In this document: one piece after another, positions 1 to 64,000 of the stretch
How the letters are laid out: every line of letters starts with the position of its first letter
Position numbering within the stretch: the first letter of the stretch is position 1
IMG/VR virus record: IMGVR_UViG_3300046714_000236
Span: 30,230 to 94,229 of that record
From: a virus
Direction: 5' to 3' (one strand)
DNA length: 64,000 bases
The notes under the pieces: generated by a model
Database searches by the model: none
Seen by the model: only the letters and a program-made list of their open reading frames with translations
What the model was told of the DNA's origin: nothing
Program-made: the position numbers and the translations under genes

Positions 1-11
1 GGGCTAACCCA

Positions 12-200
12 ATGGAACGGTTCATCGTGTTCGAGGAAGCCGATTACGAGGGCGCCAAACTGCCGAGCAAAGCGAAGAGCTTCGCGACACTCGAAGAAGC
101 GCGCGAGTACGCACGCAGCCCAGAAGCGGCGAGATGGGCCGACCTGTTCGAGATCTTCGACTGCGACGAGCGCCGCGTTGTCGAGACTCTCACCCGATGA
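12..200 (+). CDS. hypothetical protein (62 aa)
   Basis: Protein-like composition; converges on the end of the tail operon. Confidence 0.55.
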   Translation: MERFIVFEEADYEGAKLPSKAKSFATLEEAREYARSPEAARWADLFEIFDCDERRVVETLTR

Positions 201-1212
201 GCAGCCCGGGAGATCCGATCCCCGGGAGTAGCTGCCCCGTCGGCGTGTTCGGCTTCTGCGTCGCCGTCGCGAACGCCGCCTGAATCCCCGCGCTCACCGC
301 AGGCGAGATCGGCGTCGTCTGCGCGATCGGGAGCGCCGCGATCAGCTTGTCACTGTTCGCCGTGAGCAGCGTGAGGATCGCCGCGCCCACTGCTTGCGCC
401 GTCACCGTCGGGATCGGAATCAGGATCGTCGAGAGCGCCGTACCCACCGCGAAGAGCAGCGAGAAGAACGCCTCCGTTGTCAGCACGTGTTCGAGCGGAG
501 GATTCGCCGCCGTGCTGATCGTGAACACGCCCGGGATGACGAGCGTGCTCTGCTCGGGGCTCGCGTCGCTCGCGCTCATCGTGAAGATCGCATCTCCGAT
601 CTGCAGCACGCCGTGCCGCCCGGTGAAATCGATCTGGAAAAGAAACTCGGGCGGAGTGTCCGCCGTCTGCGGGCCCTGCACTTGAAACGCATCGGGCGAG
701 ATCTGGATCGCCGCGTTCTCCGCATCCTTCAGCGTGATCGATCCGTCGACGGCGATCTGAATGAACGCGCCCGTGAGCGCGCTCCGCCACGTGATGGGCC
801 CCGCGAACTCTTCGATCGCCGGAGTGCGCCGCCGCTTGAACGCAAAGTTGTTCAGCTTCGGGTCCTGCCCCGCAACGCTCGTCATCGGGAATTTGTCGAT
901 CGCGTTGTTCAGCCGGTGCGTGATCACCGAGTCGCGCTCGCTGCCGCCGACGTGCTCGACGAGCACCTCATCGTTCTCGATGAACGGGAAGTATTCCGCC
1001 TCGCCATTACCCGCGACGCTCGAACCGATCCGCGCGTACACCTGCCGAAACGACGGATGGAGCGTGACCTTCACGAACACTTGCCCGCGCTCTTCGTCGA
1101 ACGTCACCGGGTCGCCGTCGCCGAAGCCGACCGTGCCGTACGAGTTCCAAGAATGCCCGGGCCCGTCGGTTGCCTCGTGCGCCGTGCGCGCGTCGAACGG
1201 GAAGTGCCTCAT
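190..1212 (-). CDS. baseplate spike / gpV(gp5)-like protein
   Basis: OB-fold-like N-terminus (VFVKVTL...YFPFIENDEVLVEHVGG), then a beta-rich IQIAVDGSITL segment. ATGA overlap with the hub gene sets the start at 1212. Confidence 0.65.
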   Translation of the reverse strand: MRHFPFDARTAHEATDGPGHSWNSYGTVGFGDGDPVTFDEERGQVFVKVTLHPSFRQVYARIGSSVAGNGEAEYFPFIENDEVLVEHVGGSERDSVITHRLNNAIDKFPMTSVAGQDPKLNNFAFKRRRTPAIEEFAGPITWRSALTGAFIQIAVDGSITLKDAENAAIQISPDAFQVQGPQTADTPPEFLFQIDFTGRHGVLQIGDAIFTMSASDASPEQSTLVIPGVFTISTAANPPLEHVLTTEAFFSLLFAVGTALSTILIPIPTVTAQAVGAAILTLLTANSDKLIAALPIAQTTPISPAVSAGIQAAFATATQKPNTPTGQLLPGIGSPGLLIG

Positions 1213-2984
1213 GAGTTGTCCTCCACGACGACGGGAACCGGCACAGGAGCGAGCTCGCTTTCCGCAGGCGTGATCTCCTGCCCCTCGGGAAGCGACGCGT
1301 CCGCGCGCACTTCCACGTAGTTGATGCACCCCACTTCGAGCTTCACGCCCGAGTCCTGATCCCAATCCGTCGACACCGTCTTCAGGCGGAACGTGCGCGG
1401 GAACCCGATCGCGCTGTACGCCTTCGCGTACGCACCCGCGAAGTCTTCGGAGAACCCGAGCGCGATGAGCTTCTGCGCCTGCGCACTCTCGCTCGCCACC
1501 GCCACCACCGTGTTCAAGTTGTCGTCCTCTTTCGCCTGCGAAGTGATCACGTCGACGGAGTCACCCGGGATCGCGTCGAGCATGTCGGGGTCGATGTTGC
1601 TGCCGCCGAGCGATCCGAGATTGCGTGTGAGCATCGTCACCGCGATCTCGTTCCGCCCCCACACCTCGTAAGCGCTCTGAGCGAGAAGCCGGAGCGTGTC
1701 TTCGCTGCCGATCCCCGAGACGCGCACGACTTGATACTTCTGATCCGCGTTCTGCCCGGGCAGGAGCTTGCTCTGTCGATCGATCTTCGCGGGGTACCGC
1801 ACGACGAGCGTCTTCTTCCGGTCGGGCAGGTACGAACGAACCTCGACGTTGAACGGCGCCGCCTTCGTGAAGTGCCGCTCCATGTCGTATTCCGAAATGT
1901 TCTCGCCGTACAAATAGGTCCGCGATCGGAGCTCCGTTCCGTCGGGCAGGAGCCGCCCCGTGAAGACGTCATCCGTGCGCCCCGAGTAGCCCGCCGCGTA
2001 CAGCGTCCGCGCGCGCTGCACGATCACCGTCGTCCCCTCGATGCGCACCGTGTGCCCGAGCGCGCCCACGACGTCCGTGATGTAGTCCCACGTGCTGAGC
2101 TTCTGCGAGCTCGCTGCCCCCGCGCCCGCGCCGCCCACCGGCGTGGGCCCGAGCTTCGGGGGATAGGCGTTCCGCCCGAGCACTGTCGCGAGGTTCGGGA
2201 TCTTGCTCCGCGCCACTGCAGGCCGGTACTCCACCGAGAACCCGCGGAGCTGTGGGAACGCGCTCATGTACGTCGCGATCGCAAGGTCGATCGGATCGTC
2301 GACGCCGATGTAAAGACGCGGCGGAGCTTCCTGCTCGATGAGGATCCGCGTGTTGTCCGTGCACGAGAGCTCGATGATGGGCGCACCGTCGTTCGGTCGC
2401 GAGTTCCGCCAAATGTCGACCCACCCTTGAAAGCGGAGGTTCGTGCGCTGCTGCCTGCCGTCGAAGTACGTGTCCGGGATCACGTTGTACGGGAGCTGCA
2501 GCCCGTCGCTCGTCGCGTTCGCCCGGATGTTCCCCGCCACACCGAGCGCGTACTCGTCGGCGCTCACCGTGCCGAGGAAGTACTCCACCGCGCACGAGCG
2601 GATCGGCCGCGGATCGATCGGCAGATCGAGAAAGCTGATCGTCGCCTTCAGCTGATCGGCGATGCGGATCCCGTTGCGATCGTGCCGCGCGTTCTTCGGG
2701 ATGATCCCGTCGATCACGTGCGTGAGCCCGTCGTCGCTCGTCGTCTGCTTCTGCGGGCCGAGCTTCTCACCCGGCGTGTCCCCTTCCCCGAGGAGCACGA
2801 ACCCGGAACCGTCCTGCACCACGCGGAGCTTCGTCGTCGCGCCCGAGTCCTTCACGCCCGTGCGGTTCTGGCTCGGGAGCGTGGGAGGCTTCGGCGTTCC
2901 GGGCGCGCCGTAGTCTTCGAGCCGGATGATGAGTCTCAGGCGCGCGCTCGGGTAGTAGCCGCCCTTGTCGAATCCGAAGGACAC
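1209..2984 (-). CDS. baseplate hub / gpD(gp27)-like late protein
   Basis: FQGWVD...IIELSCTDNT, YLYGENISEY and PGDSVDV motifs; lies between the LysM protein and the spike. Confidence 0.65.
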   Translation of the reverse strand: MSFGFDKGGYYPSARLRLIIRLEDYGAPGTPKPPTLPSQNRTGVKDSGATTKLRVVQDGSGFVLLGEGDTPGEKLGPQKQTTSDDGLTHVIDGIIPKNARHDRNGIRIADQLKATISFLDLPIDPRPIRSCAVEYFLGTVSADEYALGVAGNIRANATSDGLQLPYNVIPDTYFDGRQQRTNLRFQGWVDIWRNSRPNDGAPIIELSCTDNTRILIEQEAPPRLYIGVDDPIDLAIATYMSAFPQLRGFSVEYRPAVARSKIPNLATVLGRNAYPPKLGPTPVGGAGAGAASSQKLSTWDYITDVVGALGHTVRIEGTTVIVQRARTLYAAGYSGRTDDVFTGRLLPDGTELRSRTYLYGENISEYDMERHFTKAAPFNVEVRSYLPDRKKTLVVRYPAKIDRQSKLLPGQNADQKYQVVRVSGIGSEDTLRLLAQSAYEVWGRNEIAVTMLTRNLGSLGGSNIDPDMLDAIPGDSVDVITSQAKEDDNLNTVVAVASESAQAQKLIALGFSEDFAGAYAKAYSAIGFPRTFRLKTVSTDWDQDSGVKLEVGCINYVEVRADASLPEGQEITPAESELAPVPVPVVVEDNS

Positions 2985-3068
2985 GCCCCGAGCTTACACG
3001 TCACCCGAGCACGATGGGCTCGAAGTCCGCGCAGCCCCAATCCGGCGAGACGGATCCCGTGATGTTGT

Positions 3069-3212
3069 TCATCGCATCGCAGCCGGATCGGAACGGAGCT
3101 GCACGAAGTGCGTGCACTCGTCGCAGCGCACGCGGCTGAATGTCATGTCGGCACCAAGCCCCGTCATCATGCAGAGCTTCGGCCTTCTGTCGTTCACGAT
3201 GTCGAGCGGCAT
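3069..3212 (-). CDS. small Cys-containing hypothetical protein
   Basis: MPLDIV...CDEC; start coupled to the upstream stop. Confidence 0.35.
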   Translation of the reverse strand: MPLDIVNDRRPKLCMMTGLGADMTFSRVRCDECTHFVQLRSDPAAMR

Positions 3213-3349
3213 CAACGCGCCTTCGGGTGCGCCTTGAAGTATTCGACCTGCCCGAGCCGCTTCGCCGCCTTCTTCTTCGATCGGTACGTCCCGAGGTTCT
3301 TCCCGCTCTTCGACGTGACCTGAAACTTCGCGCCCTTCTTTTTGATCAC
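3212..3349 (-). CDS. small basic protein (45 aa)
   Basis: SD AAGGGAG before GTG; K-rich GKNLGTYRSKKKAAKRL. Confidence 0.55.
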   Translation of the reverse strand: MIKKKGAKFQVTSKSGKNLGTYRSKKKAAKRLGQVEYFKAHPKAR

Positions 3350-3360
3350 GGCTCTCCCTT

Positions 3361-3573
3361 TCAACGATGGCGAGGCATGAGCGGCCACGGGCCCCACGGC
3401 ATCGCGATGCCGAAGAACGACGCGACAAGCCCGAGGAACCACAGGGCCACGACGACGATCGCGATCACCCGCACGGCCTGCTTCAGCCGCTCGTTGCCCG
3501 GCATGAGCACGAGCAGTCGATCGCCACCCCAAACCAAAACGGCGAGCACGAGGATCGCGAGGAGGATGTTCAT
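3361..3573 (-). CDS. small two-TM membrane protein (holin candidate)
   Basis: Two hydrophobic segments and a basic C-terminus; CATCCT motif 7 nt upstream. Confidence 0.5.
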   Translation of the reverse strand: MNILLAILVLAVLVWGGDRLLVLMPGNERLKQAVRVIAIVVVALWFLGLVASFFGIAMPWGPWPLMPRHR

Positions 3574-3637
3574 GGGTCCGAGGATGCCACAGGAAACGAT
3601 TTGATGAACTCTTCGACGATGCCGCACGCTTCTTCCA

Positions 3638-3916
3638 TCACGGCTTCTTTCCCGACTCCGCTGTCATCCCGATCGTCATGTCGCCGCCGATGTTCAACGT
3701 CGCCGCCGCGCCGCTCTTGAACGTGTCCGCAATCTTCAGCGCAACGTCCGCCCGCTTCTGCGCTGCGACCGCATCTTCCGCCATCGCATCCGCGAGCCCT
3801 TGCAGGACATGGATCGCACTCGCGTCGAACGTAGCGCCGACAGTGATCGTCGCGTCGCCGAGATTCACGGTCGTCGTGTGATGCAACGGCCCCGCGGGTT
3901 TCTTCTTTGTCGCCAT
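3638..3916 (-). CDS. hypothetical protein
   Basis: MATKKKP start, 6 nt after the CATCCT motif. Confidence 0.55.
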   Translation of the reverse strand: MATKKKPAGPLHHTTTVNLGDATITVGATFDASAIHVLQGLADAMAEDAVAAQKRADVALKIADTFKSGAAATLNIGGDMTIGMTAESGKKP

Positions 3917-3933
3917 CCCCCGAGGATGCCGCC

Positions 3934-3953
3934 GACCGACATCGATGTCGGTC
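3934..3953. repeat. 20-bp palindrome copy 1 (perfect to 24 bp, 3932-3955)
   Basis: ccGACCGACATCGATGTCGGTCgg. Confidence 0.97.
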
Positions 3954-3959
3954 GGAAAA

Positions 3960-4056
3960 GGGTGGGCAGGGATTCTCACCCTGCGTTCGCGGTATTTGTG
4001 CGCACCTATTCCCGCGCTCCGACTAGGCCGGTGCCGGCATCACCGACAAGCCACCC
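3960..4056 (-). ncRNA. candidate tRNA-like structured RNA
   Basis: Terminal stem GGGTGG/CCACCC stacked on a GCAGGG-TGAGAAT-CCCTGC T-arm-like hairpin, followed by TTTT. Confidence 0.35.
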
Positions 4057-4075
4057 GCGCAATGGAATGCCGCGC

Positions 4076-5260
4076 TCAATTGAACTGATTCAGGACCACG
4101 CGTTGCGGGAGGATGAGCGCGATCCGGGGAGGCGTGATCGTCTGCCCGGGGAGCCCGTTCGCCCGCGAGAGCTGGAAGCTCAGATCTTCCCCGTACTCCC
4201 TGAGCGAGATCGAAAGCATCGTCTCCCCCTGCTTCGGCAGATACGTCTTGATCACGTTCGCGGAACCGATCGTGCTCGGGTCGCTCGCGCTCGGCCGCGC
4301 CTGCGCTCGCCGTAGGGCCGCCATGCGCTGGAACCGGGCACTGGACGCCGCCATGAACTCCGCCTGCGTCTGCGCCCCGTGATAGTAGGAAGCCGCCCTG
4401 AGCAGGCTCCTGACGTCATTGGAGAGGCTCAGCTGCTCGGGCCCCTTCCGAGAGATCGAATCGACGAACTCGTTCGCGACCGAGACGGCATCGCTCGCCG
4501 CCGCCACGACTAGGTTCGCGACCGCGTACGGCTGGTCCCTCGCCGTCTTGATCACGTTGGTCAGGTGCCCGAGCCGATTGCTCACCGCCTGAGCGAGCCG
4601 GGAGAACTGCGACACGAACGCCCGAGGAGCGTCCGCCATGTTCTCCAGATCCCCGAGCGTGAACGTCGACGCGCTCTTCGGGTGATCGGCGTTCTCCGAG
4701 ATGATGCGCGACGCTGCCTCGTAGCCCGCTGCCGTCGCTGCCTTCAGGTTCGCGTCCCTTGCCGCCGCGAGAATGTCGTCCTGCTGATTCGGCTTCTGCG
4801 TCGTCGTGTTCCGCCCGGTCCACTCGAAGTTGATGTCCCACTGAATGTCGTTGGAACTGCGGTGCTTGAACGTCGTGGTCTCCATGCGACCGAAGCGAGT
4901 CACGCGCCGGCCCTCGTTCGCCCACACCACGACGAGCGGCTGCCCTTCGCGCTGAATGCCTTCGAGCGCGTCGCGGAGCTCGTCTGCGAACACGACGTTG
5001 CGAGACGAGCCGCCGTTCTGGGAGAAGAGACACGGCGCCGCGATGAGCCGCGTCGAGTTCCATTCCCCGTTCCACTTGCTCGGGAGCTCGATGGGAGTGA
5101 TCACGTGCTGCACGCCGTCGGGGTTACCGGGGTTCCACGTCGTGTCGATCTTCGTGCGGCTGCCCCACTCGGCCCAATTGAACGGGAGCCCGCCCCCGAT
5201 GAGATCGACCTGCCGCTTCTTACCGGAGAGCTCGCGGATCGTGATGATGCTCGTCGCCAC
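4076..5260 (-). CDS. tail tube initiator/baseplate protein with C-terminal LysM-like domain
   Basis: C-terminal YLPKQGETMLSISLREYG...LSRANGL; tube-like N-terminus; synteny. Confidence 0.65.
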   Translation of the reverse strand: MATSIITIRELSGKKRQVDLIGGGLPFNWAEWGSRTKIDTTWNPGNPDGVQHVITPIELPSKWNGEWNSTRLIAAPCLFSQNGGSSRNVVFADELRDALEGIQREGQPLVVVWANEGRRVTRFGRMETTTFKHRSSNDIQWDINFEWTGRNTTTQKPNQQDDILAAARDANLKAATAAGYEAASRIISENADHPKSASTFTLGDLENMADAPRAFVSQFSRLAQAVSNRLGHLTNVIKTARDQPYAVANLVVAAASDAVSVANEFVDSISRKGPEQLSLSNDVRSLLRAASYYHGAQTQAEFMAASSARFQRMAALRRAQARPSASDPSTIGSANVIKTYLPKQGETMLSISLREYGEDLSFQLSRANGLPGQTITPPRIALILPQRVVLNQFN

Positions 5261-5272
5261 GCGAGGAGGATA

Positions 5273-5851
5273 TCACTCGTCGAGCCCGGGCACCGGAGGC
5301 GTCAGATCGTAGAGCGCTCGCAGCCATTCGACCGGCACCACGCAATCATCCTGCCCCGAGTGCCGCCGCTTCATCGCAACGTACTTCGTGACGAACGGCT
5401 CGATCGCGAACTCCGTCGCGCACTGCTTCTGCGAGAACTCCCGACAGAGGACCGCGACGTCGAGCGCCGACTTGTGCAGCACGTCCTCCCCGAGCAGCTC
5501 GGAGAGCTGTGCGAGCGCGAGCGAGAAGATCGACCGAAACCGGATGAGCTGATCGCGCATGAGCGTGACCGTCGGGATGCCGGTGATCTCCGGGAGCTGC
5601 GCCTCCGAGAAGAGCGGCACCGGGAAGAGCCGTTTCTGGATCTCGTTCTCGAACTTGAGCCACTCGCGCCAAGCATCCCCGCGTGCGTACTTCTCGGCCG
5701 TTGCGATGCGAACCATCTCGTCGGCCTGCCACCCCGGCACGAACCGCGCGCCGCAATCGTCACACGACCACTCGTCGTGCCGCAGCCCCGCGGACTCTCC
5801 GATCACGTGAAGACTCACACGACGGTGCGCACAGGCAGGAACGTCGGACAT
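5273..5851 (-). CDS. hypothetical protein (N-terminal CxxC)
   Basis: MSDVPACAH start, 6 nt after CATCCT. Confidence 0.55.
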   Translation of the reverse strand: MSDVPACAHRRVSLHVIGESAGLRHDEWSCDDCGARFVPGWQADEMVRIATAEKYARGDAWREWLKFENEIQKRLFPVPLFSEAQLPEITGIPTVTLMRDQLIRFRSIFSLALAQLSELLGEDVLHKSALDVAVLCREFSQKQCATEFAIEPFVTKYVAMKRRHSGQDDCVVPVEWLRALYDLTPPVPGLDE

Positions 5852-5865
5852 GCCCCGAGGATGCC

Positions 5866-5885
5866 GCCCGACATCGATGTCGGTC
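5866..5885. repeat. palindrome copy 2
   Basis: GCCCGACATCGATGTCGGTC. Confidence 0.95.
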
Positions 5886-5886
5886 C

Positions 5887-6525
5887 TCAGTCCCCGAGCA
5901 TCTCGCGCATCCAATTGTTCAACTTGGCCTGCATGAACCCGAGCATCTCGAACCACGGCACGCGAGGGGGCGAGCGCGTGTCGGCGTTCGCGTTGACGAT
6001 GATCTTCATCCCGACCGCACGGCGCGCCGAGAAGATCACGATCCTGTCGTCCTCGCGAACGGCTTCCTCGAACCGGGCTCGAAGATCTTCGATGTCCTTC
6101 GCTTCCCACGCCGCCGTCCCGTCGACGACGGAGAGCGAGGGAGCTTCGGGCATCCGCGGCAACTCGTCGGTGTACGCGCTCCGTTCCAGATCGCGTCGCA
6201 CCTCGGGCGAGTTCACGATCCGCCTGAAGTTCGCGAGCCCTTCCGCGCGCCGTTCGTCGGTGAGCCTCGGCCCTTCGTTGATCGTCACCGCCGCGATGCG
6301 TTCGACCACGCCCGGCCGCGGAGCTCCCTGCGCTCCGCGCTCGTACGCTTCGGCAGTCTTCGCCGTGAGCGTGTCGATCAGTGCGAGCAGTTCAGCAAAC
6401 TCGATCGCGCGATTGCAGACCGCGCACCGCGCGCCTTCCTTCGTGTAGTGCCCCGTCAGCGTCCGCACTTCGATCCGCCCCGGACACGGGAGCAAGCTTC
6501 GCCGGTCGAGCGCCCCGCAGATCAT
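5887..6525 (-). CDS. hypothetical protein (N-terminal Cys motif)
   Basis: ATGA overlap with the upstream gene. Confidence 0.55.
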   Translation of the reverse strand: MICGALDRRSLLPCPGRIEVRTLTGHYTKEGARCAVCNRAIEFAELLALIDTLTAKTAEAYERGAQGAPRPGVVERIAAVTINEGPRLTDERRAEGLANFRRIVNSPEVRRDLERSAYTDELPRMPEAPSLSVVDGTAAWEAKDIEDLRARFEEAVREDDRIVIFSARRAVGMKIIVNANADTRSPPRVPWFEMLGFMQAKLNNWMREMLGD

Positions 6526-6827
6526 GAACGGAGCTCCGGAAAGATGTTGGTTGGATCCCACTTCACCTCGCCGCGCTTCACCGCCATCCGCATCCCGAGC
6601 GGGGGCTTCACTCGCATGAGCCATTCGGCCATGCCGCCGTTCTTCCACATCACTCCACCGAGCGTCGTCGCGAACTCTTTGAGCGCCATGTCCGTGCGCG
6701 TCTTCAGCGCTGCGATCCGCGCGTCCCTCGGTTGCATGAAGACCAGCGCGTCCATCGCGTACCCGACCTTCCGCGAAAGCGCTCGCCTGCGCCTGAGCCG
6801 CTGTCGTTCGCGTTCTACTTTTCCCAT
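6522..6827 (-). CDS. hypothetical protein
   Basis: Part of an overlapping small-gene chain. Confidence 0.5.
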   Translation of the reverse strand: MGKVERERQRLRRRRALSRKVGYAMDALVFMQPRDARIAALKTRTDMALKEFATTLGGVMWKNGGMAEWLMRVKPPLGMRMAVKRGEVKWDPTNIFPELRS

Positions 6828-7090
6828 GGCAGCTTTACCTTGGATGCCGCCGCCCGCTGCCGCGCCTGCTTCTCAGGGCTCATCGCGCTGAAGATGTTCT
6901 CGCTCGGCGCCGTCTGGATCCCGAGTCGCTCAGCGACGCCGCGGATCCACTGAGCTTGCTTCACCGTGAGCGCGTAGCCCTGCGAGTCCATGCGCCCGAA
7001 CGCTTCGCGCTGCGCATCGGTGAGCCGCTCAGCGAGTTCGGTTTCGAGCAGCTTCGTGAGCAGCTCGGCGTCCGTGAGCGGCTTGCTCAT
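6815..7090 (-). CDS. hypothetical protein
   Basis: Part of an overlapping small-gene chain. Confidence 0.6.
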   Translation of the reverse strand: MSKPLTDAELLTKLLETELAERLTDAQREAFGRMDSQGYALTVKQAQWIRGVAERLGIQTAPSENIFSAMSPEKQARQRAAASKVKLPWEK

Positions 7091-7617
7091 CGCTGCGCCT
7101 CGCGCTGCTTCTGCTCAGCGGCATCGGCGAACCGGATCACCGCCTGCGCCATCATCCGATGTATGGCGAGCACGGTGCGGTAATCCGTCACGCACAGGAA
7201 CTCGTCCGTGAAGATCCGGTCCATCGCGTAGCGCTCGCCGCGGATCATGATGTACCGGCGATACAGATTCGCCATGCGATGCACGTCGCCGCCATGCAAC
7301 TCGACCGGCGCTTCGTCGATCGGCTCCTGCCGTGTCGGCCGCGTCGTGTTCGCCTGCACCCGCGTCCGGTTGATCCACGGCTCGTCGATCCGGTTCCAAT
7401 AGACCTGCCCAAACTCCTGCGACTTCGAGAGCGCTTCGATCGCAACGCCGATCGGGTCTTTGACGATGATCGGATCGGGATGGTCCTCGCGCCACCACGC
7501 TTGCACCCGACGCGCGAAGAGCTGCAGCGCTTTCAGGATGGGCCGCATCCGCGACCGCAGGCGCCGCCGTGCGAGCTTGTCGACGTGCTGCCGCTTCTTC
7601 AATGCGAGCCGGGTCAT
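7087..7617 (-). CDS. hypothetical protein
   Basis: ATGA overlaps at both ends. Confidence 0.55.
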   Translation of the reverse strand: MTRLALKKRQHVDKLARRRLRSRMRPILKALQLFARRVQAWWREDHPDPIIVKDPIGVAIEALSKSQEFGQVYWNRIDEPWINRTRVQANTTRPTRQEPIDEAPVELHGGDVHRMANLYRRYIMIRGERYAMDRIFTDEFLCVTDYRTVLAIHRMMAQAVIRFADAAEQKQREAQR

Positions 7618-7814
7618 CGGTGCTCAGGGCACCGAGCCGCGCCCGTGGTGTCGTCGACTTCCCACCCGCGGAGAGCGGGCGGGAGCCGCGCCTCGAACTC
7701 GTAGTGCCCCACCTCGTTCCCGTAACGCTTCGTGAGCGTGCACGCCGCGCGGAACTCAATCGAGCACGAGCACCCGGGTGCGTCGCACGTGACCAGGATC
7801 GGGATGGTGATCAT
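7614..7814 (-). CDS. small Zn-ribbon-like protein
   Basis: CDAPGC...CPEH. Confidence 0.5.
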   Translation of the reverse strand: MITIPILVTCDAPGCSCSIEFRAACTLTKRYGNEVGHYEFEARLPPALRGWEVDDTTGAARCPEHR

Positions 7815-8182
7815 CGGAACCCGACTCCCATCTTGCCGCTTCCGAGGAGACGCAGGGTCGCTTCCGTTCGCGTGCCGACCGTGTTGCCCCGCCCGACGAA
7901 CTCGCCGAGCGTCTTCGCGACCCATGCTTCGAGCTCGCGTCTCTGCTCGAACGTTGGAGCGCCTGCCGGGTCATCGGCGATGATGATCGAATCCGTGTCC
8001 GCGTAGTAGTGCGCCGACGCTTGCGGCCACGGCCACGGAGGATCGACCACGCCGTACGGCGGAGAACCCGGGAGCTTCACCACGCCCGGCATGAACGAGT
8101 ACGCCCGCACACGTTGCGGTTCGGGCAGCACGAGCGCGCCGGCTGCCGCTCCGAGTGCTGCGAGGAACGAACGACGGTTCAT
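7811..8182 (-). CDS. protein with twin-arginine (Tat)-like signal
   Basis: MNRRSFLAALGAAAGALVL. Confidence 0.55.
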   Translation of the reverse strand: MNRRSFLAALGAAAGALVLPEPQRVRAYSFMPGVVKLPGSPPYGVVDPPWPWPQASAHYYADTDSIIIADDPAGAPTFEQRRELEAWVAKTLGEFVGRGNTVGTRTEATLRLLGSGKMGVGFR

Positions 8183-8295
8183 GATCGCACCCACGCAACG
8201 AACTCGAACGCCCACGCGAGAGCCGCGATGAAGAGCAGTGCAGCGACTGCGTACACGACGATGGTTCGATCTTGGTCGGAGGGAAGCTGTGCCAT
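8179..8295 (-). CDS. small single-TM protein (38 aa)
   Basis: MAQLPSDQDRTIVVYAVAALLFIAALAWAF; abuts both neighbours; below the ORF-track cutoff. Confidence 0.45.
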   Translation of the reverse strand: MAQLPSDQDRTIVVYAVAALLFIAALAWAFEFVAWVRS

Positions 8296-8520
8296 TTATT
8301 TTGTCCTGCTTTTCGAGGATGCCACGGGAAACAGGTGCACGAGTCTCGCGAGGAGAGCGCTTGCGTGGGTCGGGCAGAGCGCGATCGAAGTGTATTCCGT
8401 GACGATGATGATCACCTTCGCGTCCTTCCGAATGCGCCCCTTGGGAGTGAACAAACATCTGCAGCCGAGCTCACTGCAACCCGCTTGAACAACGCTCACC
8501 CGCTCTCGATAGACTTCCAT
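8296..8520 (-). CDS. small Cys-rich hypothetical protein
   Basis: Start coupled to the upstream stop. Confidence 0.45.
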   Translation of the reverse strand: MEVYRERVSVVQAGCSELGCRCLFTPKGRIRKDAKVIIIVTEYTSIALCPTHASALLARLVHLFPVASSKSRTK

Positions 8521-8945
8521 CAGACTCGGCGCGCTTTCTCCCACTGCTCGAACACAGAACTGGGTGAGCTTTTCGGGTGCGCCTTGAGCTCGGTCCCATT
8601 GAACACACCGCGCACGGGCCGACCGAAGCGAGCAGCGTGGACGCACAGGTCGGTCGCGAACTCGGTGAGCACTGCGCCGGGGTCTGCCCTGAGCAGATCG
8701 GTCTCGTGGATGAGCGTCATCGCCTGGCGTTCTCGGCGCTTCATCGTGCGATGTTCTTCGCGCGCGTTGCGGATCTCCAGTTCGAGCGCGGGGAGATGTT
8801 CCGCACAGAGCCGCGCCCGGAAGTTTCCGATCTCGAACTCGAAGACGTCACCGACGGAACCGATGTCTTCGGGTCTCGGGCCGTGGTTCTTCTTGCACCC
8901 TTCGGCCATACACCCGCCGTGCTCTCGCGCCGCGACCCACGCCAT
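8520..8945 (-). CDS. hypothetical protein
   Basis: TGATG coupling; CMAEGC and CAEH motifs. Confidence 0.5.
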   Translation of the reverse strand: MAWVAAREHGGCMAEGCKKNHGPRPEDIGSVGDVFEFEIGNFRARLCAEHLPALELEIRNAREEHRTMKRRERQAMTLIHETDLLRADPGAVLTEFATDLCVHAARFGRPVRGVFNGTELKAHPKSSPSSVFEQWEKARRV

Positions 8946-9256
8946 CACGCCCTCCGAGACGCCCGGCTGTTCTTCTTCCTGCTCTGCTTGCCGGCGTGAC
9001 GGACGCGGGAGCCGAGCTGCCGTGTGCGCTTCCTCGCTTGCCGTTGGTTGAACTTGCCGTGCCCCCCGAGCTTGCCGGGCATCGAGTACCCGAGCTTCAC
9101 CCGCATCCCCGCGGGGAACTGCTGCCCCTTCTTCGAGCTCGGAGCGTTCGGGCGATTCGCGGGAGGCACGTGAGCGCCAAGGCTCGGCATGCCCATCATC
9201 GCGACCATTGCCATCAAGGCGCGCTTCGCCGCTGTCGTGGTGTCTCTGATCTTCAT
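8945..9256 (-). CDS. basic hypothetical protein
   Basis: CATCCT 7 nt upstream. Confidence 0.5.
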   Translation of the reverse strand: MKIRDTTTAAKRALMAMVAMMGMPSLGAHVPPANRPNAPSSKKGQQFPAGMRVKLGYSMPGKLGGHGKFNQRQARKRTRQLGSRVRHAGKQSRKKNSRASRRA

Positions 9257-9273
9257 GGTGTCGAGGATGCCGC

Positions 9274-9639
9274 TCAGCGGTCCGAATTGGCGAGAGCGTG
9301 CGCCATCGCGAGCGAGATGCGATCGACGCTCTGCTCACGGTTCGCCCCGAACGTCTTCGCGAGCGCGTCGACAACGAGCCCCGAGATCTGCGCACGCACT
9401 TCGGGCTTCGCGAGCTCTTCCCGGATCACCTCGATCGCGACTCTGAGCAGGGCGTTGTCGGTCGCTTCCTGCAGCTTGCTCGGCTTCTTCGCCGCCCACC
9501 TATCGGCGCCCTCCTGAGGCTTCATGAGGTTCGCGAGCGCCTCGGTGATCATCTGCTTCCGCTCGTCGGGGGAGATCTTTTGGAAGAGCGCCTCCACCAC
9601 GAGATCGCGCAGCTGTTCGTCTGACAGGTTGAGGTTCAT
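9274..9639 (-). CDS. helical hypothetical protein
   Basis: CATCCT 7 nt upstream; amphipathic helices. Confidence 0.65.
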   Translation of the reverse strand: MNLNLSDEQLRDLVVEALFQKISPDERKQMITEALANLMKPQEGADRWAAKKPSKLQEATDNALLRVAIEVIREELAKPEVRAQISGLVVDALAKTFGANREQSVDRISLAMAHALANSDR

Positions 9640-9664
9640 GGTGTCGAGGATGCCGTCCGGTCAG

Positions 9665-9684
9665 GACCGACATCGATGTCGGTC
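9665..9684. repeat. palindrome copy 3 (perfect to 22 bp)
   Basis: gGACCGACATCGATGTCGGTCc. Confidence 0.97.
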
Positions 9685-9703
9685 CATCACTTCGGAGCGA
9701 CGG

Positions 9704-10174
9704 TCATTCGACCGCGAAGCCCTTGTCGAGCAGCCGGCTCTCCATGTCGTCGAGCGCGGCGCGCACGCAGTCGGTTTGCCGGTTGTCGAGGAGCGCCATC
9801 AACGCCTCCAACCGAGCGCCGCCGTCGAGCACGGCGCGACCGATGCGCACTAGGTGCCGCTGCCCGAGCGCGACCGTGTGTTGGTGCGGAGTGAGCGCGG
9901 CGCGGTACGGAGCCGGGGGGTTCTTCTGAGCGTCTGCCATCTCCGGAGGATGCGGCCCGATCACCGTCGGCACTACCGCACCCGTGTCTTCGGGCCCGCG
10001 GGCTCGCGTCTGCTCTCGTGCGCGATCTGTGCGCCGCTGCCGTGCTGCGTCTTCTAGCGCCGCCGCTCGCTCTTCGGCCTTCGTGAGCGGCCGCCGAATG
10101 ATCTCCTGTTCGCGCTCATCGAACTCGGCGTCGTCCCGGCTGTAGACCCACGGCTTCGGGAACTCGCGAGACAT
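9704..10174 (-). CDS. hypothetical protein
   Basis: MSREFPKPW start, 7 nt after CATCCT. Confidence 0.55.
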   Translation of the reverse strand: MSREFPKPWVYSRDDAEFDEREQEIIRRPLTKAEERAAALEDAARQRRTDRAREQTRARGPEDTGAVVPTVIGPHPPEMADAQKNPPAPYRAALTPHQHTVALGQRHLVRIGRAVLDGGARLEALMALLDNRQTDCVRAALDDMESRLLDKGFAVE

Positions 10175-10268
10175 CCCCCCGAGGATGCCGCTCAGTGCCC
10201 GTACCCGCCTCGGAGAGCGCTCGCGATGGCGAGGAGGAAGCAGATACCCCCGAGAAGCGCGCGCACGC

Positions 10269-10982
10269 TCAGAGCTTCTTTTGGAGCGTCGCGTCCGCCC
10301 ATGCCCGCATGGCTGCGATCTCCGGATCGTCGGCCGCGTTCGCTGCCTCACTGAGCGCCGTCTCTGCCGCCTCGACCGCGGCCTTCGCCTTGTCGCGTGC
10401 CGCGACCGCCTTGTGTGCCGCTGCTGCCGCCGCGCCGTGGTCTGGCTCGTCTCCCGATGCGGCGTCGTCCGCTTCCTGCTGTGCTTCGGTCGCTTCGTCC
10501 TGCGCCTCGGTGAGCGTCGCGATCGCATCTTCGACGGCACTCGGATCGAGCCCAGCTTTCTTGTGCTCCTCGGCTCCTTCGAGGAGCTCGTTCGCCCGGG
10601 CCACCATCTCAGCGATCTCGGCCGACGCGTTCCCCGCCATCTGCGCGTAGCTCGCCGCGTCCCCTAGCCCGTGCTCCGCCGGGTTTGACGTCTCCGGGGC
10701 GTTCTCGGGATTGGTGGGCGTCTCTGCCTCCGGGTCCGCCGGAGCGTCTGCGGGGGCGTCTGGCGCAGGTGCAGCGGGGTCCGTCGGTTCGTCTTCCTCA
10801 CCCTCGTTCGGATCTTCCTCGCTGGTCGGCAGGAACTCGTCGAGCTCCCCCGCTTCCTTCGCCCGAGTCGCTTCGGCGACGAGCGCCCCGATCTGGTCCT
10901 CGGTGAGCTGTTCGAGGATTGCGGCGACGCCTTGTGACGCGCCTTCGTTCATGAGCCCGGGAAGCAGCGGGAGATCAGCCAT
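10269..10982 (-). CDS. acidic Ala-rich coiled-coil protein
   Basis: TGA-TAGGCT-N7-ATG upstream; A/E/D-rich. Confidence 0.7.
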   Translation of the reverse strand: MADLPLLPGLMNEGASQGVAAILEQLTEDQIGALVAEATRAKEAGELDEFLPTSEEDPNEGEEDEPTDPAAPAPDAPADAPADPEAETPTNPENAPETSNPAEHGLGDAASYAQMAGNASAEIAEMVARANELLEGAEEHKKAGLDPSAVEDAIATLTEAQDEATEAQQEADDAASGDEPDHGAAAAAAHKAVAARDKAKAAVEAAETALSEAANAADDPEIAAMRAWADATLQKKL

Positions 10983-11024
10983 GGGAAGGAGCCTATCAGG
11001 CGAACGGCTCGCGCGTCACCGGGG

Positions 11025-11044
11025 GACCGACATCGATGTCGGTT
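11025..11044. repeat. palindrome copy 4
   Basis: GACCGACATCGATGTCGGTT. Confidence 0.95.
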
Positions 11045-11045
11045 C

Positions 11046-11159
11046 TCACTCTTCCGGGTCGCTCGGCTCGACGAAGAGGAACGCGAGCGCGGCGCACACC
11101 GTGACGAAGAACGCGACGACCGCCATCGCCGCGAGCCCTTTGAAAACGAACGCGAGCAT
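11046..11159 (-). CDS. small single-TM protein (37 aa)
   Basis: MLAFVFKGLAAMAVVAFFVTVCAALAFLF; GCGGCATCGT-N7-ATG upstream. Confidence 0.45.
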   Translation of the reverse strand: MLAFVFKGLAAMAVVAFFVTVCAALAFLFVEPSDPEE

Positions 11160-11177
11160 GTTCCACACGATGCCGCC

Positions 11178-13031
11178 TCACGTGCCGAACGGCATCCCCG
11201 TGTTGGCGCTGAGACGGTTCGTCGCCTGGCGCGAGATGTCGCGACGGAAGATGACAGCCATTCGATCGGGGTCCTGGTCTCTGAAGTCCTGCTTCATGTT
11301 GAACGTCTGCCCGCCGTTCATGTTCAGGTTCACGGCCTTGTCCTTCAGCTTGCTGATGTCCTTCATCACCGGCGTAATCATCGGCCCGAGCATCATCGCC
11401 TCCGCTGCGATGTCGTACCCGGGTTGTCCCTTCACCTTCATCTTGCCGACGGCCGCGAGCTCAGCGGCCGCGCTGCTCGCTGACATCGCCGTTTCAAGGA
11501 GCGCCACCTGCGCGTCCTTCCCCGCGTCCGCGAGCTGCAGGAGCCAGTCGTTCGCTTCCTGCGTCGCCGCTTCCTGCTCGCCATAACCGATCGTGACTTC
11601 CTTCGCGGCCTGCGCCATTGCGCGCGTGTCCTCTGCGCCGCGTTCCTGCAGGTCATTGTAGAGCCCGAACGCTTCGTACCCTGCAGCTGCCACACCACCG
11701 AGCGCCGCGAGCCCTGCGCCGAGCGTGACGGCCGCCGCGCCCACCGTACCGAGTGACGCCGCCGCGTTGCCGATCGCCGTCGACGCGCCCGACGCTTGCC
11801 CGAGGTTCGCCGCGACCGTTGCCTTGCCGATGTTGCCGATCAGTTCCGCAGTCTCGCCGGTGAGCGCGCCCTTCACCGCAGACACTCCGCCGACCACCGC
11901 GCCCACTCCGCCCTTCGCCGCGCCGAGCGCACTGCCCGCAACACCGAGCGCCGTCTTCGCCCCGAACGCGATCGCGAGCGCTTCTCGGTGATCGTAGATG
12001 AAGAGCGCGACGTCCTTCGCGTACCCGAACGACGTGCGGATCACGTCCCCCGCTTCGTGGAGCGCGCTCTTGATCTCGTCCGAGTGCGTCTCGATGAACT
12101 CGAAGCCTTCCTCGAAAAGCTTCGCGCCCTCGGTGACTGCTTCGCCGAACCCTTCCCCGACGATCTCCGCATAGCGTTCGATCTTCGCTTGGTTGTCTTC
12201 GAGGTACGTCCCGAGCTTGCCGAGCGCGGGCACGAGCGCCTCGACGATGGGCTTGCCCGCGTGCTCGAACACCTGTTCCCTCATCCCCTTCAGGCTCGTC
12301 TCCACCATCTCTAGGGTGGGCTCGGTGCTCTTCATGCGTTCGGCCATCTTGCCGACCGCCTTCTCCCCGAGCTCCATCACCTTCGCGAGATGCCCGTCCG
12401 CCGCCATCTTCGTGAGCGTGCGCGCGATCTGCTTCGCGTTCCCATCCATGAGCCCCGTCTGCTTGATCATCGTGACGACGGGGTTCGTCGCTCGCACCAT
12501 GCCGAGCTCCATCGCCTGCATGCCCTGAGTGATCGCCGAGAAGCCGCCGGGCACCGCGCGCCCCGCGTAGATCATTTCCTCCGTGAGTCCCTTCAGCTCT
12601 TCGCGCGTGTGATCGCCACGCTCCGCCATCTGCTCGAAGCCAGAGATCACTTCGTTCGAGCTCACGCCCGCCGTGATGCTCATCGCTTCGAGCTCGTCCT
12701 TCATCCCCGCCGCCGCGGTGCGCGTTTCCTCGAAGCTCTCGCCGACGTCATCGCTCATCGCGAGCACGCCCGTGAGGCTCTTGATCTGCTCTTCCTCTGC
12801 GCCCGCTGCGCCGAGGATCTCGTGCCCGAACTCGCGAACGCTCTCGATCATCCCGCCGAGCTGGAAGCCGAGGAAGCTCGCCGCGACGTCGCGACCGAAG
12901 CCGAGGAGCTCGTGCATCGTCTCGGTCGCGTGGTGCTGCACTTCCTCGAAGCCGTGCTTGATGTGTTCGAGCGGGCCGCTCGATTTGTCTTCGAGGGTTA
13001 GCTTCGCTTTGACTTCGGTCTCATGAGCCAT
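11178..13031 (-). CDS. tail tape measure protein
   Basis: N-terminal AKLTLEDKSSGPL; helical A/G/E-rich; follows the tail chaperones. Confidence 0.85.
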   Translation of the reverse strand: MAHETEVKAKLTLEDKSSGPLEHIKHGFEEVQHHATETMHELLGFGRDVAASFLGFQLGGMIESVREFGHEILGAAGAEEEQIKSLTGVLAMSDDVGESFEETRTAAAGMKDELEAMSITAGVSSNEVISGFEQMAERGDHTREELKGLTEEMIYAGRAVPGGFSAITQGMQAMELGMVRATNPVVTMIKQTGLMDGNAKQIARTLTKMAADGHLAKVMELGEKAVGKMAERMKSTEPTLEMVETSLKGMREQVFEHAGKPIVEALVPALGKLGTYLEDNQAKIERYAEIVGEGFGEAVTEGAKLFEEGFEFIETHSDEIKSALHEAGDVIRTSFGYAKDVALFIYDHREALAIAFGAKTALGVAGSALGAAKGGVGAVVGGVSAVKGALTGETAELIGNIGKATVAANLGQASGASTAIGNAAASLGTVGAAAVTLGAGLAALGGVAAAGYEAFGLYNDLQERGAEDTRAMAQAAKEVTIGYGEQEAATQEANDWLLQLADAGKDAQVALLETAMSASSAAAELAAVGKMKVKGQPGYDIAAEAMMLGPMITPVMKDISKLKDKAVNLNMNGGQTFNMKQDFRDQDPDRMAVIFRRDISRQATNRLSANTGMPFGT

Positions 13032-13040
13032 CGCACAAGG

Positions 13041-13436
13041 CTACACCCACTCCCCATCCAAGTCCGGATCGACCGGCGTCTTCTTCCCGAGCTCCGCGAT
13101 CACCATCGCCTTCGTCGTGTCGAAGTAGTCACGGAGCTCCGCCACGCTCAGCGCTTCAAGCTCGCTCAGCGGTTGGTGCATGTAGCGCGCGACGAACGCG
13201 ATCACGTCGGTCGCGTCCTTCATCCGATCCCAAAGAGTCAGGATCCGTTCGGTGCCGTCCTTGTCGTGCACGCGCGGGACGAGCAGACGCGCCGTGAGCT
13301 GCGCGCCTGGATCATCCCACTCGCAGAAGCCGAGAGTTTCGAGCCGTTGATCAACGACATCCGGATCGAGCGTGAGCCCGTCCGCATCACACCGCAGCCC
13401 TCTCAGACTCTGACAGCGATGTAGTTCTCGAAAAAA
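13041..13436 (-). CDS. tail assembly chaperone GT C-terminal part (-1 frameshift product)
   Basis: -1 frame opens at slippery T TTT TTC; C-terminal ARYMHQPLSELEALSVAEL is gpT-like. Confidence 0.7.
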   Translation of the reverse strand, partial: FFRELHRCQSLRGLRCDADGLTLDPDVVDQRLETLGFCEWDDPGAQLTARLLVPRVHDKDGTERILTLWDRMKDATDVIAFVARYMHQPLSELEALSVAELRDYFDTTKAMVIAELGKKTPVDPDLDGEWV

Positions 13437-14008
13437 CGGGTGAGCCGGTCCTTCTGCAAAACGTGCAGCTGCGACCAAATCCGGTTCAACAGGTTCTGAC
13501 CAGGGCCGCCAAGCTGCTCCCAAAGTGTGTCAAGGTTGGCCGCTCCACCCGCGCCGCTCCAGTCGACGACCTCACCGTCGACGGCGCGCACCATCTGCTT
13601 CGTGAGTTCCTGCGGGAAGCGGTTCGGGTCCGCCATCGCACGCCCGAGCGCGAGCTTCTGATCGCCGATCGAAAGCGGCCACACGACGATCTGCCGCCAG
13701 AGTCCGCCCGCGACTCCGCCCGCTTCGGCGATGTCGAGCGCGGTCTCGACCTTCAGCGGGATCCCCACGGCTGGCGCGTACGTCCAGGACGAGGGGATGC
13801 GCATGAACACCGCGAGCCGATGCCGCGGGAACACGAGCCCGGGCGGTACGACCGCCCACGCAGGGATCCCGCCCGTCTGCGCAGGTGGAACGTCGCGCGC
13901 CTCCATGCGCGGCGCGGGTTCTTCTGCGGGCTCCTTCGCGGGCTCGGGTTCTTCTTCGGGCGCGTAAGGGATCGGTTGTTCGGTCGGTTCCGTGGCGTCG
14001 GTCGTCAT
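13403..14008 (-). CDS. tail assembly chaperone G
   Basis: Between tube and tape measure; SD AGGAGG. Confidence 0.75.
   Translation of the reverse strand: MTTDATEPTEQPIPYAPEEEPEPAKEPAEEPAPRMEARDVPPAQTGGIPAWAVVPPGLVFPRHRLAVFMRIPSSWTYAPAVGIPLKVETALDIAEAGGVAGGLWRQIVVWPLSIGDQKLALGRAMADPNRFPQELTKQMVRAVDGEVVDWSGAGGAANLDTLWEQLGGPGQNLLNRIWSQLHVLQKDRLTRFFENYIAVRV
13430..13436 (-). other. -1 programmed ribosomal frameshift slippery heptamer TTTTTTC
   Basis: CGT TTT TTC in frame (X XXY YYZ) shortly before the G stop codon. Confidence 0.75.
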
Positions 14009-14142
14009 GCTCTATCCTCCTGTTTTCGCAGAACGACCACCGCGCTGAAGGGTTAGGAGGTGCTCCGTCGATAACTGTGAGAGCCGTCGATCCCACTACC
14101 GAAGAAGCGCACCCCGCAACGCGGAGGTCTCTTGTCACGCGC

Positions 14143-14589
14143 TCAAGGGAGCGCGTTAGTCTGGACCGTGCGCTCGCTGCACTTGAACTGCATCTTCACT
14201 TTGACGTAGTCCGCGCGGCTCGCGATGGTCGTCGCAATGGCTCCCCACTTCACATCGGCGTACGTGTAGATCGAGGAGTCTCCGTTCCCGTACAGATCCG
14301 TTCGGATCACGTTGAAGATCCTGCTGAGGACCTTCCGCTGCGCGCGCTCGATGATCGAGAGTTCGAGCGAGACCCAGTTCGCTTTGGTGAGCTGGATCTC
14401 CATGTCGCCGCCGAACCCGTTGAAGATCTCGTCGAAGCGGTTGACGAGCTCTCCGAGGAACCCGGCCTCCTTCAGCTCCAACATGACTTCGTCGTTCATG
14501 CTCGCGATGCTGTCGATCGTGTTGTCGACGACGGAATCCGTCACGACGCGGATCGAGATCTCTTGGCCCTTTAGCCTCGGGTCGCTCAT
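14143..14589 (-). CDS. tail tube protein
   Basis: 148 aa, beta-rich, directly after the sheath. Confidence 0.8.
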   Translation of the reverse strand: MSDPRLKGQEISIRVVTDSVVDNTIDSIASMNDEVMLELKEAGFLGELVNRFDEIFNGFGGDMEIQLTKANWVSLELSIIERAQRKVLSRIFNVIRTDLYGNGDSSIYTYADVKWGAIATTIASRADYVKVKMQFKCSERTVQTNALP

Positions 14590-14615
14590 GTGATTGCTCC
14601 TTCAGATCTTTCCGC

Positions 14616-17156
14616 TTACGCAGCTTGCGCGAGCACGTTGACGGATGTGTCGACGTTCGTGCCGACGATGGTTTCGAGCACGATGAACTTCATGTCCGGG
14701 AGCATCCGGCATCGGAGGATGATCCGGAACTGCCCGCGCGCGAGACTGTTCTTCGTGTTCCCGCTCTTGCCGTCGATCACGTAGCTGTCGAGGCGCGCGC
14801 TCGCCGGGTTGCTCGGAGAGAGGAGCCCCTCCATGAACGCCTTGATCTCTCCGAGGCAGTTCGCTCGGCGATCGACGGTCATCTTCTTTTTGTTGAACGC
14901 CTTCAGCCGCTGCTTGATCGAATCCTGCAGGAAGTATTCGAACCGCTGCCGCGCGATGTCTTCGAGCTCCGGGTTGATCGTCGGGTCCACCGTCGTCACC
15001 GCGGATTGGATCTGACAGTTCCCATCATCGAACACGGGCGCCGCGATGCCCGCGCGCTTGAACGCGATGTAGTCGTTGATATCCATCGACTGGACGTCGC
15101 TGTTGTTTTTCTCCAGACCGAGCGCCCACGTCGGGATGTCGGTCTGCTGTCCGATGTTCTCCTCGGGTGCGAGCTGGCTCATGAGCGTCGCGACGAGCGA
15201 GTCCGCACCGACGTCGACGATCCCATCCGCAGTGAAGCCCGCGCCGCCCGAGAGACCGCGCGCAGCGATCTGCGGGATCCGGATCTGAAGCCCGGGGAAT
15301 GCGTACACGTTGTTCGCCGTGCGGTACCGACCGACGCCCGGTTGTGACATGCCGCCCTTCGCCACCGTGCGAGTCGTGCCGAGCGGCGGACGGATGACGC
15401 TCATCCGGCCGGTCATGCCCGACTCGCTCGCGGCGAGCCCGTTCGATCGGAGCCCGTTGCGGAGCGCGTTCGATTGCCGCGCCGCGAAGACGCCGTTCGC
15501 GAGCTTCGCCACGCTGCTCTGCGCGAGCGTCGCCGCGAGCGCGGTGTCATATGCCGAATCGATCGCGGGCTCGGTGAGCGCCGCGCTGAGCTCGCTCGGG
15601 TTGTTGACTGCCCACGCGCTCGAACCGGGCGACTCGGGGAGCACCGTCACCGTGTTCGCGGTACCGCTGCCGATCGTCCCGTCATCGAGCCCGGGTCGAA
15701 CCTTCAGTGAGTACGGACCCGCGTTGTCCGGATCGATGCTCGTCGTCTGCATCGTCACCCACTCGACCGCATCGTCGTCGCGCACGCGCGTGCCCGCCGG
15801 GATCTGCTCGAACCCGTGCGGGACCGCCGTCACCGTGATCACGCCGAGACCGAGCGCGGTGAGCACGCCAGTGCTTCCCCCGAGCACGCGCACCTGCCCG
15901 CCCGTCACACGCCCCGACAGATTGATCTTCGCCGCGTCTGCGTTCGCGCTCGCCGCCGTGAAACCGACGCCCGCATTGATGCGCGCGATCACATCGGCAC
16001 GCGCCGTGTCTCCCGATTGGAACGTGATCACCACGTTCGGCGAATCGTCGAAGCCGAGCGAGAGAGTCTCGCCGCCAGTGAACCCATCGGGGTACGTCCC
16101 CGCCGCACTCACGAGCACCGCGAAGCCACTCGGCTCGGAAGCGACCTGATCGCCGACGAACCCGAACGCCGTCAATGTCGAGATCCCGAGGAACTGAATG
16201 CTCGCGCCCGACGTCGCAGCGATCCGAATGTTCCCATCGCGATCGCGATCCACGCGCGTGTCCGAAGCCGCCGCTTCGATCACGCTCTTCGCTTCGAGGA
16301 GCGTCACCGCGGCGATGTTCGTCACGTTGCCCGTCCCCGTTCCGCTCGCTGGCGAGAAGCCCGTCGCCGTCGTGACGAGCGGAACCGACACGCTGTTCAC
16401 CACGACACTCCCGCCCGTGCCGAGAATGCGACCCGCGATCGTGGTCTCCCCGCCGCCCGCATCCGTCGCCGCCGTGTATCCGAGCGTCGCGTTGATGCGC
16501 GCAATGACGAGCGCCTGCGACGTGTCGCCCACCGTGAACACGATATCAATCGGACCGATCGCGAGATCGGTTCCCTCGTCGATCGTCACGTTCATCGACT
16601 CGCCGCCGCTGAACGTCGTGGGGTACGTCCCCGCCGCGCTCGTGAGCTGCGCCTCCGACGCGCTGAACGTCGCGCCCGATTGCGCGCCTGCGAGATCCAA
16701 GCCGAGGATCTGCCCGTCTTCGAGTGTCCACGTGTCGTCGTTGTTGCCCGTGATCGCCGGGAGCCGAGTGAACTCCACCGCACCGACCGAGGTGTCGACG
16801 CGCGCGACGATGAGCCCGCCGAACTTCTTCTGAGAGAGCCACACGAACGCGTTGCCGTTCCAGTACTCGAAGCTCGTCACGTTGTCCGCCTTGCGACCGC
16901 GCGCGCAGGGGTTGCACGAGGCGAGCCCGCCGTACGTGAAACCGAAGGCGCCGAAGTTCGCGAGGAGATCGCCACCGTTCTCGATCTCGGTCGGCACGTT
17001 GAACGGGCCGTCCTCGAACTCTCCGAGGAGCATCACCGTCCCCGCGAACGCGCCCGAGATCTGCGCCGGGGGATCCCGACTGATGAGCACGATCCCTTCG
17101 ATCTGCTCGATGACTTCATCTCCGGGGTCGCTAGTGAATCGGCGTACGAACGTCAT
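14616..17156 (-). CDS. tail sheath protein with large insertion
   Basis: GEFEDGPFNVPTEI at the N-terminus; IARQRFEYFLQDSI...NSLARGQFRIIL...MKFIVL at the C-terminus. Confidence 0.9.
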   Translation of the reverse strand: MTFVRRFTSDPGDEVIEQIEGIVLISRDPPAQISGAFAGTVMLLGEFEDGPFNVPTEIENGGDLLANFGAFGFTYGGLASCNPCARGRKADNVTSFEYWNGNAFVWLSQKKFGGLIVARVDTSVGAVEFTRLPAITGNNDDTWTLEDGQILGLDLAGAQSGATFSASEAQLTSAAGTYPTTFSGGESMNVTIDEGTDLAIGPIDIVFTVGDTSQALVIARINATLGYTAATDAGGGETTIAGRILGTGGSVVVNSVSVPLVTTATGFSPASGTGTGNVTNIAAVTLLEAKSVIEAAASDTRVDRDRDGNIRIAATSGASIQFLGISTLTAFGFVGDQVASEPSGFAVLVSAAGTYPDGFTGGETLSLGFDDSPNVVITFQSGDTARADVIARINAGVGFTAASANADAAKINLSGRVTGGQVRVLGGSTGVLTALGLGVITVTAVPHGFEQIPAGTRVRDDDAVEWVTMQTTSIDPDNAGPYSLKVRPGLDDGTIGSGTANTVTVLPESPGSSAWAVNNPSELSAALTEPAIDSAYDTALAATLAQSSVAKLANGVFAARQSNALRNGLRSNGLAASESGMTGRMSVIRPPLGTTRTVAKGGMSQPGVGRYRTANNVYAFPGLQIRIPQIAARGLSGGAGFTADGIVDVGADSLVATLMSQLAPEENIGQQTDIPTWALGLEKNNSDVQSMDINDYIAFKRAGIAAPVFDDGNCQIQSAVTTVDPTINPELEDIARQRFEYFLQDSIKQRLKAFNKKKMTVDRRANCLGEIKAFMEGLLSPSNPASARLDSYVIDGKSGNTKNSLARGQFRIILRCRMLPDMKFIVLETIVGTNVDTSVNVLAQAA

Positions 17157-17184
17157 GTTTGGGAGTCTCCGGTTCAGAACGGTA

Positions 17185-17886
17185 TCAGGCGCTGGTCTTA
17201 CTTGCTACGGCTCGCGCTTCGGCCGTCACTTCCACCACCACCGACGGATCGAAGTCCGGCGCTCTGACAAGCGCCACCTCGGGGACCGTCATCGTCACGT
17301 AAAGATCGGCGCGCCGCCGGTTCCTGAAAACGGGATCGTCTTCGAGAACCTCGCCCTCGTCGGACGCGAACGTCGCCACCTGATTGTAGTAGGCAGGAAG
17401 CCGGAGCTGCAGCGCATAGCTATCCTCGCCGTTGGTCAGGGCTTCCTCTAGCCCAGCCTTCAGCGCGGTGCGCATCGCGTCCTCCGCGCCGAGCACCTCG
17501 ATCGCGATCTGTTCCACCCAGTCGCTCTTTCGAATGAGGAACGTCCCCGGCCCGTACACGTCCGCCGTGCCGTCGATCTCCTGCGCAGGGCCGAGCCCGT
17601 AGGCTTCGTGACGCCCACGCGCCGGGCGGATCCCGATCCCCGGGAGCCCGGCGTCCGTGATGTTGTCCGGCTGGTAAACGTGGATGTTCTCGTAGGGAAC
17701 GACGAACCTGAGCGGAGGGCCCCGCCGCGCGCCGGGCGGCTTGTCTCCGGGCCTCGCGAAGATGAGCAGGCCCATGAACCGCCGGAGCGCGCGGAGCGCG
17801 TACGTGCGCGCGTCGCGGGTCGGGATGGCTGCCGCGTCGAACTGATCGCCGACGAGCTCCGGGGGAGGGAACACAAACTGCGACAT
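17185..17886 (-). CDS. tail completion/terminator protein
   Basis: Position just before the sheath. Confidence 0.55.
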   Translation of the reverse strand: MSQFVFPPPELVGDQFDAAAIPTRDARTYALRALRRFMGLLIFARPGDKPPGARRGPPLRFVVPYENIHVYQPDNITDAGLPGIGIRPARGRHEAYGLGPAQEIDGTADVYGPGTFLIRKSDWVEQIAIEVLGAEDAMRTALKAGLEEALTNGEDSYALQLRLPAYYNQVATFASDEGEVLEDDPVFRNRRRADLYVTMTVPEVALVRAPDFDPSVVVEVTAEARAVASKTSA

Positions 17887-18461
17887 CAGACCGACTCCCG
17901 ATCGAGCTCACGTACAATCTCTTCCTGGATGATCGTGCCGATGTCCTGCTGCACGAGCTGCCGCAGGATCCCGAGCCCGGGCCCGGGTCGGTTGAAGATC
18001 CCGCGCCGCTTCATCGCGCCGATGATCGCCCACGCGATCGCCGCGTCCGTCACCTTGCCGACCTTCGTCGACGTGTGCACGGCCTTGCCGTTCACGAACT
18101 TGATCTTGCTCTGCGTCGCGATGAGCCGCGTGATTCCTTTGCGCTTCGCCCATTCGACGAGCGCGAGGATCATCGCGTGCCCCGGTTTGATCGAGCTCGC
18201 TCGAACGCCGTCTTCGATGACGACCGCGGTTAGCTCGTTGTTGACGATCTGCGCGCCTTCCGGGATTGGGCCCGAGCGCCACCCCGCGCGGTAGATCCCC
18301 CTGTCCACAGGCTGGGGAGATCTTGAGGGGATGATCTGCGTCTGGATCTTCTGCACGCCGCGAGCGCCCGCACTCACAAGCCCGCGGAGCGCCGCCTTCC
18401 TGTACTTCTCTCCGAGCGCGCCGAAGTGTGCGGCCGCGTACTGAAGCTCGATGGACGCCAT
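17886..18461 (-). CDS. HK97 gp10-like neck protein
   Basis: PVDRGIYRAGW...VIEDG motif. Confidence 0.65.
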   Translation of the reverse strand: MASIELQYAAAHFGALGEKYRKAALRGLVSAGARGVQKIQTQIIPSRSPQPVDRGIYRAGWRSGPIPEGAQIVNNELTAVVIEDGVRASSIKPGHAMILALVEWAKRKGITRLIATQSKIKFVNGKAVHTSTKVGKVTDAAIAWAIIGAMKRRGIFNRPGPGLGILRQLVQQDIGTIIQEEIVRELDRESV

Positions 18462-19103
18462 TCAGTCGTCTTCCCCCGAGCCGACGTCGACGAACCCCGG
18501 CACCACGTCAACGCTCGCGCCTGCGAGCGTCGGTTGCCCGCGCCGATCCATGTCCTGACTCTCGCGCACGAGATAGATGATGAACTGCACCCGGCTCGCT
18601 GCACGCGACGGGTAGCCGTTCAGGTTGAAGCGCTGCCGCGCCGCCGGGTTGTCGCCGCGTCCGTCTTCGACCACCTCGTAGAAAAACGAAATGTTCCCCT
18701 TCGTGTTGCGCTCTACGCCGTTCGGATTCACCGGGCGCCCCGGTTGCCCAGGAACATCGCTCGGGATGACGAGCCCCTTCAGGTTGTCCTCCGTGTAGCG
18801 ATCGACGCTGATCTCTTCGACGCGCAGGCTCCCATCCGGGAGCGCGCCCTGCAGGAACGCGCGCCGCTGGATCGCGCTCAGGTCACTCACCTTCGGAGTC
18901 GGCAGGAGCTCCACGCGAGAGAGGATCTTCTCACCACCCTCGCCGCTCTCGTCGGCAACCCATTCGGTCCATACGAGGAAGACGCGATGCGGACGGATCC
19001 CAAACTTCGTGTTGAGCTGCCGCAACCGATCGGCACGACCACCGAACCGATTCGCGAGAGTCTTCTTCGCTTCGTCCGGTGTGAGAGGGCGCACGCGCGG
19101 CAC
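18462..19103 (-). CDS. head closure/neck protein
   Basis: Synteny in the head-tail module. Confidence 0.55.
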   Translation of the reverse strand: MPRVRPLTPDEAKKTLANRFGGRADRLRQLNTKFGIRPHRVFLVWTEWVADESGEGGEKILSRVELLPTPKVSDLSAIQRRAFLQGALPDGSLRVEEISVDRYTEDNLKGLVIPSDVPGQPGRPVNPNGVERNTKGNISFFYEVVEDGRGDNPAARQRFNLNGYPSRAASRVQFIIYLVRESQDMDRRGQPTLAGASVDVVPGFVDVGSGEDD

Positions 19104-19107
19104 GGGT

Positions 19108-19518
19108 TTAGTTTCCTACCGAGATGTTGCCGAACCCCTGCCCCGTGGTGAGCCGCTTGTCGAACGGGTTGCGGTTGCAGCCGAGGATGTTCGCGAGCGC
19201 GGCGACCCAGTAGTCGTAGCGCTTCACGAGCGCTTCCTGCTCGTCCTTCCGGATCGTGATGTCCCCGAGCGAGTCGACCGCGAGCAGCTCGAAGTCCTCC
19301 ACCATCTGCCCCTCGATCGTGTCGAGGATATTGAGCACCTGATAGAGCCGGGGCTGCCCCGACACGAGCACCTTGTTCATCGCGAGTTCGATCATGAACT
19401 GCGTCTGAACACCCGCAGGCGCACCGAGCACGAACGTCGCCGCTTCGGCGACTTCGAGGTACCCCATGTGATGACGAATCCTCGCCTTGTCTTCTTCGGG
19501 GATTTGCAGCAACGGCAT
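19108..19518 (-). CDS. head-tail adaptor
   Basis: Helical; KARIRHHMGY...YWVAALANILG; follows the capsid gene. Confidence 0.6.
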   Translation of the reverse strand: MPLLQIPEEDKARIRHHMGYLEVAEAATFVLGAPAGVQTQFMIELAMNKVLVSGQPRLYQVLNILDTIEGQMVEDFELLAVDSLGDITIRKDEQEALVKRYDYWVAALANILGCNRNPFDKRLTTGQGFGNISVGN

Positions 19519-19547
19519 GGGGTCCCCTTTCTACGGTTCGAGTCGGT

Positions 19548-19880
19548 TCAGCTCGGTGCGTCTTCGGGCGCTTGCTCGCCGAGATCTTCGAGCTTCACGC
19601 CTTGGCGCTTGAGCGCCTTAATGTCGTACGCCGTATCTGCGATCACCTTGCCGGCACGGAGCGTTGTTCGGTAGCCGTCCTGGCTGATCCCGCGATCTTC
19701 TTGCACGCGGTAGTAGTGCGGGTGTGGCGCGCCTTCGCGAACCTTCTCACCCTTACCACTCAGATCCGAGACCACCTTTCCGTCCTGCGATTGCAGGCGA
19801 GGAAGATCGAACTGCTTGGAATCTGCCGCGCCAATGGTGACGCTTTCGACGGCCTGTTGTGACGATGCACGCTGTCTCAT
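19548..19880 (-). CDS. hypothetical virion-associated protein
   Basis: SD GGAGG; directly after the capsid gene. Confidence 0.6.
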   Translation of the reverse strand: MRQRASSQQAVESVTIGAADSKQFDLPRLQSQDGKVVSDLSGKGEKVREGAPHPHYYRVQEDRGISQDGYRTTLRAGKVIADTAYDIKALKRQGVKLEDLGEQAPEDAPS

Positions 19881-19950
19881 GTGAGAACCTCCGCGCTCAG
19901 GCTAGCACGAGCGACCACGCGCCCGCGCCAGCCCTTGCGCAGAAGATCAC

Positions 19951-21354
19951 TCAGGAGCCGAGCGCGAACTCCAACATGAGCGACCGCTTCACGATCTGCG
20001 GGCCGCCCGAGCTGATGTCGGTCGGGATCGGGAAGCCACCCGTGTAGCTCCACGTGCACGACACGATGTCTTGCGTCCGGTTGACCGGGCTCCGAAGGAT
20101 CAGCGAGATGCGATCCGTCTTCACTTCGATCCCTTGGTTCGTGATGTTGAAGCCGCCGATCTTGCCGGTGACTCCCGCTTCACTCACGTAGCGCTTCTCG
20201 TCGAGCCAGCGCTCGTAGATCGCACCGCGCCCCGTGATGACGACGCGACCGACGCGAACGCCGGTGTAGTTCACCACCTCGGCGTTGATGCCCTTCGCGA
20301 ACTTCGCGCTGCCCGCCGTCGTGATGAGCGCGCCCGAGTTCGAGTCGTCCGGCGTCTCGTTGTTGAGGAAGAACGCGATCCCCGCGCCCGTCCCGATGAA
20401 CGCCGACTGATACTGAATCGAGTCGGGACGCCCTTGGTTCAGGCGCTGCATCACCTGATCGGTGAAGATCTGGCCGTTGCCCTCGGGGCTGATGTGCGCG
20501 TGAAAAAACCCGTCTTCGTGTGGGAACACGTTGTTTTGACGGAGCTTGTTCGTCGCGTTGATGAAGTCCTGGTACTGCAGGATGTCGTTCGCCTGCAGTG
20601 CATCGACTGACGTGCCGCCACCGGCGCGCATGATGATCGGGCGCGTGCTCGCGAGGACCGAGCTACGGATCGCCACGCCTGCGCCGACAGTGCTGTCGAG
20701 CGCGAGCGTACCGGGACCGAGCGGGACCGCGGGATCGTACGGCGTCGCGCCGATCACGTTCAGGCTGATCGGCGTGGTGCCGCTCATGAGCGTGATGGGG
20801 AGCGGTGCCGCCGTCGAGACGGGCGTCGGGCGCACGGTCGTACCGCGCGTGATGACGCTCGTGAACCCGTTGAGGCTCGCGACCTGAAGGAACGTGTCAC
20901 CCGTGAGCGCGGCGACGATGAGCGCCGTCGAGCCCTGAAGGTACGCGGTGCAGAGCGCGTTCCTCGGGATGCGGTTCAGCGACTGCCCCGCCTGAAGGCC
21001 GAGCTGCTGAATGCTCCGGAGGAAGATGTCGCTGTTCGCGACCGCGTTCGTCGGCATGTCGACGTCGATCGTGCCGATGTAGCGATCGAGGCGAGCAGTC
21101 CATTGCTCCCACGTGAGCGCTTGCGGCTCGGGGTCGACACCGGGCACCGCGGGATCCGTGATCGGATCGAGCAGGCCGGCGCGAGTCATGAGGATTTCCT
21201 GGCCGGTGTTGCCCTGCCACTCTTCCTCTTGCGCTTCGCCCCTGAAGAGCATCGCGGGGAAGAGCCCATCGTGGAACGCGCGCTCCAGTAGGCCAGTCTG
21301 AACGAGGTTCAGGATCGTCGGAGGTACTCCGAGAACGATGCCGTTGGTCTCCAT
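19951..21354 (-). CDS. major capsid protein (HK97 fold, with insertion)
   Basis: LGLQAGQSLN, KLRQNNV..GFFHAHISPE and PVNRTQDIVSCTW motifs; follows the scaffold. Confidence 0.85.
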   Translation of the reverse strand: METNGIVLGVPPTILNLVQTGLLERAFHDGLFPAMLFRGEAQEEEWQGNTGQEILMTRAGLLDPITDPAVPGVDPEPQALTWEQWTARLDRYIGTIDVDMPTNAVANSDIFLRSIQQLGLQAGQSLNRIPRNALCTAYLQGSTALIVAALTGDTFLQVASLNGFTSVITRGTTVRPTPVSTAAPLPITLMSGTTPISLNVIGATPYDPAVPLGPGTLALDSTVGAGVAIRSSVLASTRPIIMRAGGGTSVDALQANDILQYQDFINATNKLRQNNVFPHEDGFFHAHISPEGNGQIFTDQVMQRLNQGRPDSIQYQSAFIGTGAGIAFFLNNETPDDSNSGALITTAGSAKFAKGINAEVVNYTGVRVGRVVITGRGAIYERWLDEKRYVSEAGVTGKIGGFNITNQGIEVKTDRISLILRSPVNRTQDIVSCTWSYTGGFPIPTDISSGGPQIVKRSLMLEFALGS

Positions 21355-21503
21355 GTCGATTCACTCCCTGAGATTTGATCCGCGCCGGAATGGCGTCGGC
21401 TCGTGCGCGGCTCGTGACTCGGGGAGGACCACTTGTTTGGGACCGCGAGTGGACGCGGGAGTGAATCAACGGTTGCCGCTGTTGATCTGACTCCAGAAAC
21501 GTA
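21355..21503 (-). promoter_or_regulatory. capsid promoter (TGA-TACGTT) and structured 5' leader with anti-SD helix
   Basis: 21457-21470 is complementary to 21355-21368, which carries the SD; competing hairpin at 21465-21486. Confidence 0.55.
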
Positions 21504-21545
21504 TCAGGGCTCCGCACCCTGCACAAGGATCGCGGAACCCTGATG

Positions 21546-21565
21546 GACCGACATCGATGTCGGTC
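21546..21565. repeat. palindrome copy 5
   Basis: GACCGACATCGATGTCGGTC. Confidence 0.97.
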
Positions 21566-21572
21566 GGAGTCG

Positions 21573-22472
21573 CTACCAGCTTTTTTTCATGCCCTGGCGG
21601 TTCATGTACTCCTTCAGCTGCTTGTCGTTCATCGAGTTCGGGAGCCCGGGACGCGGCGTCAAACCCGCGAGCGGATCGGGCGCCGCGGGAGCGGCCGCAA
21701 CCTTCGGCGGGACCGGCTGCTTGCCGTTCGTCGCTGGCGTTCGCACGGGAGGCTTCGGCGCCGCCGCGGGAGCTGCAGCCGCGGGGGGAGCGGTGAGCTC
21801 AGCGGGAGGCGCGCCCGTCGGTGCCTCGACCAGTTCCTGATTCTCCTTCGCGTACTTCGCGAGCCACGCGTTGATCGCAGCGCGTCCGAACTTCCCTTGC
21901 TCCGTCTTCGTGAGCTTCGCGTAGTGCTGCGCCATCTGATCGTTCACGAACGGCACGAACTTCTCTTTGAACTTGTGCGATGCGACGAGCGCGCGCACCT
22001 CGGCGTTCTGCTTCTGCGCAAGCGTCTGCGTCTTCTGATCTTCGAGCTGTGCGGTGAGCTCTGCGATCTTCGTCGTCGCCTTCTGCAGATCGGCCTTCAG
22101 CTGATCGATCTCCGTCATCTCGGAGCGCTTGCGCGCTTCTGATTCCTCACGAAGGCGCGTGAGCTCTTCCGCGTCCGCTTGCCGCTTGACCCTGAGCTTC
22201 TCGACTTCCGCCGGATCGTCCGTGCCGAACTCGGCCTTCAGGAGTCGCTTGCGCTCTGCCTCGCGTTCCTTCCGCTTCACATCCGAGATCGCTTCTTCCG
22301 GCACGGGGCTACCGCCGCGACCGAGCACGGGCGCAACGGGTTCGACGGGAGCGGGCTCGATGGGTGGAGGCGCGGGAGGCGCGACCGCTACGGGCGCCGC
22401 AGGGGGCACGACGATCGCGGGAGGCGGCATCGGGGGAGCTGGGTTGACGGGTGCGACGGCAGGTTCTGTCAT
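21573..22472 (-). CDS. capsid scaffolding protein
   Basis: Pro/Ala-rich ends and a coiled-coil core (RSEMTEIDQLKADL); precedes the capsid gene. Confidence 0.8.
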   Translation of the reverse strand: MTEPAVAPVNPAPPMPPPAIVVPPAAPVAVAPPAPPPIEPAPVEPVAPVLGRGGSPVPEEAISDVKRKEREAERKRLLKAEFGTDDPAEVEKLRVKRQADAEELTRLREESEARKRSEMTEIDQLKADLQKATTKIAELTAQLEDQKTQTLAQKQNAEVRALVASHKFKEKFVPFVNDQMAQHYAKLTKTEQGKFGRAAINAWLAKYAKENQELVEAPTGAPPAELTAPPAAAAPAAAPKPPVRTPATNGKQPVPPKVAAAPAAPDPLAGLTPRPGLPNSMNDKQLKEYMNRQGMKKSW

Positions 22473-22491
22473 GAATTGGTTCTCCTACTAA

Positions 22492-22534
22492 ATGCGAAAA
22501 GGGCGCCGCCCGGGATCTTCCGAGCGACGCCCTT
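22492..22534 (-). terminator. possible intrinsic terminator
   Basis: AGGGCGTCGCTCGG-loop-CCGGGCGGCGCCCT followed by TTTCGCATTT. Confidence 0.4.
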
Positions 22535-22554
22535 CGGCGTTCACGCGAGCTCGG

Positions 22555-23235
22555 TTAGAGCAGCGTGCGATCTGCGGAAAGGATCGTGTTCAGATCCTTG
22601 TCCGTCGCGATGAGGAGCGTGAGCGTCGCGCGCGTCACGGCATCGGCCACCGCGAAGAGCACCTTGTCGTGCGCCACTTTGAGAAGCGCCTTCCCCGTTG
22701 CCGGCTTGCTGTCCGACGGCAGGAGGATGTGCATCTGCCCCGTGAGCGTTCCGACGAGTGACTCGGCTGCGAGCAGGTACACGACGCCGCGCGCCGTGAG
22801 TGCGGCCGGAATGTCGAACGTGTCCGCCGTGCCCGAGACGTTGAGCGTGAGCTCCACGACATCGCCGCGCGCGGGCAGGAACGTCACATCCACGTCCGTG
22901 GTGTCCGCCGTGGGCGCGAACATGAGATCGCCGTTCGGGCTGATCCCGATGTGACCCGCCGCCGGTGCGGTCTCGGTGTAGCCGTCGATCGTGAACTCGC
23001 CCTTCGTGGTTCCCGCGCGGCTCGTCGCGCGGCTGATCACCGCGGCCTTGCCGGTGTTCGGGAGCGAGATCATCTCACTCGACGCGATGCCAGGCGCGGC
23101 CGATGCGACCGGGTTCTGCTTGCGCAGCACCTGCACCATCTGCCCGCGAAGCAGATCACCGAGCCCGAGCTTGCGGAAAAGGTCCGCGATCGATCCGAGG
23201 TTTGCGGCGTTCGCCGCGTCTTGCTGTGTTCCCAT
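22555..23235 (-). CDS. probable virion structural (decoration-like) protein
   Basis: A/T/G-rich, beta-rich; in the head module. Confidence 0.55.
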   Translation of the reverse strand: MGTQQDAANAANLGSIADLFRKLGLGDLLRGQMVQVLRKQNPVASAAPGIASSEMISLPNTGKAAVISRATSRAGTTKGEFTIDGYTETAPAAGHIGISPNGDLMFAPTADTTDVDVTFLPARGDVVELTLNVSGTADTFDIPAALTARGVVYLLAAESLVGTLTGQMHILLPSDSKPATGKALLKVAHDKVLFAVADAVTRATLTLLIATDKDLNTILSADRTLL

Positions 23236-23333
23236 TTGTTCGATTCTCTTTTCTCCGTGCGGCCCTTTCGGGTCCGCCCGGGTCGCTCCGACAGATCGAA
23301 ACCCCCTGTCGGGACGGGGCTAGTGCGCGAAAC

Positions 23334-23753
23334 TCAGATGAGCCCGCACACGAAGTATTCGAGCACGCCCGATCCCTTGGCCGCCAGTGCCTTCAGGAAC
23401 TTCCCCGACTGGAACGGGATGATAAGGGGGCCGCCGTTGATCGGGATCTCCGCTTCGACGTCTCCGCCGTTGCCGTCGTCCGTCGTGACACGCACGATCA
23501 CGTCGGACCCTGATTTGAAGTACAGGAACGATCCGTGTGTGACCGTGTCATCGGCACCCACACCCTGCAGCTCAGCGAACGCGCTCGGGGAGTTCAGCGT
23601 TCGTTGAAGGATCCCCGTTGCGACGCTGTAACCGATGCCCTCCGAGCCTTGCAGGAAGGTGAGGGGGATCGTCGCGCGGATGCCAGGGAAGCCCGTGTTG
23701 ACGCCCTGAGGGGGCCCCGCGGTGAGGTTCCCCCCGATCGTGAGCTGCCCCAT
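23334..23753 (-). CDS. probable virion structural protein
   Basis: Beta-sandwich-like composition; in the head module. Confidence 0.55.
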   Translation of the reverse strand: MGQLTIGGNLTAGPPQGVNTGFPGIRATIPLTFLQGSEGIGYSVATGILQRTLNSPSAFAELQGVGADDTVTHGSFLYFKSGSDVIVRVTTDDGNGGDVEAEIPINGGPLIIPFQSGKFLKALAAKGSGVLEYFVCGLI

Positions 23754-23759
23754 TGGAGA

Positions 23760-24026
23760 TCAGCCCCCGCCGAGCTTGAACGGCTTCTGCCCATTGCTGA
23801 GCGAGCCGACACCGACGAAGCCCGACTTCTGCTCACCCGCGCCCGGGGTGACTTCCTCGACGACGGGCCGCATGGCGGGAGAGCTGTTCGGCATCTCCTG
23901 CTTGGCCGTCTGCGGGTTCTGCTGCCGATTGAAGTCCGGCGCGGGGGACCGCGAGACTTCGCGCTTCCCTTCCGGGTTCGTCACCGCGTTGAAGCCCTTG
24001 CCCGAACCGTCGCTGTTGATGTCCAT
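23760..24026 (-). CDS. hypothetical disordered protein
   Basis: SD AGGAG; ends KPFKLGGG. Confidence 0.55.
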   Translation of the reverse strand: MDINSDGSGKGFNAVTNPEGKREVSRSPAPDFNRQQNPQTAKQEMPNSSPAMRPVVEEVTPGAGEQKSGFVGVGSLSNGQKPFKLGGG

Positions 24027-24039
24027 GGATCGACTCCTA

Positions 24040-24264
24040 TCAGAACTTGAACGGCTTGCCGCCGCTTTCGATTGCAGGGCCCGCGGGGGGCCACGGCTTT
24101 TGCTGCTGCGCGATCTGCGCGCTGCACTGCCCGATCGTCGGCACCCACTTCGGGCGCGCTAGATCGGGGCGCCGCTCGTCGAGCGGGTTCGGAGGCGTTG
24201 CACCGCTCCGCGCTTCGCGGTTCGGGTCTGCGGGGGAGCTCCCGATGGTGAACGGCTTCGGCAT
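24040..24264 (-). CDS. hypothetical Pro-rich protein
   Basis: TGA-TACCTT-N7-ATG upstream; ends KPFKF. Confidence 0.55.
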   Translation of the reverse strand: MPKPFTIGSSPADPNREARSGATPPNPLDERRPDLARPKWVPTIGQCSAQIAQQQKPWPPAGPAIESGGKPFKF

Positions 24265-24303
24265 GCCCCTGAAGGTATCAGGGCGCTTTCAGAGCGGCAA
24301 GCC

Positions 24304-24323
24304 GACCGACATCGATGTCGGTC
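24304..24323. repeat. palindrome copy 6
   Basis: GACCGACATCGATGTCGGTC, abutting the stop at 24324. Confidence 0.97.
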
Positions 24324-24671
24324 CTACTTCGGCCAGGCCGGGTGCAGCTTCGGCTCCTGCAGCTCGTACAGGGTCGACCAGACGTCGGAGTACAGATGCG
24401 CGCGCGGGCGGTCCTTCTCGGCGATCCGGCTCTTGAAGTTGTCGTAGTCGATCGCTCCTGTGATGCGAAGCATCGCAGCGGCCACGACCGACTTCGAGCA
24501 AACCACCCGAAACCGATAGTCGGCATCGAGCGTTTCGCGGATCCGAATGCGCGAGCGCGCGTGTTCGAGAAACTGCTTCAAGTCTTCGCGGCGCCGTGCG
24601 CGCACGCAGAGATCCACCGAGCCGCGCTTCTGCACGATGCTCACGAAACCGCCGTCGAAAAGGATCCACAT
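24324..24671 (-). CDS. hypothetical protein (MWILFDGGFVSIV...DYRFR...IDYDNFK)
   Basis: TGATG-coupled to the upstream gene; globular-looking. Confidence 0.65.
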   Translation of the reverse strand: MWILFDGGFVSIVQKRGSVDLCVRARRREDLKQFLEHARSRIRIRETLDADYRFRVVCSKSVVAAAMLRITGAIDYDNFKSRIAEKDRPRAHLYSDVWSTLYELQEPKLHPAWPK

Positions 24672-24889
24672 CAGCGATCGATCTCGGTCCCGAGGCCCGC
24701 GCCGTCGTCGTTCATCTGCCCCCACCATGCCTTGTGCCCCGTGTTCAGGATGCACCGGTACTTGTCCCGCTCGGGAGCCGGGAGCTGTTCCATGTGCGCG
24801 CGGATCGCCGCGATGCCGTGGATCTCCTGCCCACTCGGGCCGATCACCGTCACGATGTTTTCGGGCACGTGAAACTCCAGATCGGGCAT
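24671..24889 (-). CDS. hypothetical protein
   Basis: CATCCT 6 nt upstream. Confidence 0.55.
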   Translation of the reverse strand: MPDLEFHVPENIVTVIGPSGQEIHGIAAIRAHMEQLPAPERDKYRCILNTGHKAWWGQMNDDGAGLGTEIDR

Positions 24890-24908
24890 GTCGTGAGGAT
24901 GCCGCGCT

Positions 24909-27902
24909 TCACCAATTGCCCAGCTTCTTCACGTACCCCCACGTCGCGGGCGGCCCGTACTTCTTCGCGTCTTCGTTCCACGTCGCGATCTGCGCCTTGG
25001 CTTCGTCGAGCGAGTCGGTGTGCATCCAGGTTCCCACCTGCTCGACGCCGTTCTTCGTGTAGAAGTAGCGCGCCGTCTTCTTCGGCTTCTTCGGCTTCGT
25101 CTCTGCAGACGTAGCCTCGACAGACTTCGGACGCGGGCCACGTCCGAAGTAGAGCGCCGATTCACCCGTCCCGTGTCCGCTCTCGACTTCTTCGAGCGTC
25201 ACGTGCAGCGTTTTGGTTCGCCCCTGCAGCCGGTGCACTTCGACGATCCGAAACTTCCGCCCTTCATCGAGCAGAACTTCATCCTCGCCATAGTTGCTCG
25301 ACTTCTGATTCACCGCGAGCCGTCCCTCGTGTTGCCCGGGTCTCATCTTGTAATGCCAGAGGATCGCATTCTGCCCCTTCGATCCGTTCTCGTGCGCGAA
25401 GCTCAGCGCGGAGCTCGGGCGCCACGACGTGCTCAACACCGACGGCAACGTGTGATGAGTGCTGTTCAACACCTCGTGAATCTGCGCGTCGGTGATCCCG
25501 TGATCACCGCGATACAGATCCGAGAACTTCGCCTCCAATTGCAGATCGTGTGCTGGTGCTAGCGGGTGCGCTTTCTCCACCGCACTCGCAGCGTCTTTGA
25601 AGCCCGCGCGCAGCGATTCGTATTCTTCCTTCCGCCGCTTGTAGAGCCCCTTGTCGTACGACGATCCATAACTGCTCTCGTTGAACTCCTTCTCCGTCTT
25701 CCGCTTCGTCGAGAGCAGCGAGTGATAGCCGCTGCCCGTGTAGTCCTTCATGACCAACATCTGATCCGGGTGCGCTTGCTCCCACGCCGCGAGCTTCCGC
25801 ATCTCCATGAAGTTGAAGTCGGACCGCGACGTGAACCCCGCGGGCTCGTTGCGATCACGATCGAGCGGCTTCGTTTCGAGCTCCGAAAACTTTCGCTCGT
25901 TCGCCGCGCCCTTCGCCGCTTTCTTCACCCGCGCCTTCACGAGCGTCTTCAGCTTCTCACTCAAAAGATCCGTCTTCTGATTGAGCATCTTCACCGTCTG
26001 CGCGTGATCGGCAGGTGAGAGCCCGGGCGCGTTGTGCTTCACGTACGCGTCCCACCCACCGCCATCGAGATCGCGGAGTTTCTTGATCGCTTTGATCTGC
26101 GCCGCGAGCCCCGTGATGTCTTCCGCTTTCGAGACGCCCGCTTCCTTCGCGACTCGCGCGTAATCCTTGTTCAGATCCGGATTGAAGAACCCTTCCCACT
26201 CGCTGATCCCCTCCATCTGCCCGAGCGTCTTTCGTCCCGCCTTCGCGCGGAAAAGGAACACGCCGCCCTTGTCGATGCGTTCCGCGCTGTGCCCCGCGCT
26301 TCCCTTCGGGATCAGAATGTTGTCGAGCCCCGAGCCCACCGCATCCCAGTTCGCGGTCAGCACGTCGGCCGCAAACCCTTTCATCACCGTCTTCGCAGCC
26401 GTCGGCGTGAGCCCCGCCGTCTTCAGCGGTTCGCCCTCGATGATCTTGCTCGCGTACGCCGTGACCTTGTCGCCCGTCTTCGGGTGCGTCGCCGTGAACA
26501 GTTCGCTCTTCACCGTGCCGAGCCCGAGATCGTCGTAGATCACATTGGCGAGATGTTCGAGCTGCGCCTGCGCCGGGTCATCGTAGAACTTCACGTAGCG
26601 ATCCACGCCGTCGGCGCCCTTGTAGAGCCCGCCTTCGTTCGAGCCCGCTTGTCCGCCGATCTTCTCGGCCATGATCACGTCCGCGCGCGGCACTTCCGGC
26701 GCGACAATCTGCGGAGGTGGCGTCGGTTCGAGCACGATCGGGGAAGCGTGCACGTGCTCAGGAGGCGGGAGCGGCCACGGTTGCCCGACCGGAGGCGGGA
26801 GCGCCGCGAGATCGGGAGGTGGCGCGGGAGGTTGTGCCCCGAGCGTGTCACCGATCAAGATCGTCGTCGGCTGCTTCACGATCTTCAGCGGCTGCACCTT
26901 GCCGAACTGATCGAGCGGTACCGTCGTCATGAGCGGTCGCGCCGGGGGCGATCCCTTCCGCCCTTCGAGCCGCCAACGAACGAGCACCTCGGCATCGGAC
27001 CGCGGCGTGAGTGACTCGGGGATCGGCCAGCTGATCCGATGAGGAACGACGACGGCACGATCGTTCGGGCGATCGGGAGGGTGCATCACCGAGCCGAACC
27101 ACGTCGCGAACATTTGCTCGGGGCGTCGGATCTCGCCGTGCACCGCGATCGAGTCCGCGCCCGTCCTGCTGTCGAACACGCAGGACAAGATCTTCACCAT
27201 GTCCCCGAGCTGCGCGTTCGCTTGGCTGATCGCGATCTCCGAACTCTTCCCGTGCGCCGCCATCACTTCGGTTCGGAGGATCCGTTCAGCCCAGTGCGCG
27301 GGAGCTCCCTGAAGAAACGGGGAAGCTTTGATCAACCGATCACGGGTTTCGTCCCATGGGGTTTGCGCGAGGAACCGCTGTTGAAGCGTGCCCTCGAAGT
27401 GTTCGACAACCTGCGCGCCGTAGCGCTGCAGGATCCCCGGCCCCTTCTTCTCATCGTATTGCAGCCGGTGCAGGAGACTCGACTCCGCGCCGTGCGTCGC
27501 GCGGTCGTAGAGCGCGGCTTCGTCGAGCTGCAGCGGTTGGTGGATCCCCTTGAACTTCGCTTGCGTGGCTCGCAGGTATTCGATCGTGCTCCCCGCGGCG
27601 AGTCCGGCCGTCTGCTTGCCGGTTTCGAGCGCCGTGCTTGTGATGCCCGCCTTCACGTCGACGAGCACCGCGCGCACTTGAGTGAGCACGCTCTGCAACT
27701 TCGCAGCGGTGAAACTCTCGGAGCCCGGGCCCTTCAAGCCCTGCGCGTGCGTGAGACGTTCGACGAGATCTTTCTCGGCGCGCTTCAGGATCGGGAGCAT
27801 CCGATCGCGCGTGAGCTTCTCCGCGAGCTCGATCGCCTTCGCGCGATTCGAGGCGAGGATCGCCGCGGGACCCTGGCCCGTGATGAGTGCAGGGACCGCC
27901 AC
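24909..27902 (-). CDS. MuF/SPP1-gp7-like head morphogenesis protein fused to a PI3K/HipA-like kinase domain and an ADP-ribosyltransferase
   Basis: MuF: AERILRTE...DSRT...HPPDRPNDR. Kinase-like: GSNEGG..YVK..E..A..NWD...DN..ID. ART: YRG...STS...EDE. Confidence 0.8.
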   Translation of the reverse strand: MAVPALITGQGPAAILASNRAKAIELAEKLTRDRMLPILKRAEKDLVERLTHAQGLKGPGSESFTAAKLQSVLTQVRAVLVDVKAGITSTALETGKQTAGLAAGSTIEYLRATQAKFKGIHQPLQLDEAALYDRATHGAESSLLHRLQYDEKKGPGILQRYGAQVVEHFEGTLQQRFLAQTPWDETRDRLIKASPFLQGAPAHWAERILRTEVMAAHGKSSEIAISQANAQLGDMVKILSCVFDSRTGADSIAVHGEIRRPEQMFATWFGSVMHPPDRPNDRAVVVPHRISWPIPESLTPRSDAEVLVRWRLEGRKGSPPARPLMTTVPLDQFGKVQPLKIVKQPTTILIGDTLGAQPPAPPPDLAALPPPVGQPWPLPPPEHVHASPIVLEPTPPPQIVAPEVPRADVIMAEKIGGQAGSNEGGLYKGADGVDRYVKFYDDPAQAQLEHLANVIYDDLGLGTVKSELFTATHPKTGDKVTAYASKIIEGEPLKTAGLTPTAAKTVMKGFAADVLTANWDAVGSGLDNILIPKGSAGHSAERIDKGGVFLFRAKAGRKTLGQMEGISEWEGFFNPDLNKDYARVAKEAGVSKAEDITGLAAQIKAIKKLRDLDGGGWDAYVKHNAPGLSPADHAQTVKMLNQKTDLLSEKLKTLVKARVKKAAKGAANERKFSELETKPLDRDRNEPAGFTSRSDFNFMEMRKLAAWEQAHPDQMLVMKDYTGSGYHSLLSTKRKTEKEFNESSYGSSYDKGLYKRRKEEYESLRAGFKDAASAVEKAHPLAPAHDLQLEAKFSDLYRGDHGITDAQIHEVLNSTHHTLPSVLSTSWRPSSALSFAHENGSKGQNAILWHYKMRPGQHEGRLAVNQKSSNYGEDEVLLDEGRKFRIVEVHRLQGRTKTLHVTLEEVESGHGTGESALYFGRGPRPKSVEATSAETKPKKPKKTARYFYTKNGVEQVGTWMHTDSLDEAKAQIATWNEDAKKYGPPATWGYVKKLGNW

Positions 27903-27914
27903 GATCGATCTCTA

Positions 27915-30122
27915 TCAGATGCCGGGAAGCTTCGGCTGCACGGGGAGTGCGGGAACGGGAGGCGCGACCGGCTTCGGCGCGAGTGCGCCCCCGAGCCCTT
28001 CGCCTTCCGCTTGGCCCTTCGCTTCCTTCTTCGCCGCGTACTCCGCAACGGTGAGATCACCGTCCGGATCGGGTCGCTTGTCCTTCGTGAGAAGCGGCCC
28101 GAGTTTGATGCTCCGCCGCGCCTCGTTCACCGTGACGATCTTCGCGACGTCGGTCGGCGTGACGAGCCCATCCTCTGCGTCTGCAAGCCCGACCGGGAGG
28201 ATCCCATCCGGACCGACATCGATGTCGGTCGGCGCGGGAGCGTTCGGATCGACGGGCCCCGCGGGAGGCGTCGCACCTGGCGGAAGCTCGTTCGGGTTCG
28301 GCACCGCGCCGCCGAACGGCGGCGTGAGACCCATCTCCAGATCGCGAGCACGAGCGGCTTCGTCCTGCACGCGTTGCCACTCCTTCTCGGGATCGCGGTT
28401 CATCATGTTCGCGATGCTCTCGACCATGCTCTGCTGACTCGCGACCGGCTTCGCTCCGATCGCCGTCGACGCACCGGCCATCGCTTGCTGGCGTTCCGCG
28501 ATCGTGGGCGGGAAGTATTCGCCCCATTCGAGCGAAAGCGAACCACTGCCAGGCTCGCGCTCGATCGTGCGCGTCTCGTCGGTCGCGTTGCCGTCCTTGT
28601 CGAGAACCGGTTCCTTCCGCGGTTCGAGATCGAGGAAGTATTCGACATCGTTCGCGGGCTCTTCGGGCTCGGTCGGGATCGCCGCCGTGTCGACGTCGTA
28701 CGTCGGGAGCGGGTCCTCGTTCAGCGCGTAGTCTTCTTCGATCGTGACCGGCGTGAGCGGCGCGCCCTGCGCCTTGCCGAGCAGACGGCGCGCGCTCCGG
28801 ATCTGATCGTTCAGAAGCCGGAGGATCCCCATGTCCCCGTAGTGTTCGCGGTACACGTCCGCGACGTTGATCATCGGCGCGTAGATCATCTTGATCGCGA
28901 CGCTGCTCGTCCCTGCCGCCGCGATCTCGTCGGGGTCGGGGATCACGCACTGCACGTCTTCGAGGATGGAGTTCTTCTGCGCCTTGATCAGTTCGAGCCC
29001 CGCCGTGATCGAGCTGCCCGAGAGTTCGAGATACTTCGCATCGCGCGGCGAATTGCTCTCGGTAACACCGGTCGCGAGCGCGTGATCGCTTCCCTTCATG
29101 AGCACCATTGCGCCCATTTCGGCGGGGGTCACACCCGGGAGCACGAGCGTCGGATCGAGGTTCTTCGCACCACCACGCGCGAGCACCGAGTTCAGAACGT
29201 CGAGCGTGTCGAGCGCCTCGAACTGCCCTTCGTAGTCCGGCTCTCCGTCGACGCTCGCCTGCTTCGCTTCGCTGTCGTTCGTGATCCAAACGAAGTGACA
29301 CCGAGCATCGTTGTGCGAGAAGCACATCGGTTCATCGCGTTCCCACGGCACGCGCTCGCCATCGTTCCGAACCGGGGTCGGTTTGAAACAGACATCCTCG
29401 TTCAGCGTCCAGTCACGCCGCACCCAGTGCTGGATCTCGACGAGCTCGCCCTTGTCGTTCTTCCCCGTCATCGGGAGCTGATAGAGCTCCATCACGTGCG
29501 ACGGGATCTTCTCGTCGAAGTTCGCCCACTGCAGCGTGTAGATCTGCGAACCGTCGTGCACGCGGTTCACCGGTTTCCCTTCGTAGAAGCACCACGAAAT
29601 CCCGACCGTGCCGCACGAGCCGCCGACGTTCCGCGCCTGCACCATGCGAACGCGGAGCTGCCCGATCTTCGCGAGCTCTTCGGCGTAGTCCTGCGTCGCG
29701 GGATCGTCGGATCGAAGTTGCGGGAATCGGTTCTGCCCGAAGAGCAGCGACGTGAAGCGCTTCGTGATCGTGCGCGCGAGTCGCTTCGGTGCGTGCGGTC
29801 TCCGTTGTTCGAGCGGCACGTAGAAGCTCGGCTGCTGTCCGATCAGCGGCTGGCTCCCCCACAGTTCCTCGTGCTGCCGAAAGCGGCCCGAGAAATCGAA
29901 CATCTTGTCGTCGTGCTGCGTGCACGTGTACCACTTCGACGCGAACCGGAGTTTCTTCGAGCGGTTCGAGTAGTAGTACGACTCCGGGTTGACGTAGTCA
30001 TCCGACGCGGGAACTGCGCTCGGTTGCGCGTGCACGTCCTCGGGTCCTGTCGTCGTCGCGCCGGGCCCGAACGCAGAGTACGTCTGCACGGGCGCCGCGT
30101 TGCCTTGACCGAAGATCCCCAT
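27915..30122 (-). CDS. portal protein
   Basis: Between terminase and MuF; TVNEAR...GPL...DGD portal C-terminal motif. Confidence 0.8.
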   Translation of the reverse strand: MGIFGQGNAAPVQTYSAFGPGATTTGPEDVHAQPSAVPASDDYVNPESYYYSNRSKKLRFASKWYTCTQHDDKMFDFSGRFRQHEELWGSQPLIGQQPSFYVPLEQRRPHAPKRLARTITKRFTSLLFGQNRFPQLRSDDPATQDYAEELAKIGQLRVRMVQARNVGGSCGTVGISWCFYEGKPVNRVHDGSQIYTLQWANFDEKIPSHVMELYQLPMTGKNDKGELVEIQHWVRRDWTLNEDVCFKPTPVRNDGERVPWERDEPMCFSHNDARCHFVWITNDSEAKQASVDGEPDYEGQFEALDTLDVLNSVLARGGAKNLDPTLVLPGVTPAEMGAMVLMKGSDHALATGVTESNSPRDAKYLELSGSSITAGLELIKAQKNSILEDVQCVIPDPDEIAAAGTSSVAIKMIYAPMINVADVYREHYGDMGILRLLNDQIRSARRLLGKAQGAPLTPVTIEEDYALNEDPLPTYDVDTAAIPTEPEEPANDVEYFLDLEPRKEPVLDKDGNATDETRTIEREPGSGSLSLEWGEYFPPTIAERQQAMAGASTAIGAKPVASQQSMVESIANMMNRDPEKEWQRVQDEAARARDLEMGLTPPFGGAVPNPNELPPGATPPAGPVDPNAPAPTDIDVGPDGILPVGLADAEDGLVTPTDVAKIVTVNEARRSIKLGPLLTKDKRPDPDGDLTVAEYAAKKEAKGQAEGEGLGGALAPKPVAPPVPALPVQPKLPGI
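28211..28230. repeat. palindrome copy 7 (inside the portal CDS)
   Basis: Perfect 20-mer; encodes PTDIDVG. Confidence 0.97.
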
Positions 30123-30403
30123 CAGCGAGCCCCTCGCCGTTCGGCGATGCTCCCGACCAACGGGAACTCCTCAGGCTCGGGATCGACGAGCCGCATGCGG
30201 GGCTCGATCATGGCGCGCGCTTCAGGTGTCACGACCGGGCCGTCGTAGCCGTCGATCTCCTGCGCGCGATCTTCCCCAACGAGCTCACCGAGCGGCGTTC
30301 GGATCGCGTCCGACGCCGCATCGGGATCGAGCTTCATCGCGGCCTTCGCGAGCAGGCCCGCAGTAAAGGAACGCGCGATCATCCGCACGGCGTCGAGCAC
30401 CAT
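30122..30403 (-). CDS. hypothetical protein
   Basis: TACGCT-N7-ATG upstream; coupled to the portal gene. Confidence 0.55.
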   Translation of the reverse strand: MVLDAVRMIARSFTAGLLAKAAMKLDPDAASDAIRTPLGELVGEDRAQEIDGYDGPVVTPEARAMIEPRMRLVDPEPEEFPLVGSIAERRGAR

Positions 30404-30416
30404 GCGGAAGAGCGTA

Positions 30417-30992
30417 CTACGTCCCCGGGTCTTTGAGCCACGCGGGATCGGCGACGTTCTTCGCTTGGCTCACCGCAAGCCATCTCACGAGCAGCCCGCG
30501 CCCGTAACCGTACAGACTGAGCGGGATGATCCCCGGGTTCGCGATGCCGAGCCGCATCCGGCCGCCGATGATGAACCCACGGTCCGCGCTCGGGTGCGGG
30601 TGATCTTCGCCGATGTGGATGAGCGATTGATCGCCGGCCGCGAGCGTTGCCGTGAGGTGCCCGCCCTGCGTGTCACTGAGAAGCCGGAGCTGCCCCGAGC
30701 TATCCGCATGCGTCATTCCCACGCACGCGACCCAAAAGATCCACGGGAACCCCTGCTCGACGTCGAGCACTGCAGGGCAGATCCGGGTACTCGCCGACGA
30801 GTTCAACGCCCATCCCTCGCCCCACGATCGCCGGAAGTAGCCACGCGCGCCGCGCCGTCCATGAAGCTGTGACTCGTACGGGAGCAAGATCACTCCCTGC
30901 GATTCGAGCGCCGCAACGCGTTCGGCCCCTTCGACTATCTGCCCTTCTCGGAGCGCGCCTCGGTGATCGAACACGACGATTGCAGATTCCAC
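30417..30992 (-). CDS. hypothetical protein
   Basis: ORF fills the gap between neighbours. Confidence 0.5.
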   Translation of the reverse strand: MESAIVVFDHRGALREGQIVEGAERVAALESQGVILLPYESQLHGRRGARGYFRRSWGEGWALNSSASTRICPAVLDVEQGFPWIFWVACVGMTHADSSGQLRLLSDTQGGHLTATLAAGDQSLIHIGEDHPHPSADRGFIIGGRMRLGIANPGIIPLSLYGYGRGLLVRWLAVSQAKNVADPAWLKDPGT

Positions 30993-31007
30993 GCTTCAGC
31001 CTTTCCC

Positions 31008-31027
31008 GACCGACATCGATGTCGGTC
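31008..31027. repeat. palindrome copy 8
   Basis: Perfect 20-mer abutting the stop at 31028. Confidence 0.97.
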
Positions 31028-31387
31028 CTAGAGTGATGCGGCGGACGCGCGTTCTGCGCACCACCTGGCGACTTCTTCTTCGAGCCGCGCGATCGTCCGG
31101 AGTGCCCCGCGCGGGTCGCGAGCGTACAGAAGAGCGCGGCGCGGGTCGCTCTTCGCGGCGCGGAGCACGATGCTCCACCGCGTGAAGGTGAACACGATCC
31201 CCACTTCGAGGAGGTAGCTTTCGAGGATCCCGTTCGCGTGCCCTTCGAGCACGTCGAGCACCGGCCGCGAGAGTCGCTCGGATCGCCGGCCTTCGAGCAT
31301 CGCTTCGAGGCGCGTGCGAATGTCGACCGTCGGGAACACCGTTCCGATCTTGAACACCCCGCTCCGTTCGATCCATTCAGCCGGCAT
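31028..31387 (-). CDS. hypothetical protein
   Basis: Part of an ORF chain. Confidence 0.5.
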   Translation of the reverse strand: MPAEWIERSGVFKIGTVFPTVDIRTRLEAMLEGRRSERLSRPVLDVLEGHANGILESYLLEVGIVFTFTRWSIVLRAAKSDPRRALLYARDPRGALRTIARLEEEVARWCAERASAASL

Positions 31388-31775
31388 CGTCCTCAGGATA
31401 CTCCGCGTCCACCCAGCGACTAATCGCCGCGCGGTACTGATCGAGAAGCTCGAAAAGCTTCGCGCAGTCCCGCACCACCGTGCTCCCCGGATCTCCGACC
31501 GACGCGCGCAGCCGCCCGAGCTCTTCCCACGTCTTGCCCATGCAGAACTCCGCGCGCCGCCCGAGCGTCACGATCGGATCGGCAGGCTCTGCCACCGCAC
31601 GGAACCGTGGCTGCTTCTTCGGCTTCGGTGTGAGCGCTCGCCGCACCTCGTTCGCAATCTGTCGCGGATCCCCGTTCACGCGCACTTTGATGTTGATACT
31701 CTCGGGCACGCTGTGCACCGGTGAGCTCGGGATCTCTGCGGGGCGAATCGTGCGTTGACGGGGCATGGGGGGCAT
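31377..31775 (-). CDS. hypothetical protein
   Basis: Part of an ORF chain; start may be 31766. Confidence 0.5.
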   Translation of the reverse strand: MPPMPRQRTIRPAEIPSSPVHSVPESINIKVRVNGDPRQIANEVRRALTPKPKKQPRFRAVAEPADPIVTLGRRAEFCMGKTWEELGRLRASVGDPGSTVVRDCAKLFELLDQYRAAISRWVDAEYPEDDAG

Positions 31776-31783
31776 TGATGCCG

Positions 31784-32125
31784 CTAGCTCTCGTCGTATC
31801 GAACCTCGACGCGCCCGACGGCTCTGCCGTTCACGAAGATGGTAGCACCTCGGAACTGTGCGGCGTCAACGAGCGCGGGCCGTTCCTCTCGGAAGCGATG
31901 CGTCACGATGTACTCCGTTGCCGTTTCGAATGCCGCCGTGAGCGCCTGAAAGGCTTCCGCCGTCCCGCCGTTGTCCGGGTGCGCGTCCTTCGCCCGCAAG
32001 CGGTAGGAGCGTCGGACGAGCGCCTCGACGTCTGCCCGCGTGTCGACTTGCTCCTGCCCCGTGATGCCGAGCGCCTGCAGTGCACGAACGAACTCGGCCT
32101 TCGTCAGAAGGCGTTTACCTCGCAT
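31784..32125 (-). CDS. J-domain (DnaJ-like) protein
   Basis: VRRSYRLRAKDAHPDNGGTAEAFQAL..AFE, with the HPD motif. Confidence 0.8.
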   Translation of the reverse strand: MRGKRLLTKAEFVRALQALGITGQEQVDTRADVEALVRRSYRLRAKDAHPDNGGTAEAFQALTAAFETATEYIVTHRFREERPALVDAAQFRGATIFVNGRAVGRVEVRYDES

Positions 32126-33800
32126 GCAGCGAGGAAATACCAGTCGCCCCCTCAGGAGGCAATTGGGGCCCGCGCGTGATCTTCGAGAGCCGCGCGCCCT
32201 CGCGAGCGATCCACATCGCCATCATGCGATCGCCCGTATGCTTGCCCCGCTGATAGAAAAGCAGCTCGTTGATCCAGTCCTGCACCACCGGATCGACGAG
32301 TCCGTCGACGTTCGGGATGAGCCACGCGCCGTTTTCGATCTCGATGAAGATCGATTCGAGCCCGGTCTGATGATCCCACTTTCGCTTTCCAGTCGTGACA
32401 AGCGAGCGCACCGGGGTGTCGATCTTCTGTTCGAGGAGCCAGTCCTTCATCCATCCCTGAGCGCTGTTCCCCTCGACGTACGCGATCGAGTTGTACCGGG
32501 CGATGGTGTTCGCGATCCGCGTCTTCAGCTCCACGCCCGACCACTTGCCCGCTTGGATGTCGAGGATCTGCCGGAACCCGTTCGGCAGGAACGCGACGGT
32601 GAAAAGCGCCGAGAGATCGCTCTTCTTCTTTTTCGAGAACGCGGGATCGATCCCCGTCACGACCGGGAGCCCGCCCGAGTACGCGGCTTCGAGCTGCGTG
32701 ACGCCGTTCTCCTTCGCGTGCTTCTTACACTTCTCGATCCATTCGATCTTTACGTGGCTCGTCGCGTCGTCACGCACCTTCAGCGAATAGCTCTGTTGAT
32801 GCGCGAGCTCCGTCATCACGCGCCGCTGTTCCTCGATCTTCGAGCGCGGCCACACCTCGGGCCAGAGCGGGATCTCGTCGTTCCGGTCGCGCCATTCCGT
32901 GACCGAGGGATCAAGCGCGATGCCGTTCGAGCGCGCGTACTCAGGAGTGTCGTGCGCGACGAGCCGGAACCGGTCGAGCTCCCCCGGGCGCGGCTCAGTG
33001 TCCGACGGACGGATCAGATCGCTGTCGAAAGCGTCGGCGTTCTCGAACCAAATGTTTCCGTAGGCGTCCATGTTCAGGACCGCCCACCCAAGCCGCGCGA
33101 GTGCGTACGTGAGATCTCCCTTGTCGTCACTCTGCCCGCTTGGATCGCCCGGGTGCCAAGGCGCGTTAGTCACCGTGATCCGCAAGTCGCGCGCACCGCG
33201 GCGCGTGAGCACGTTGTTCTGAACCCAATTGTTCAGCTTGCGCCGCTGCTCGACGGTCGCCGTGTTCTCGCTGTTCAAAATGTCGTCGATGAGGATCCAC
33301 GTCGCGCGACCACCGAGCACGCGCCCCGTCTCGTAGCTGAGCGCCGCCATCGTCGGATCGCGCACGCTCATCCCGCGTTCGACAGTGATCGATGTCTGCG
33401 ACCATGGATCGCCTTGCTGCGATGATGGCCGGAGCTCGGGGAAGACGAGCCGCACCTCGGGGCTCTTCTCGATGTAGGAACGAACGCCGTTGACGACTTT
33501 CTTGCTCTGATCTTCCGCGGCCGAGATCACCATGATCCGTTCGGTCGGGTCGCTGCCGATCACATGCAGAAGCAGCGACATCATCCCGAACGTCTTGCTC
33601 GAACCGGTGAACGCCCGGACGACGCAATACTGGTAAAAAAGCACGAACTCGTTTTGGAGTTGTTGGTGCGCGGCGATCCGAAGCGCGGCGTTTCCCGCTT
33701 CCTCCGAGCGCATCGCGAAATCAAAAAACCGAGACTCGTTCGCGCGCGCCGCCGCCGCTCGTCGTAGTGTCGCCGTGATGAGCGGATCGGCGGAAGTCAT
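32115..33800 (-). CDS. terL: terminase large subunit
   Basis: Walker A-like RAFTGSSKT; Walker B ILIDD after GGRA; RNase H-like GIDPA...SD..., VEGN and GDRMMA. Confidence 0.9.
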   Translation of the reverse strand: MTSADPLITATLRRAAAARANESRFFDFAMRSEEAGNAALRIAAHQQLQNEFVLFYQYCVVRAFTGSSKTFGMMSLLLHVIGSDPTERIMVISAAEDQSKKVVNGVRSYIEKSPEVRLVFPELRPSSQQGDPWSQTSITVERGMSVRDPTMAALSYETGRVLGGRATWILIDDILNSENTATVEQRRKLNNWVQNNVLTRRGARDLRITVTNAPWHPGDPSGQSDDKGDLTYALARLGWAVLNMDAYGNIWFENADAFDSDLIRPSDTEPRPGELDRFRLVAHDTPEYARSNGIALDPSVTEWRDRNDEIPLWPEVWPRSKIEEQRRVMTELAHQQSYSLKVRDDATSHVKIEWIEKCKKHAKENGVTQLEAAYSGGLPVVTGIDPAFSKKKKSDLSALFTVAFLPNGFRQILDIQAGKWSGVELKTRIANTIARYNSIAYVEGNSAQGWMKDWLLEQKIDTPVRSLVTTGKRKWDHQTGLESIFIEIENGAWLIPNVDGLVDPVVQDWINELLFYQRGKHTGDRMMAMWIAREGARLSKITRGPQLPPEGATGISSLHAR

Positions 33801-34675
33801 GCGAGCGCGACTGCAGGGAAGAGCGGGAGCGCGCCCCGCACGGCGCGGCGAAGATCACTCCCGTTCTCTTCGGCTTTGAGAGCGAGCTTCGCCATCTTCG
33901 CCCATCCCTGCTTTCGATCTTTCTCGATACCGATAAACCGACACCCGAGCCGCAGTGCTGCGACGCCCGTCGTCCCTGCGCCACAGTAGGGATCGATCAC
34001 GAGATCCCCCGGCTCCACGACGTCTTTCAGGATGTCGATCATCAGGGGCACCGGCTTCTGCGCGGGGTGCACGCGGCTGCCTTGCTGCCCCTTCCGGTTC
34101 GCGACGATCGGGCACGTGTAGACCGCGACCTTGCCGCCACCGTTCCACCGGCGCTTTTCTCCGAGCGGCTTCACCGCGTGAAAGTAGAGAAGCTCCTCAT
34201 GCCCGGGCGCGGGTCCGTCGCCGTTGAAGTGCGGCGCGCCACCGAGCCGCACCCACGCGCCCGTCCTGAAGTAGCGGGGCATCCCCCGGATCGCCGGCCG
34301 TCCTTGTCCGAATCCGAACGCGCTCCGCCAGTCTCCCGCGCCCTCTGCATCCGAGAACGTGATCACCCACCGCGTCGCGATGAGTGCGGCTGCAGCGGAG
34401 AAGCGCCGCCGCTCCTCGGGTGTCATCGGGTCGAAGTTCAGATCCACCTTCCGCCGCTCGCGACACGACGCACCCACGACGTCAGGAAGTTGATTGCGCT
34501 TCCCCGTCTGAATGTTCGTGTGCACTTCGGCCGAGTACGGCGGATCGGTGATCACATGGACCGATTGCCCTTCGAGCGCTGGGTGCTTCGCGAGATCCGA
34601 CATGAACCCAATTCCGTCACCGTTGACGATCGCCCATCGTCGCCGGCCACGCAGCACGTCCGCAAACTTCACCAT
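33797..34675 (-). CDS. DNA N6A/N4C methyltransferase (beta class)
   Basis: TDPPY...HPAQKP...DPYCGAGTTG. Confidence 0.9.
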   Translation of the reverse strand: MVKFADVLRGRRRWAIVNGDGIGFMSDLAKHPALEGQSVHVITDPPYSAEVHTNIQTGKRNQLPDVVGASCRERRKVDLNFDPMTPEERRRFSAAAALIATRWVITFSDAEGAGDWRSAFGFGQGRPAIRGMPRYFRTGAWVRLGGAPHFNGDGPAPGHEELLYFHAVKPLGEKRRWNGGGKVAVYTCPIVANRKGQQGSRVHPAQKPVPLMIDILKDVVEPGDLVIDPYCGAGTTGVAALRLGCRFIGIEKDRKQGWAKMAKLALKAEENGSDLRRAVRGALPLFPAVALA

Positions 34676-34690
34676 GGTGCGAGGATGCGG

Positions 34691-35380
34691 CTAGCGCTTG
34701 CCGCCCTGTAGAACACGGAGTTCATGCGCGTCCGCTTCGAGCTGCCGCTGCTCTTCCTCGATGCGCTCGCGCTCGCGCGGATCGTAGCTTGCGATCACCT
34801 TCGCGAGTGCGTCGGTTGCATCGTGCCGCACGTCGACGTCGATCTGCTTCGGCGCCATCGTTCCCGTGATCTCGGCGAGTAACCGTTCCGTCCGAATGAT
34901 CCCCGCGCTGTCGTAGCGCCGAAGTTGATGCTTCTCCTGCCGACCATCGTCGAGCACGCGCGTGAGATACATCTGCGTGCCGTCCTTCGTCATCATCGGT
35001 TCACCCATACGGAGCCGCACGAGATCCGACGCGAGCCGTTCGACCTGCATCTCGCGAAACGTGTCGACCGCCTGCGCGTACGCGCGCTTCACTTGCACGA
35101 GGTGCGTGCGATAGATCGCGACGATCTCTTCTTCGTCGAGCGGGATCGGCCGACGCTTCGCGCCTTCCTCGATGATGCGCGAGAGCGACGCACCCGAGTT
35201 CGCCGCAGTGAGCACGTAAAGCCGCCGACTCGCCCGCTCGAACGCGCTGTCCTGATGCACGGGGTGCCCGACCTGCATCGTCTGCGGGATCGGATCGTTG
35301 GGTTTCGGAGTCGGGTTCGCCTTCGGGGGGCGCTTCGACGGAGAGCGCATCGGGGAATTTGTGACACGTCCCCGGGTCAC
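34691..35380 (-). CDS. putative terminase small subunit
   Basis: HTH-like N-terminal part, helical, ends G..APKQIDV; upstream of terL. Confidence 0.5.
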   Translation of the reverse strand: MTRGRVTNSPMRSPSKRPPKANPTPKPNDPIPQTMQVGHPVHQDSAFERASRRLYVLTAANSGASLSRIIEEGAKRRPIPLDEEEIVAIYRTHLVQVKRAYAQAVDTFREMQVERLASDLVRLRMGEPMMTKDGTQMYLTRVLDDGRQEKHQLRRYDSAGIIRTERLLAEITGTMAPKQIDVDVRHDATDALAKVIASYDPRERERIEEEQRQLEADAHELRVLQGGKR

Positions 35381-35396
35381 TCTGCAAGCGCGTCCC

Positions 35397-35591
35397 CTAT
35401 TCCTGCCAGGTTACGTCCGCGACGATCTGGCCGCTGTCCCCGAGTTTGATGGCTGCCGCCTTCTCGAAGTCGCGCGAATCGGGCACTGGCCATCCCCTGG
35501 CGATCGCCTTCAGCCGCGCGCAATCCTTCAGCGCGGTCTCGATGTCTTCGCGCGTGAGCCGGATGTGATGCCCGTAGTACGTCGTTTCCAT
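35397..35591 (-). CDS. hypothetical protein
   Basis: GCGG-CATGAT motif upstream. Confidence 0.5.
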   Translation of the reverse strand: METTYYGHHIRLTREDIETALKDCARLKAIARGWPVPDSRDFEKAAAIKLGDSGQIVADVTWQE

Positions 35592-35608
35592 GTCGCGGGA
35601 TCATGCCG

Positions 35609-36070
35609 CTAGCGCGTGACGAGCCGTCCGTCCTTGAACACCGTCCGCGGCTCGTGCGTGTCCGTGTTCGCGATCGCTACCTCGATCTCCGGGGTGAGCT
35701 CCACCGCGTGCACGTCGATCCGCGGTGTGTGAAGCCCGAGCTCTTCGGCTTTGCGGATCGCCGCCATCTGAAAGGCGTGCCCGTACTTCACGGCCTTCAA
35801 CACGGGCTCCACTGCTTCCGCCGGCATCTGCCCGATCATCTCGCTGAGCTCCATCTCGCACCGAGCCGCGCCGAGCAAGTGATCGCGGTGCTGCTTCATG
35901 AGCACGTCGATCTGATGCTCCCACCACGCGAACTCGACACGCCGCTTGTCTTCAGCGACGTACGCGCGCACCGCGGGCCCGTACTTCCCCCACCCAAGGA
36001 TCAGCGCGATCCCAACTGTGCCGACGAGTGCGATGAGCACCACGAGCGCGATTTGTTGTGCATCCGTCAT
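35609..36070 (-). CDS. N-terminally membrane-anchored protein
   Basis: IALVVLIALVGTVGIALILGW. Confidence 0.55.
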   Translation of the reverse strand: MTDAQQIALVVLIALVGTVGIALILGWGKYGPAVRAYVAEDKRRVEFAWWEHQIDVLMKQHRDHLLGAARCEMELSEMIGQMPAEAVEPVLKAVKYGHAFQMAAIRKAEELGLHTPRIDVHAVELTPEIEVAIANTDTHEPRTVFKDGRLVTR

Positions 36071-36378
36071 CCTTCGGCCTTCGCTTCCGCTGCGTACTGT
36101 TCAGAGTAGCGCCGATGTTCCTCGGCTGCTTTCGTGTACCCCTCGGCGCGCGCCACGTGCGCGATCGCCAAGTGATGCGCCGCGAGGTACGCCGTCGTCG
36201 GGTCCTTCGTGATCTCCTGCCCCTTCCGGTACACGCTCCACACGAGCTCTCGCACGGCAGGAGGGACGAGCCGCCAGTGTCGCCCGCACATGAGAAGCCG
36301 CGGAGGGATCTCGCGCTTGCAGTCGTGCGCGTGGCACTCGTGCCGCACGCGAGCCACCTCGACGATCTTTCTCCGCAC
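36067..36378 (-). CDS. small Cys/His phage protein
   Basis: HECHAHDC...MCGRHWRLVP. Confidence 0.6.
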   Translation of the reverse strand: MRRKIVEVARVRHECHAHDCKREIPPRLLMCGRHWRLVPPAVRELVWSVYRKGQEITKDPTTAYLAAHHLAIAHVARAEGYTKAAEEHRRYSEQYAAEAKAEG

Positions 36379-36380
36379 GA

Positions 36381-37469
36381 TCAGAGTCTCATCGGCATAT
36401 GGATCGCAACGAACCCGGGATCCTTCTCGGAGAGAATCATCACCGGGTCGAGCTCCCCGTCGACGTCGATCTGGATCGACTCGTCGTCGCACTTGTCGAC
36501 TTGTTCGGCGAGTGTCTTCGCGTTCACGCCGATCGGCATCGCATGCATGAACGAGCAGGCCGCAGGGATCTCGATGGCTGCGATCTCTCCGTCCGCCGTG
36601 CGCCCCGAGATCGAAAGCTCGTCGCGGTTGAACGAGATCCCCACTCGCCCGTCGTCGATCCCCGTCACCTTCAGCGCGCGCAGAAACTCGGCACGGTTCG
36701 CGGTCGCGTGCCGCCGCCGCTTCGGAATCACTTGCTGGTACGTGGGGAACGTTGCCTGCGGAACCTGCGAGATGAGAAGCGCCGCGCCGATCTGGAAGAA
36801 CTGCTTGTCCCCCTTCGTCGAGATCTGAACGCTGAGACCATCTGCCGCGCGTCCGCACTGCTCGGCAAGCAGGACCACCGCGCGCTTCGTCACGAGCATC
36901 TCGAACGGGCGCCCCGCCGCGATCGCTACCTCGCACTTCGTGAGCAGGTGCCCATCGGTCGCGACCATCCGAAGGACCGCCGCCTCGCACTCGATGAGCG
37001 CGGAATGGATGTGCGGTCGGTTGAAGTCGTCGCTGATCGCGTGCGTCACCTTGTCGATCAATCGCCCGAGCGCCGTCGCAGGGATCTGCGTCTGCTTGCT
37101 CGTCGGGACTGGCGGGATCTTCGGCATGTCATCGAGCGGCACCGACTTCAGCGCGTACCGCTGAGAGCCCGCTTGCATGAGCACCTTCGAGTCCTCGACC
37201 GTCTCGATTGCGATCGTGCCCGGAGCGAAGAACCGAGCGCGCTCGATCATCGACTTCCCATCGCACGCGAACCCGCCTTCTTCGCGCACAGTCCCCGCGA
37301 CGCTCTCGGAGCCTGAGATCTCTAGGTTCGTCGCGCTCGCGACGATCGCCCCGTTCATCGCATCGAACCGAACGCACTTCGCCCAGAAACTAGCGCTCTT
37401 CGGTTCGGTGAACTTCACGAGCCACCCGAGAACGCGGATCAGTTCGTCCCGCTCGATTGTGATCTTCAT
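36381..37469 (-). CDS. dnaN: DNA polymerase III beta sliding clamp
   Basis: MKITIERDEL, ATNLEI, VATDGHLL, FPTYQQVIP and C-terminal MPMRL. Confidence 0.9.
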   Translation of the reverse strand: MKITIERDELIRVLGWLVKFTEPKSASFWAKCVRFDAMNGAIVASATNLEISGSESVAGTVREEGGFACDGKSMIERARFFAPGTIAIETVEDSKVLMQAGSQRYALKSVPLDDMPKIPPVPTSKQTQIPATALGRLIDKVTHAISDDFNRPHIHSALIECEAAVLRMVATDGHLLTKCEVAIAAGRPFEMLVTKRAVVLLAEQCGRAADGLSVQISTKGDKQFFQIGAALLISQVPQATFPTYQQVIPKRRRHATANRAEFLRALKVTGIDDGRVGISFNRDELSISGRTADGEIAAIEIPAACSFMHAMPIGVNAKTLAEQVDKCDDESIQIDVDGELDPVMILSEKDPGFVAIHMPMRL

Positions 37470-38338
37470 ACCGGCATCGATGCCGCCACGCGATTCAAGT
37501 AGCCGGTCCAGGGGAACGCGTTGCCGGGGTCCACGTGATCGCCCGCCTTCTTCGGCGCACGCACGTGCGTGCCCGGCTTCGGGAGCCGGAACATCTTCCA
37601 GTTCCGCCAAACCTCATTGATGTCCGCGTGCCCGCAGAACCCACCGCCGCGCGAGGGTTCTCCGTCGCAATAGGCGCGGAGCTCGTCTGCGAGATCTGCG
37701 AGCGAATACCGGCGCACCTGCACGCCGAACCGGAGGCACTGCTTCGCCGCGTCGCGCGCGCTGATCGCGAGCATCTTCTGCGAGTAGTCATCGGCCCATC
37801 CCACCTCGCCCTGCGACGCATAGCCCGCGTGCTCGATGTGATAGCCGATCGTGTTCGCGCCGGGCGCCGCTGCCGCCTGATGCTCGGGACGCACGCAACG
37901 GACCGCGCTGTCACCGTCCGCGCAGAGGTGCGCCGATGCTTCGGGGGGCGGCCCGAGCTTGCCCGCGAACCACGCCGCGACGCCTTCCGCGGTGCCCGGC
38001 TTCTCGGGTGCCTCCATCGTGTGCACGACGATGAGCCGCACGTCCGTTCGATTGAGGTACTTCCAACAAGCCGCCTGCAGGAAGGGCCAGTCTTCCCCGA
38101 GTAGCTTCCACGGCTGCGACTTGGGGATCACGTCGACGGCGCCGAGCGTCTGCGGTCCTACGCGCCCATCCGCTTCGAGCCCGCGATCGATCTGAAACTG
38201 GATCGTGTACTTCCGCGTCTGTTCTCCGAAGAACGCGGTCGCGGGATCTCGGTCGGGTGTGACCGGGTACCCGAAGTTCTGCAGTCGCTTTTCCCACTCG
38301 AAGACATCTGAACCACGCGAGCCGTATTCGAGAACCAT
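37466..38338 (-). CDS. endolysin: peptidoglycan-binding domain plus N-acetylmuramoyl-L-alanine amidase
   Basis: GSRGSDV...FQIDRGLEADGRVGPQT; IVVHT, SAH, IEHAG, GH and HVDPG. Confidence 0.85.
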   Translation of the reverse strand: MVLEYGSRGSDVFEWEKRLQNFGYPVTPDRDPATAFFGEQTRKYTIQFQIDRGLEADGRVGPQTLGAVDVIPKSQPWKLLGEDWPFLQAACWKYLNRTDVRLIVVHTMEAPEKPGTAEGVAAWFAGKLGPPPEASAHLCADGDSAVRCVRPEHQAAAAPGANTIGYHIEHAGYASQGEVGWADDYSQKMLAISARDAAKQCLRFGVQVRRYSLADLADELRAYCDGEPSRGGGFCGHADINEVWRNWKMFRLPKPGTHVRAPKKAGDHVDPGNAFPWTGYLNRVAASMPV

Positions 38339-38348
38339 CACGCCTCCG

Positions 38349-38368
38349 GACCGACATCGATGTCGGGC
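38349..38368. repeat. palindrome copy 9
   Basis: GACCGACATCGATGTCGGGC. Confidence 0.95.
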
Positions 38369-38378
38369 ACCGCGGATG

Positions 38379-40337
38379 TTAGCCCACTGCAAGAAACTCC
38401 GCGATGTCCGATAGGTCGCGACTCAGGCGCACGCCCTCGGGAAGAGCCCGGTGAAAGATCCTGCCGTAAGGCTTCGAGACGAGCCGCCGATCGAGCAGCA
38501 CGACGACGCCGCGATCGGTCGGCGTGCGGATAAGTCTTCCGGCTCCCTGCGCGAAATCGATCACCGCACGCGGGACCATGTACGTCATGAACCAGTTTGT
38601 TGTCCGCGAAGTGATCGCGTCGACTACTGGATCCTGCGGGCTCTCGAACGGGAGCCGATCGATCACGACGCACGAGCAGCTTTCGCCGGGCACGTCGACA
38701 CCTTCCCAGAAACTGCTCGTCCCGACGAGCACGCTCGTCACGTCTTCGCGAAACTGCTTCAGGAGCTCGGTGCGCGGTGCGTCCCCTTGCGCGAGGATCT
38801 TGAACGGGAACTTCTCCTCGCGAAGCCGGTCGCGGAACTGCTGACACATCTTCGTGCTCGTGCTGAGCACGAGCGTGCGCCCCTTCGCGAAGCCCACCGC
38901 TTCGACCACCGCTTCGGCAGACGCCGCAGGGAAGCTCGGATCGTTCGGCTCGGGGAGTCCTGCGGGCACGATGAGCAGCGCTTGGTTGGGCCAGTCGAAC
39001 GGGCTCGCGACGGTGAGCGTCGTCGCGTCCGTCGCGCCGAGATCTTCCATCACGTGCTCGAACGAGCCATCCACCGCGAGCGTTGCACTCGCCCCGATCA
39101 CGCTTCGCGTCCCGTCGAAGAGATGCGCCTTCAGGATCGGCGCGACGTCGATCGGTTTGCCGACTAGCGCGACCTGATCCTTCCCCGCGGGTTCGAGGAA
39201 GTAGACCCACTCGCCCGAGCGATCGACGCGAAGCGCGGAGTTCAGCTGCGAGACGATCCCCTCGCACTTCACCGCGCACTTCAGGATCTCGCTCGTGTCT
39301 TCCGCCGAGTAGGCGCGGGAAGCTGCCGCCTCGCTCATCACCTTCGCCGCTTCGAGCAGGAGCGTCACGAGCTGCTCGCGCGGGACGGCATCCGGTTCGC
39401 GGAAGCGCGCGCGGTATCGGTCGCTCACCGAGTACGCCGCGAGCGACTCGAAGAACCGATCGGCTTGCGTGAGCACACGCTCCGCGAGCTTCGGAGAAAT
39501 GCCCGGCACTGCGTTCGAGCCGACGAGCGGTCGCATCGCCCACCGCAGCGATCCGATCGTGATCCGGAACCCGAGGAAGTCGCGCGCGATGTCGCCCGCG
39601 GCGTGCAGCTCGTCGAGCATCACGACGTCCGCCTCGGGGAGCACGCCTTGCCCGCCTGCCATCCGGATCTGCATATCCGCGAAGAAGAGATGATAGTTCG
39701 TGACGACGACGTTCGCGCGCTGCGCCTCGCGTCGCGAGCGCACGCCGTGACACTGCTCGTACTGCTTGCACTTCTTTCCCACGCAGTCGTCCGACGTCGT
39801 GGCGACCTTCAATCGAACGCGCGGGTGCAGCTCGAACGGGAGTTCAGAAAAGTCGCCGGTGCGCGTCTGCTTCGCCCATTGCGCGACCTTCGCCAATTGC
39901 TGATCGGCTTCAGGTTCCCCGCGGATGTTCGTGTCCGCGTTCTTCTCCCACGCGCGAAGACATAGAAAGTTGTTGATCCCCTTCGCGAGCGCGTACTCGA
40001 ATCGCCAAGGGAGTGCCTTCTTCAAGGCTGGCAGATCCTTCGTGATGAGCTGTTCCTGCAGCGCGATGTTTGCCGTCACATAGATCGCGCGCTTCGCGTG
40101 GTGGACCGCGTGATGGATCGCCGGCACGAGAAGCGCGACGCTCTTACCCGTCCCGGTCGGAGCCTGGATCAGTTTGATCGCGCCGGGTGTGCCGATCGTT
40201 TCGTCGACGGCTTCCGCCATCGCCACCTGGCCGGCGCGTCGCTGGTAGTCGGAACGCGACCGCGCGAGCGGCCCGTCTTCGGCGAAGAGCGCAAGCACAA
40301 GCCCGGCCGTCGGGCGCACGTCGAATGGATCACTCAC
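38379..40337 (-). CDS. DinG/YoaA-family ATP-dependent helicase
   Basis: QAPTGTGKS, Fe-S-type cysteines, DELH, SATL, FWEGVDVPG and QGAGRLIR. Confidence 0.9.
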   Translation of the reverse strand: MSDPFDVRPTAGLVLALFAEDGPLARSRSDYQRRAGQVAMAEAVDETIGTPGAIKLIQAPTGTGKSVALLVPAIHHAVHHAKRAIYVTANIALQEQLITKDLPALKKALPWRFEYALAKGINNFLCLRAWEKNADTNIRGEPEADQQLAKVAQWAKQTRTGDFSELPFELHPRVRLKVATTSDDCVGKKCKQYEQCHGVRSRREAQRANVVVTNYHLFFADMQIRMAGGQGVLPEADVVMLDELHAAGDIARDFLGFRITIGSLRWAMRPLVGSNAVPGISPKLAERVLTQADRFFESLAAYSVSDRYRARFREPDAVPREQLVTLLLEAAKVMSEAAASRAYSAEDTSEILKCAVKCEGIVSQLNSALRVDRSGEWVYFLEPAGKDQVALVGKPIDVAPILKAHLFDGTRSVIGASATLAVDGSFEHVMEDLGATDATTLTVASPFDWPNQALLIVPAGLPEPNDPSFPAASAEAVVEAVGFAKGRTLVLSTSTKMCQQFRDRLREEKFPFKILAQGDAPRTELLKQFREDVTSVLVGTSSFWEGVDVPGESCSCVVIDRLPFESPQDPVVDAITSRTTNWFMTYMVPRAVIDFAQGAGRLIRTPTDRGVVVLLDRRLVSKPYGRIFHRALPEGVRLSRDLSDIAEFLAVG

Positions 40338-40611
40338 GTCGGGGAGGATGCTGCTCTAGCGGGTCGCGGTGCAGATGTCGCGTCGCGAACGAGACCACGT
40401 GACTCCGGATCTGTCCCGTCGTGCACATGCTCGCCCACTTCTGCTTGCATCGCGTGCACACCACCTCGAACGGTTGCGGCTTCGGGAACCCGTTCTCGTC
40501 GAACGCCCGCGCCGCGAATTGCCCGACTACGTGAGGCGCCATCTGCGGGCTCCACGTCTGCGAGAGCTCCGCCGGTTCAGCGAGATCCAAGTCCGAATTG
40601 TTCTTCGGCAT
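40330..40611 (-). CDS. small Zn-binding-like protein
   Basis: CTRC...C...H motif. Confidence 0.5.
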   Translation of the reverse strand: MPKNNSDLDLAEPAELSQTWSPQMAPHVVGQFAARAFDENGFPKPQPFEVVCTRCKQKWASMCTTGQIRSHVVSFATRHLHRDPLEQHPPRRE

Positions 40612-40876
40612 TGCTGAGAGCATCTCGAAGAAGCTCGACGTTGTCGAGCGCACTGATCCCCGGAGGACCGTCGATCACCTGCAACAAATCCCGCGCCGTG
40701 ATCACGAGCGCGCGAAGCGCCACATCCTGATCCACGGAGAATTTTGGGTGCTCCGTCGCTTGCTTCAGGAGGAGCTCTAGCTGCTTCGATCGCTGCTGCT
40801 CGGTCGCGAGTGCTTCCGCGTAGAAGCCCGCCATTGAGACGAGCGCGTTCGATCCCTGCGTCGCGAGCGTGCTCAT
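40577..40876 (-). CDS. hypothetical protein
   Basis: ATGA overlap with the upstream gene. Confidence 0.5.
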   Translation of the reverse strand: MSTLATQGSNALVSMAGFYAEALATEQQRSKQLELLLKQATEHPKFSVDQDVALRALVITARDLLQVIDGPPGISALDNVELLRDALSNAEEQFGLGSR

Positions 40877-41172
40877 CGGCCGCCCGACATCGATGTCGGT
40901 TCCCAGTCTGGATCCCACACGTGCCCGAACCGCTTCACGATGAGCGCGCCGACATCATCGTTCGACACCGATCGATCGGCCGCGTTGTGATCGAGGATGA
41001 GCACGCCCTCCGGGTCGAACACCTTCAGGCGGGACGCGATCCGCTCGGAGCCCTTCGGCGTGACGAAGAATCCGCCGCGCGGCTCGTACACTGCGCGATA
41101 GCCCGGAAGCTTTTCGTTGATGGCGCGCGCCACTCGGGCAAGGCGCGGCGTTCTCGTGGTGACTCTGCTCAT
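40873..41172 (-). CDS. hypothetical protein
   Basis: MSRVTTR start with ATGA overlap; the palindrome encodes its C-terminus. Confidence 0.55.
   Translation of the reverse strand: MSRVTTRTPRLARVARAINEKLPGYRAVYEPRGGFFVTPKGSERIASRLKVFDPEGVLILDHNAADRSVSNDDVGALIVKRFGHVWDPDWEPTSMSGGR
40882..40901. repeat. palindrome copy 10 (3' end of a CDS)
   Basis: GCCCGACATCGATGTCGGTT. Confidence 0.93.
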
Positions 41173-41618
41173 CGTGTTTTCAGGATGCCGCGCCGAGCGA
41201 AGCCCGAGATCTGCTCGATGGCCGCGCGCCGGTCGGTTGCGCTCATGCCGCCGAATGGATCGGCAGGATCGTACCCGAGCTCGATGAGCATGCGGAGCCG
41301 CGGGTGCTGATCGGCAAGGCTCACCTGTTCGTTCTGCAACGCGAGGAGCGCGTCCGGATCGTCGGTCGGCCCAGGCCAGAATCGTTCGGCGTACTCGTAT
41401 CCTCGGATGTACGCCTCGCGGTAGCTGTTCTCCGCGATCGCCGTCGCAAACTGGACCCAATCTTCATCGGTCGCGTCCGGGTGCAGCGCTCGATAGAGCC
41501 GCACTTCTTCCGAGATGCGCCGCGGAGGTGTGGGCCCCTCGTTGAAAATCCCAAGGATCCGTTCGAGGAGCTTGCGGAAGAAGCGGCCGGCTCGGGTCAT
41601 CGTGTAGAACTCGATCAT
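41169..41618 (-). CDS. hypothetical protein
   Basis: Divergent from the MTase; start may be 41600. Confidence 0.55.
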   Translation of the reverse strand: MIEFYTMTRAGRFFRKLLERILGIFNEGPTPPRRISEEVRLYRALHPDATDEDWVQFATAIAENSYREAYIRGYEYAERFWPGPTDDPDALLALQNEQVSLADQHPRLRMLIELGYDPADPFGGMSATDRRAAIEQISGFARRGILKTR

Positions 41619-42921
41619 GCCGTCGAAAAAATCTCAAGCTACCGATCCCTCCATCAACCGGATCTTCTGCGCAGGACCGCGGAAGAAGATCGCCGATCTC
41701 ATCTCCGATCCGAGGAACTCGATGGAGCACGATGAAGCGAGCATCGCCGGGATCTTGGCGAGCCTTCGCGAGTTCGGGCAACGGAAGAACATCGTGATCG
41801 ACGCGAGCGGGCTCGTGCGCGCTGGCAACGGCACGCTCGAAGCGGCGCGCCGATTGGGATGGACCGAGCTCGCGTGGGGCCCCGCTCCCGAAGAAGAGAA
41901 CGCCGCGCGCGCGTATGCACTAGCCGACAACCAAACGGCGCGGCTCGCGCGCTGGAACGACAACCTGCCGAGCGAGATCCAGTGGCTTGCAGAGAATGGC
42001 TTCGGAGCTCCGTCGCTCACGTCGTTCGGCTTCGAGCCCGACCGACTCTCGGAGATCCTTTCGCACGAACCCCCACCCGACTCAGGCCCGCGCGATTCGA
42101 TCCCGCCCGAGGATGTGATCCCCGAACCTCCGAAGGTGCCGATCACGAAACGGGGAGACGTGTGGAACCTCGGGGAGCACGTGCTCATCTGCGGGGACTC
42201 CTTCGACGCGGCGACACGGGAGCGCGTGCTCGATGCGGGCGCGGTCGATCTCGTCGTCACCGATCCGCCCTATGCGATCTATGGGTCGAGCACCGGCATC
42301 GGAGCCGACATCGCCGACGATCGCATGGTGCGCCCGTTCTTCGAGTCCGTGTTCCGCGCGTGCGAAAACGTAGTGAAGCCCTTCGGGCACATCTATCTTT
42401 GCTGTGACTGGCGAAGCCACTCGGCGATCCACGAGTCGAGCCGCGCGGTGCGCGGAGGGCACTACGGGATCTGGCCGAAGAATCTGATCGTGTGGGACAA
42501 GGGGCACGGGCTCGGGAGCATGTATGCGCAGACGCACGAGTTCGTCGCGTTCTTCGCGAAGCAGCCGACACCGAAAGCGATGAAGAGCACGCAGAAGGAA
42601 ACCGGGCACCGCACCGTGATGAAGCCGAACGTGTTCAAGCACGAGCGCGCGCACGGCGATGACAGACAGCACAACGCCGCGAAGCCGCCCGCGCTCTTCC
42701 GCTGGCTCATCGAGAACTCATCGGACAAGGGGGAACGCGTCGTCGACTTCTTCGGAGGGTCGGGGACGACCATCATCGCGGCCGAGCAGACCGGGAGGTG
42801 TGCGACCGTGTTCGAGGTGGAGCCCATCCACTGCGACGTCACGATCGCCAGGTGGGAGCGGCTCACCGGGGGGAAGGCGCGGAAGCTCGGGGGCCGTCAA
42901 CGCGCAGCGCGTCCCGCTTAG
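41617..42921 (+). CDS. ParB/Srx-like domain fused to a DNA methyltransferase
   Basis: PRN..H....SLREFG...IVID....AGNG.LEAARRLG; TDPPY; HNAAKP; DFFGGSGTT. Confidence 0.88.
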   Translation: MPSKKSQATDPSINRIFCAGPRKKIADLISDPRNSMEHDEASIAGILASLREFGQRKNIVIDASGLVRAGNGTLEAARRLGWTELAWGPAPEEENAARAYALADNQTARLARWNDNLPSEIQWLAENGFGAPSLTSFGFEPDRLSEILSHEPPPDSGPRDSIPPEDVIPEPPKVPITKRGDVWNLGEHVLICGDSFDAATRERVLDAGAVDLVVTDPPYAIYGSSTGIGADIADDRMVRPFFESVFRACENVVKPFGHIYLCCDWRSHSAIHESSRAVRGGHYGIWPKNLIVWDKGHGLGSMYAQTHEFVAFFAKQPTPKAMKSTQKETGHRTVMKPNVFKHERAHGDDRQHNAAKPPALFRWLIENSSDKGERVVDFFGGSGTTIIAAEQTGRCATVFEVEPIHCDVTIARWERLTGGKARKLGGRQRAARPA

Positions 42922-43085
42922 CCGACCGACACCATGCCCGCACCGACTGCGACGAGCTCGCTCGGCATCACCCACGTCGTGGTCCCCTGCCCGAGCACCT
43001 CGACGAGATAGAGGTGCCGCCCCTTCTTCACGAGCCGCACGGGGATCCGTTCTCCCCCCGTGCGTACTTCGTACAGCGGGTTCAT
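42918..43085 (-). CDS. small hypothetical protein (55 aa)
   Basis: MNPLYEVRTGG..., ATGA overlap; below the ORF-track cutoff. Confidence 0.4.
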   Translation of the reverse strand: MNPLYEVRTGGERIPVRLVKKGRHLYLVEVLGQGTTTWVMPSELVAVGAGMVSVG

Positions 43086-43480
43086 GGTCGGAGCTCCCCG
43101 GAGATCACCGCGGCGAAGACATCGCGCGCGTTCTGCTCAGCGAGCGCGAGCCGGTGCGCGAGCTTCGCGACCTTCTTCGTCCCCGCGTACGGTGTCGAAT
43201 ACTCGTCGCGCTTCTGCTGCGCGAGTTCGAGCGCGTCGCGTTCGAGCCGCGTCGCTGTCTTCACGTACAGGGTCTCAGCGAGAGCGAGCTTCACGTACAG
43301 CGCTTCGATCTTCGCGTCGTGCACCTTGCCGAGTTCCCCGAGCGCGATGAGCTCGTCGAGCTTCACCGCATCGCTCCCCGCCTGTGCGGGGTTCGGGTTC
43401 ACCGCGGGGTGATACGGGTCGCCAGGCTCCCGTCGGAGCCCCTGCCCGCGTCGCGATTGCCTACCCATGATCTCCGACAT
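43082..43480 (-). CDS. hypothetical protein
   Basis: TGATG coupling. Confidence 0.5.
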   Translation of the reverse strand: MSEIMGRQSRRGQGLRREPGDPYHPAVNPNPAQAGSDAVKLDELIALGELGKVHDAKIEALYVKLALAETLYVKTATRLERDALELAQQKRDEYSTPYAGTKKVAKLAHRLALAEQNARDVFAAVISGELRP

Positions 43481-43893
43481 CACGCCGCCTTCCCTGCGCA
43501 CTCGGGACCGAGCCCCATGGCGATCGACTCGGGCACCGTGAGCGCCCTGCCGCAGCGGCCGCAACACCCCTCGTGCCACACCTCGACACTCGGGGGGAGC
43601 GCGCCGAGCCGCGGGAACACCCACGCGAACGCCTTCGCGCTCGGAGCGTCGTATCCGATCTTGCTCTTCGCCCCGCCGTGCACGAACCGCCCATCCCGGA
43701 TGAAGCCGAGGTAGGAGTAATCCGCCTCGTTGTCCGAGCCGACGAGCACCGACACGAAGTGAACCCCGCCGTTCTTCGCGGCGCGGATCCGGTACGTGAA
43801 CCGGTTCCCCGTCGCCGTGTTCTGGATCGTCGCACGCGCGTTCCCCGCGAGGAGGAACCGCGCCGCGTCCGCGGCTGCGAGCTTGGCGTTCAT
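43480..43893 (-). CDS. DUF6011-like protein
   Basis: TGNRFTYRI...CGRCGRALTVPESIAMGLGPEC. Confidence 0.7.
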   Translation of the reverse strand: MNAKLAAADAARFLLAGNARATIQNTATGNRFTYRIRAAKNGGVHFVSVLVGSDNEADYSYLGFIRDGRFVHGGAKSKIGYDAPSAKAFAWVFPRLGALPPSVEVWHEGCCGRCGRALTVPESIAMGLGPECAGKAA

Positions 43894-44075
43894 TTTCCAC
43901 CTCGAACAAGCGCGCGCCCATTCCGAGAATGGATCCGCGAGATGAGACGTTCCACGCGACCGATCTTTTCCGCGATGATGCGAGCCGCAATGTTCGTGCG
44001 CACCGTCGTGCACCGAAGTTCGTCGCGCTTCGTATAGAGCGCGACGAGCAGCGTGTAGTGGTTCGTGATGAACAT
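43890..44075 (-). CDS. hypothetical protein
   Basis: Part of the early operon chain. Confidence 0.5.
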   Translation of the reverse strand: MFITNHYTLLVALYTKRDELRCTTVRTNIAARIIAEKIGRVERLISRIHSRNGRALVRGGK

Positions 44076-44359
44076 CAGCCGTCCCCCGCCGGCCCGCGCC
44101 GGTAGCCGTCAGCCGTCACGAGGTAGCCGACCGTGCCGCCGATCCCGTCGACGGGCGCGATCGTCGCTTCGGTCGCAGTGAAGAACGCGACCGCTGCCGC
44201 GATCTCGTACATCTCGATCCCGCCGGCTTCGACCGCCTGCTCGATCGTGACGTACGCCGCGACCGCGTCTTTCCAGTGCGCGCCGCGGAGGGTCGGGCAC
44301 ACGAGTTTCCACGCTGCTTCGTGGCGGGCTTTTTCTGCGTTCAGGGCTGCGAGGTTCAT
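44075..44359 (-). CDS. hypothetical protein, first gene of an early operon
   Basis: SD AAAGGA; sigma-70-like promoter upstream. Confidence 0.65.
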   Translation of the reverse strand: MNLAALNAEKARHEAAWKLVCPTLRGAHWKDAVAAYVTIEQAVEAGGIEMYEIAAAVAFFTATEATIAPVDGIGGTVGYLVTADGYRRGPAGDG

Positions 44360-44379
44360 GGGGTGGTTTCCTTTCCGAA

Positions 44380-44441
44380 CTGGACAGCCCCACTATAGGG
44401 GACAACTCGCCCCCGATACAAGCCCCGTGTGATCTTTTTTT
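44380..44441 (-). promoter_or_regulatory. sigma-70-type early promoter copy A
   Basis: A-tract, TTGTAT (44416-21), 18 bp, TATAGT (44392-97). Confidence 0.75.
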
Positions 44442-45025
44442 CAGGACCCCAAGATCAACGCCGAATCCTGCCCCGTGAGCACGCCCGTCACCGCGTACCA
44501 CCCTAGCTCGCCCGCCCTGCAGTTTGCCGCCACCCAGGCGTCCCGCTCGTGCTCCGTCCAGGCTTCCGGGCATCCCGCCCGCCTGGCGCCTTCCTGCGCC
44601 CATGCCTTGCCGCCCTGGTCCTTCTTCCGCGGCCCGAGCACTTCCGTCTTCTTCGGGGAGCGACCGAGCAGGAACTTGCGCGCCGCGAGGATGCTCACCG
44701 GTTCGGCGACGATCGCCATCCGTCGGAAGAGTTCGAGCTTCACCGCGCCCCCGAGTTCCCCGAGCGCGTGAGCGCGGCTCTGCATGCTGCCGAACGAGTA
44801 TTGCTCGATCACCGCTTCCGTCACCGCGTTCGCTTGCGCGAATTTGATCACGGCGTTCGCGAGCTCGTCGAGCCGCTGCGTTTGGAACGCTTGCGGCGCG
44901 TCCTTCGGTAGCGGGCTCGTGAACGTGCGCCTTCCGATCTTCGTCCACTTCCCTTTCCAGTTCTCGGGCATCGCGATCATGCCGAGCCCACGAAGGGAGA
45001 GATCGAGCGCGAGTAAGACTCTCAT
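44441..45025 (-). CDS. RuvC-like Holliday junction resolvase
   Basis: LALDLSLRGLG, VIEQY, LGELGG and ERDA. Confidence 0.75.
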   Translation of the reverse strand: MRVLLALDLSLRGLGMIAMPENWKGKWTKIGRRTFTSPLPKDAPQAFQTQRLDELANAVIKFAQANAVTEAVIEQYSFGSMQSRAHALGELGGAVKLELFRRMAIVAEPVSILAARKFLLGRSPKKTEVLGPRKKDQGGKAWAQEGARRAGCPEAWTEHERDAWVAANCRAGELGWYAVTGVLTGQDSALILGS

Positions 45026-46944
45026 CCGAGCACCTCGACGCGAGAGCCGTTCGCCCCCGCTGTGATCTTGATCCTACGCGGGAAGCTCGCGAGGAGCGCG
45101 GAGTCGTGCGCCGTCACGAACGATTGTTCTACCCCGTACTCGTCCGCGAGCATGGCAACTAGGTGCCGCGTCACCGCGTGACGGTTGAACGCATCGAGCG
45201 CACCAAAGGGCTCGTCGATACACGCCACGCGCCACGCCGATCCCCGCATCGCTCGGAGCCAGGCGTTCGCCGCGAGACGCACCGCGAGCCCCGCCAGATC
45301 TTCCGCGCCACCTGAGAGCGGGGAAACAACAGCGCGGAACTTGTGTTCGAGCTTCATGCCCCGCGCCGCGTTGCACGACGTGCACGCCTTCACCTTGCGC
45401 GAGGAAGGGAACGGGAGCCCGCACGTCGCACAGTGTTCCGCGGGTTGCTGCGTCTCGCGCGCCCATTGGAACGAGATGCCGAGCACGACGCCGCTCCGCT
45501 GCAGGAGCTCGTTCGCGCGCTGCTCGATGAGCGAGAGCATCCGTTCCGCAACTCTCCGCTGAGCGCCGCCAGGCCCGAGGATGAGCAGAGCTTCTCGGCG
45601 CGCCGTGATCTCGGGCAGGAGCGCGAGCACCTTCGCCCGCGACTCTTCGGCGCGCTTCAGGTGCTGCGCTTTCCACGCTTCGTTTCGATCGAGGATCTCG
45701 ATCTGCGATCGAACTTCCTGAAGCTCACGCGCCCAATCCGCAGTCGCCTCGACCGCGGGCTGCGCTTCCGTGTTGAAGAGCACCCACGCGGGACGGAGCC
45801 GATCCTGACGCGCACGGAGATCTTCGAGGTTCGCAGACCAGCGCGAGCCCGCGCGAATCCCATCCGTGATCAGATTCGCGAGCCGCGCCGTTTCGATTGA
45901 TTCCTTCTGCGCCGCTTCGTACTTCGCGTTCGCGGCTTCATCTGCTTTCGCGTTCGCTTCGATGTTCGAGTTCAGCTGATCCTTCGCCGGGCAATCGAAC
46001 CCACCGCGAACCGGACACTGCCCATCGAACTTCCCACGCACGAGCAGGCGCGTCTTCGTCAACGTCTGCCGTGCGACGAGCACCTTCGCCGCCGCTTCTG
46101 CCCCCGTGTTCATCGCCGCCGTGCGCTGCTCTTCGGTGTACGCGAATGGTTCCGCTTTCTCCTGCGCGGTGATCTCGCGCCCGAGCCGTTCGTACTCTTC
46201 GGCGTCGCGAGCGCGTGCCTCGTTCTTCGCGAGCGCAGCGCGCACACCCGCGTCCTTCTCGGTTTTGATCTGCAGCGCATCGGCTCGCGCCTGCAACGCT
46301 TCCCGCGCTCCCGGTTCACCGACATCGATGTCGGTCGCGTCCTGTTCCGACTGCACGGCGATCGCGATCCATCCATCGTGCTCCTTCAAAAGCCGGGTCA
46401 GATCTTCGGCGACGAACCCCGCCGCGTCCCGGACCTTTTCGATCCCGCACCACTCCGCGATCTGCGCCGTCACGATCCCGGGATCTTCGGTGATGAACCA
46501 ATCGACTTCCTTCTGCCGGCTCCACCACGTCGCGAGCTGCTCGTCCTTGCTCGTCCCCGTGAGCCGGTCGAGCGCTTCCTGCGCATGGTCCCCGCGGAGT
46601 TCGAGCTCCGCCCCTTGCCCATCCGGAATCACCACGCGGAGCTTCGTGCTTCCGCCGCGCGTGCGAAACCGTTCGGCGTATGCGCCGCCCGAGAACTCTG
46701 CCTCGACTCCGCCTTCTTCTTCGTCGTTCGTGATCCAGGCGTCTTCGGTCTGCTTCGGATGATCGCCCGTGAGCACGAACCGGATCGTCGCGAGGAACGA
46801 ACTCTTGCCGCTCCAGTTCGAGCGGCGCGGATCTTCTTCCGTCTCGCCCACCACCGCGAACGCGCCGGGCCCGAGCGCGAGCTCGTGCTCTCCTCGGAAC
46901 GGGAGGAAGTTTCGGATCCGAAGCCCTGTGATGATCTCGCTCAT
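45022..46944 (-). CDS. SbcC/Rad50-like ATPase
   Basis: NWSGKSS, central coiled coil with CPV....CP, LSGG and IDEPFGALD. Confidence 0.85.
   Translation of the reverse strand: MSEIITGLRIRNFLPFRGEHELALGPGAFAVVGETEEDPRRSNWSGKSSFLATIRFVLTGDHPKQTEDAWITNDEEEGGVEAEFSGGAYAERFRTRGGSTKLRVVIPDGQGAELELRGDHAQEALDRLTGTSKDEQLATWWSRQKEVDWFITEDPGIVTAQIAEWCGIEKVRDAAGFVAEDLTRLLKEHDGWIAIAVQSEQDATDIDVGEPGAREALQARADALQIKTEKDAGVRAALAKNEARARDAEEYERLGREITAQEKAEPFAYTEEQRTAAMNTGAEAAAKVLVARQTLTKTRLLVRGKFDGQCPVRGGFDCPAKDQLNSNIEANAKADEAANAKYEAAQKESIETARLANLITDGIRAGSRWSANLEDLRARQDRLRPAWVLFNTEAQPAVEATADWARELQEVRSQIEILDRNEAWKAQHLKRAEESRAKVLALLPEITARREALLILGPGGAQRRVAERMLSLIEQRANELLQRSGVVLGISFQWARETQQPAEHCATCGLPFPSSRKVKACTSCNAARGMKLEHKFRAVVSPLSGGAEDLAGLAVRLAANAWLRAMRGSAWRVACIDEPFGALDAFNRHAVTRHLVAMLADEYGVEQSFVTAHDSALLASFPRRIKITAGANGSRVEVLG
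46317..46336. repeat. palindrome copy 11 (inside the SbcC CDS)
   Basis: CACCGACATCGATGTCGGTC; encodes TDIDVG. Confidence 0.95.
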
Positions 46945-47327
46945 AGTCCCGCTCGCGCAAGCGCGTCTTCGATGACGGCGCGCAGCTTCTCCGGATCCAT
47001 GCTGTACGAGTTTCCGAGCAGCCAATCGATCGCCTGCCGCGCCGTCTCTGCCGTTGCAGGGCTCGCGTTCGCTGCTTCATCGGGGAGCGATCGATCGCCG
47101 CCGCGCGCGGGAGCAAACCAAACGTGACGGACGCCGTTCTGTTTGAACTCGCGTGCGATGTCTGCGCGCTGCGCTGCCGTCGTTCCGCGCTCGGGCACGA
47201 GCTTCGCGATGTCCACGTGCGGAACTCCCTGCACCGGGAGCACCACCGTCGCGAGCTCCCACGCGCCCGCGATCTTTCGCACGCGCGGATCATCGAACGC
47301 GGGTCGCACTTCTGATCGTCGTCGCAC
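46941..47327 (-). CDS. probable stand-alone C-terminal part of SbcD
   Basis: SD GGAGG then GTG; lies between the phosphoesterase and SbcC. Confidence 0.5.
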   Translation of the reverse strand: MRRRSEVRPAFDDPRVRKIAGAWELATVVLPVQGVPHVDIAKLVPERGTTAAQRADIAREFKQNGVRHVWFAPARGGDRSLPDEAANASPATAETARQAIDWLLGNSYSMDPEKLRAVIEDALARAGL

Positions 47328-47328
47328 G

Positions 47329-48033
47329 TCACACCTCCAAAACGAGAAAGCCCGGGGTGTTGTTCTCTTCGCCGTGCGTGAGCCGCGCGAGCGTGCCCGG
47401 GGTGAGCACGGGGCCCGTGAGGTTCCTCGAATGGAAGTGACCATTGACGCACGTCACCGGGCGCACGGCGCGGAGCTCTGCCACCGCTTCGAGCGGGAAC
47501 CGGATCCCGCGACCGCGTGGCATCTCGGTCGTCTCGCTGCCGAGCCCGATGCCGTCGATCTCCGTCATGTGCCCGACGATGAGCACACGCTTGCCCTGTG
47601 CGAACCGCGCCGATCGAACGTGCTCCGCCGGATCGTACGGGTGACTGAGCGGGGGATAGGGGAGGAAGCACACGACCAGATCCCCGAGCGTCGTCGTGCG
47701 CGGCTTGTCGATCACGTTGTGCCCCGCGGCACGGAGCGCCATCAACGTGTGAGAGCCGCGCCCGTCCTCCATCACGTCGTGATTCCCAGTGATCCAGAAT
47801 GACGGGATCGGGCCGAGTTGTTCGGCCACTTCGACCGAACGCGCGATCGCCCGGTGCGCGAGCGCTTCATCAACGTCGGGATCGCAGAGATCTCCGAGGA
47901 AGAAGTAGGCGTCCACCTTCTCGCGGTGCGCGGTCTCGACCGTCTGATCGAGCCCCGCGCTGATCTCGTCGTAACGTTCAAGCCCGCCCGTGATCGCGTC
48001 GAGATGCACGTCCCCGGTGAAGAGCGCTTTCAC
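47329..48033 (-). CDS. SbcD/Mre11 metallophosphoesterase
   Basis: DVH, GDLCD, GNHD, GH and GHFH motifs. Confidence 0.85.
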   Translation of the reverse strand: MKALFTGDVHLDAITGGLERYDEISAGLDQTVETAHREKVDAYFFLGDLCDPDVDEALAHRAIARSVEVAEQLGPIPSFWITGNHDVMEDGRGSHTLMALRAAGHNVIDKPRTTTLGDLVVCFLPYPPLSHPYDPAEHVRSARFAQGKRVLIVGHMTEIDGIGLGSETTEMPRGRGIRFPLEAVAELRAVRPVTCVNGHFHSRNLTGPVLTPGTLARLTHGEENNTPGFLVLEV

Positions 48034-48034
48034 C

Positions 48035-48352
48035 TCAAACGCCCGGGTTGTGCGCAGGCCAGATCAGCGCGGTGCTGATCTCGATGCGACGCCCGTTCGC
48101 ATCGTCTTCGGTGTAGCAGATGCCGTTCCGATCGATCTTCGCCGCGATCAATCGTGCGAGCATCGCGCGGTTCTTCGTGACAAGTTCCGCGTCCTGCGTC
48201 GCGGCGTAGCGCGCTTGCCTCGCTTCTTCTTCCGCACGCGCCGCCGTTTTTTCAGACGCATCGGCCGCGATCACGAGCTTCGAGAACTCTTCGACCACTC
48301 GCTGAACTGCAAGCACCAGATCCGCCGCCGTCACTTTCTTCGGGTCGCTCAT
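48035..48352 (-). CDS. coiled-coil hypothetical protein
   Basis: ATGA overlap with recA. Confidence 0.55.
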   Translation of the reverse strand: MSDPKKVTAADLVLAVQRVVEEFSKLVIAADASEKTAARAEEEARQARYAATQDAELVTKNRAMLARLIAAKIDRNGICYTEDDANGRRIEISTALIWPAHNPGV

Positions 48353-49560
48353 GCGATCGAAGATGCCGCCTTCGTCTCCGTGGCTTGTCTCACATATTCC
48401 CGGACGTCCGCCTCGATGGCTGCGAAGAACTCGGGCTCCGCGTGCAGGCGCTTCACCGCGTTCGCTCGTCCGTTCGCGATCCGCTTCTTCCCCCAAATGT
48501 ACCAGGCGCCCGACTGAGTGATCAGCCCCGCGTCGGTTCCGAGTTCGAGCACGTCGCGCGGAGTGTCGAAGCCTTCGGGCACGAGCACGCCGTTCGACGT
48601 GTGGAAGTACGCGGCCGGAACCTTCGACGCCTTCCCCGCGACTTTGGTTTTGTGGATCTCCAATCGGTGCCGCTCGCCCACCACCTGCGCGCTGTCGTCC
48701 GATCCTTCTTTCACCCACGACCGAGAAACCCGCACGTCGACGGAGGCATCGTAATAGAGCGCCTTCCCTCCCGCGATCTTCCACGGCCGGTCGTACATGC
48801 CGGCATCCGGATCGTCCATCTCGCGCGCGATGATCGCGATCGCCGTGTTCGTGTCCGCGAGGAGCGGCACGAGCTCGTCCATCCATTGCGAATTGATCGC
48901 GGCCTTCATCTGCGCCGCGCGTCCGCCTGCGCCGTCGATCCCCTTCGGCTTCTTCTCGTTCGAGCGACCGCGCTTCGGCGCGTCGTCGTCCTTCACCGCG
49001 GCGAGCATCTTCTTCAAGAGCCCTTCGGGCACGAGCTTTCGGATCGAGTCGACGACGATGATCCCCGTCGTGTTCTGATCGATCTGCCCCTTCACTCGGG
49101 CATCCCCGATCGTGTCGCAGAACTTCCGCACGCCGCCGACCACTTGCTCGTACGAACGCGCGGGGAGCGTCATGAACCCCGGGTGATGTTCGAGCCCGCG
49201 CATCATTGTCTGCACCCACGGGAGCGGTGTGGTGCGCTCCGCGTCGACGAACCCCGCGAAGTGATCGCGCGCGAGGAACGACTCCATCAGGCCGAGCACA
49301 AACGCCGTCTTCCCTTCGTTCGAGGGACCGTGCACGAGCGTGATGCGCGCGATCGGTTGCCCGCCTACCCCGAGCCGGTGATCGTACTGAAGGAAACGCG
49401 TGGGGACCGACTGCACCCGGCGGATCGTCTCGGCCGCCGGGCGCCATCCGTCGAAGCGCTTCGCGACCGCGGCCATCCGCTTCAGCGCGGAGCGATTCCC
49501 CGAGAACGACGGCGCGGAGCTCGGGGTGGGAGCGGGGCGGTTTGTTTTAGTTCGGGGCAT
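48349..49560 (-). CDS. recA: RecA recombinase
   Basis: GPSNEGKT, FVDAE, IVVDSI, GGKALYYDASV, KTKV and QSGAWY. Confidence 0.9.
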   Translation of the reverse strand: MPRTKTNRPAPTPSSAPSFSGNRSALKRMAAVAKRFDGWRPAAETIRRVQSVPTRFLQYDHRLGVGGQPIARITLVHGPSNEGKTAFVLGLMESFLARDHFAGFVDAERTTPLPWVQTMMRGLEHHPGFMTLPARSYEQVVGGVRKFCDTIGDARVKGQIDQNTTGIIVVDSIRKLVPEGLLKKMLAAVKDDDAPKRGRSNEKKPKGIDGAGGRAAQMKAAINSQWMDELVPLLADTNTAIAIIAREMDDPDAGMYDRPWKIAGGKALYYDASVDVRVSRSWVKEGSDDSAQVVGERHRLEIHKTKVAGKASKVPAAYFHTSNGVLVPEGFDTPRDVLELGTDAGLITQSGAWYIWGKKRIANGRANAVKRLHAEPEFFAAIEADVREYVRQATETKAASSIA

Positions 49561-49593
49561 GAGGGCGGGAGGCTGTACCAACTCGGGGGAAAA

Positions 49594-50934
49594 TCATCCG
49601 CCCCGTCGACGGGAGGGGGACCGAAACGAAGCCGCGGGGGCCGCTCCTGTGCCCGCCTGAGGCGCCGCCGGGGTTGAGGGGGCTACCGCCGACGTCGGAG
49701 GGGAAGCGGCCGCAGAGCGTCTCCTGGGAGGGGGCTTCGCCGGTTCTTGCTTCGGGGGGTCGGGAATGAGCATCCCCGTTTTCAGATCGTACCGCGCGCC
49801 GCAGTGCGGGCAGGTGTCCATGACGGTCGTCATGGTGCCCTCGCACTTGTCGCACGCGACTTCCTCGGGAGGCTCCACCGCGGGAGCGCTCTGCACGCTC
49901 GGAGCCGAGCTGCTCGCCGCTTGTCGCTTCTGTTCGCGCGCTGCACCGAGCTCGTCTTTCCACGGCTCTTCGGGTTCTGCGTCGAGCTCGTCGATGATCG
50001 CCATCGCCGGACCGAAGAGCTCGTCCCACGGGAACTCGATCAGCGCGTGCGCCTCCATGCTCGCGCGGAGCTTTCGCGGATCACCCGCCCTGAGCATGTC
50101 GGAGATATCGGGGGGCGCCTGCTCGAACACCGCTTGGATCTGCGGAGTGAGCTGAATGCTCTGCCGGCGCACGGCGTCGTACTTGTCCGCGAAGGTTTTG
50201 TTCTTGTCGTACGTCCAGTGAAACCCGTACGGGTGGATCCGCGGATCGCCGCCTTCGCCGATGTCGGCCATCAGATCCTTGATCACTTTCTGCACACGCT
50301 GCCCGAGCGTCTGACTCTCGCGCGTGATGAGGCAACCCGCGCCGGGGTCCTTCGCCGAGACGACGCGGAAGATGTACTGAAGCTTCGCGGCGCTCTCCTG
50401 CTTGAAGACTTCCGACTGCTTCACCTTGATCGAATCGAGCGCGAGCTGATCTTCTTCCGAGAATCCCTGCTTTGGTTCTTTGAAGAGACCGCAGAACCCA
50501 CCGGCGCGAACGATCGTCGACGGTTCCCCGGGCGCGTCGAACTGGAAGATCGGCGTCAGCCAGTCGAGCTTCTGATCGTTGATCTGATCTCGGATCCATT
50601 CGATCGTGAGGCAGAGGGGGCAGACCGCCGGAGGGTGTTCGCGGCGATCGTCGTCGTCGCGGAACTTCTGCTTTCGCAGGATCTGTTCCGTTTCGAGACA
50701 ATTGAAATCGTCGCTGAAGATCTTCGTCACATCGCGATCGAGTTTCTTGTCCTTGTACGTCGTGATCTTGTACCAGCTGTGAGCCCACAGCGCGGCCGGG
50801 AGTCCACGCGGGTGCAGGAAGACATCGATCTCCCCGTCCTCTCTCCACTTCTCCAGAAACCCACCGCCGCCCGCGTTCCCCGAGTGACCGAGGAAATCGT
50901 CGAGGCTCATCTCGTGACTTGCAGTCCGTCCCAT
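49594..50934 (-). CDS. putative ssDNA-binding protein (gp32-like) with C-terminal Zn ribbon
   Basis: H..C...CPLC core; CDKC/CPHC; lies between UvsY-like and recA. Confidence 0.55.
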   Translation of the reverse strand: MGRTASHEMSLDDFLGHSGNAGGGGFLEKWREDGEIDVFLHPRGLPAALWAHSWYKITTYKDKKLDRDVTKIFSDDFNCLETEQILRKQKFRDDDDRREHPPAVCPLCLTIEWIRDQINDQKLDWLTPIFQFDAPGEPSTIVRAGGFCGLFKEPKQGFSEEDQLALDSIKVKQSEVFKQESAAKLQYIFRVVSAKDPGAGCLITRESQTLGQRVQKVIKDLMADIGEGGDPRIHPYGFHWTYDKNKTFADKYDAVRRQSIQLTPQIQAVFEQAPPDISDMLRAGDPRKLRASMEAHALIEFPWDELFGPAMAIIDELDAEPEEPWKDELGAAREQKRQAASSSAPSVQSAPAVEPPEEVACDKCEGTMTTVMDTCPHCGARYDLKTGMLIPDPPKQEPAKPPPRRRSAAASPPTSAVAPSTPAAPQAGTGAAPAASFRSPSRRRGG

Positions 50935-50947
50935 GTGACTCCTTCAG

Positions 50948-50967
50948 GACCGACATCGATGTCGGTC
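50948..50967. repeat. palindrome copy 12
   Basis: Perfect 20-mer, 13 nt upstream of the SSB-like start. Confidence 0.97.
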
Positions 50968-50973
50968 GGTTGT

Positions 50974-51126
50974 TTATGCCGCGGGGGGCTTGATCCCGAG
51001 CAGAATGCACGCAGCGGTAACAACTTTGAACCGCGCTTCCGGCGGAAGCGGGCGCAACGCATCGACCACCGCGCCAAGTGCTTTCAAAAGCTCGTCGGGC
51101 GTAGCAAGTCGGGTCGGCTCGCTCAT
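50974..51126 (-). CDS. small hypothetical protein
   Basis: ATGA overlap with the upstream gene. Confidence 0.5.
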   Translation of the reverse strand: MSEPTRLATPDELLKALGAVVDALRPLPPEARFKVVTAACILLGIKPPAA

Positions 51127-51791
51127 CGCGACGCCCCGCTCGTCATGACTTGAAGATCTCGCGCGCGGTTCTTCCAGAGTTCCGCGAAACGTTCCAAGAC
51201 CTGAACCATGGCTTTGCTCTTCTCGCGACGGAGCTCGGTGCTCCGCCACTCGTCCGGGTGACTCGCCGCCATATACCCCTCGATATCCGATTCCGTGATC
51301 TGCTTGCCCGTCGGCGCCTTGCTCCCGAGGAGTTCCTTCTGCTTCGAGAACTCTTCGAGCTTCGCGCGTTCGAGCGTTTCGCGCGCTTCGCGCCGCAGCG
51401 CTCCGAGGATCGCCATCGCGTCCATTTCAAATGCCGCGTGCGCAACCTTCGCGTTCGCGTACAGCTTCATCGCGCGGTGAGCACAGTCCTGCGCTTCGTC
51501 GAGCGTGTTCACGAGAAGCCCGTACTCCGCTTGGCTCGCGCGCATCGAGAGCCGGAGTTTCTTTTCGAGCTCGGCGTACTCCTGTTCTGCATTCAGCTCG
51601 AAGAGCCGATCGACGATGCGATCGAACCCGGCTTGAAGGCCCGGCTGATCCGGTTGGTTGAAGTTGCCGGGCGAGTCGGGCCGCACCTCGACACGCGGGG
51701 GCATCGCAGGAAGGCCCGGCAACTCGGGGAGAAACTCTTGACGCTTCGGCGCGGGGGGCGCAGTGCGCGCCGCTTCACTTCGTGAACGCAT
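51123..51791 (-). CDS. UvsY-like recombination mediator (coiled coil)
   Basis: ITESDIEGYM motif within a long helix; near SSB-like and recA. Confidence 0.5.
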   Translation of the reverse strand: MRSRSEAARTAPPAPKRQEFLPELPGLPAMPPRVEVRPDSPGNFNQPDQPGLQAGFDRIVDRLFELNAEQEYAELEKKLRLSMRASQAEYGLLVNTLDEAQDCAHRAMKLYANAKVAHAAFEMDAMAILGALRREARETLERAKLEEFSKQKELLGSKAPTGKQITESDIEGYMAASHPDEWRSTELRREKSKAMVQVLERFAELWKNRARDLQVMTSGASR

Positions 51792-51806
51792 GCCCGGAGG
51801 ATGCCG

Positions 51807-54236
51807 CTAGAAGAGTTGCCCTTGTCCGTGCTTCGCCGCGAGCGCCGCGCGGCCGCGGAGCTTCGGGGGCCGACTCTTCTCGAACTGTTCCCACGGGCCC
51901 GCGGGGAAGCACGCCTGAAGCACGCGCATCGTCGGGGGGTACGTGAGCGTTTCCCAGAGGTGATGACGATCGAGCTCCCCGGCGAAGTCCGCCGCGGGGA
52001 TCACCTTCATCGGCGATTCACTCGCGTCCGTCACGACGTACTCGATCCGCGAACCTTCCCCGATGTCCTCACCACGCGCCTGCAGCACCTTTGCGACACG
52101 TACGTGCACGGTGCCCGCCGCTTCGGTGCCGTCCTTTTTGATCTTCGTCGCGTACTCGTCGAGCTCTTTCGAGAGCGACTGACTCAGCACGAAGTCCTTC
52201 AGTTCGAGATCGCCGGTGAGGATCTGATCGCGCCATCGCTTCACGAGTTCCACGAAAACAGATTCCCGCTCTTCACACTCGGGCACGCGCTTTCGGAGAA
52301 TGCCCCCGCCGACGAGCAGATCGATCACCTCGGCTTGCATCTTCCGCGCGAGCTTCGCCGTGTCACCGCGCTTGTACTCCAACCCCTTCACCTCGGGTTC
52401 GCTGTTCTCGTCTGCGGGTGTGCCGTCGTAATGCGCGTAACGTCCGGCGTACCGTTTCTTCGTGATCATGATCACGCGCTCGAACTTCTTTTCGTATCCG
52501 AGCTTGATCCGGTTCTCGCGACATCCGCGATCCTTCAGGAGCTTCGGATAGAGATCGGCGTTCGCCCACGCCACGAACGCGCGGAACTCCGCGTCCGAGC
52601 TGCCGACGATGAACGTCGAATCGGTGTCGCCGTAGATCGCTTCGAGGTTCCGAGACTCGCCCGCACGGAAGGTTTCCTGAATGAGCCACGCGCCCGTCTG
52701 CGTGATCGCCTGAGCGACCGCGCGCACGAAGTAGCGGGACATCTCGTTGCCGAGCACGCCGAAGAAACTGTTCGCCGTGATCTTCATCGCGGTCGATCGG
52801 CGATCGGCTTCCTTCCACGCGGGCGTCCCGGGGGGATGTTTCGATCGCTCGTCGCTGTACTTCTTCCGGAGCTGGCCGAGGATGTCGACGGCTTCGGCGA
52901 CGAGCCCCATCACGTCGAGTCGAAAGCACGTGTCGTCTGGCGCCGCACAATGCGTGCTCGGGATCGGGCGTTTCTCAGGCGGCAAGTGCGAGAGATAGAT
53001 CGGGCGCCCCGCGTTCCCGTCGAGCACGACGCCATCGTCGTACGTCTCCGGGCTCATGTTGAACGAGATCATGATCGACGGATACAGACTCTTGAAGTCT
53101 CCGACGTGCACGTCCTTCACGATCCCGCGCTTCGTCGGCGCCATGACGAACGCTCCCTTGAACGGGTCCGCGTCGTCGTCGCCCCACTCGTCTTTGTCCT
53201 GATAGAACTTGGAAGGAAAGTGCATCCCGCGCTCTCGTGCGCGACGCAGAAGAAAGCCATCTGCGAACCGCGTGGGCTTCGCTGCCTTCGAGTCGGGCAG
53301 CACGCCGCACGTCTCGCAGATCACCTGATGCAATTCGAGATAGCCCGTCGCCTGCTCGATCAGGAACATGAGCTCGGCGTCGCGGAGGTTGTAGCGCGCG
53401 AGGAGATCCGGATCGCGCTCCCACAGTTCCCACGTCTTCGCGCTGTCGACGTCAAGCTTGCCGACACCCGCGACGCTCGTCGCGATCGCGTGAAGCGCCA
53501 TGCTCTGCTTCTCGTCGCCGCTCTTCGATGCGCTCACGTTCATCCGCTTGAAGATCACGAGATGATCGAGCCAGAGCCACCGGCGCGGCTCGATGGGAAT
53601 GCCGAGCACCTTCGATCGGTTGATGAGCACCTCGCGATCGAACCGGTCGAGCCCCCATCCGACGATCTGTTCGTACCGCGCCGCCTCGTGCCAAAAGTCG
53701 AGAAGCAGTTCCCGCTCTGCGTTGTCCGTGTCGGCTTCGAGCACGCCGACGATCTTGTCCCCGTCGTCGTCGACGATCGCCCACGACAGAACGCGCGCCT
53801 CGCCTCGGATCGCTTTCGCAATGCCGGCGCGGCTGTCGGTCTCGACGTCGGTGAAGCACCGATGAGGTTTCGCGATCGGCGCGTTCGAGTCCGCGAGGTA
53901 GCGCTTCACCGGATCGACGTCGCCCTCGAACGACTGAATGAACTTCGCTTCGAGTCCTTTGCAGACGTCGTACACCGCGCCACGATCGCGCCACCGGATC
54001 CGAAGCCACGTGTCCTCGACTCGGATCGACGCCACGCGCCCATCGGCACGGAGCATCCGCATCATGTTGTCGTCGACGTCCGACGAGCGGAGGAAACACG
54101 TGTGCTCCGCAGGCACGCGCCGAGTCTCTGAAGAACCATCGGGGCGGCGAGTCGTGAGGATCACGGCTCCACCGCCCCAATAGCAATTGACCACCGGATC
54201 GTGTGCGTGCGCGGCCGGGACTGCGATGATCGTCAT
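51807..54236 (-). CDS. family B DNA polymerase
   Basis: Exo DVET and FD, YNLRD, DFKSLYPS, KITANSFFG, YGDTDS and KKRY. Confidence 0.95.
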   Translation of the reverse strand: MTIIAVPAAHAHDPVVNCYWGGGAVILTTRRPDGSSETRRVPAEHTCFLRSSDVDDNMMRMLRADGRVASIRVEDTWLRIRWRDRGAVYDVCKGLEAKFIQSFEGDVDPVKRYLADSNAPIAKPHRCFTDVETDSRAGIAKAIRGEARVLSWAIVDDDGDKIVGVLEADTDNAERELLLDFWHEAARYEQIVGWGLDRFDREVLINRSKVLGIPIEPRRWLWLDHLVIFKRMNVSASKSGDEKQSMALHAIATSVAGVGKLDVDSAKTWELWERDPDLLARYNLRDAELMFLIEQATGYLELHQVICETCGVLPDSKAAKPTRFADGFLLRRARERGMHFPSKFYQDKDEWGDDDADPFKGAFVMAPTKRGIVKDVHVGDFKSLYPSIMISFNMSPETYDDGVVLDGNAGRPIYLSHLPPEKRPIPSTHCAAPDDTCFRLDVMGLVAEAVDILGQLRKKYSDERSKHPPGTPAWKEADRRSTAMKITANSFFGVLGNEMSRYFVRAVAQAITQTGAWLIQETFRAGESRNLEAIYGDTDSTFIVGSSDAEFRAFVAWANADLYPKLLKDRGCRENRIKLGYEKKFERVIMITKKRYAGRYAHYDGTPADENSEPEVKGLEYKRGDTAKLARKMQAEVIDLLVGGGILRKRVPECEERESVFVELVKRWRDQILTGDLELKDFVLSQSLSKELDEYATKIKKDGTEAAGTVHVRVAKVLQARGEDIGEGSRIEYVVTDASESPMKVIPAADFAGELDRHHLWETLTYPPTMRVLQACFPAGPWEQFEKSRPPKLRGRAALAAKHGQGQLF

Positions 54237-54257
54237 CCGCGCCGATTGTGCCGCGCT

Positions 54258-55403
54258 TCAGTCTTCGTCCGAAGCCTTGCGCCGGTGCTCGATGTGAACG
54301 ACGAGCCCGCGCGCTTCTTTGATGATGTGCACGTGCATCACGACACCGTTCGGGAGCTCGTACTCACCCGACGGATCCTGCCCGAGCGTCATCGCGCGCA
54401 CCGGCTTCGCGTCCTTCTTCTTCGCCCGCGCGAACATCGGAACCTTGATCTTGTCCTTCGTCACGACCGCCGTGAGCTCGTCGGGCCCGGGTGCCTTCGG
54501 AGGTTTCGACGGCGCCGCGGGCTTCTTCGATCCGGTCGCGCGCGGGTTCAGCTTGCGAACCTGTCGCTCGACATCCGCGAGCGGGAGCCCCGCGCGCGCC
54601 TTCTCGATGATCTCCGCCTGCATGTCGTCGGGCAGCTTCGCGATCAGCGAGAGCTTCGAGACTCCGATCTTCTCGAAATCGTCCTTCGAGAACGCAGCCG
54701 CGACGTTCATCGCGCGGCTCGCGTGCTGATCGCTCATCTTCAATTCTTCCTGAGAGAACTGAAGCCACGACTTGTACCGCGGCTTGCCGTCGACGCCCGC
54801 GCGCTGCGTGTAGAGCTTGCGATCGTGAATGTCTTTGATCGCGCTCCCGAGTTCCCAATACGCTTTCGCTCCCTTCGCGTGCGCGGCGTTCACCCGTTCG
54901 AGCGCGCGATCGAGCGCCTTCTCGGAAACGTCGAGCGAGCGCGGCACCTGCACGAGCTCGGCCTTCACCGCGGCCGCAGGCTTCTTCACCGCTTCGCTCC
55001 GCTTCTTCTTCGGTGCTTCGGGCGCCGCTGCCTTCGGCGCTTCTGCTGACTCGGGGGGATCATCTGCGTCGTCTTCGTCGTCTTCGGAATCTTCTTCCGC
55101 CTCGACATCGCTCGTCGGCGCGGGTGCAGCCGCTGCGCCGTTCGTCTTGGGTTCGGCTTCTGTCCCCGCTTCGCCGCAGTAGGGGCAAGCATCGAGCCGA
55201 TCGTCGCTGTACCCACCGCACCGCGAGCACGTCACACCGTTCTCGTCGGGCACGTTCGCCGGATCGTGTTGGTGCGTCTGCAGTCGAAGCAGCCGATCGT
55301 CCGGGCTGCCGTTGGTCGGGATCCCGAGCGACTTCAGCGCTCGGTTCACGATCGCGGGATCGACTTCCTTCATGTTCAGCGGCTTCGTTTCTTGGGTGGA
55401 CAT
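54258..55403 (-). CDS. Zn-ribbon plus HTH-like (DUF3102-like) putative DNA-binding protein
   Basis: CSRC/CPYC; YWELGSAI...W.QF.QEELKMS...ASRAM. Confidence 0.5.
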   Translation of the reverse strand: MSTQETKPLNMKEVDPAIVNRALKSLGIPTNGSPDDRLLRLQTHQHDPANVPDENGVTCSRCGGYSDDRLDACPYCGEAGTEAEPKTNGAAAAPAPTSDVEAEEDSEDDEDDADDPPESAEAPKAAAPEAPKKKRSEAVKKPAAAVKAELVQVPRSLDVSEKALDRALERVNAAHAKGAKAYWELGSAIKDIHDRKLYTQRAGVDGKPRYKSWLQFSQEELKMSDQHASRAMNVAAAFSKDDFEKIGVSKLSLIAKLPDDMQAEIIEKARAGLPLADVERQVRKLNPRATGSKKPAAPSKPPKAPGPDELTAVVTKDKIKVPMFARAKKKDAKPVRAMTLGQDPSGEYELPNGVVMHVHIIKEARGLVVHIEHRRKASDED

Positions 55404-55426
55404 TGGGTGCAGTTCCTTTCCTTCGG

Positions 55427-56071
55427 TCATGCCGCGCGCGTGCATCGCTGCACCGCCCGGCGAACAGTCGACTGGGCTTTCGCCTCACTCCAGAGACGGA
55501 AGACACGGCACGTGTCCGGGTCTTCCCAGAGATCCCGAGCGGCTTCGTTCAGATCGCCCTCGGCTGCAATGACGGCGCAGATCACGTATCGATCTTGCTC
55601 GTCGAGGTGCTCCATCGCGGCGCTCACCCGAGCGAGCACCCGAGCGTTTGCGTCGGCCCGTTCGATCCGCTCGTCGACGTCGGGGGGCGCGCCGAACAAT
55701 TGATCCTCCTGCCACTCTTCCAGACCGAGCCGCGCGAGTGACACCGGGTGTCGGCTCGGTGCATCCCCGTCGCGCCGCAGAGAGGCGCGCTGCTTGTGAA
55801 GCCACTTCTTCCCTTTGTCGCAGGCGTTCCACACGATGAACGTATCGATCGGGACGCCGCGCTCCGGGTTCCACTCCTTCAGGAAAGCCCACGCGGCGAT
55901 CAACATCTCCTGCTGAACGTCGAACTCTTCTACCCCGTCGGGGGCTTCCCATCGCCTGAGGAGGTAGCGCGCGAGCTTCCTCCAATCGTTCGCGGTTTCT
56001 CTGCAAAACTTCTCGAAGGTGATCTCATCCGCTCGCAGGGCGGTGAGCGCCTGCGCCATGTTCGTTTTCAT
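55427..56071 (-). CDS. phage-encoded sigma-70-family RNA polymerase sigma factor
   Basis: Region 2-like DVQQEMLIAAW...WNPERGVPIDTFIVW; region 4-like AMEHLDEQDRYVI...LNEAA. Confidence 0.75.
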   Translation of the reverse strand: MKTNMAQALTALRADEITFEKFCRETANDWRKLARYLLRRWEAPDGVEEFDVQQEMLIAAWAFLKEWNPERGVPIDTFIVWNACDKGKKWLHKQRASLRRDGDAPSRHPVSLARLGLEEWQEDQLFGAPPDVDERIERADANARVLARVSAAMEHLDEQDRYVICAVIAAEGDLNEAARDLWEDPDTCRVFRLWSEAKAQSTVRRAVQRCTRAA

Positions 56072-56116
56072 CGACGGCCCTTTCAGTTTCTGGATCCCGC
56101 GCTCGTGCTCGGGGGT

Positions 56117-56146
56117 CCGAGGACCGACATCGATGTCGGTCCTCGG
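56117..56146. repeat. palindrome copy 13 (perfect over 30 bp)
   Basis: CCGAGGACCGACATCGATGTCGGTCCTCGG. Confidence 0.97.
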
Positions 56147-56163
56147 GTGCCCCGGTCAGGAGC

Positions 56164-57279
56164 TCAGGCCGCGACGATTGCGCCGGCTGCCGCCTGAAGG
56201 TCGAGCTTCCGTTCCTCGTCCTTCACGCTGTTCGCGACCCAGCTCAGCGCGTTGCTGAACCGGTACGCCGTCTGACCCGCGGGGAGCATGAGCACGTCGT
56301 CGCCTTCGTACGCCTGCTTCACCGCTTCCTTTTCGCCCTTCGTGAGAAGCGCGCCGATCTTCTTGAACATCGCCGCCGAGTTCACCTCGGTCGCCGCTGC
56401 CGCTTTGATCACGTTGATCCGCTTCTCGATCGCGGCCGGCGCGAGGAGAGCCCGCACGACGTCCGTCGTCGCGCTCACCATCGTCGCCGTGTCCTTGCGG
56501 TACGTCTCCGCGCTGAGCTCGATGTTCTCGGGGAGCCGGCCGCCGAGGTGCACCTGCTTGATCCCGTTCTCGCCCACCATCCCGTTCAGGCAGACGAGCC
56601 GAAGAGCGAACGCCGACACGGAGTAACCCGCTGCGCCGAAGTCGCTGTTCGTCTGCGAGAGCCCGAAGACCACGAACTCGCCCGGGATGGGCTCGAAGAT
56701 CTGCGGGATGATCGCGCGCACCGAGTAGCGGAGATCCGTCGCGACGCCTTCCGTCGGCAGGGCGCCGATCGAGTTGCACGCGCTCACGAACGCGTCGAGC
56801 ATCGGGCGTCCATCGAGCCGGCGGAACTTGTCGGAGAGCACGCCGCGAACCTGCCCCTCGACGGTGCGCATGAGGTAGCGCTCACCCGCGTGATCGAGAT
56901 GCTCGCGCATCATCTTGCCGAAGAGATCCCGCTTCCAACCGGAGTCTTCGCCCGCGACGCAGAGATCGTCCGCGTAGCTGTTCGGAATGCTGAGACGGTC
57001 GCAGAGCTGCCGTCGCGCGTGACGGTGCATCCCGCGGAGCTCGCCCTTCTCACCGAAGGAAACTCGGAGCTCGCCTTCCTTCGTCATGAGCCCGCGAACC
57101 GCGGTCGAAGAGACGATCCGATCTTCGGGGATCGTGCTGAGCACTCGCGAGATGACGGAGCCGGCCGACGCCTTGCCGTTCTCGATCACCGTGTTCAAGC
57201 GAGCGCGTGCGATGGCGCGCACGTCATCCGACTGGGTGAGGGTTGCCGGGGTCCGCGTGATGTTGCTGATCGTGTTCAT
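56164..57279 (-). CDS. DUF932-family protein
   Basis: VRGVLSDKF...TNSDFG...RLVCLNGM...H; SD AAAGGA sets the start at MNTIS. Confidence 0.75.
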   Translation of the reverse strand: MNTISNITRTPATLTQSDDVRAIARARLNTVIENGKASAGSVISRVLSTIPEDRIVSSTAVRGLMTKEGELRVSFGEKGELRGMHRHARRQLCDRLSIPNSYADDLCVAGEDSGWKRDLFGKMMREHLDHAGERYLMRTVEGQVRGVLSDKFRRLDGRPMLDAFVSACNSIGALPTEGVATDLRYSVRAIIPQIFEPIPGEFVVFGLSQTNSDFGAAGYSVSAFALRLVCLNGMVGENGIKQVHLGGRLPENIELSAETYRKDTATMVSATTDVVRALLAPAAIEKRINVIKAAAATEVNSAAMFKKIGALLTKGEKEAVKQAYEGDDVLMLPAGQTAYRFSNALSWVANSVKDEERKLDLQAAAGAIVAA

Positions 57280-57313
57280 TTGGTGGGTTTCCTTTTTCTG
57301 CGCCTGAGCGCCA

Positions 57314-57375
57314 CTGGACAAACCCACTATAGGGGACCGACGGCCCCCGATGCAAGCACCCCGTGATCTTTTTTT
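57314..57375 (-). promoter_or_regulatory. sigma-70-type early promoter copy B
   Basis: A-tract, TTGCAT (57350-55), 18 bp, TATAGT (57326-31). Confidence 0.75.
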
Positions 57376-57376
57376 C

Positions 57377-57676
57377 TCAGTGCGCCGCTGCAGCCTTTTT
57401 AGGCTTCTTCCGAACGGCGCGCACTCGATCCCGAGTCTCGTAGCTCCCCTTGGCTTCATCGGGGATGGGGTACCCCGCCGACTCGAACCGGATGAGCCAC
57501 CGCTTCAGCGTCCGAAAGTCGATCCCGATCAGCGTCGCGACCTTGCGCCCGCTTCGGTGCTTTCGATAGAGCGCCTCCACTTCATCCCGCACGAGCCGCG
57601 CCTCACGCGCGAGGAGCCCGGGAAGGATGGACGGCTCGCGAGCCGCGAGCGCACGGAGTCGGGGAGACGCTGCCAC
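57377..57676 (-). CDS. HTH protein
   Basis: GRKVATLIGIDFRTLKRWL. Confidence 0.65.
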   Translation of the reverse strand: MAASPRLRALAAREPSILPGLLAREARLVRDEVEALYRKHRSGRKVATLIGIDFRTLKRWLIRFESAGYPIPDEAKGSYETRDRVRAVRKKPKKAAAAH

Positions 57677-57695
57677 GCTCGGATCGATGCCGCGC

Positions 57696-57917
57696 TCAGG
57701 CAGGCGCCATCAGGGGCGACGCTTCCGGAGCTCCGAGCCCGCACACCGTCGCCGCGTAGTCCGGATCGGCCGATGCCTTCGCGAGCATCGCCGCGAACGC
57801 TTCTGCGTCCCCGACCTTATCGGCCGCCGCGCTCTCGTTGATCTCTTCGAGTAGTGCACTCGATTCCATGCCCGCGGCTGCGTCGATCAATTGGTCGATG
57901 GTGACTTGCTCGTCCAT
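57696..57917 (-). CDS. small acidic protein
   Basis: SD GGAG. Confidence 0.5.
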   Translation of the reverse strand: MDEQVTIDQLIDAAAGMESSALLEEINESAAADKVGDAEAFAAMLAKASADPDYAATVCGLGAPEASPLMAPA

Positions 57918-58147
57918 GGTGTCTCCGGAGTGAGGAAGCGGCGACGCCGATCCCGGATCTCTTCGATCTCGGTAAAGAGGCTCGCACGGTGCACGAGCTT
58001 GTACAAGTGACGCCGACCGATCCCGAGCTCGTGCGCGGTGCGCACCATGTTCGCCGCGGTGCGGTCGAGCACTTCGAGCAGCTCGGCCCGCTGCCGCTCA
58101 CGGCTTACCCGACCGGCGAAGCCGATCGCAGTGTGTCGGTAAGACAT
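57887..58147 (-). CDS. Fis-type HTH protein
   Basis: LLEVLDRTAANMVRTAHELGIGRRHLYKL. Confidence 0.7.
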   Translation of the reverse strand: MSYRHTAIGFAGRVSRERQRAELLEVLDRTAANMVRTAHELGIGRRHLYKLVHRASLFTEIEEIRDRRRRFLTPETPWTSKSPSTN

Positions 58148-59073
58148 ACGTCAATCATCGCACGAAGGCGGGACGGATCCACCTTCGCGAGTGATGCGCA
58201 GTCTTCGCCCTCGGGGAGCACGAGCCGCGAGAACTTCGCCCACCTGCCGAGCTGCCCGCGGATCTCCTTCGCCACGCGTTCGCCGGCTTCGTCCGGATCG
58301 GTGATGAGCAGGAGCCGTTGCCAGGTGCCGAGCTTGCTCGCGTGCCCGGGTACGAACTCGGAGCCGTACAGCCCCGCGAACGGGAGCCCCGTCACCCGCT
58401 CGATCGCCATGCCGTCAAACCCACCCTCCACGACCGCGAGCAGATCGCGATCTTCCGGATGGCTCGGCCACATCTGCTCACCGAAGATCGCCGCCTTGTC
58501 TGCGCCTTCTTCCGTCCGCGGTTCGAGATACTTTTTCCGAGCACGCCCGAACGCCCGCGCCGTGTAGCTCACGAGCCGCCCATACCCATCCCGCACCGGG
58601 ATCACGATGCGCCCCGCAAGCCCGCCGTCGACGGCGTACCCGAGCCCCCACGTTTCCGCCTGCGCGTCCGGGACGCCGCGTTCTCGGAGGTAGCCGCTAG
58701 CGGGGGAGGGCCACGCCGAAACGGGCGCCACGACGACGCCAGGGGGCAGGACGAAGCCCCGGGTGCGGGCTTCCCGGATCACCATCTCGGAACGAAGGGC
58801 CACGTGACGCGGCGCCGTCTTCGTGCTGTCGAGCCACGCCTGCGCTTCCTTCACGTCTTCGATCCCGAGCACGCCCATCACGAGCGACACGAGCGAGCGC
58901 CCCGAGAACTTGCACGACCAACACTTGAACCCCCCGTCCTCGGTGTGGATCCGAAAGCTCGGGGAGTTGTCCGCGTGCGCCGGGTGCGGACACTTCAGCT
59001 CGTACCAGCGACCGCGCCGCGTGTACGTGAGCCCGAGTCGATCGAGCACTGCGGAGACATCGGCGCGGGGCAT
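58105..59073 (-). CDS. DNA primase (CHC2 Zn finger plus TOPRIM)
   Basis: CPHPAHAD.SPSF...CWSC; VVEGGFD; DPDEAG. Confidence 0.9.
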   Translation of the reverse strand: MPRADVSAVLDRLGLTYTRRGRWYELKCPHPAHADNSPSFRIHTEDGGFKCWSCKFSGRSLVSLVMGVLGIEDVKEAQAWLDSTKTAPRHVALRSEMVIREARTRGFVLPPGVVVAPVSAWPSPASGYLRERGVPDAQAETWGLGYAVDGGLAGRIVIPVRDGYGRLVSYTARAFGRARKKYLEPRTEEGADKAAIFGEQMWPSHPEDRDLLAVVEGGFDGMAIERVTGLPFAGLYGSEFVPGHASKLGTWQRLLLITDPDEAGERVAKEIRGQLGRWAKFSRLVLPEGEDCASLAKVDPSRLRAMIDVCLTDTLRSASPVG

Positions 59074-59127
59074 TGAAGAGCGCCGAGTCAGGAACGGAGG
59101 GGGGTCGTATCAACCGACCCGGCGCGA

Positions 59128-60657
59128 TCAGATGTTACCGCGCCGCCGGCCGCCGCGAGTCGGCTTCACATCACCGATCAGATCATCGAGCCCGCCCTCG
59201 CCCGCGAACGTGAAGTCCACCGATCGCCCGTTCGAGACGCTGCCGAACTCCGGGCTCCACTCGAACTCCACCGCGAGCGGCGCGCGTCCGTCGCGCTGCT
59301 TCAGGATGAGCGCCTTGATCCGATCGTCGGGCACGTTCTTCCACTGCGCTTCTCGGTGCCACGCGATGATCGTGTCGGACGCTTCCGCCCATCCCTTCGA
59401 TCCCTTCGTCGCTTCGATCGTCGGGTGATGGTCCTTGCTCTGCTCTAGCTTCTCTACGTTCTGTTGATGGAGCCAGAGGTGATGCACGTGCTGCTCTTGC
59501 GCCATCGCCTGCAGCCGGAACGCCGCCTGCTCTTCGTCGTCGGGTTTCGTTTCCTTCAGCGCGCGCCGGATCAGATCGGCCACGAAGTGCTGCGCGTGCG
59601 AGTCCGCGATCGTCTGCTGCACGAGATCGAGATTCCGATCGTTGAAGTTCTTCTCGCCCCGCGTGCGTCCGAATGGGAGGCGGAAAAACTGGATGAACTC
59701 CCCGAGCCGTTCCATCTCTTCTTCAAGCAGCCGCTGATCTTCTTCCGAGTACCGGCCTTCGAGCAGATCAGATCGGTCGAACTGGAGAGAGAGCGCCGCG
59801 CACAGTTCGAGCGCGTTACCTTCTCCCGGCTCCCACGCGCCCCACAGGACTCGTTCCCCACGGTTCGCCCACCCGAGCACCGCCCGCGCGGCCATCGTGC
59901 TCTTCGCGCCGCCTGTGCGCGCCGTGAAGATCGTGACCTTGCCGGGTGCTGCGCCTGGCGTGAAGCGCGAGCGACCGGGGTGCTTTGGGTGATCGTCCTC
60001 GAAGTAGTCGAGCCCTTCTATGCAATACGGAAACGTCGCCTGCCCTTGTCGCCGGAGCGTGAGCCGCTGCGATTGTTCGAGCACGATCTGAGACGAGCTC
60101 CGGAGATACTTCTGCGAGCCGTGCCCCTTGATCGATTCGGGGATCCGTTGCGCGAGCGCGATCACTTTCTCGGGATCGGAGGTGACATCGCGGAGCGCTT
60201 CCTGGAACGCAGCGAGAGGACCGCGCACGCACTCGATGCGATCGCGATCCCACATGAGCATCCGCACGTGGTGCGTCAGGTTGGGAGGTGCGACCGGGCG
60301 ATCGCGCGCAAGCTGTTCGAGGTACGTCGGATCGACTTGCCCGCCGCTCATCTGCGAGACCGTCGCGGGATCGAAGTAGAGCCCACGCGCTTGCATCTCT
60401 TTCAGAATCGCCCACGCGGCCGCGTGCCCTTTTCCGAAGAACGTTTCGGGAAGCAGAGCGGGGAGCAATCGATCGGCGACCGCCTTGTCGACGAGCACCG
60501 CCGAGATCACGACGAGCTCGTTGAACGTGTCGTGCGGGATCTTCGCGACGTCCGCGCTCGATTGTGTGGGCGCGCCCTGCGCGTGAAGACGCCCGCGCTT
60601 CGGAGCTTCTTCGACGGGAGGCGCGACGGGCGCCGCGACTTCGCTACGCTTTCGCAT
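59128..60657 (-). CDS. DnaB-like replicative helicase
   Basis: ARTGGAKS (variant Walker A), LHQ and ILKQRDG. Confidence 0.85.
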   Translation of the reverse strand: MRKRSEVAAPVAPPVEEAPKRGRLHAQGAPTQSSADVAKIPHDTFNELVVISAVLVDKAVADRLLPALLPETFFGKGHAAAWAILKEMQARGLYFDPATVSQMSGGQVDPTYLEQLARDRPVAPPNLTHHVRMLMWDRDRIECVRGPLAAFQEALRDVTSDPEKVIALAQRIPESIKGHGSQKYLRSSSQIVLEQSQRLTLRRQGQATFPYCIEGLDYFEDDHPKHPGRSRFTPGAAPGKVTIFTARTGGAKSTMAARAVLGWANRGERVLWGAWEPGEGNALELCAALSLQFDRSDLLEGRYSEEDQRLLEEEMERLGEFIQFFRLPFGRTRGEKNFNDRNLDLVQQTIADSHAQHFVADLIRRALKETKPDDEEQAAFRLQAMAQEQHVHHLWLHQQNVEKLEQSKDHHPTIEATKGSKGWAEASDTIIAWHREAQWKNVPDDRIKALILKQRDGRAPLAVEFEWSPEFGSVSNGRSVDFTFAGEGGLDDLIGDVKPTRGGRRRGNI

Positions 60658-60901
60658 CGGGCGCGCAACTCATCACGACGTACCCAAACGGCACGCCGAA
60701 CGCAGGGCCCCGCAAAACGTAGGTGACTTCGCGCACAACATCTCGCCCGCTGTAGAGCCCGGTCTCGTGATCCCATTCCCGGAGGTGAAGCAGATCACCC
60801 ACCGCGAAGCCGCGATCGTCCTTCCGGAACTCGAACGTCTTCGTGCCGCGCAGAAGTGCGGTGAACGGTTCGGGGTGACACTTGAGCCCGTGGGTTCTCA
60901 T
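60644..60901 (-). CDS. DUF3850/ASCH-domain protein
   Basis: HGLKCHPEPF...GTKTFEFRKDDRGFAVGD.L.LREW. Confidence 0.85.
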   Translation of the reverse strand: MRTHGLKCHPEPFTALLRGTKTFEFRKDDRGFAVGDLLHLREWDHETGLYSGRDVVREVTYVLRGPAFGVPFGYVVMSCAPDAKA

Positions 60902-61791
60902 GCGCCTTCGTAAACTTCCTCACCGGGGACCATCTTTCTAAATTGAATCCAGCCTTCGACGTTGCCGAGAAAATGCCGCACGCGCCCCGTGCGCTCCCAC
61001 TTCTTCGCGGCCCCGTTCCACTTCTGTTCGTGATGCTGAAAGAGCGACAGTTCATCGCGCGTCATCGGCCGGCACGGATGTTCGAGCGGGCTCATGTGCC
61101 CGTTCGAGATCAACGTGTCGCAGAGTTCGACATCCTTCGCCGGTGCACGCTCACCGTCGTGCGTGAGGTACGAGACTCGCGCGCACCTGCCCGCGCTCAC
61201 CTTCGCCGGATCGTGCCCCGTCACTTCGAGATCGAAGTCCTCCGAGCCAACCATCGGCAGATGCCAGCGATCGTCCGCGAGCAGCGTGGGATCGGACGCG
61301 CGGCGCGCTTCCTTCATCATCACCGCGATCGTTTTGATCTCGGGCTGCGCCATCTTCGAGTCCCTGAGGTTCTCGAAGTTCTGCCACTCGGTGCCCGTGA
61401 CGATCACAGTGTGCCAGGCGAACGGCTCGATCACTCGGTTCGCGAGCTGCTTGTGCACGCCCGCATCCGCAAGGTGCCGTGCGTTCTTGATCGCGTCCCA
61501 CGTCGAGCGCTCCCACCACGCAGCGGCTTCGCGCGCGTCGTGTTCTCCGAGCTCCTCGGTCGCCTGCATCCCGCTCTGATTCTTGCCGAACGCGACCGGC
61601 GCGAACGGGTCGAGCTCGATCATTCGAATGCGCTTCTCGACCGGAATCGCGCGGCTGCTCGCGCTGTTTCGGGAGAGCACACGGTGCGTGTTGAACTCCG
61701 CGAGGATGATGCGCGGGAACGTGATCTGAAACGACGTGATCCGGAACTCGTACTGCGAAATCGAATCGGCCAGAACCTTGCACTCGTACAT
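60898..61791 (-). CDS. thyX: FAD-dependent thymidylate synthase (ThyX-like)
   Basis: EFNTHRVLSRNSASSRAIP, HKQLANR and GHMSPLEH. Confidence 0.85.
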   Translation of the reverse strand: MYECKVLADSISQYEFRITSFQITFPRIILAEFNTHRVLSRNSASSRAIPVEKRIRMIELDPFAPVAFGKNQSGMQATEELGEHDAREAAAWWERSTWDAIKNARHLADAGVHKQLANRVIEPFAWHTVIVTGTEWQNFENLRDSKMAQPEIKTIAVMMKEARRASDPTLLADDRWHLPMVGSEDFDLEVTGHDPAKVSAGRCARVSYLTHDGERAPAKDVELCDTLISNGHMSPLEHPCRPMTRDELSLFQHHEQKWNGAAKKWERTGRVRHFLGNVEGWIQFRKMVPGEEVYEGA

Positions 61792-62201
61792 CAGGGAACC
61801 TCCGCGCGAAGGCGCGCGACTTCATCGTTGCAAAACTTTTCCATGACAGTGATCGCGCGCACGTCGTTCGGTGCGGACATCGAGAGCAATGCTCCGAGCA
61901 CCTGCCCGAGTACCGTATGATCAGAGAGTCGCGCGATCAACGCAGGCGCCCGCCAGTAGCCACCATCCCACGCGCTCGCCCCGGTGTATGAGAGCAGGCG
62001 CGTCGCCTCGCGGCGAAAGCACCACGCGGCCTTTTCGAGATCTTGGATCTCGGCTCCCTTGAGCTCGCGTCTCCAGACGTACTTCACCGCGCTCCCGAGC
62101 ATCGCCGAAAGATGCTCCGTCACTTCGACAGTTTCGATCCCGCTCGGGTGCGAGTTGTAGCCCTTCGGCGAGTTGACCGGATCGTGCGGCTTGTTCGTCA
62201 T
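61791..62201 (-). CDS. DUF3310-domain protein
   Basis: DPVNSP.GY.SHPSGIE...G.AVKY.WR...K....DLEKA.W. Confidence 0.8.
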   Translation of the reverse strand: MTNKPHDPVNSPKGYNSHPSGIETVEVTEHLSAMLGSAVKYVWRRELKGAEIQDLEKAAWCFRREATRLLSYTGASAWDGGYWRAPALIARLSDHTVLGQVLGALLSMSAPNDVRAITVMEKFCNDEVARLRAEVP

Positions 62202-62219
62202 GGGGGTGAAGAATGCCGC

Positions 62220-62666
62220 TCACTTCTTCGGGCGCGCGCGTTCCTGCGCCACACGGTAGTCCGTGATCATCGCGGGCGAGAACTGCAGCCGCCATCCGAT
62301 CCGGAACCCGCCGCTGTCCCCGTCCCTGCGCTTCTGCTCGCGCGCGTCTTCACGCCTCCACGTCCATCGAATGAACTCGAACACTTTTTCGGAAGAGCCG
62401 AGCGCCTTCAACGCAAGTCCCGCCATCGCACACGCCGCGAAGAACGAAGGCCCGTCGAGCTCGTCGGGGCGCACGCTGTAGACGCGTTCGTGCAGGAGCG
62501 AGTAGAGCCCGACGAGCTCGCGCGCTGATGCGTTCTTCCAATCACGCGCCGCCGCGTTCTCTTCTGCCCGCTGGCGCGCCGCCGTGTGATGCGCGGCGCA
62601 CACCTTCGGCCCCTTCTTCGCGGCGCGCTTCTTCGGCGCACCATCGGCGAACTCGCCGAAAGACAT
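62220..62666 (-). CDS. hypothetical protein
   Basis: ORF; start uncertain (62666 or 62699). Confidence 0.5.
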   Translation of the reverse strand: MSFGEFADGAPKKRAAKKGPKVCAAHHTAARQRAEENAAARDWKNASARELVGLYSLLHERVYSVRPDELDGPSFFAACAMAGLALKALGSSEKVFEFIRWTWRREDAREQKRRDGDSGGFRIGWRLQFSPAMITDYRVAQERARPKK

Positions 62667-62722
62667 CTCGCGCGATGCCCCAAGCTTTGGTCGCGGCATC
62701 GGCGGGCGCGCCGATCGCGTTC

Positions 62723-63196
62723 TCACTGCGTGACCTTGTGCTTGTCGACGAGAACGCGGAGCTCCTTCAGGTGTTCGATGTAGCGGAGCGAGCTGATCTC
62801 GAACTCCGCTTGGAAGAGCTCTTCGCAGAACCGGTGCAAGCGGAGCCACGCTTGCTCGCCCGTCTCGCCTTCGCGCACCTTCGTGCTCGCGCGCACGGGT
62901 CCGACGGTGAACGTGTTGTACGCGATCGGCGCGAACGTCTCGGGCCCGAGCGATGCACTGAGCTCGTCCCCGACTTCTAGGACCGACATCGATGTCGGTG
63001 CTGCGCTCGGAGTGCGCTCGCCGCCGCGCCCCTGCGTGAGCGCGAGCTTCACGTCATCCGCGGTCGGTGCCGCCGGCTTCGCTTCGCTTGCGGAGGGGGC
63101 GGGGGGGAGCCTCGACAGCGCTTGCGCGAGATTCTGTTCTCCCTGTGCTGCCGTCGGAACTCCGCTCGGGGCGATCACGTCGCTGCGTCGTCTCAT
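62723..63196 (-). CDS. hypothetical protein
   Basis: CATCCT 7 nt upstream. Confidence 0.55.
   Translation of the reverse strand: MRRRSDVIAPSGVPTAAQGEQNLAQALSRLPPAPSASEAKPAAPTADDVKLALTQGRGGERTPSAAPTSMSVLEVGDELSASLGPETFAPIAYNTFTVGPVRASTKVREGETGEQAWLRLHRFCEELFQAEFEISSLRYIEHLKELRVLVDKHKVTQ
62981..63000. repeat. palindrome copy 14 (inside a CDS)
   Basis: GACCGACATCGATGTCGGTG; encodes PTSMSV. Confidence 0.95.
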
Positions 63197-64000
63197 GGAA
63201 CGAAGGATGCCGCCGATCCTTCAGGTACCGCTTCAACGGAACACGCTCGCCGTCGATCACGATGCTCGCGCTCTTCGCCCACGCCGCGATGTTTTTGAGC
63301 GGCGTCGTTCCGAACACATGCCGATCCCACAGGTAGTAGACGATCGGCTTCTTCCCCGGTCCTGCAGCGCGCGCGAATCGTCCCGTGTACTGATTGAACT
63401 GCATGCGACCCTTCGCAGCGTTCGCGCACGGCGTCGCGAAGATCCCGACGTCGAGTCGCGGCACGTCGATGCCGGTGCCGAACGCTTGATAGGTCGCAGC
63501 GGCCGCCACCACTTCGCCCGCCTTCATTCCGCGCTTTGCTTCGTCGTACTCCGCCGACGTCTCCGCGCCGCCGAGTAGAAGCCCCGCGCGCCCATCCGTG
63601 ATGCGCTGGAACACCGACGCGATCTGCGAAGCGTGTTCCCGCCGGTGCGTGAGAGCGACGACCGTGTGCCCGTCGCTGACTTCGAGCGAAGCGATCCGCG
63701 AGATCGAATGGGCGCGATCGTCGTCGTCTGCGAGCTGCCCGAGAAGCTCGTTCATCCCGAGCGCCATCGCCTTGCGCGAGTTCGCACGCGCCTTCTCCGT
63801 CACGCTGCGATCGGCCGCACGCGCTCGGAGCTCGGAGTACCAGGGCGCACGAAACTCCGTCGGCACGACCACCACTTCGACGGGAAGCAGCCGCCCCGCT
63901 TCGACGAGCTTCTTCGTCTCGACCTTCAGCGCGATCGGGCCGAAGAGATCGTAGGTGAGAAACTCTTTTCGATCAGCGCGCCGCTCGTCCGCGGAGAACG
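63054..64000 (-). CDS. SF2 helicase, C-terminal part (5' end outside the window)
   Basis: Frame stays open to the window edge; GTGIDVPRL and QYTGRFAR (motifs V/VI). Confidence 0.8.
   Translation of the reverse strand, partial: FSADERRADRKEFLTYDLFGPIALKVETKKLVEAGRLLPVEVVVVPTEFRAPWYSELRARAADRSVTEKARANSRKAMALGMNELLGQLADDDDRAHSISRIASLEVSDGHTVVALTHRREHASQIASVFQRITDGRAGLLLGGAETSAEYDEAKRGMKAGEVVAAAATYQAFGTGIDVPRLDVGIFATPCANAAKGRMQFNQYTGRFARAAGPGKKPIVYYLWDRHVFGTTPLKNIAAWAKSASIVIDGERVPLKRYLKDRRHPSFHETTQRRDRPERSSDGSTGRTESRASAVEAPPRPLRKRSEAGGTDRG

Follow-up and report, generated by a model that had tools for sequence, protein, structure and literature searches.

Why does a soil phage with a ~94-kb genome carry the same palindrome at dispersed positions in its DNA, and what might read it? 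We identified exactly 14 matches to the 16-mer CCGACATCGATGTCGG in the window, the 64,000-nt stretch of DNA analysed here (bases 30230-94229 in a virus record of 94,229 bp whose terminal repeat measures 127 bp). The 16-bp core starts at positions 3936, 5868, 9667, 11027, 21548, 24306, 28213, 31010, 38351, 40884, 46319, 50950, 56124 and 62983. The original prediction had described 14 copies with an invariant core and gaps of 1.4-10.5 kb; all 14 are exact and where they were placed, and the measured gaps are 1.36-10.5 kb. Variation among copies is confined to the outer 2-3 bp (2 bp had been reported). A count over the complete 94,229-bp genome (G000), which had been suggested, yielded 19 identical copies of the 20-bp palindrome. 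Copies form perfect dyads of 16-22 bp with a central CG. Core copies with 1-2 mismatches are absent from the window (~0.11 matches expected at ≤2 mismatches), and allowing ≤3 mismatches adds one match compared to 1.1 expected. Isolated 8-bp half-sites (6 observed, 5.5 expected) show no excess over chance.

The sites in the window are as follows. The site has no orientation because it is a perfect palindrome.

3934..3953, no strand: palindrome; class B -10-like GCATCCT 7 nt downstream on the minus strand, then ATG.
5866..5885, no strand: palindrome; 1 nt past the stop of minus-strand ORF 5887-6648; 4 nt downstream is GCATCCT, followed by ATG.
9665..9684, no strand: palindrome; past the stop of 9704-10540; 14 nt downstream is GCATCCT, followed by the ATG of 9274-9639.
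11025..11044, no strand: palindrome; 3 nt past a TGA that ends a short hydrophobic ORF; extended -10-like TGATAGGCT ~28 nt downstream.
21546..21565, no strand: palindrome; 7 nt past the stop of 21573-22472; downstream lie TGATACGTT and the major capsid gene's long leader.
24304..24323, no strand: palindrome; 0 nt past a stop; TGATACCTT ~25 nt downstream, then the leaderless ATG of 24040-24264.
28211..28230, no strand: palindrome; codons 631-636 (TDIDVG) of the portal gene 27915-30122, where a hypervariable linker separates conserved blocks.
31008..31027, no strand: palindrome; 0 nt past the stop of 31028-31387, then SD-like GGGAAAGG and the GTG of 30417-30992.
38349..38368, no strand: palindrome; 10 nt past the stop of the helicase gene 38379-40337; GGAGG and ATG 12 nt downstream.
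40882..40901, no strand: palindrome; 7 nt ahead of an ATG; context ambiguous because alternative ORFs overlap the site.
46317..46336, no strand: palindrome; in the SbcC/Rad50-like gene 45022-47025 (codons 230-235, TDIDVG as in the portal copy).
50948..50967, no strand: palindrome; 6 nt past a stop, then AAGGAG and the ATG of 49594-50934.
56122..56141, no strand: palindrome; arms extended to 15 bp; 14-22 nt past the stop of 56164-57459 and 52 nt ahead of the sigma-like gene 55427-56071.
62981..63000, no strand: palindrome; 53 nt past the stop of 63054-63875.

At the 11025 site, TGATAGGCT is followed by the leaderless ATG of 10269-10982.

Most sites thus lie at intergenic junctions, just past stop codons and just ahead of -10-like promoters or ribosome-binding sites, with a few in variable linkers of genes. 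At most 4/19 sites are in coding sequence, and two are clearly inside genes. Eleven of the 19 sites lie -2 to 18 nt past the stop of a minus-strand ORF (ORFs ≥50 codons). The window contains nine of the 11, in agreement with the placement after minus-strand stops noted before. The site at genome position 11853 is instead found in a divergent start region and not downstream of a gene. A -10-like motif occurs ≤45 nt downstream of 8/19 sites, at a variable distance. Fixed palindrome-plus-promoter cassettes are present in two relatives: the palindrome lies 0-3 nt upstream of 6/8 TGsTAGssT promoters in G007 and upstream of 5/11 such promoters in G003.

Two other origins had been raised for the repeat, and neither held. 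Independent soil and rhizosphere assemblies span the sites, those from two other samples doing so with 0 differences, and the palindromes are therefore not an assembly artefact. A host-wide REP-like repeat was not found either, as the matches listed for the motif across 185,579 species genomes are all scattered single copies. The sites are also kept in a strain that is ~5% divergent.

We compared 19 complete or near-complete genomes of relatives (TerL 30-41% identical), a count in related phages likewise having been proposed. Thirteen of these genomes carry a different, private dispersed palindrome in 9-30 copies each. The system is a family-wide trait with lineage-private sequences, a point that the original prediction missed. 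In 12/13 cases the elements are perfect even-length dyads with a central CG (centres TCGA, CCGG, GCGC and ACGT), while the G014 element is a quasi-palindrome. On the TerL tree, sister lineages have unrelated motifs or none, and synteny of positions between genomes is only partial. It had been suggested that methylation at the central ATCGAT gates occupancy. This is not a property of the family, because other lineages have CCCGGG, GGCGCC, CACGTG and ACCGGT centres. Since most relatives carry different private palindromes in the same way, the palindrome is best read as a selected, phage-private system of cis-signals.

Strain-level comparison and spacing bear on the same point. Between G001 and strain L037, changes number 0/88 in palindromes compared to 51/799 in flanks (P ~0.003), which indicates purifying selection on the sites. 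Spacing is more even than random in 9/9 genomes (combined P ~3e-14), with a CV of 0.37-0.67 versus ~0.93 for random placement. The spacing is 3-6.6 kb, and short and long gaps are both trimmed. In G000, sites are also more evenly spaced than random gene boundaries (P = 0.003) and are spread evenly over core modules.

We favor, at a probability of roughly 0.45, the reading that the palindromes are duplex sites for a phage-encoded homodimeric protein that acts on transcription genome-wide. We infer the protein reader, its phage origin, its dimeric state and its transcriptional effect from the following observations. The all-or-none invariance of the sites (19 exact copies and no near-copies) favors a duplex reader; structure alone would not require it. 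Self-complementary central bases in 12/13 systems indicate symmetry at the DNA level, for which there would be no reason in an unpaired RNA loop. One-sided, uncompensated variation also counts for this reading: in G010, each half has A or T at position +/-4 independently of the other and 4/13 sites are mismatched, and in G001, position +/-11 pairs in 8/17 sites versus ~9 by chance. The even spacing in all nine genomes, the in-gene copies that keep the full sequence in tolerant linkers, the site in a divergent start region, the promoter coupling in G000, G007 and G003, and the lack of T-runs and of canonical terminators at scanned sites point the same way. Invariant multi-site operators, moreover, have precedents (PMC9283540, PMC6550527, PMC11790492, PMC4351075).

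At gene or transcription-unit junctions, a bound protein could halt RNA polymerase that reads through, or insulate against it. Where a site abuts a -10-only promoter, the protein could occlude or tune that promoter. Such a function would resemble that of the Cluster A stoperators and the IncP KorB-OB network, and any read-through RNA would also fold into a hairpin with a predicted stability of -12 to -19 kcal/mol. Several features count against duplex sites. The G014 element is only quasi-palindromic, placement after stop codons is the same as that of terminators and RNA 3' stabilisers, and the unrelated or absent motifs of sister lineages are not what simple co-evolution of protein and site predicts.

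A further difficulty concerns the reader itself, for which we considered the following candidates, among others.

57377..57676, minus strand: small ORF with a weak HTH_28 match; the frame itself is uncertain.
57887..58147, minus strand: 86-aa Fis-type HTH_8 protein adjoining the primase gene.
41617..42921, plus strand: fusion of an N-terminal ParB-like domain with an N6/N4 DNA methyltransferase.

No homologue of the 57377 ORF was found in relatives. The Fis-like protein and the 54258 protein had both been named as possible binders, and both occur in palindrome-less relatives as well as in palindrome-bearing ones in the Fis-like case. The 41617 fusion, another named candidate, is not conserved among palindrome-bearing relatives; its ParB-like domain is a PHROG-level match only, leaves no room for a ParB-type HTH, and is accompanied by 0 Pfam ParB_N matches in G000. 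ParB_N-domain proteins are encoded in 17/21 family genomes regardless of palindromes. HTH and ParB-like proteins are generally either lineage-private with weak matches or also present in palindrome-less relatives, and no protein family tracks palindrome presence across the 13 genomes with and 6 without, which argues against duplex sites. The originally predicted cis-element system for a dimeric DNA-binding protein, with an RNA hairpin as its stated alternative, is partly supported: dyad symmetry, uncompensated variation, even spacing and purifying selection strengthen it, but no binder emerged from the candidates.

The main alternative, possible if doubtful, is that the transcribed palindrome acts as an RNA hairpin which is read by a factor and terminates or attenuates transcription, stabilises 3' ends or marks the RNA for processing. 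Such hairpins would set apart transcription units, much like the stem-loop of T4-type PeSL cassettes (PMC2839356, PMC4122927), and their uniformity would reflect either a phage-specific RNA-binding factor or the spread of whole cassettes by recombination. Transcription of either strand of a perfect DNA palindrome yields an identical hairpin, the stems are stable, the sites lie between stops and promoters or SD sequences, and lineages retain the potential to form hairpins even though their sequences differ. Four or more additional complementary pairs, specific to the site, are found at 11/120 family sites (~9%, versus 0.6 expected), and the G002 sites at 24984 and 50884 have the A5/T5 tracts that typify bidirectional terminators. 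A textbook intrinsic terminator of A-tract/hairpin/T-tract form is present at some G002 sites, and some relatives appear to have built the hairpin into true terminators. These extra pairs and G002 terminators point to a role for the folded strand and away from duplex sites, and the conserved cassettes of G003 and G007 fit as well. The phage otherwise lacks canonical terminators: a consensus scan of window positions 20001-40000 found six terminator-like sites, fewer than in shuffles. None of these is at the six palindromes of that stretch, however, and a T-run follows the stem at 0/19 sites in G000. Several sites precede SD-led genes without a promoter, which need read-through, and cleavage or termination at the two in-gene copies would be detrimental. 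Self-complementary loop bases, the lack of compensatory changes and the tolerance of internal mismatches further weigh against a hairpin, for which even spacing is not expected, and Rfam covariance models gave 0 matches at the gathering threshold in the window.

We consider it unlikely that the sites serve a DNA role other than transcription, such as loading or nucleation of a ParB/KorB-type clamp, genome organisation, recombination-dependent replication or packaging, roles in which the important thing would be to cover the entire DNA. The trimmed 3-6.6-kb spacing and the presence of in-gene copies where no intergenic gap is at hand are consistent with such a role. parS, NBS and OB sites are dyads with a central CG, as are the 16-24-bp perfect dyads of this family (for the OB sequence, see PMC11790492). 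SbcCD and RecA are core genes, and ParB_N proteins are widespread in the family, but ParB-like proteins also occur in palindrome-less G011 and weakly in G009, the G000 domain is part of a methyltransferase fusion, and the strong bias towards junctions and promoters is not needed. Likewise unlikely is a genome-wide 'self' code of this uncultured ~90-kb soil-phage family, in which the evenly spaced private dyads load a phage-specific clamp or coat that spreads over the whole chromosome, or act as sites where SbcCD/RecA start recombination-dependent replication. If true, the clamp or coat could silence, protect or organise the DNA, and lineages would exchange the dyad sequence as a specificity module. 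It is highly improbable that the palindrome is a REP-, RPE- or MITE-like selfish miniature element, multiplied in a burst within each lineage and without a function for the phage. Near-identical copies within each genome, patchy presence (13/19) with unrelated motifs in sister lineages, partial synteny and in-frame copies in variable protein linkers would suit it. Rickettsia palindromic elements are similarly inserted in frame in variable linkers of proteins. Even spacing without long gaps in 9/9 genomes and purifying selection between strains speak against selfish spread, and the G001/L037 pair shows no presence/absence polymorphism of single sites. Consistent with the earlier observation that transposase and shared flanks are lacking, we detected no transposase, RAYT/HUH enzyme or integrase in ~110 ORFs, and no target-site duplications or shared flanks are visible around the copies. 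REP/BIME elements are species-specific, GC-rich palindromes located just past stop codons in many copies. They are imperfect, have a conserved 5' tetranucleotide, number in the hundreds in bacterial chromosomes and are associated with a RAYT gene; our phage showed none of these features.

Among described systems, the Cluster O 17-bp repeats and the PeSL cassettes come closest. On plasmids, RK2 has 12 OB copies. Comparable dispersed repeats, which the original prediction missed, occur in Cluster O mycobacteriophages (Corndog and relatives; PMC4351075) as a phage-private inverted repeat with invariant arms and tens of copies genome-wide, most of them located in short intergenic gaps and some within genes, that is absent from the host genome and for which a dimeric protein is suspected. 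Our phage has this type of dyad repeat, a class that is descriptive only. Cluster O repeats have 7-bp arms and a variable, asymmetric 3-bp spacer in place of a perfect 16-22-bp dyad, approximately one third are in coding sequence, and their intergenic distribution is reported to be uneven, whereas it is even here. Unlike in Cluster O, each distant relative here has a different sequence.

Cluster A stoperators (L5 gp71 type; PMC9283540, PMC6550527) are also near-invariant sites in short intergenic gaps. Their ~20-35 sites are bound by one phage protein that blocks elongating polymerase, and the site differs by lineage with the protein (PMC9283540, PMC6550527). The 19 near-invariant, largely intergenic copies (≤4 coding) match this pattern. 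Stoperators are, however, asymmetric 13-14-bp sites that are oriented with transcription and recognised by a temperate-phage immunity repressor, which binds as a monomer, whereas the sites here are symmetric and unoriented. No integrase or repressor family was detected among ~110 ORFs, where a missing match does not prove absence. KorB-OB of IncP-1 plasmids resembles our system in its identical short palindromic operators, spaced approximately every 5 kb and near to or far from promoters, through which KorB, a dimeric ParB-family clamp, silences at a distance (PMC11790492). OB is a 13-bp plasmid site, whereas our sites are in a phage with no demonstrated KorB/ParB bearing a DNA-binding HTH, and the family's ParB-like proteins do not follow the distribution of the palindromes.

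PeSL cassettes of T4-like phages are repeated, composite modules between genes with the order stop codon, stem-loop, promoter and start codon; termination at their stem-loop has been demonstrated, and a role in driving gene shuffling has been proposed for them (PMC2839356, PMC4122927). PeSL stems are not invariant perfect palindromes, their conserved part being the sigma-70 promoter, and the site-promoter distance varies in G000. PeSLs cluster in hyperplastic regions beside ORFans, whereas the sites here span core modules, and only 1/4 G001/L037 indel borders is near a palindrome. Among individual positions, G001 has a palindrome at the same junction as the 21546 site, and one of G002's own palindromes is likewise located inside its SbcC gene.

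We identified 19 copies of the palindrome in the full genome of the phage studied here (G000), which lie 1.4-10.7 kb apart. The original prediction described 14 copies in the window, and the 16-mer CCGACATCGATGTCGG has 14 exact matches there, each at its predicted position. The window contains no copies with one or two mismatches (approximately 0.11 matches expected at up to two mismatches). Allowing three mismatches adds one match versus 1.1 expected, and lone 8-bp half-sites number 6 versus 5.5 expected. Because neither near-copies nor half-sites exceed chance, the palindrome is an all-or-none element. Flanking sequences are unrelated, except for a GA/TC (often GGA/TCC) that lengthens the dyad to 20-22 bp, and no transposase, integrase or RAYT was found in G000. 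The virus record is 94,229 bp long and has a 127-bp terminal repeat; the window covers its positions 30230-94229.

Contigs from two other samples (soil or rhizosphere) span sites with no differences, and a strain with approximately 5% divergence retains them. The sites are thus not the assembly or library artefact that the original prediction had considered. A host-wide REP-like repeat, also considered there, was not seen: among the matches listed from viral and prokaryote collections, the 16-mer occurs as scattered single copies at loci unrelated to G000, and the host may be unsequenced. In metagenomes, the 20-mer occurs as 13 single copies in unrelated DNA. Four unrelated metagenome contigs (L251, L252, L254 and L255, 25-51% GC) each contain one 20-mer copy extended to AACTGACCGACATCGATGTCGGTCAGTT, a longer palindrome common to all four, in low-GC DNA.

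Searches by DNA or exact peptide words identified no close relatives of G000, and for the capsid protein no isolated phage relative exceeds 31%. Terminase (TerL) relatives, 30-41% identical, define a large uncultured phage group whose genomes are mostly 70-100 kb. We added 18 whole records of relatives to G000 and compared the resulting 19 genomes. Lineage-private dispersed palindromes, first detected in the loci of the terminase relatives, are present in 13 of the 19 genomes, G000 included. The system is absent from G009, G011, G013, G016, G017 and G019.

Palindromes identified in G000 and its relatives (genome, sequence, copies)
G000, GGACCGACATCGATGTCGGTCC, 19
G001, GACGGATGATCGATCATCCGTC, 17
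G002, CCACCGCACGGCGCCGTGCGGTGG, 26
G003, GACGCCGGATCGATCCGGCGTC, 17-19
G004, ACCGCAACACGTGTTGCGGT, 30
G005, GGGGAAACCCGGGTTTCCCC, 16
G006, GATTGGAAACCCGGGTTTCCAATC, 18
G007, CCGTCGGTGATCGATCACCGACGG, 19
G008, CTTCGGAAGATCGATCTTCCGAAG, 14
G010, AATGGAAWCCCGGGWTTCCATT, about 13
G012, ACGGAAACACGTGTTTCCGT, 9
G014 (quasi-palindrome), GACCAAAAAGCGCCTTTTGGTC, 10
G015, ACCGCGCCGCGCGGCGCGGT, 16

In the relatives, palindromes obey the same placement rule, 2-17 nt past a stop codon and 10-40 nt ahead of the next start, with a few in-gene copies. Genomes of the family are syntenic, and palindrome-bearing junctions are only partly in common. For example, G000 and G001 both have a palindrome ahead of the capsid gene and at one junction between tail genes, and at these places their motifs differ. 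We rejected the idea that motif classes represent TerL clades, as the classes do not cluster on a quick TerL tree. The nearest G000 relatives on this quick tree are L035, which has another motif, and G009, which has none. The G014 element has an asymmetric centre (examples at G014:168, 8946, 21248, 33210 and 57006). Its orientations are split 8:2 within one transcription direction, and the commoner orientation gains a G-U pair in the mRNA-sense hairpin. The nine G012 sites are 16-bp dyads with a CACGTG centre, the centre and format of bacterial parS, with different half-sites.

Each of the nine genomes tested has its sites spaced more evenly than random (CV 0.37-0.67 versus about 0.93; combined P about 3e-14), and long gaps are also missing. 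The G000 sites are, in addition, more evenly spaced than gene boundaries picked at random (P = 0.003). A comparison of G001 with its strain L037, which are 86-98% identical around sites, provides a measure of selection. None of 88 positions changed in the four sites common to both, versus 51 of 799 in their 100-nt flanks (P about 0.003). Indels between these strains are not palindrome-bounded, with only one of four borders near a site. The palindrome is real, selected and a trait of the family.

Nearly all G000 genes are on the minus strand. Eleven of the 19 sites start -2 to 18 nt past the stop of a minus-strand open frame (50 codons or longer), another four approximately 50-70 nt past such a stop and one behind a short hydrophobic ORF. 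The site at genome position 11853 is between divergent starts. The last two sites are within genes, and both encode TDIDVG: one in a hypervariable linker, flanked by conserved blocks, of the portal protein, the other in an SbcC/Rad50-like protein.

Eight of the 19 sites have a -10-like motif at most 45 nt downstream, either TGnTAnnnT or GCATCCT, with a start codon 6-7 nt further, a leaderless layout. Both motif classes occur across the window in this leaderless layout, for example at 10998, 24280 and 5275 (TGATAnnnT class) and at 3929, 5864, 9653, 9270 and 51804 (GCATCCT class). The distance from palindrome to motif is variable in G000, and spacer lengths of 14, 17 and 24 rule out a fixed -35-like geometry. 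At other sites, the downstream context is limited to a Shine-Dalgarno-like ribosome-binding site (SD) and a start codon. Within window positions 20001-40000, we found no sigma-70-type -35/-10 promoters (2.1 in shuffles), terminator-like hairpins with T-runs are rarer than in shuffles and none occurs at the six palindromes. A T-run follows none of the 19 G000 sites, and Rfam returned no match. On the transcribed strand, palindrome copy 1 is closely preceded by a hairpin, GCAGGG-TGAGAAT-CCCTGC (window 3960-4010, minus strand), whose stem is followed 7 nt later by a short T-run.

G000 encodes replication and recombination proteins (DNA polymerase A, DnaB-type helicase, primase, beta-clamp, RecA and SbcCD), ThyX, two small HTH proteins and two sigma-like proteins, of which the first has only region 2 and the second only region 4.

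55427-56071: sigma-like gene, region 2
genome 4215-4718: sigma-like gene, region 4
36381-37610: beta-clamp gene

Together with the -10-like motifs, these split sigma-like genes and the beta-clamp gene recall T4 late transcription.

We consider it most likely, at a probability of roughly 0.45, that the palindrome is a duplex DNA site recognised by a phage-encoded dimer with effects on transcription throughout the genome. At unit boundaries, this dimer would have the role of insulator, roadblock or operator, resembling stoperators (PMC9283540, PMC6550527) or KorB-OB (PMC11790492). Twelve of the 13 systems have a perfect even-length dyad through the centre, with at least four different centres (TCGA, CCGG, GCGC and ACGT). 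These centres favour reading at the DNA level, because the four central bases would form the loop of an RNA hairpin and need no self-complementarity. Within-genome variation is one-sided and uncompensated, including at internal positions in G010, in-gene copies keep the full sequence and one site occupies a divergent start region, all of which we count toward the DNA reading. We also count the palindromes 0-3 nt upstream of extended -10 promoters, at six of eight in G007 and five of 11 in G003. In one-sided variants of G008, examined for G-U wobble, the varying base belongs to the adjoining SD.

The main rival, a possible but less probable one, is an RNA hairpin that a specific factor recognises, akin to the PeSL-cassette stem-loop (PMC2839356, PMC4122927). 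Placement at gene ends and folding energies of -12 to -19 kcal/mol are consistent with this explanation. Four or more additional site-specific complementary pairs occur at 11 of 120 sites, versus 0.6 expected, and some G002 sites have A5/T5 tracts resembling bidirectional terminators, which points to a role for the folded strand. Both strands of a perfect palindrome yield identical RNA, a property that would suit a factor reading RNA. A different DNA-level role, one dependent on chromosome coverage, is improbable, and a selfish element more improbable still.

When 10,421 ORFs from the 19 genomes were compared all against all, no protein family tracked the palindromes, occurring in the genomes that have them and missing from those that do not. 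The Fis-like HTH protein adjoining primase (57887-58147), originally suggested as a binder, is also encoded by relatives without palindromes, as is a conserved 395-aa zinc-ribbon protein. The 167-aa sigma-r4-like protein was rejected as the factor recognising the palindrome, with homologues only in relatives without palindromes. ParB_N proteins are encoded by 17 of 21 genomes, irrespective of palindromes. The candidate HTH_28-like ORF (57377-57676) is private to G000, a weak match in an uncertain frame.

Dispersed phage-private dyad repeats are already on record in Cluster O mycobacteriophages, whose 17-bp repeats, with no known function, are the nearest described case (PMC4351075). The family described here provides a natural comparative series: 13 related genomes with a different palindrome each and the same placement rules, and six relatives without. 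This series, with the spacing and selection signals, makes the role of such repeats directly testable. If the palindromes are protein roadblocks or clamp-loading sites, they would represent a new way of delimiting transcription units without canonical terminators, in a lytic-type phage whose promoters are leaderless and consist of a -10 element only, and a source of orthogonal protein-site pairs for engineering.

Two genomes without palindromes contain other repeats. G011 has six copies of an asymmetric, promoter-like repeat of approximately 30 nt (CATAAACCGAAACCCGAACCC..., including L066:1372, 1891, 3437 and 8351). G009 has a CRISPR-like array inside the phage genome (L036:2293-3200), with 13 direct repeats (CATCAACAGCCGCGCGAGGCTTCGAGTATCGCGAC) 62-80 bp apart and unique spacers. 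Two DNA methyltransferases are encoded by G000 itself; the one at 41617-42921 has a ParB-like domain at its N terminus. Across its whole genome, GTAC is 3.2-fold and GATC 1.7-fold over first-order Markov expectation, and CTAG reaches 0.53 of the expected level.
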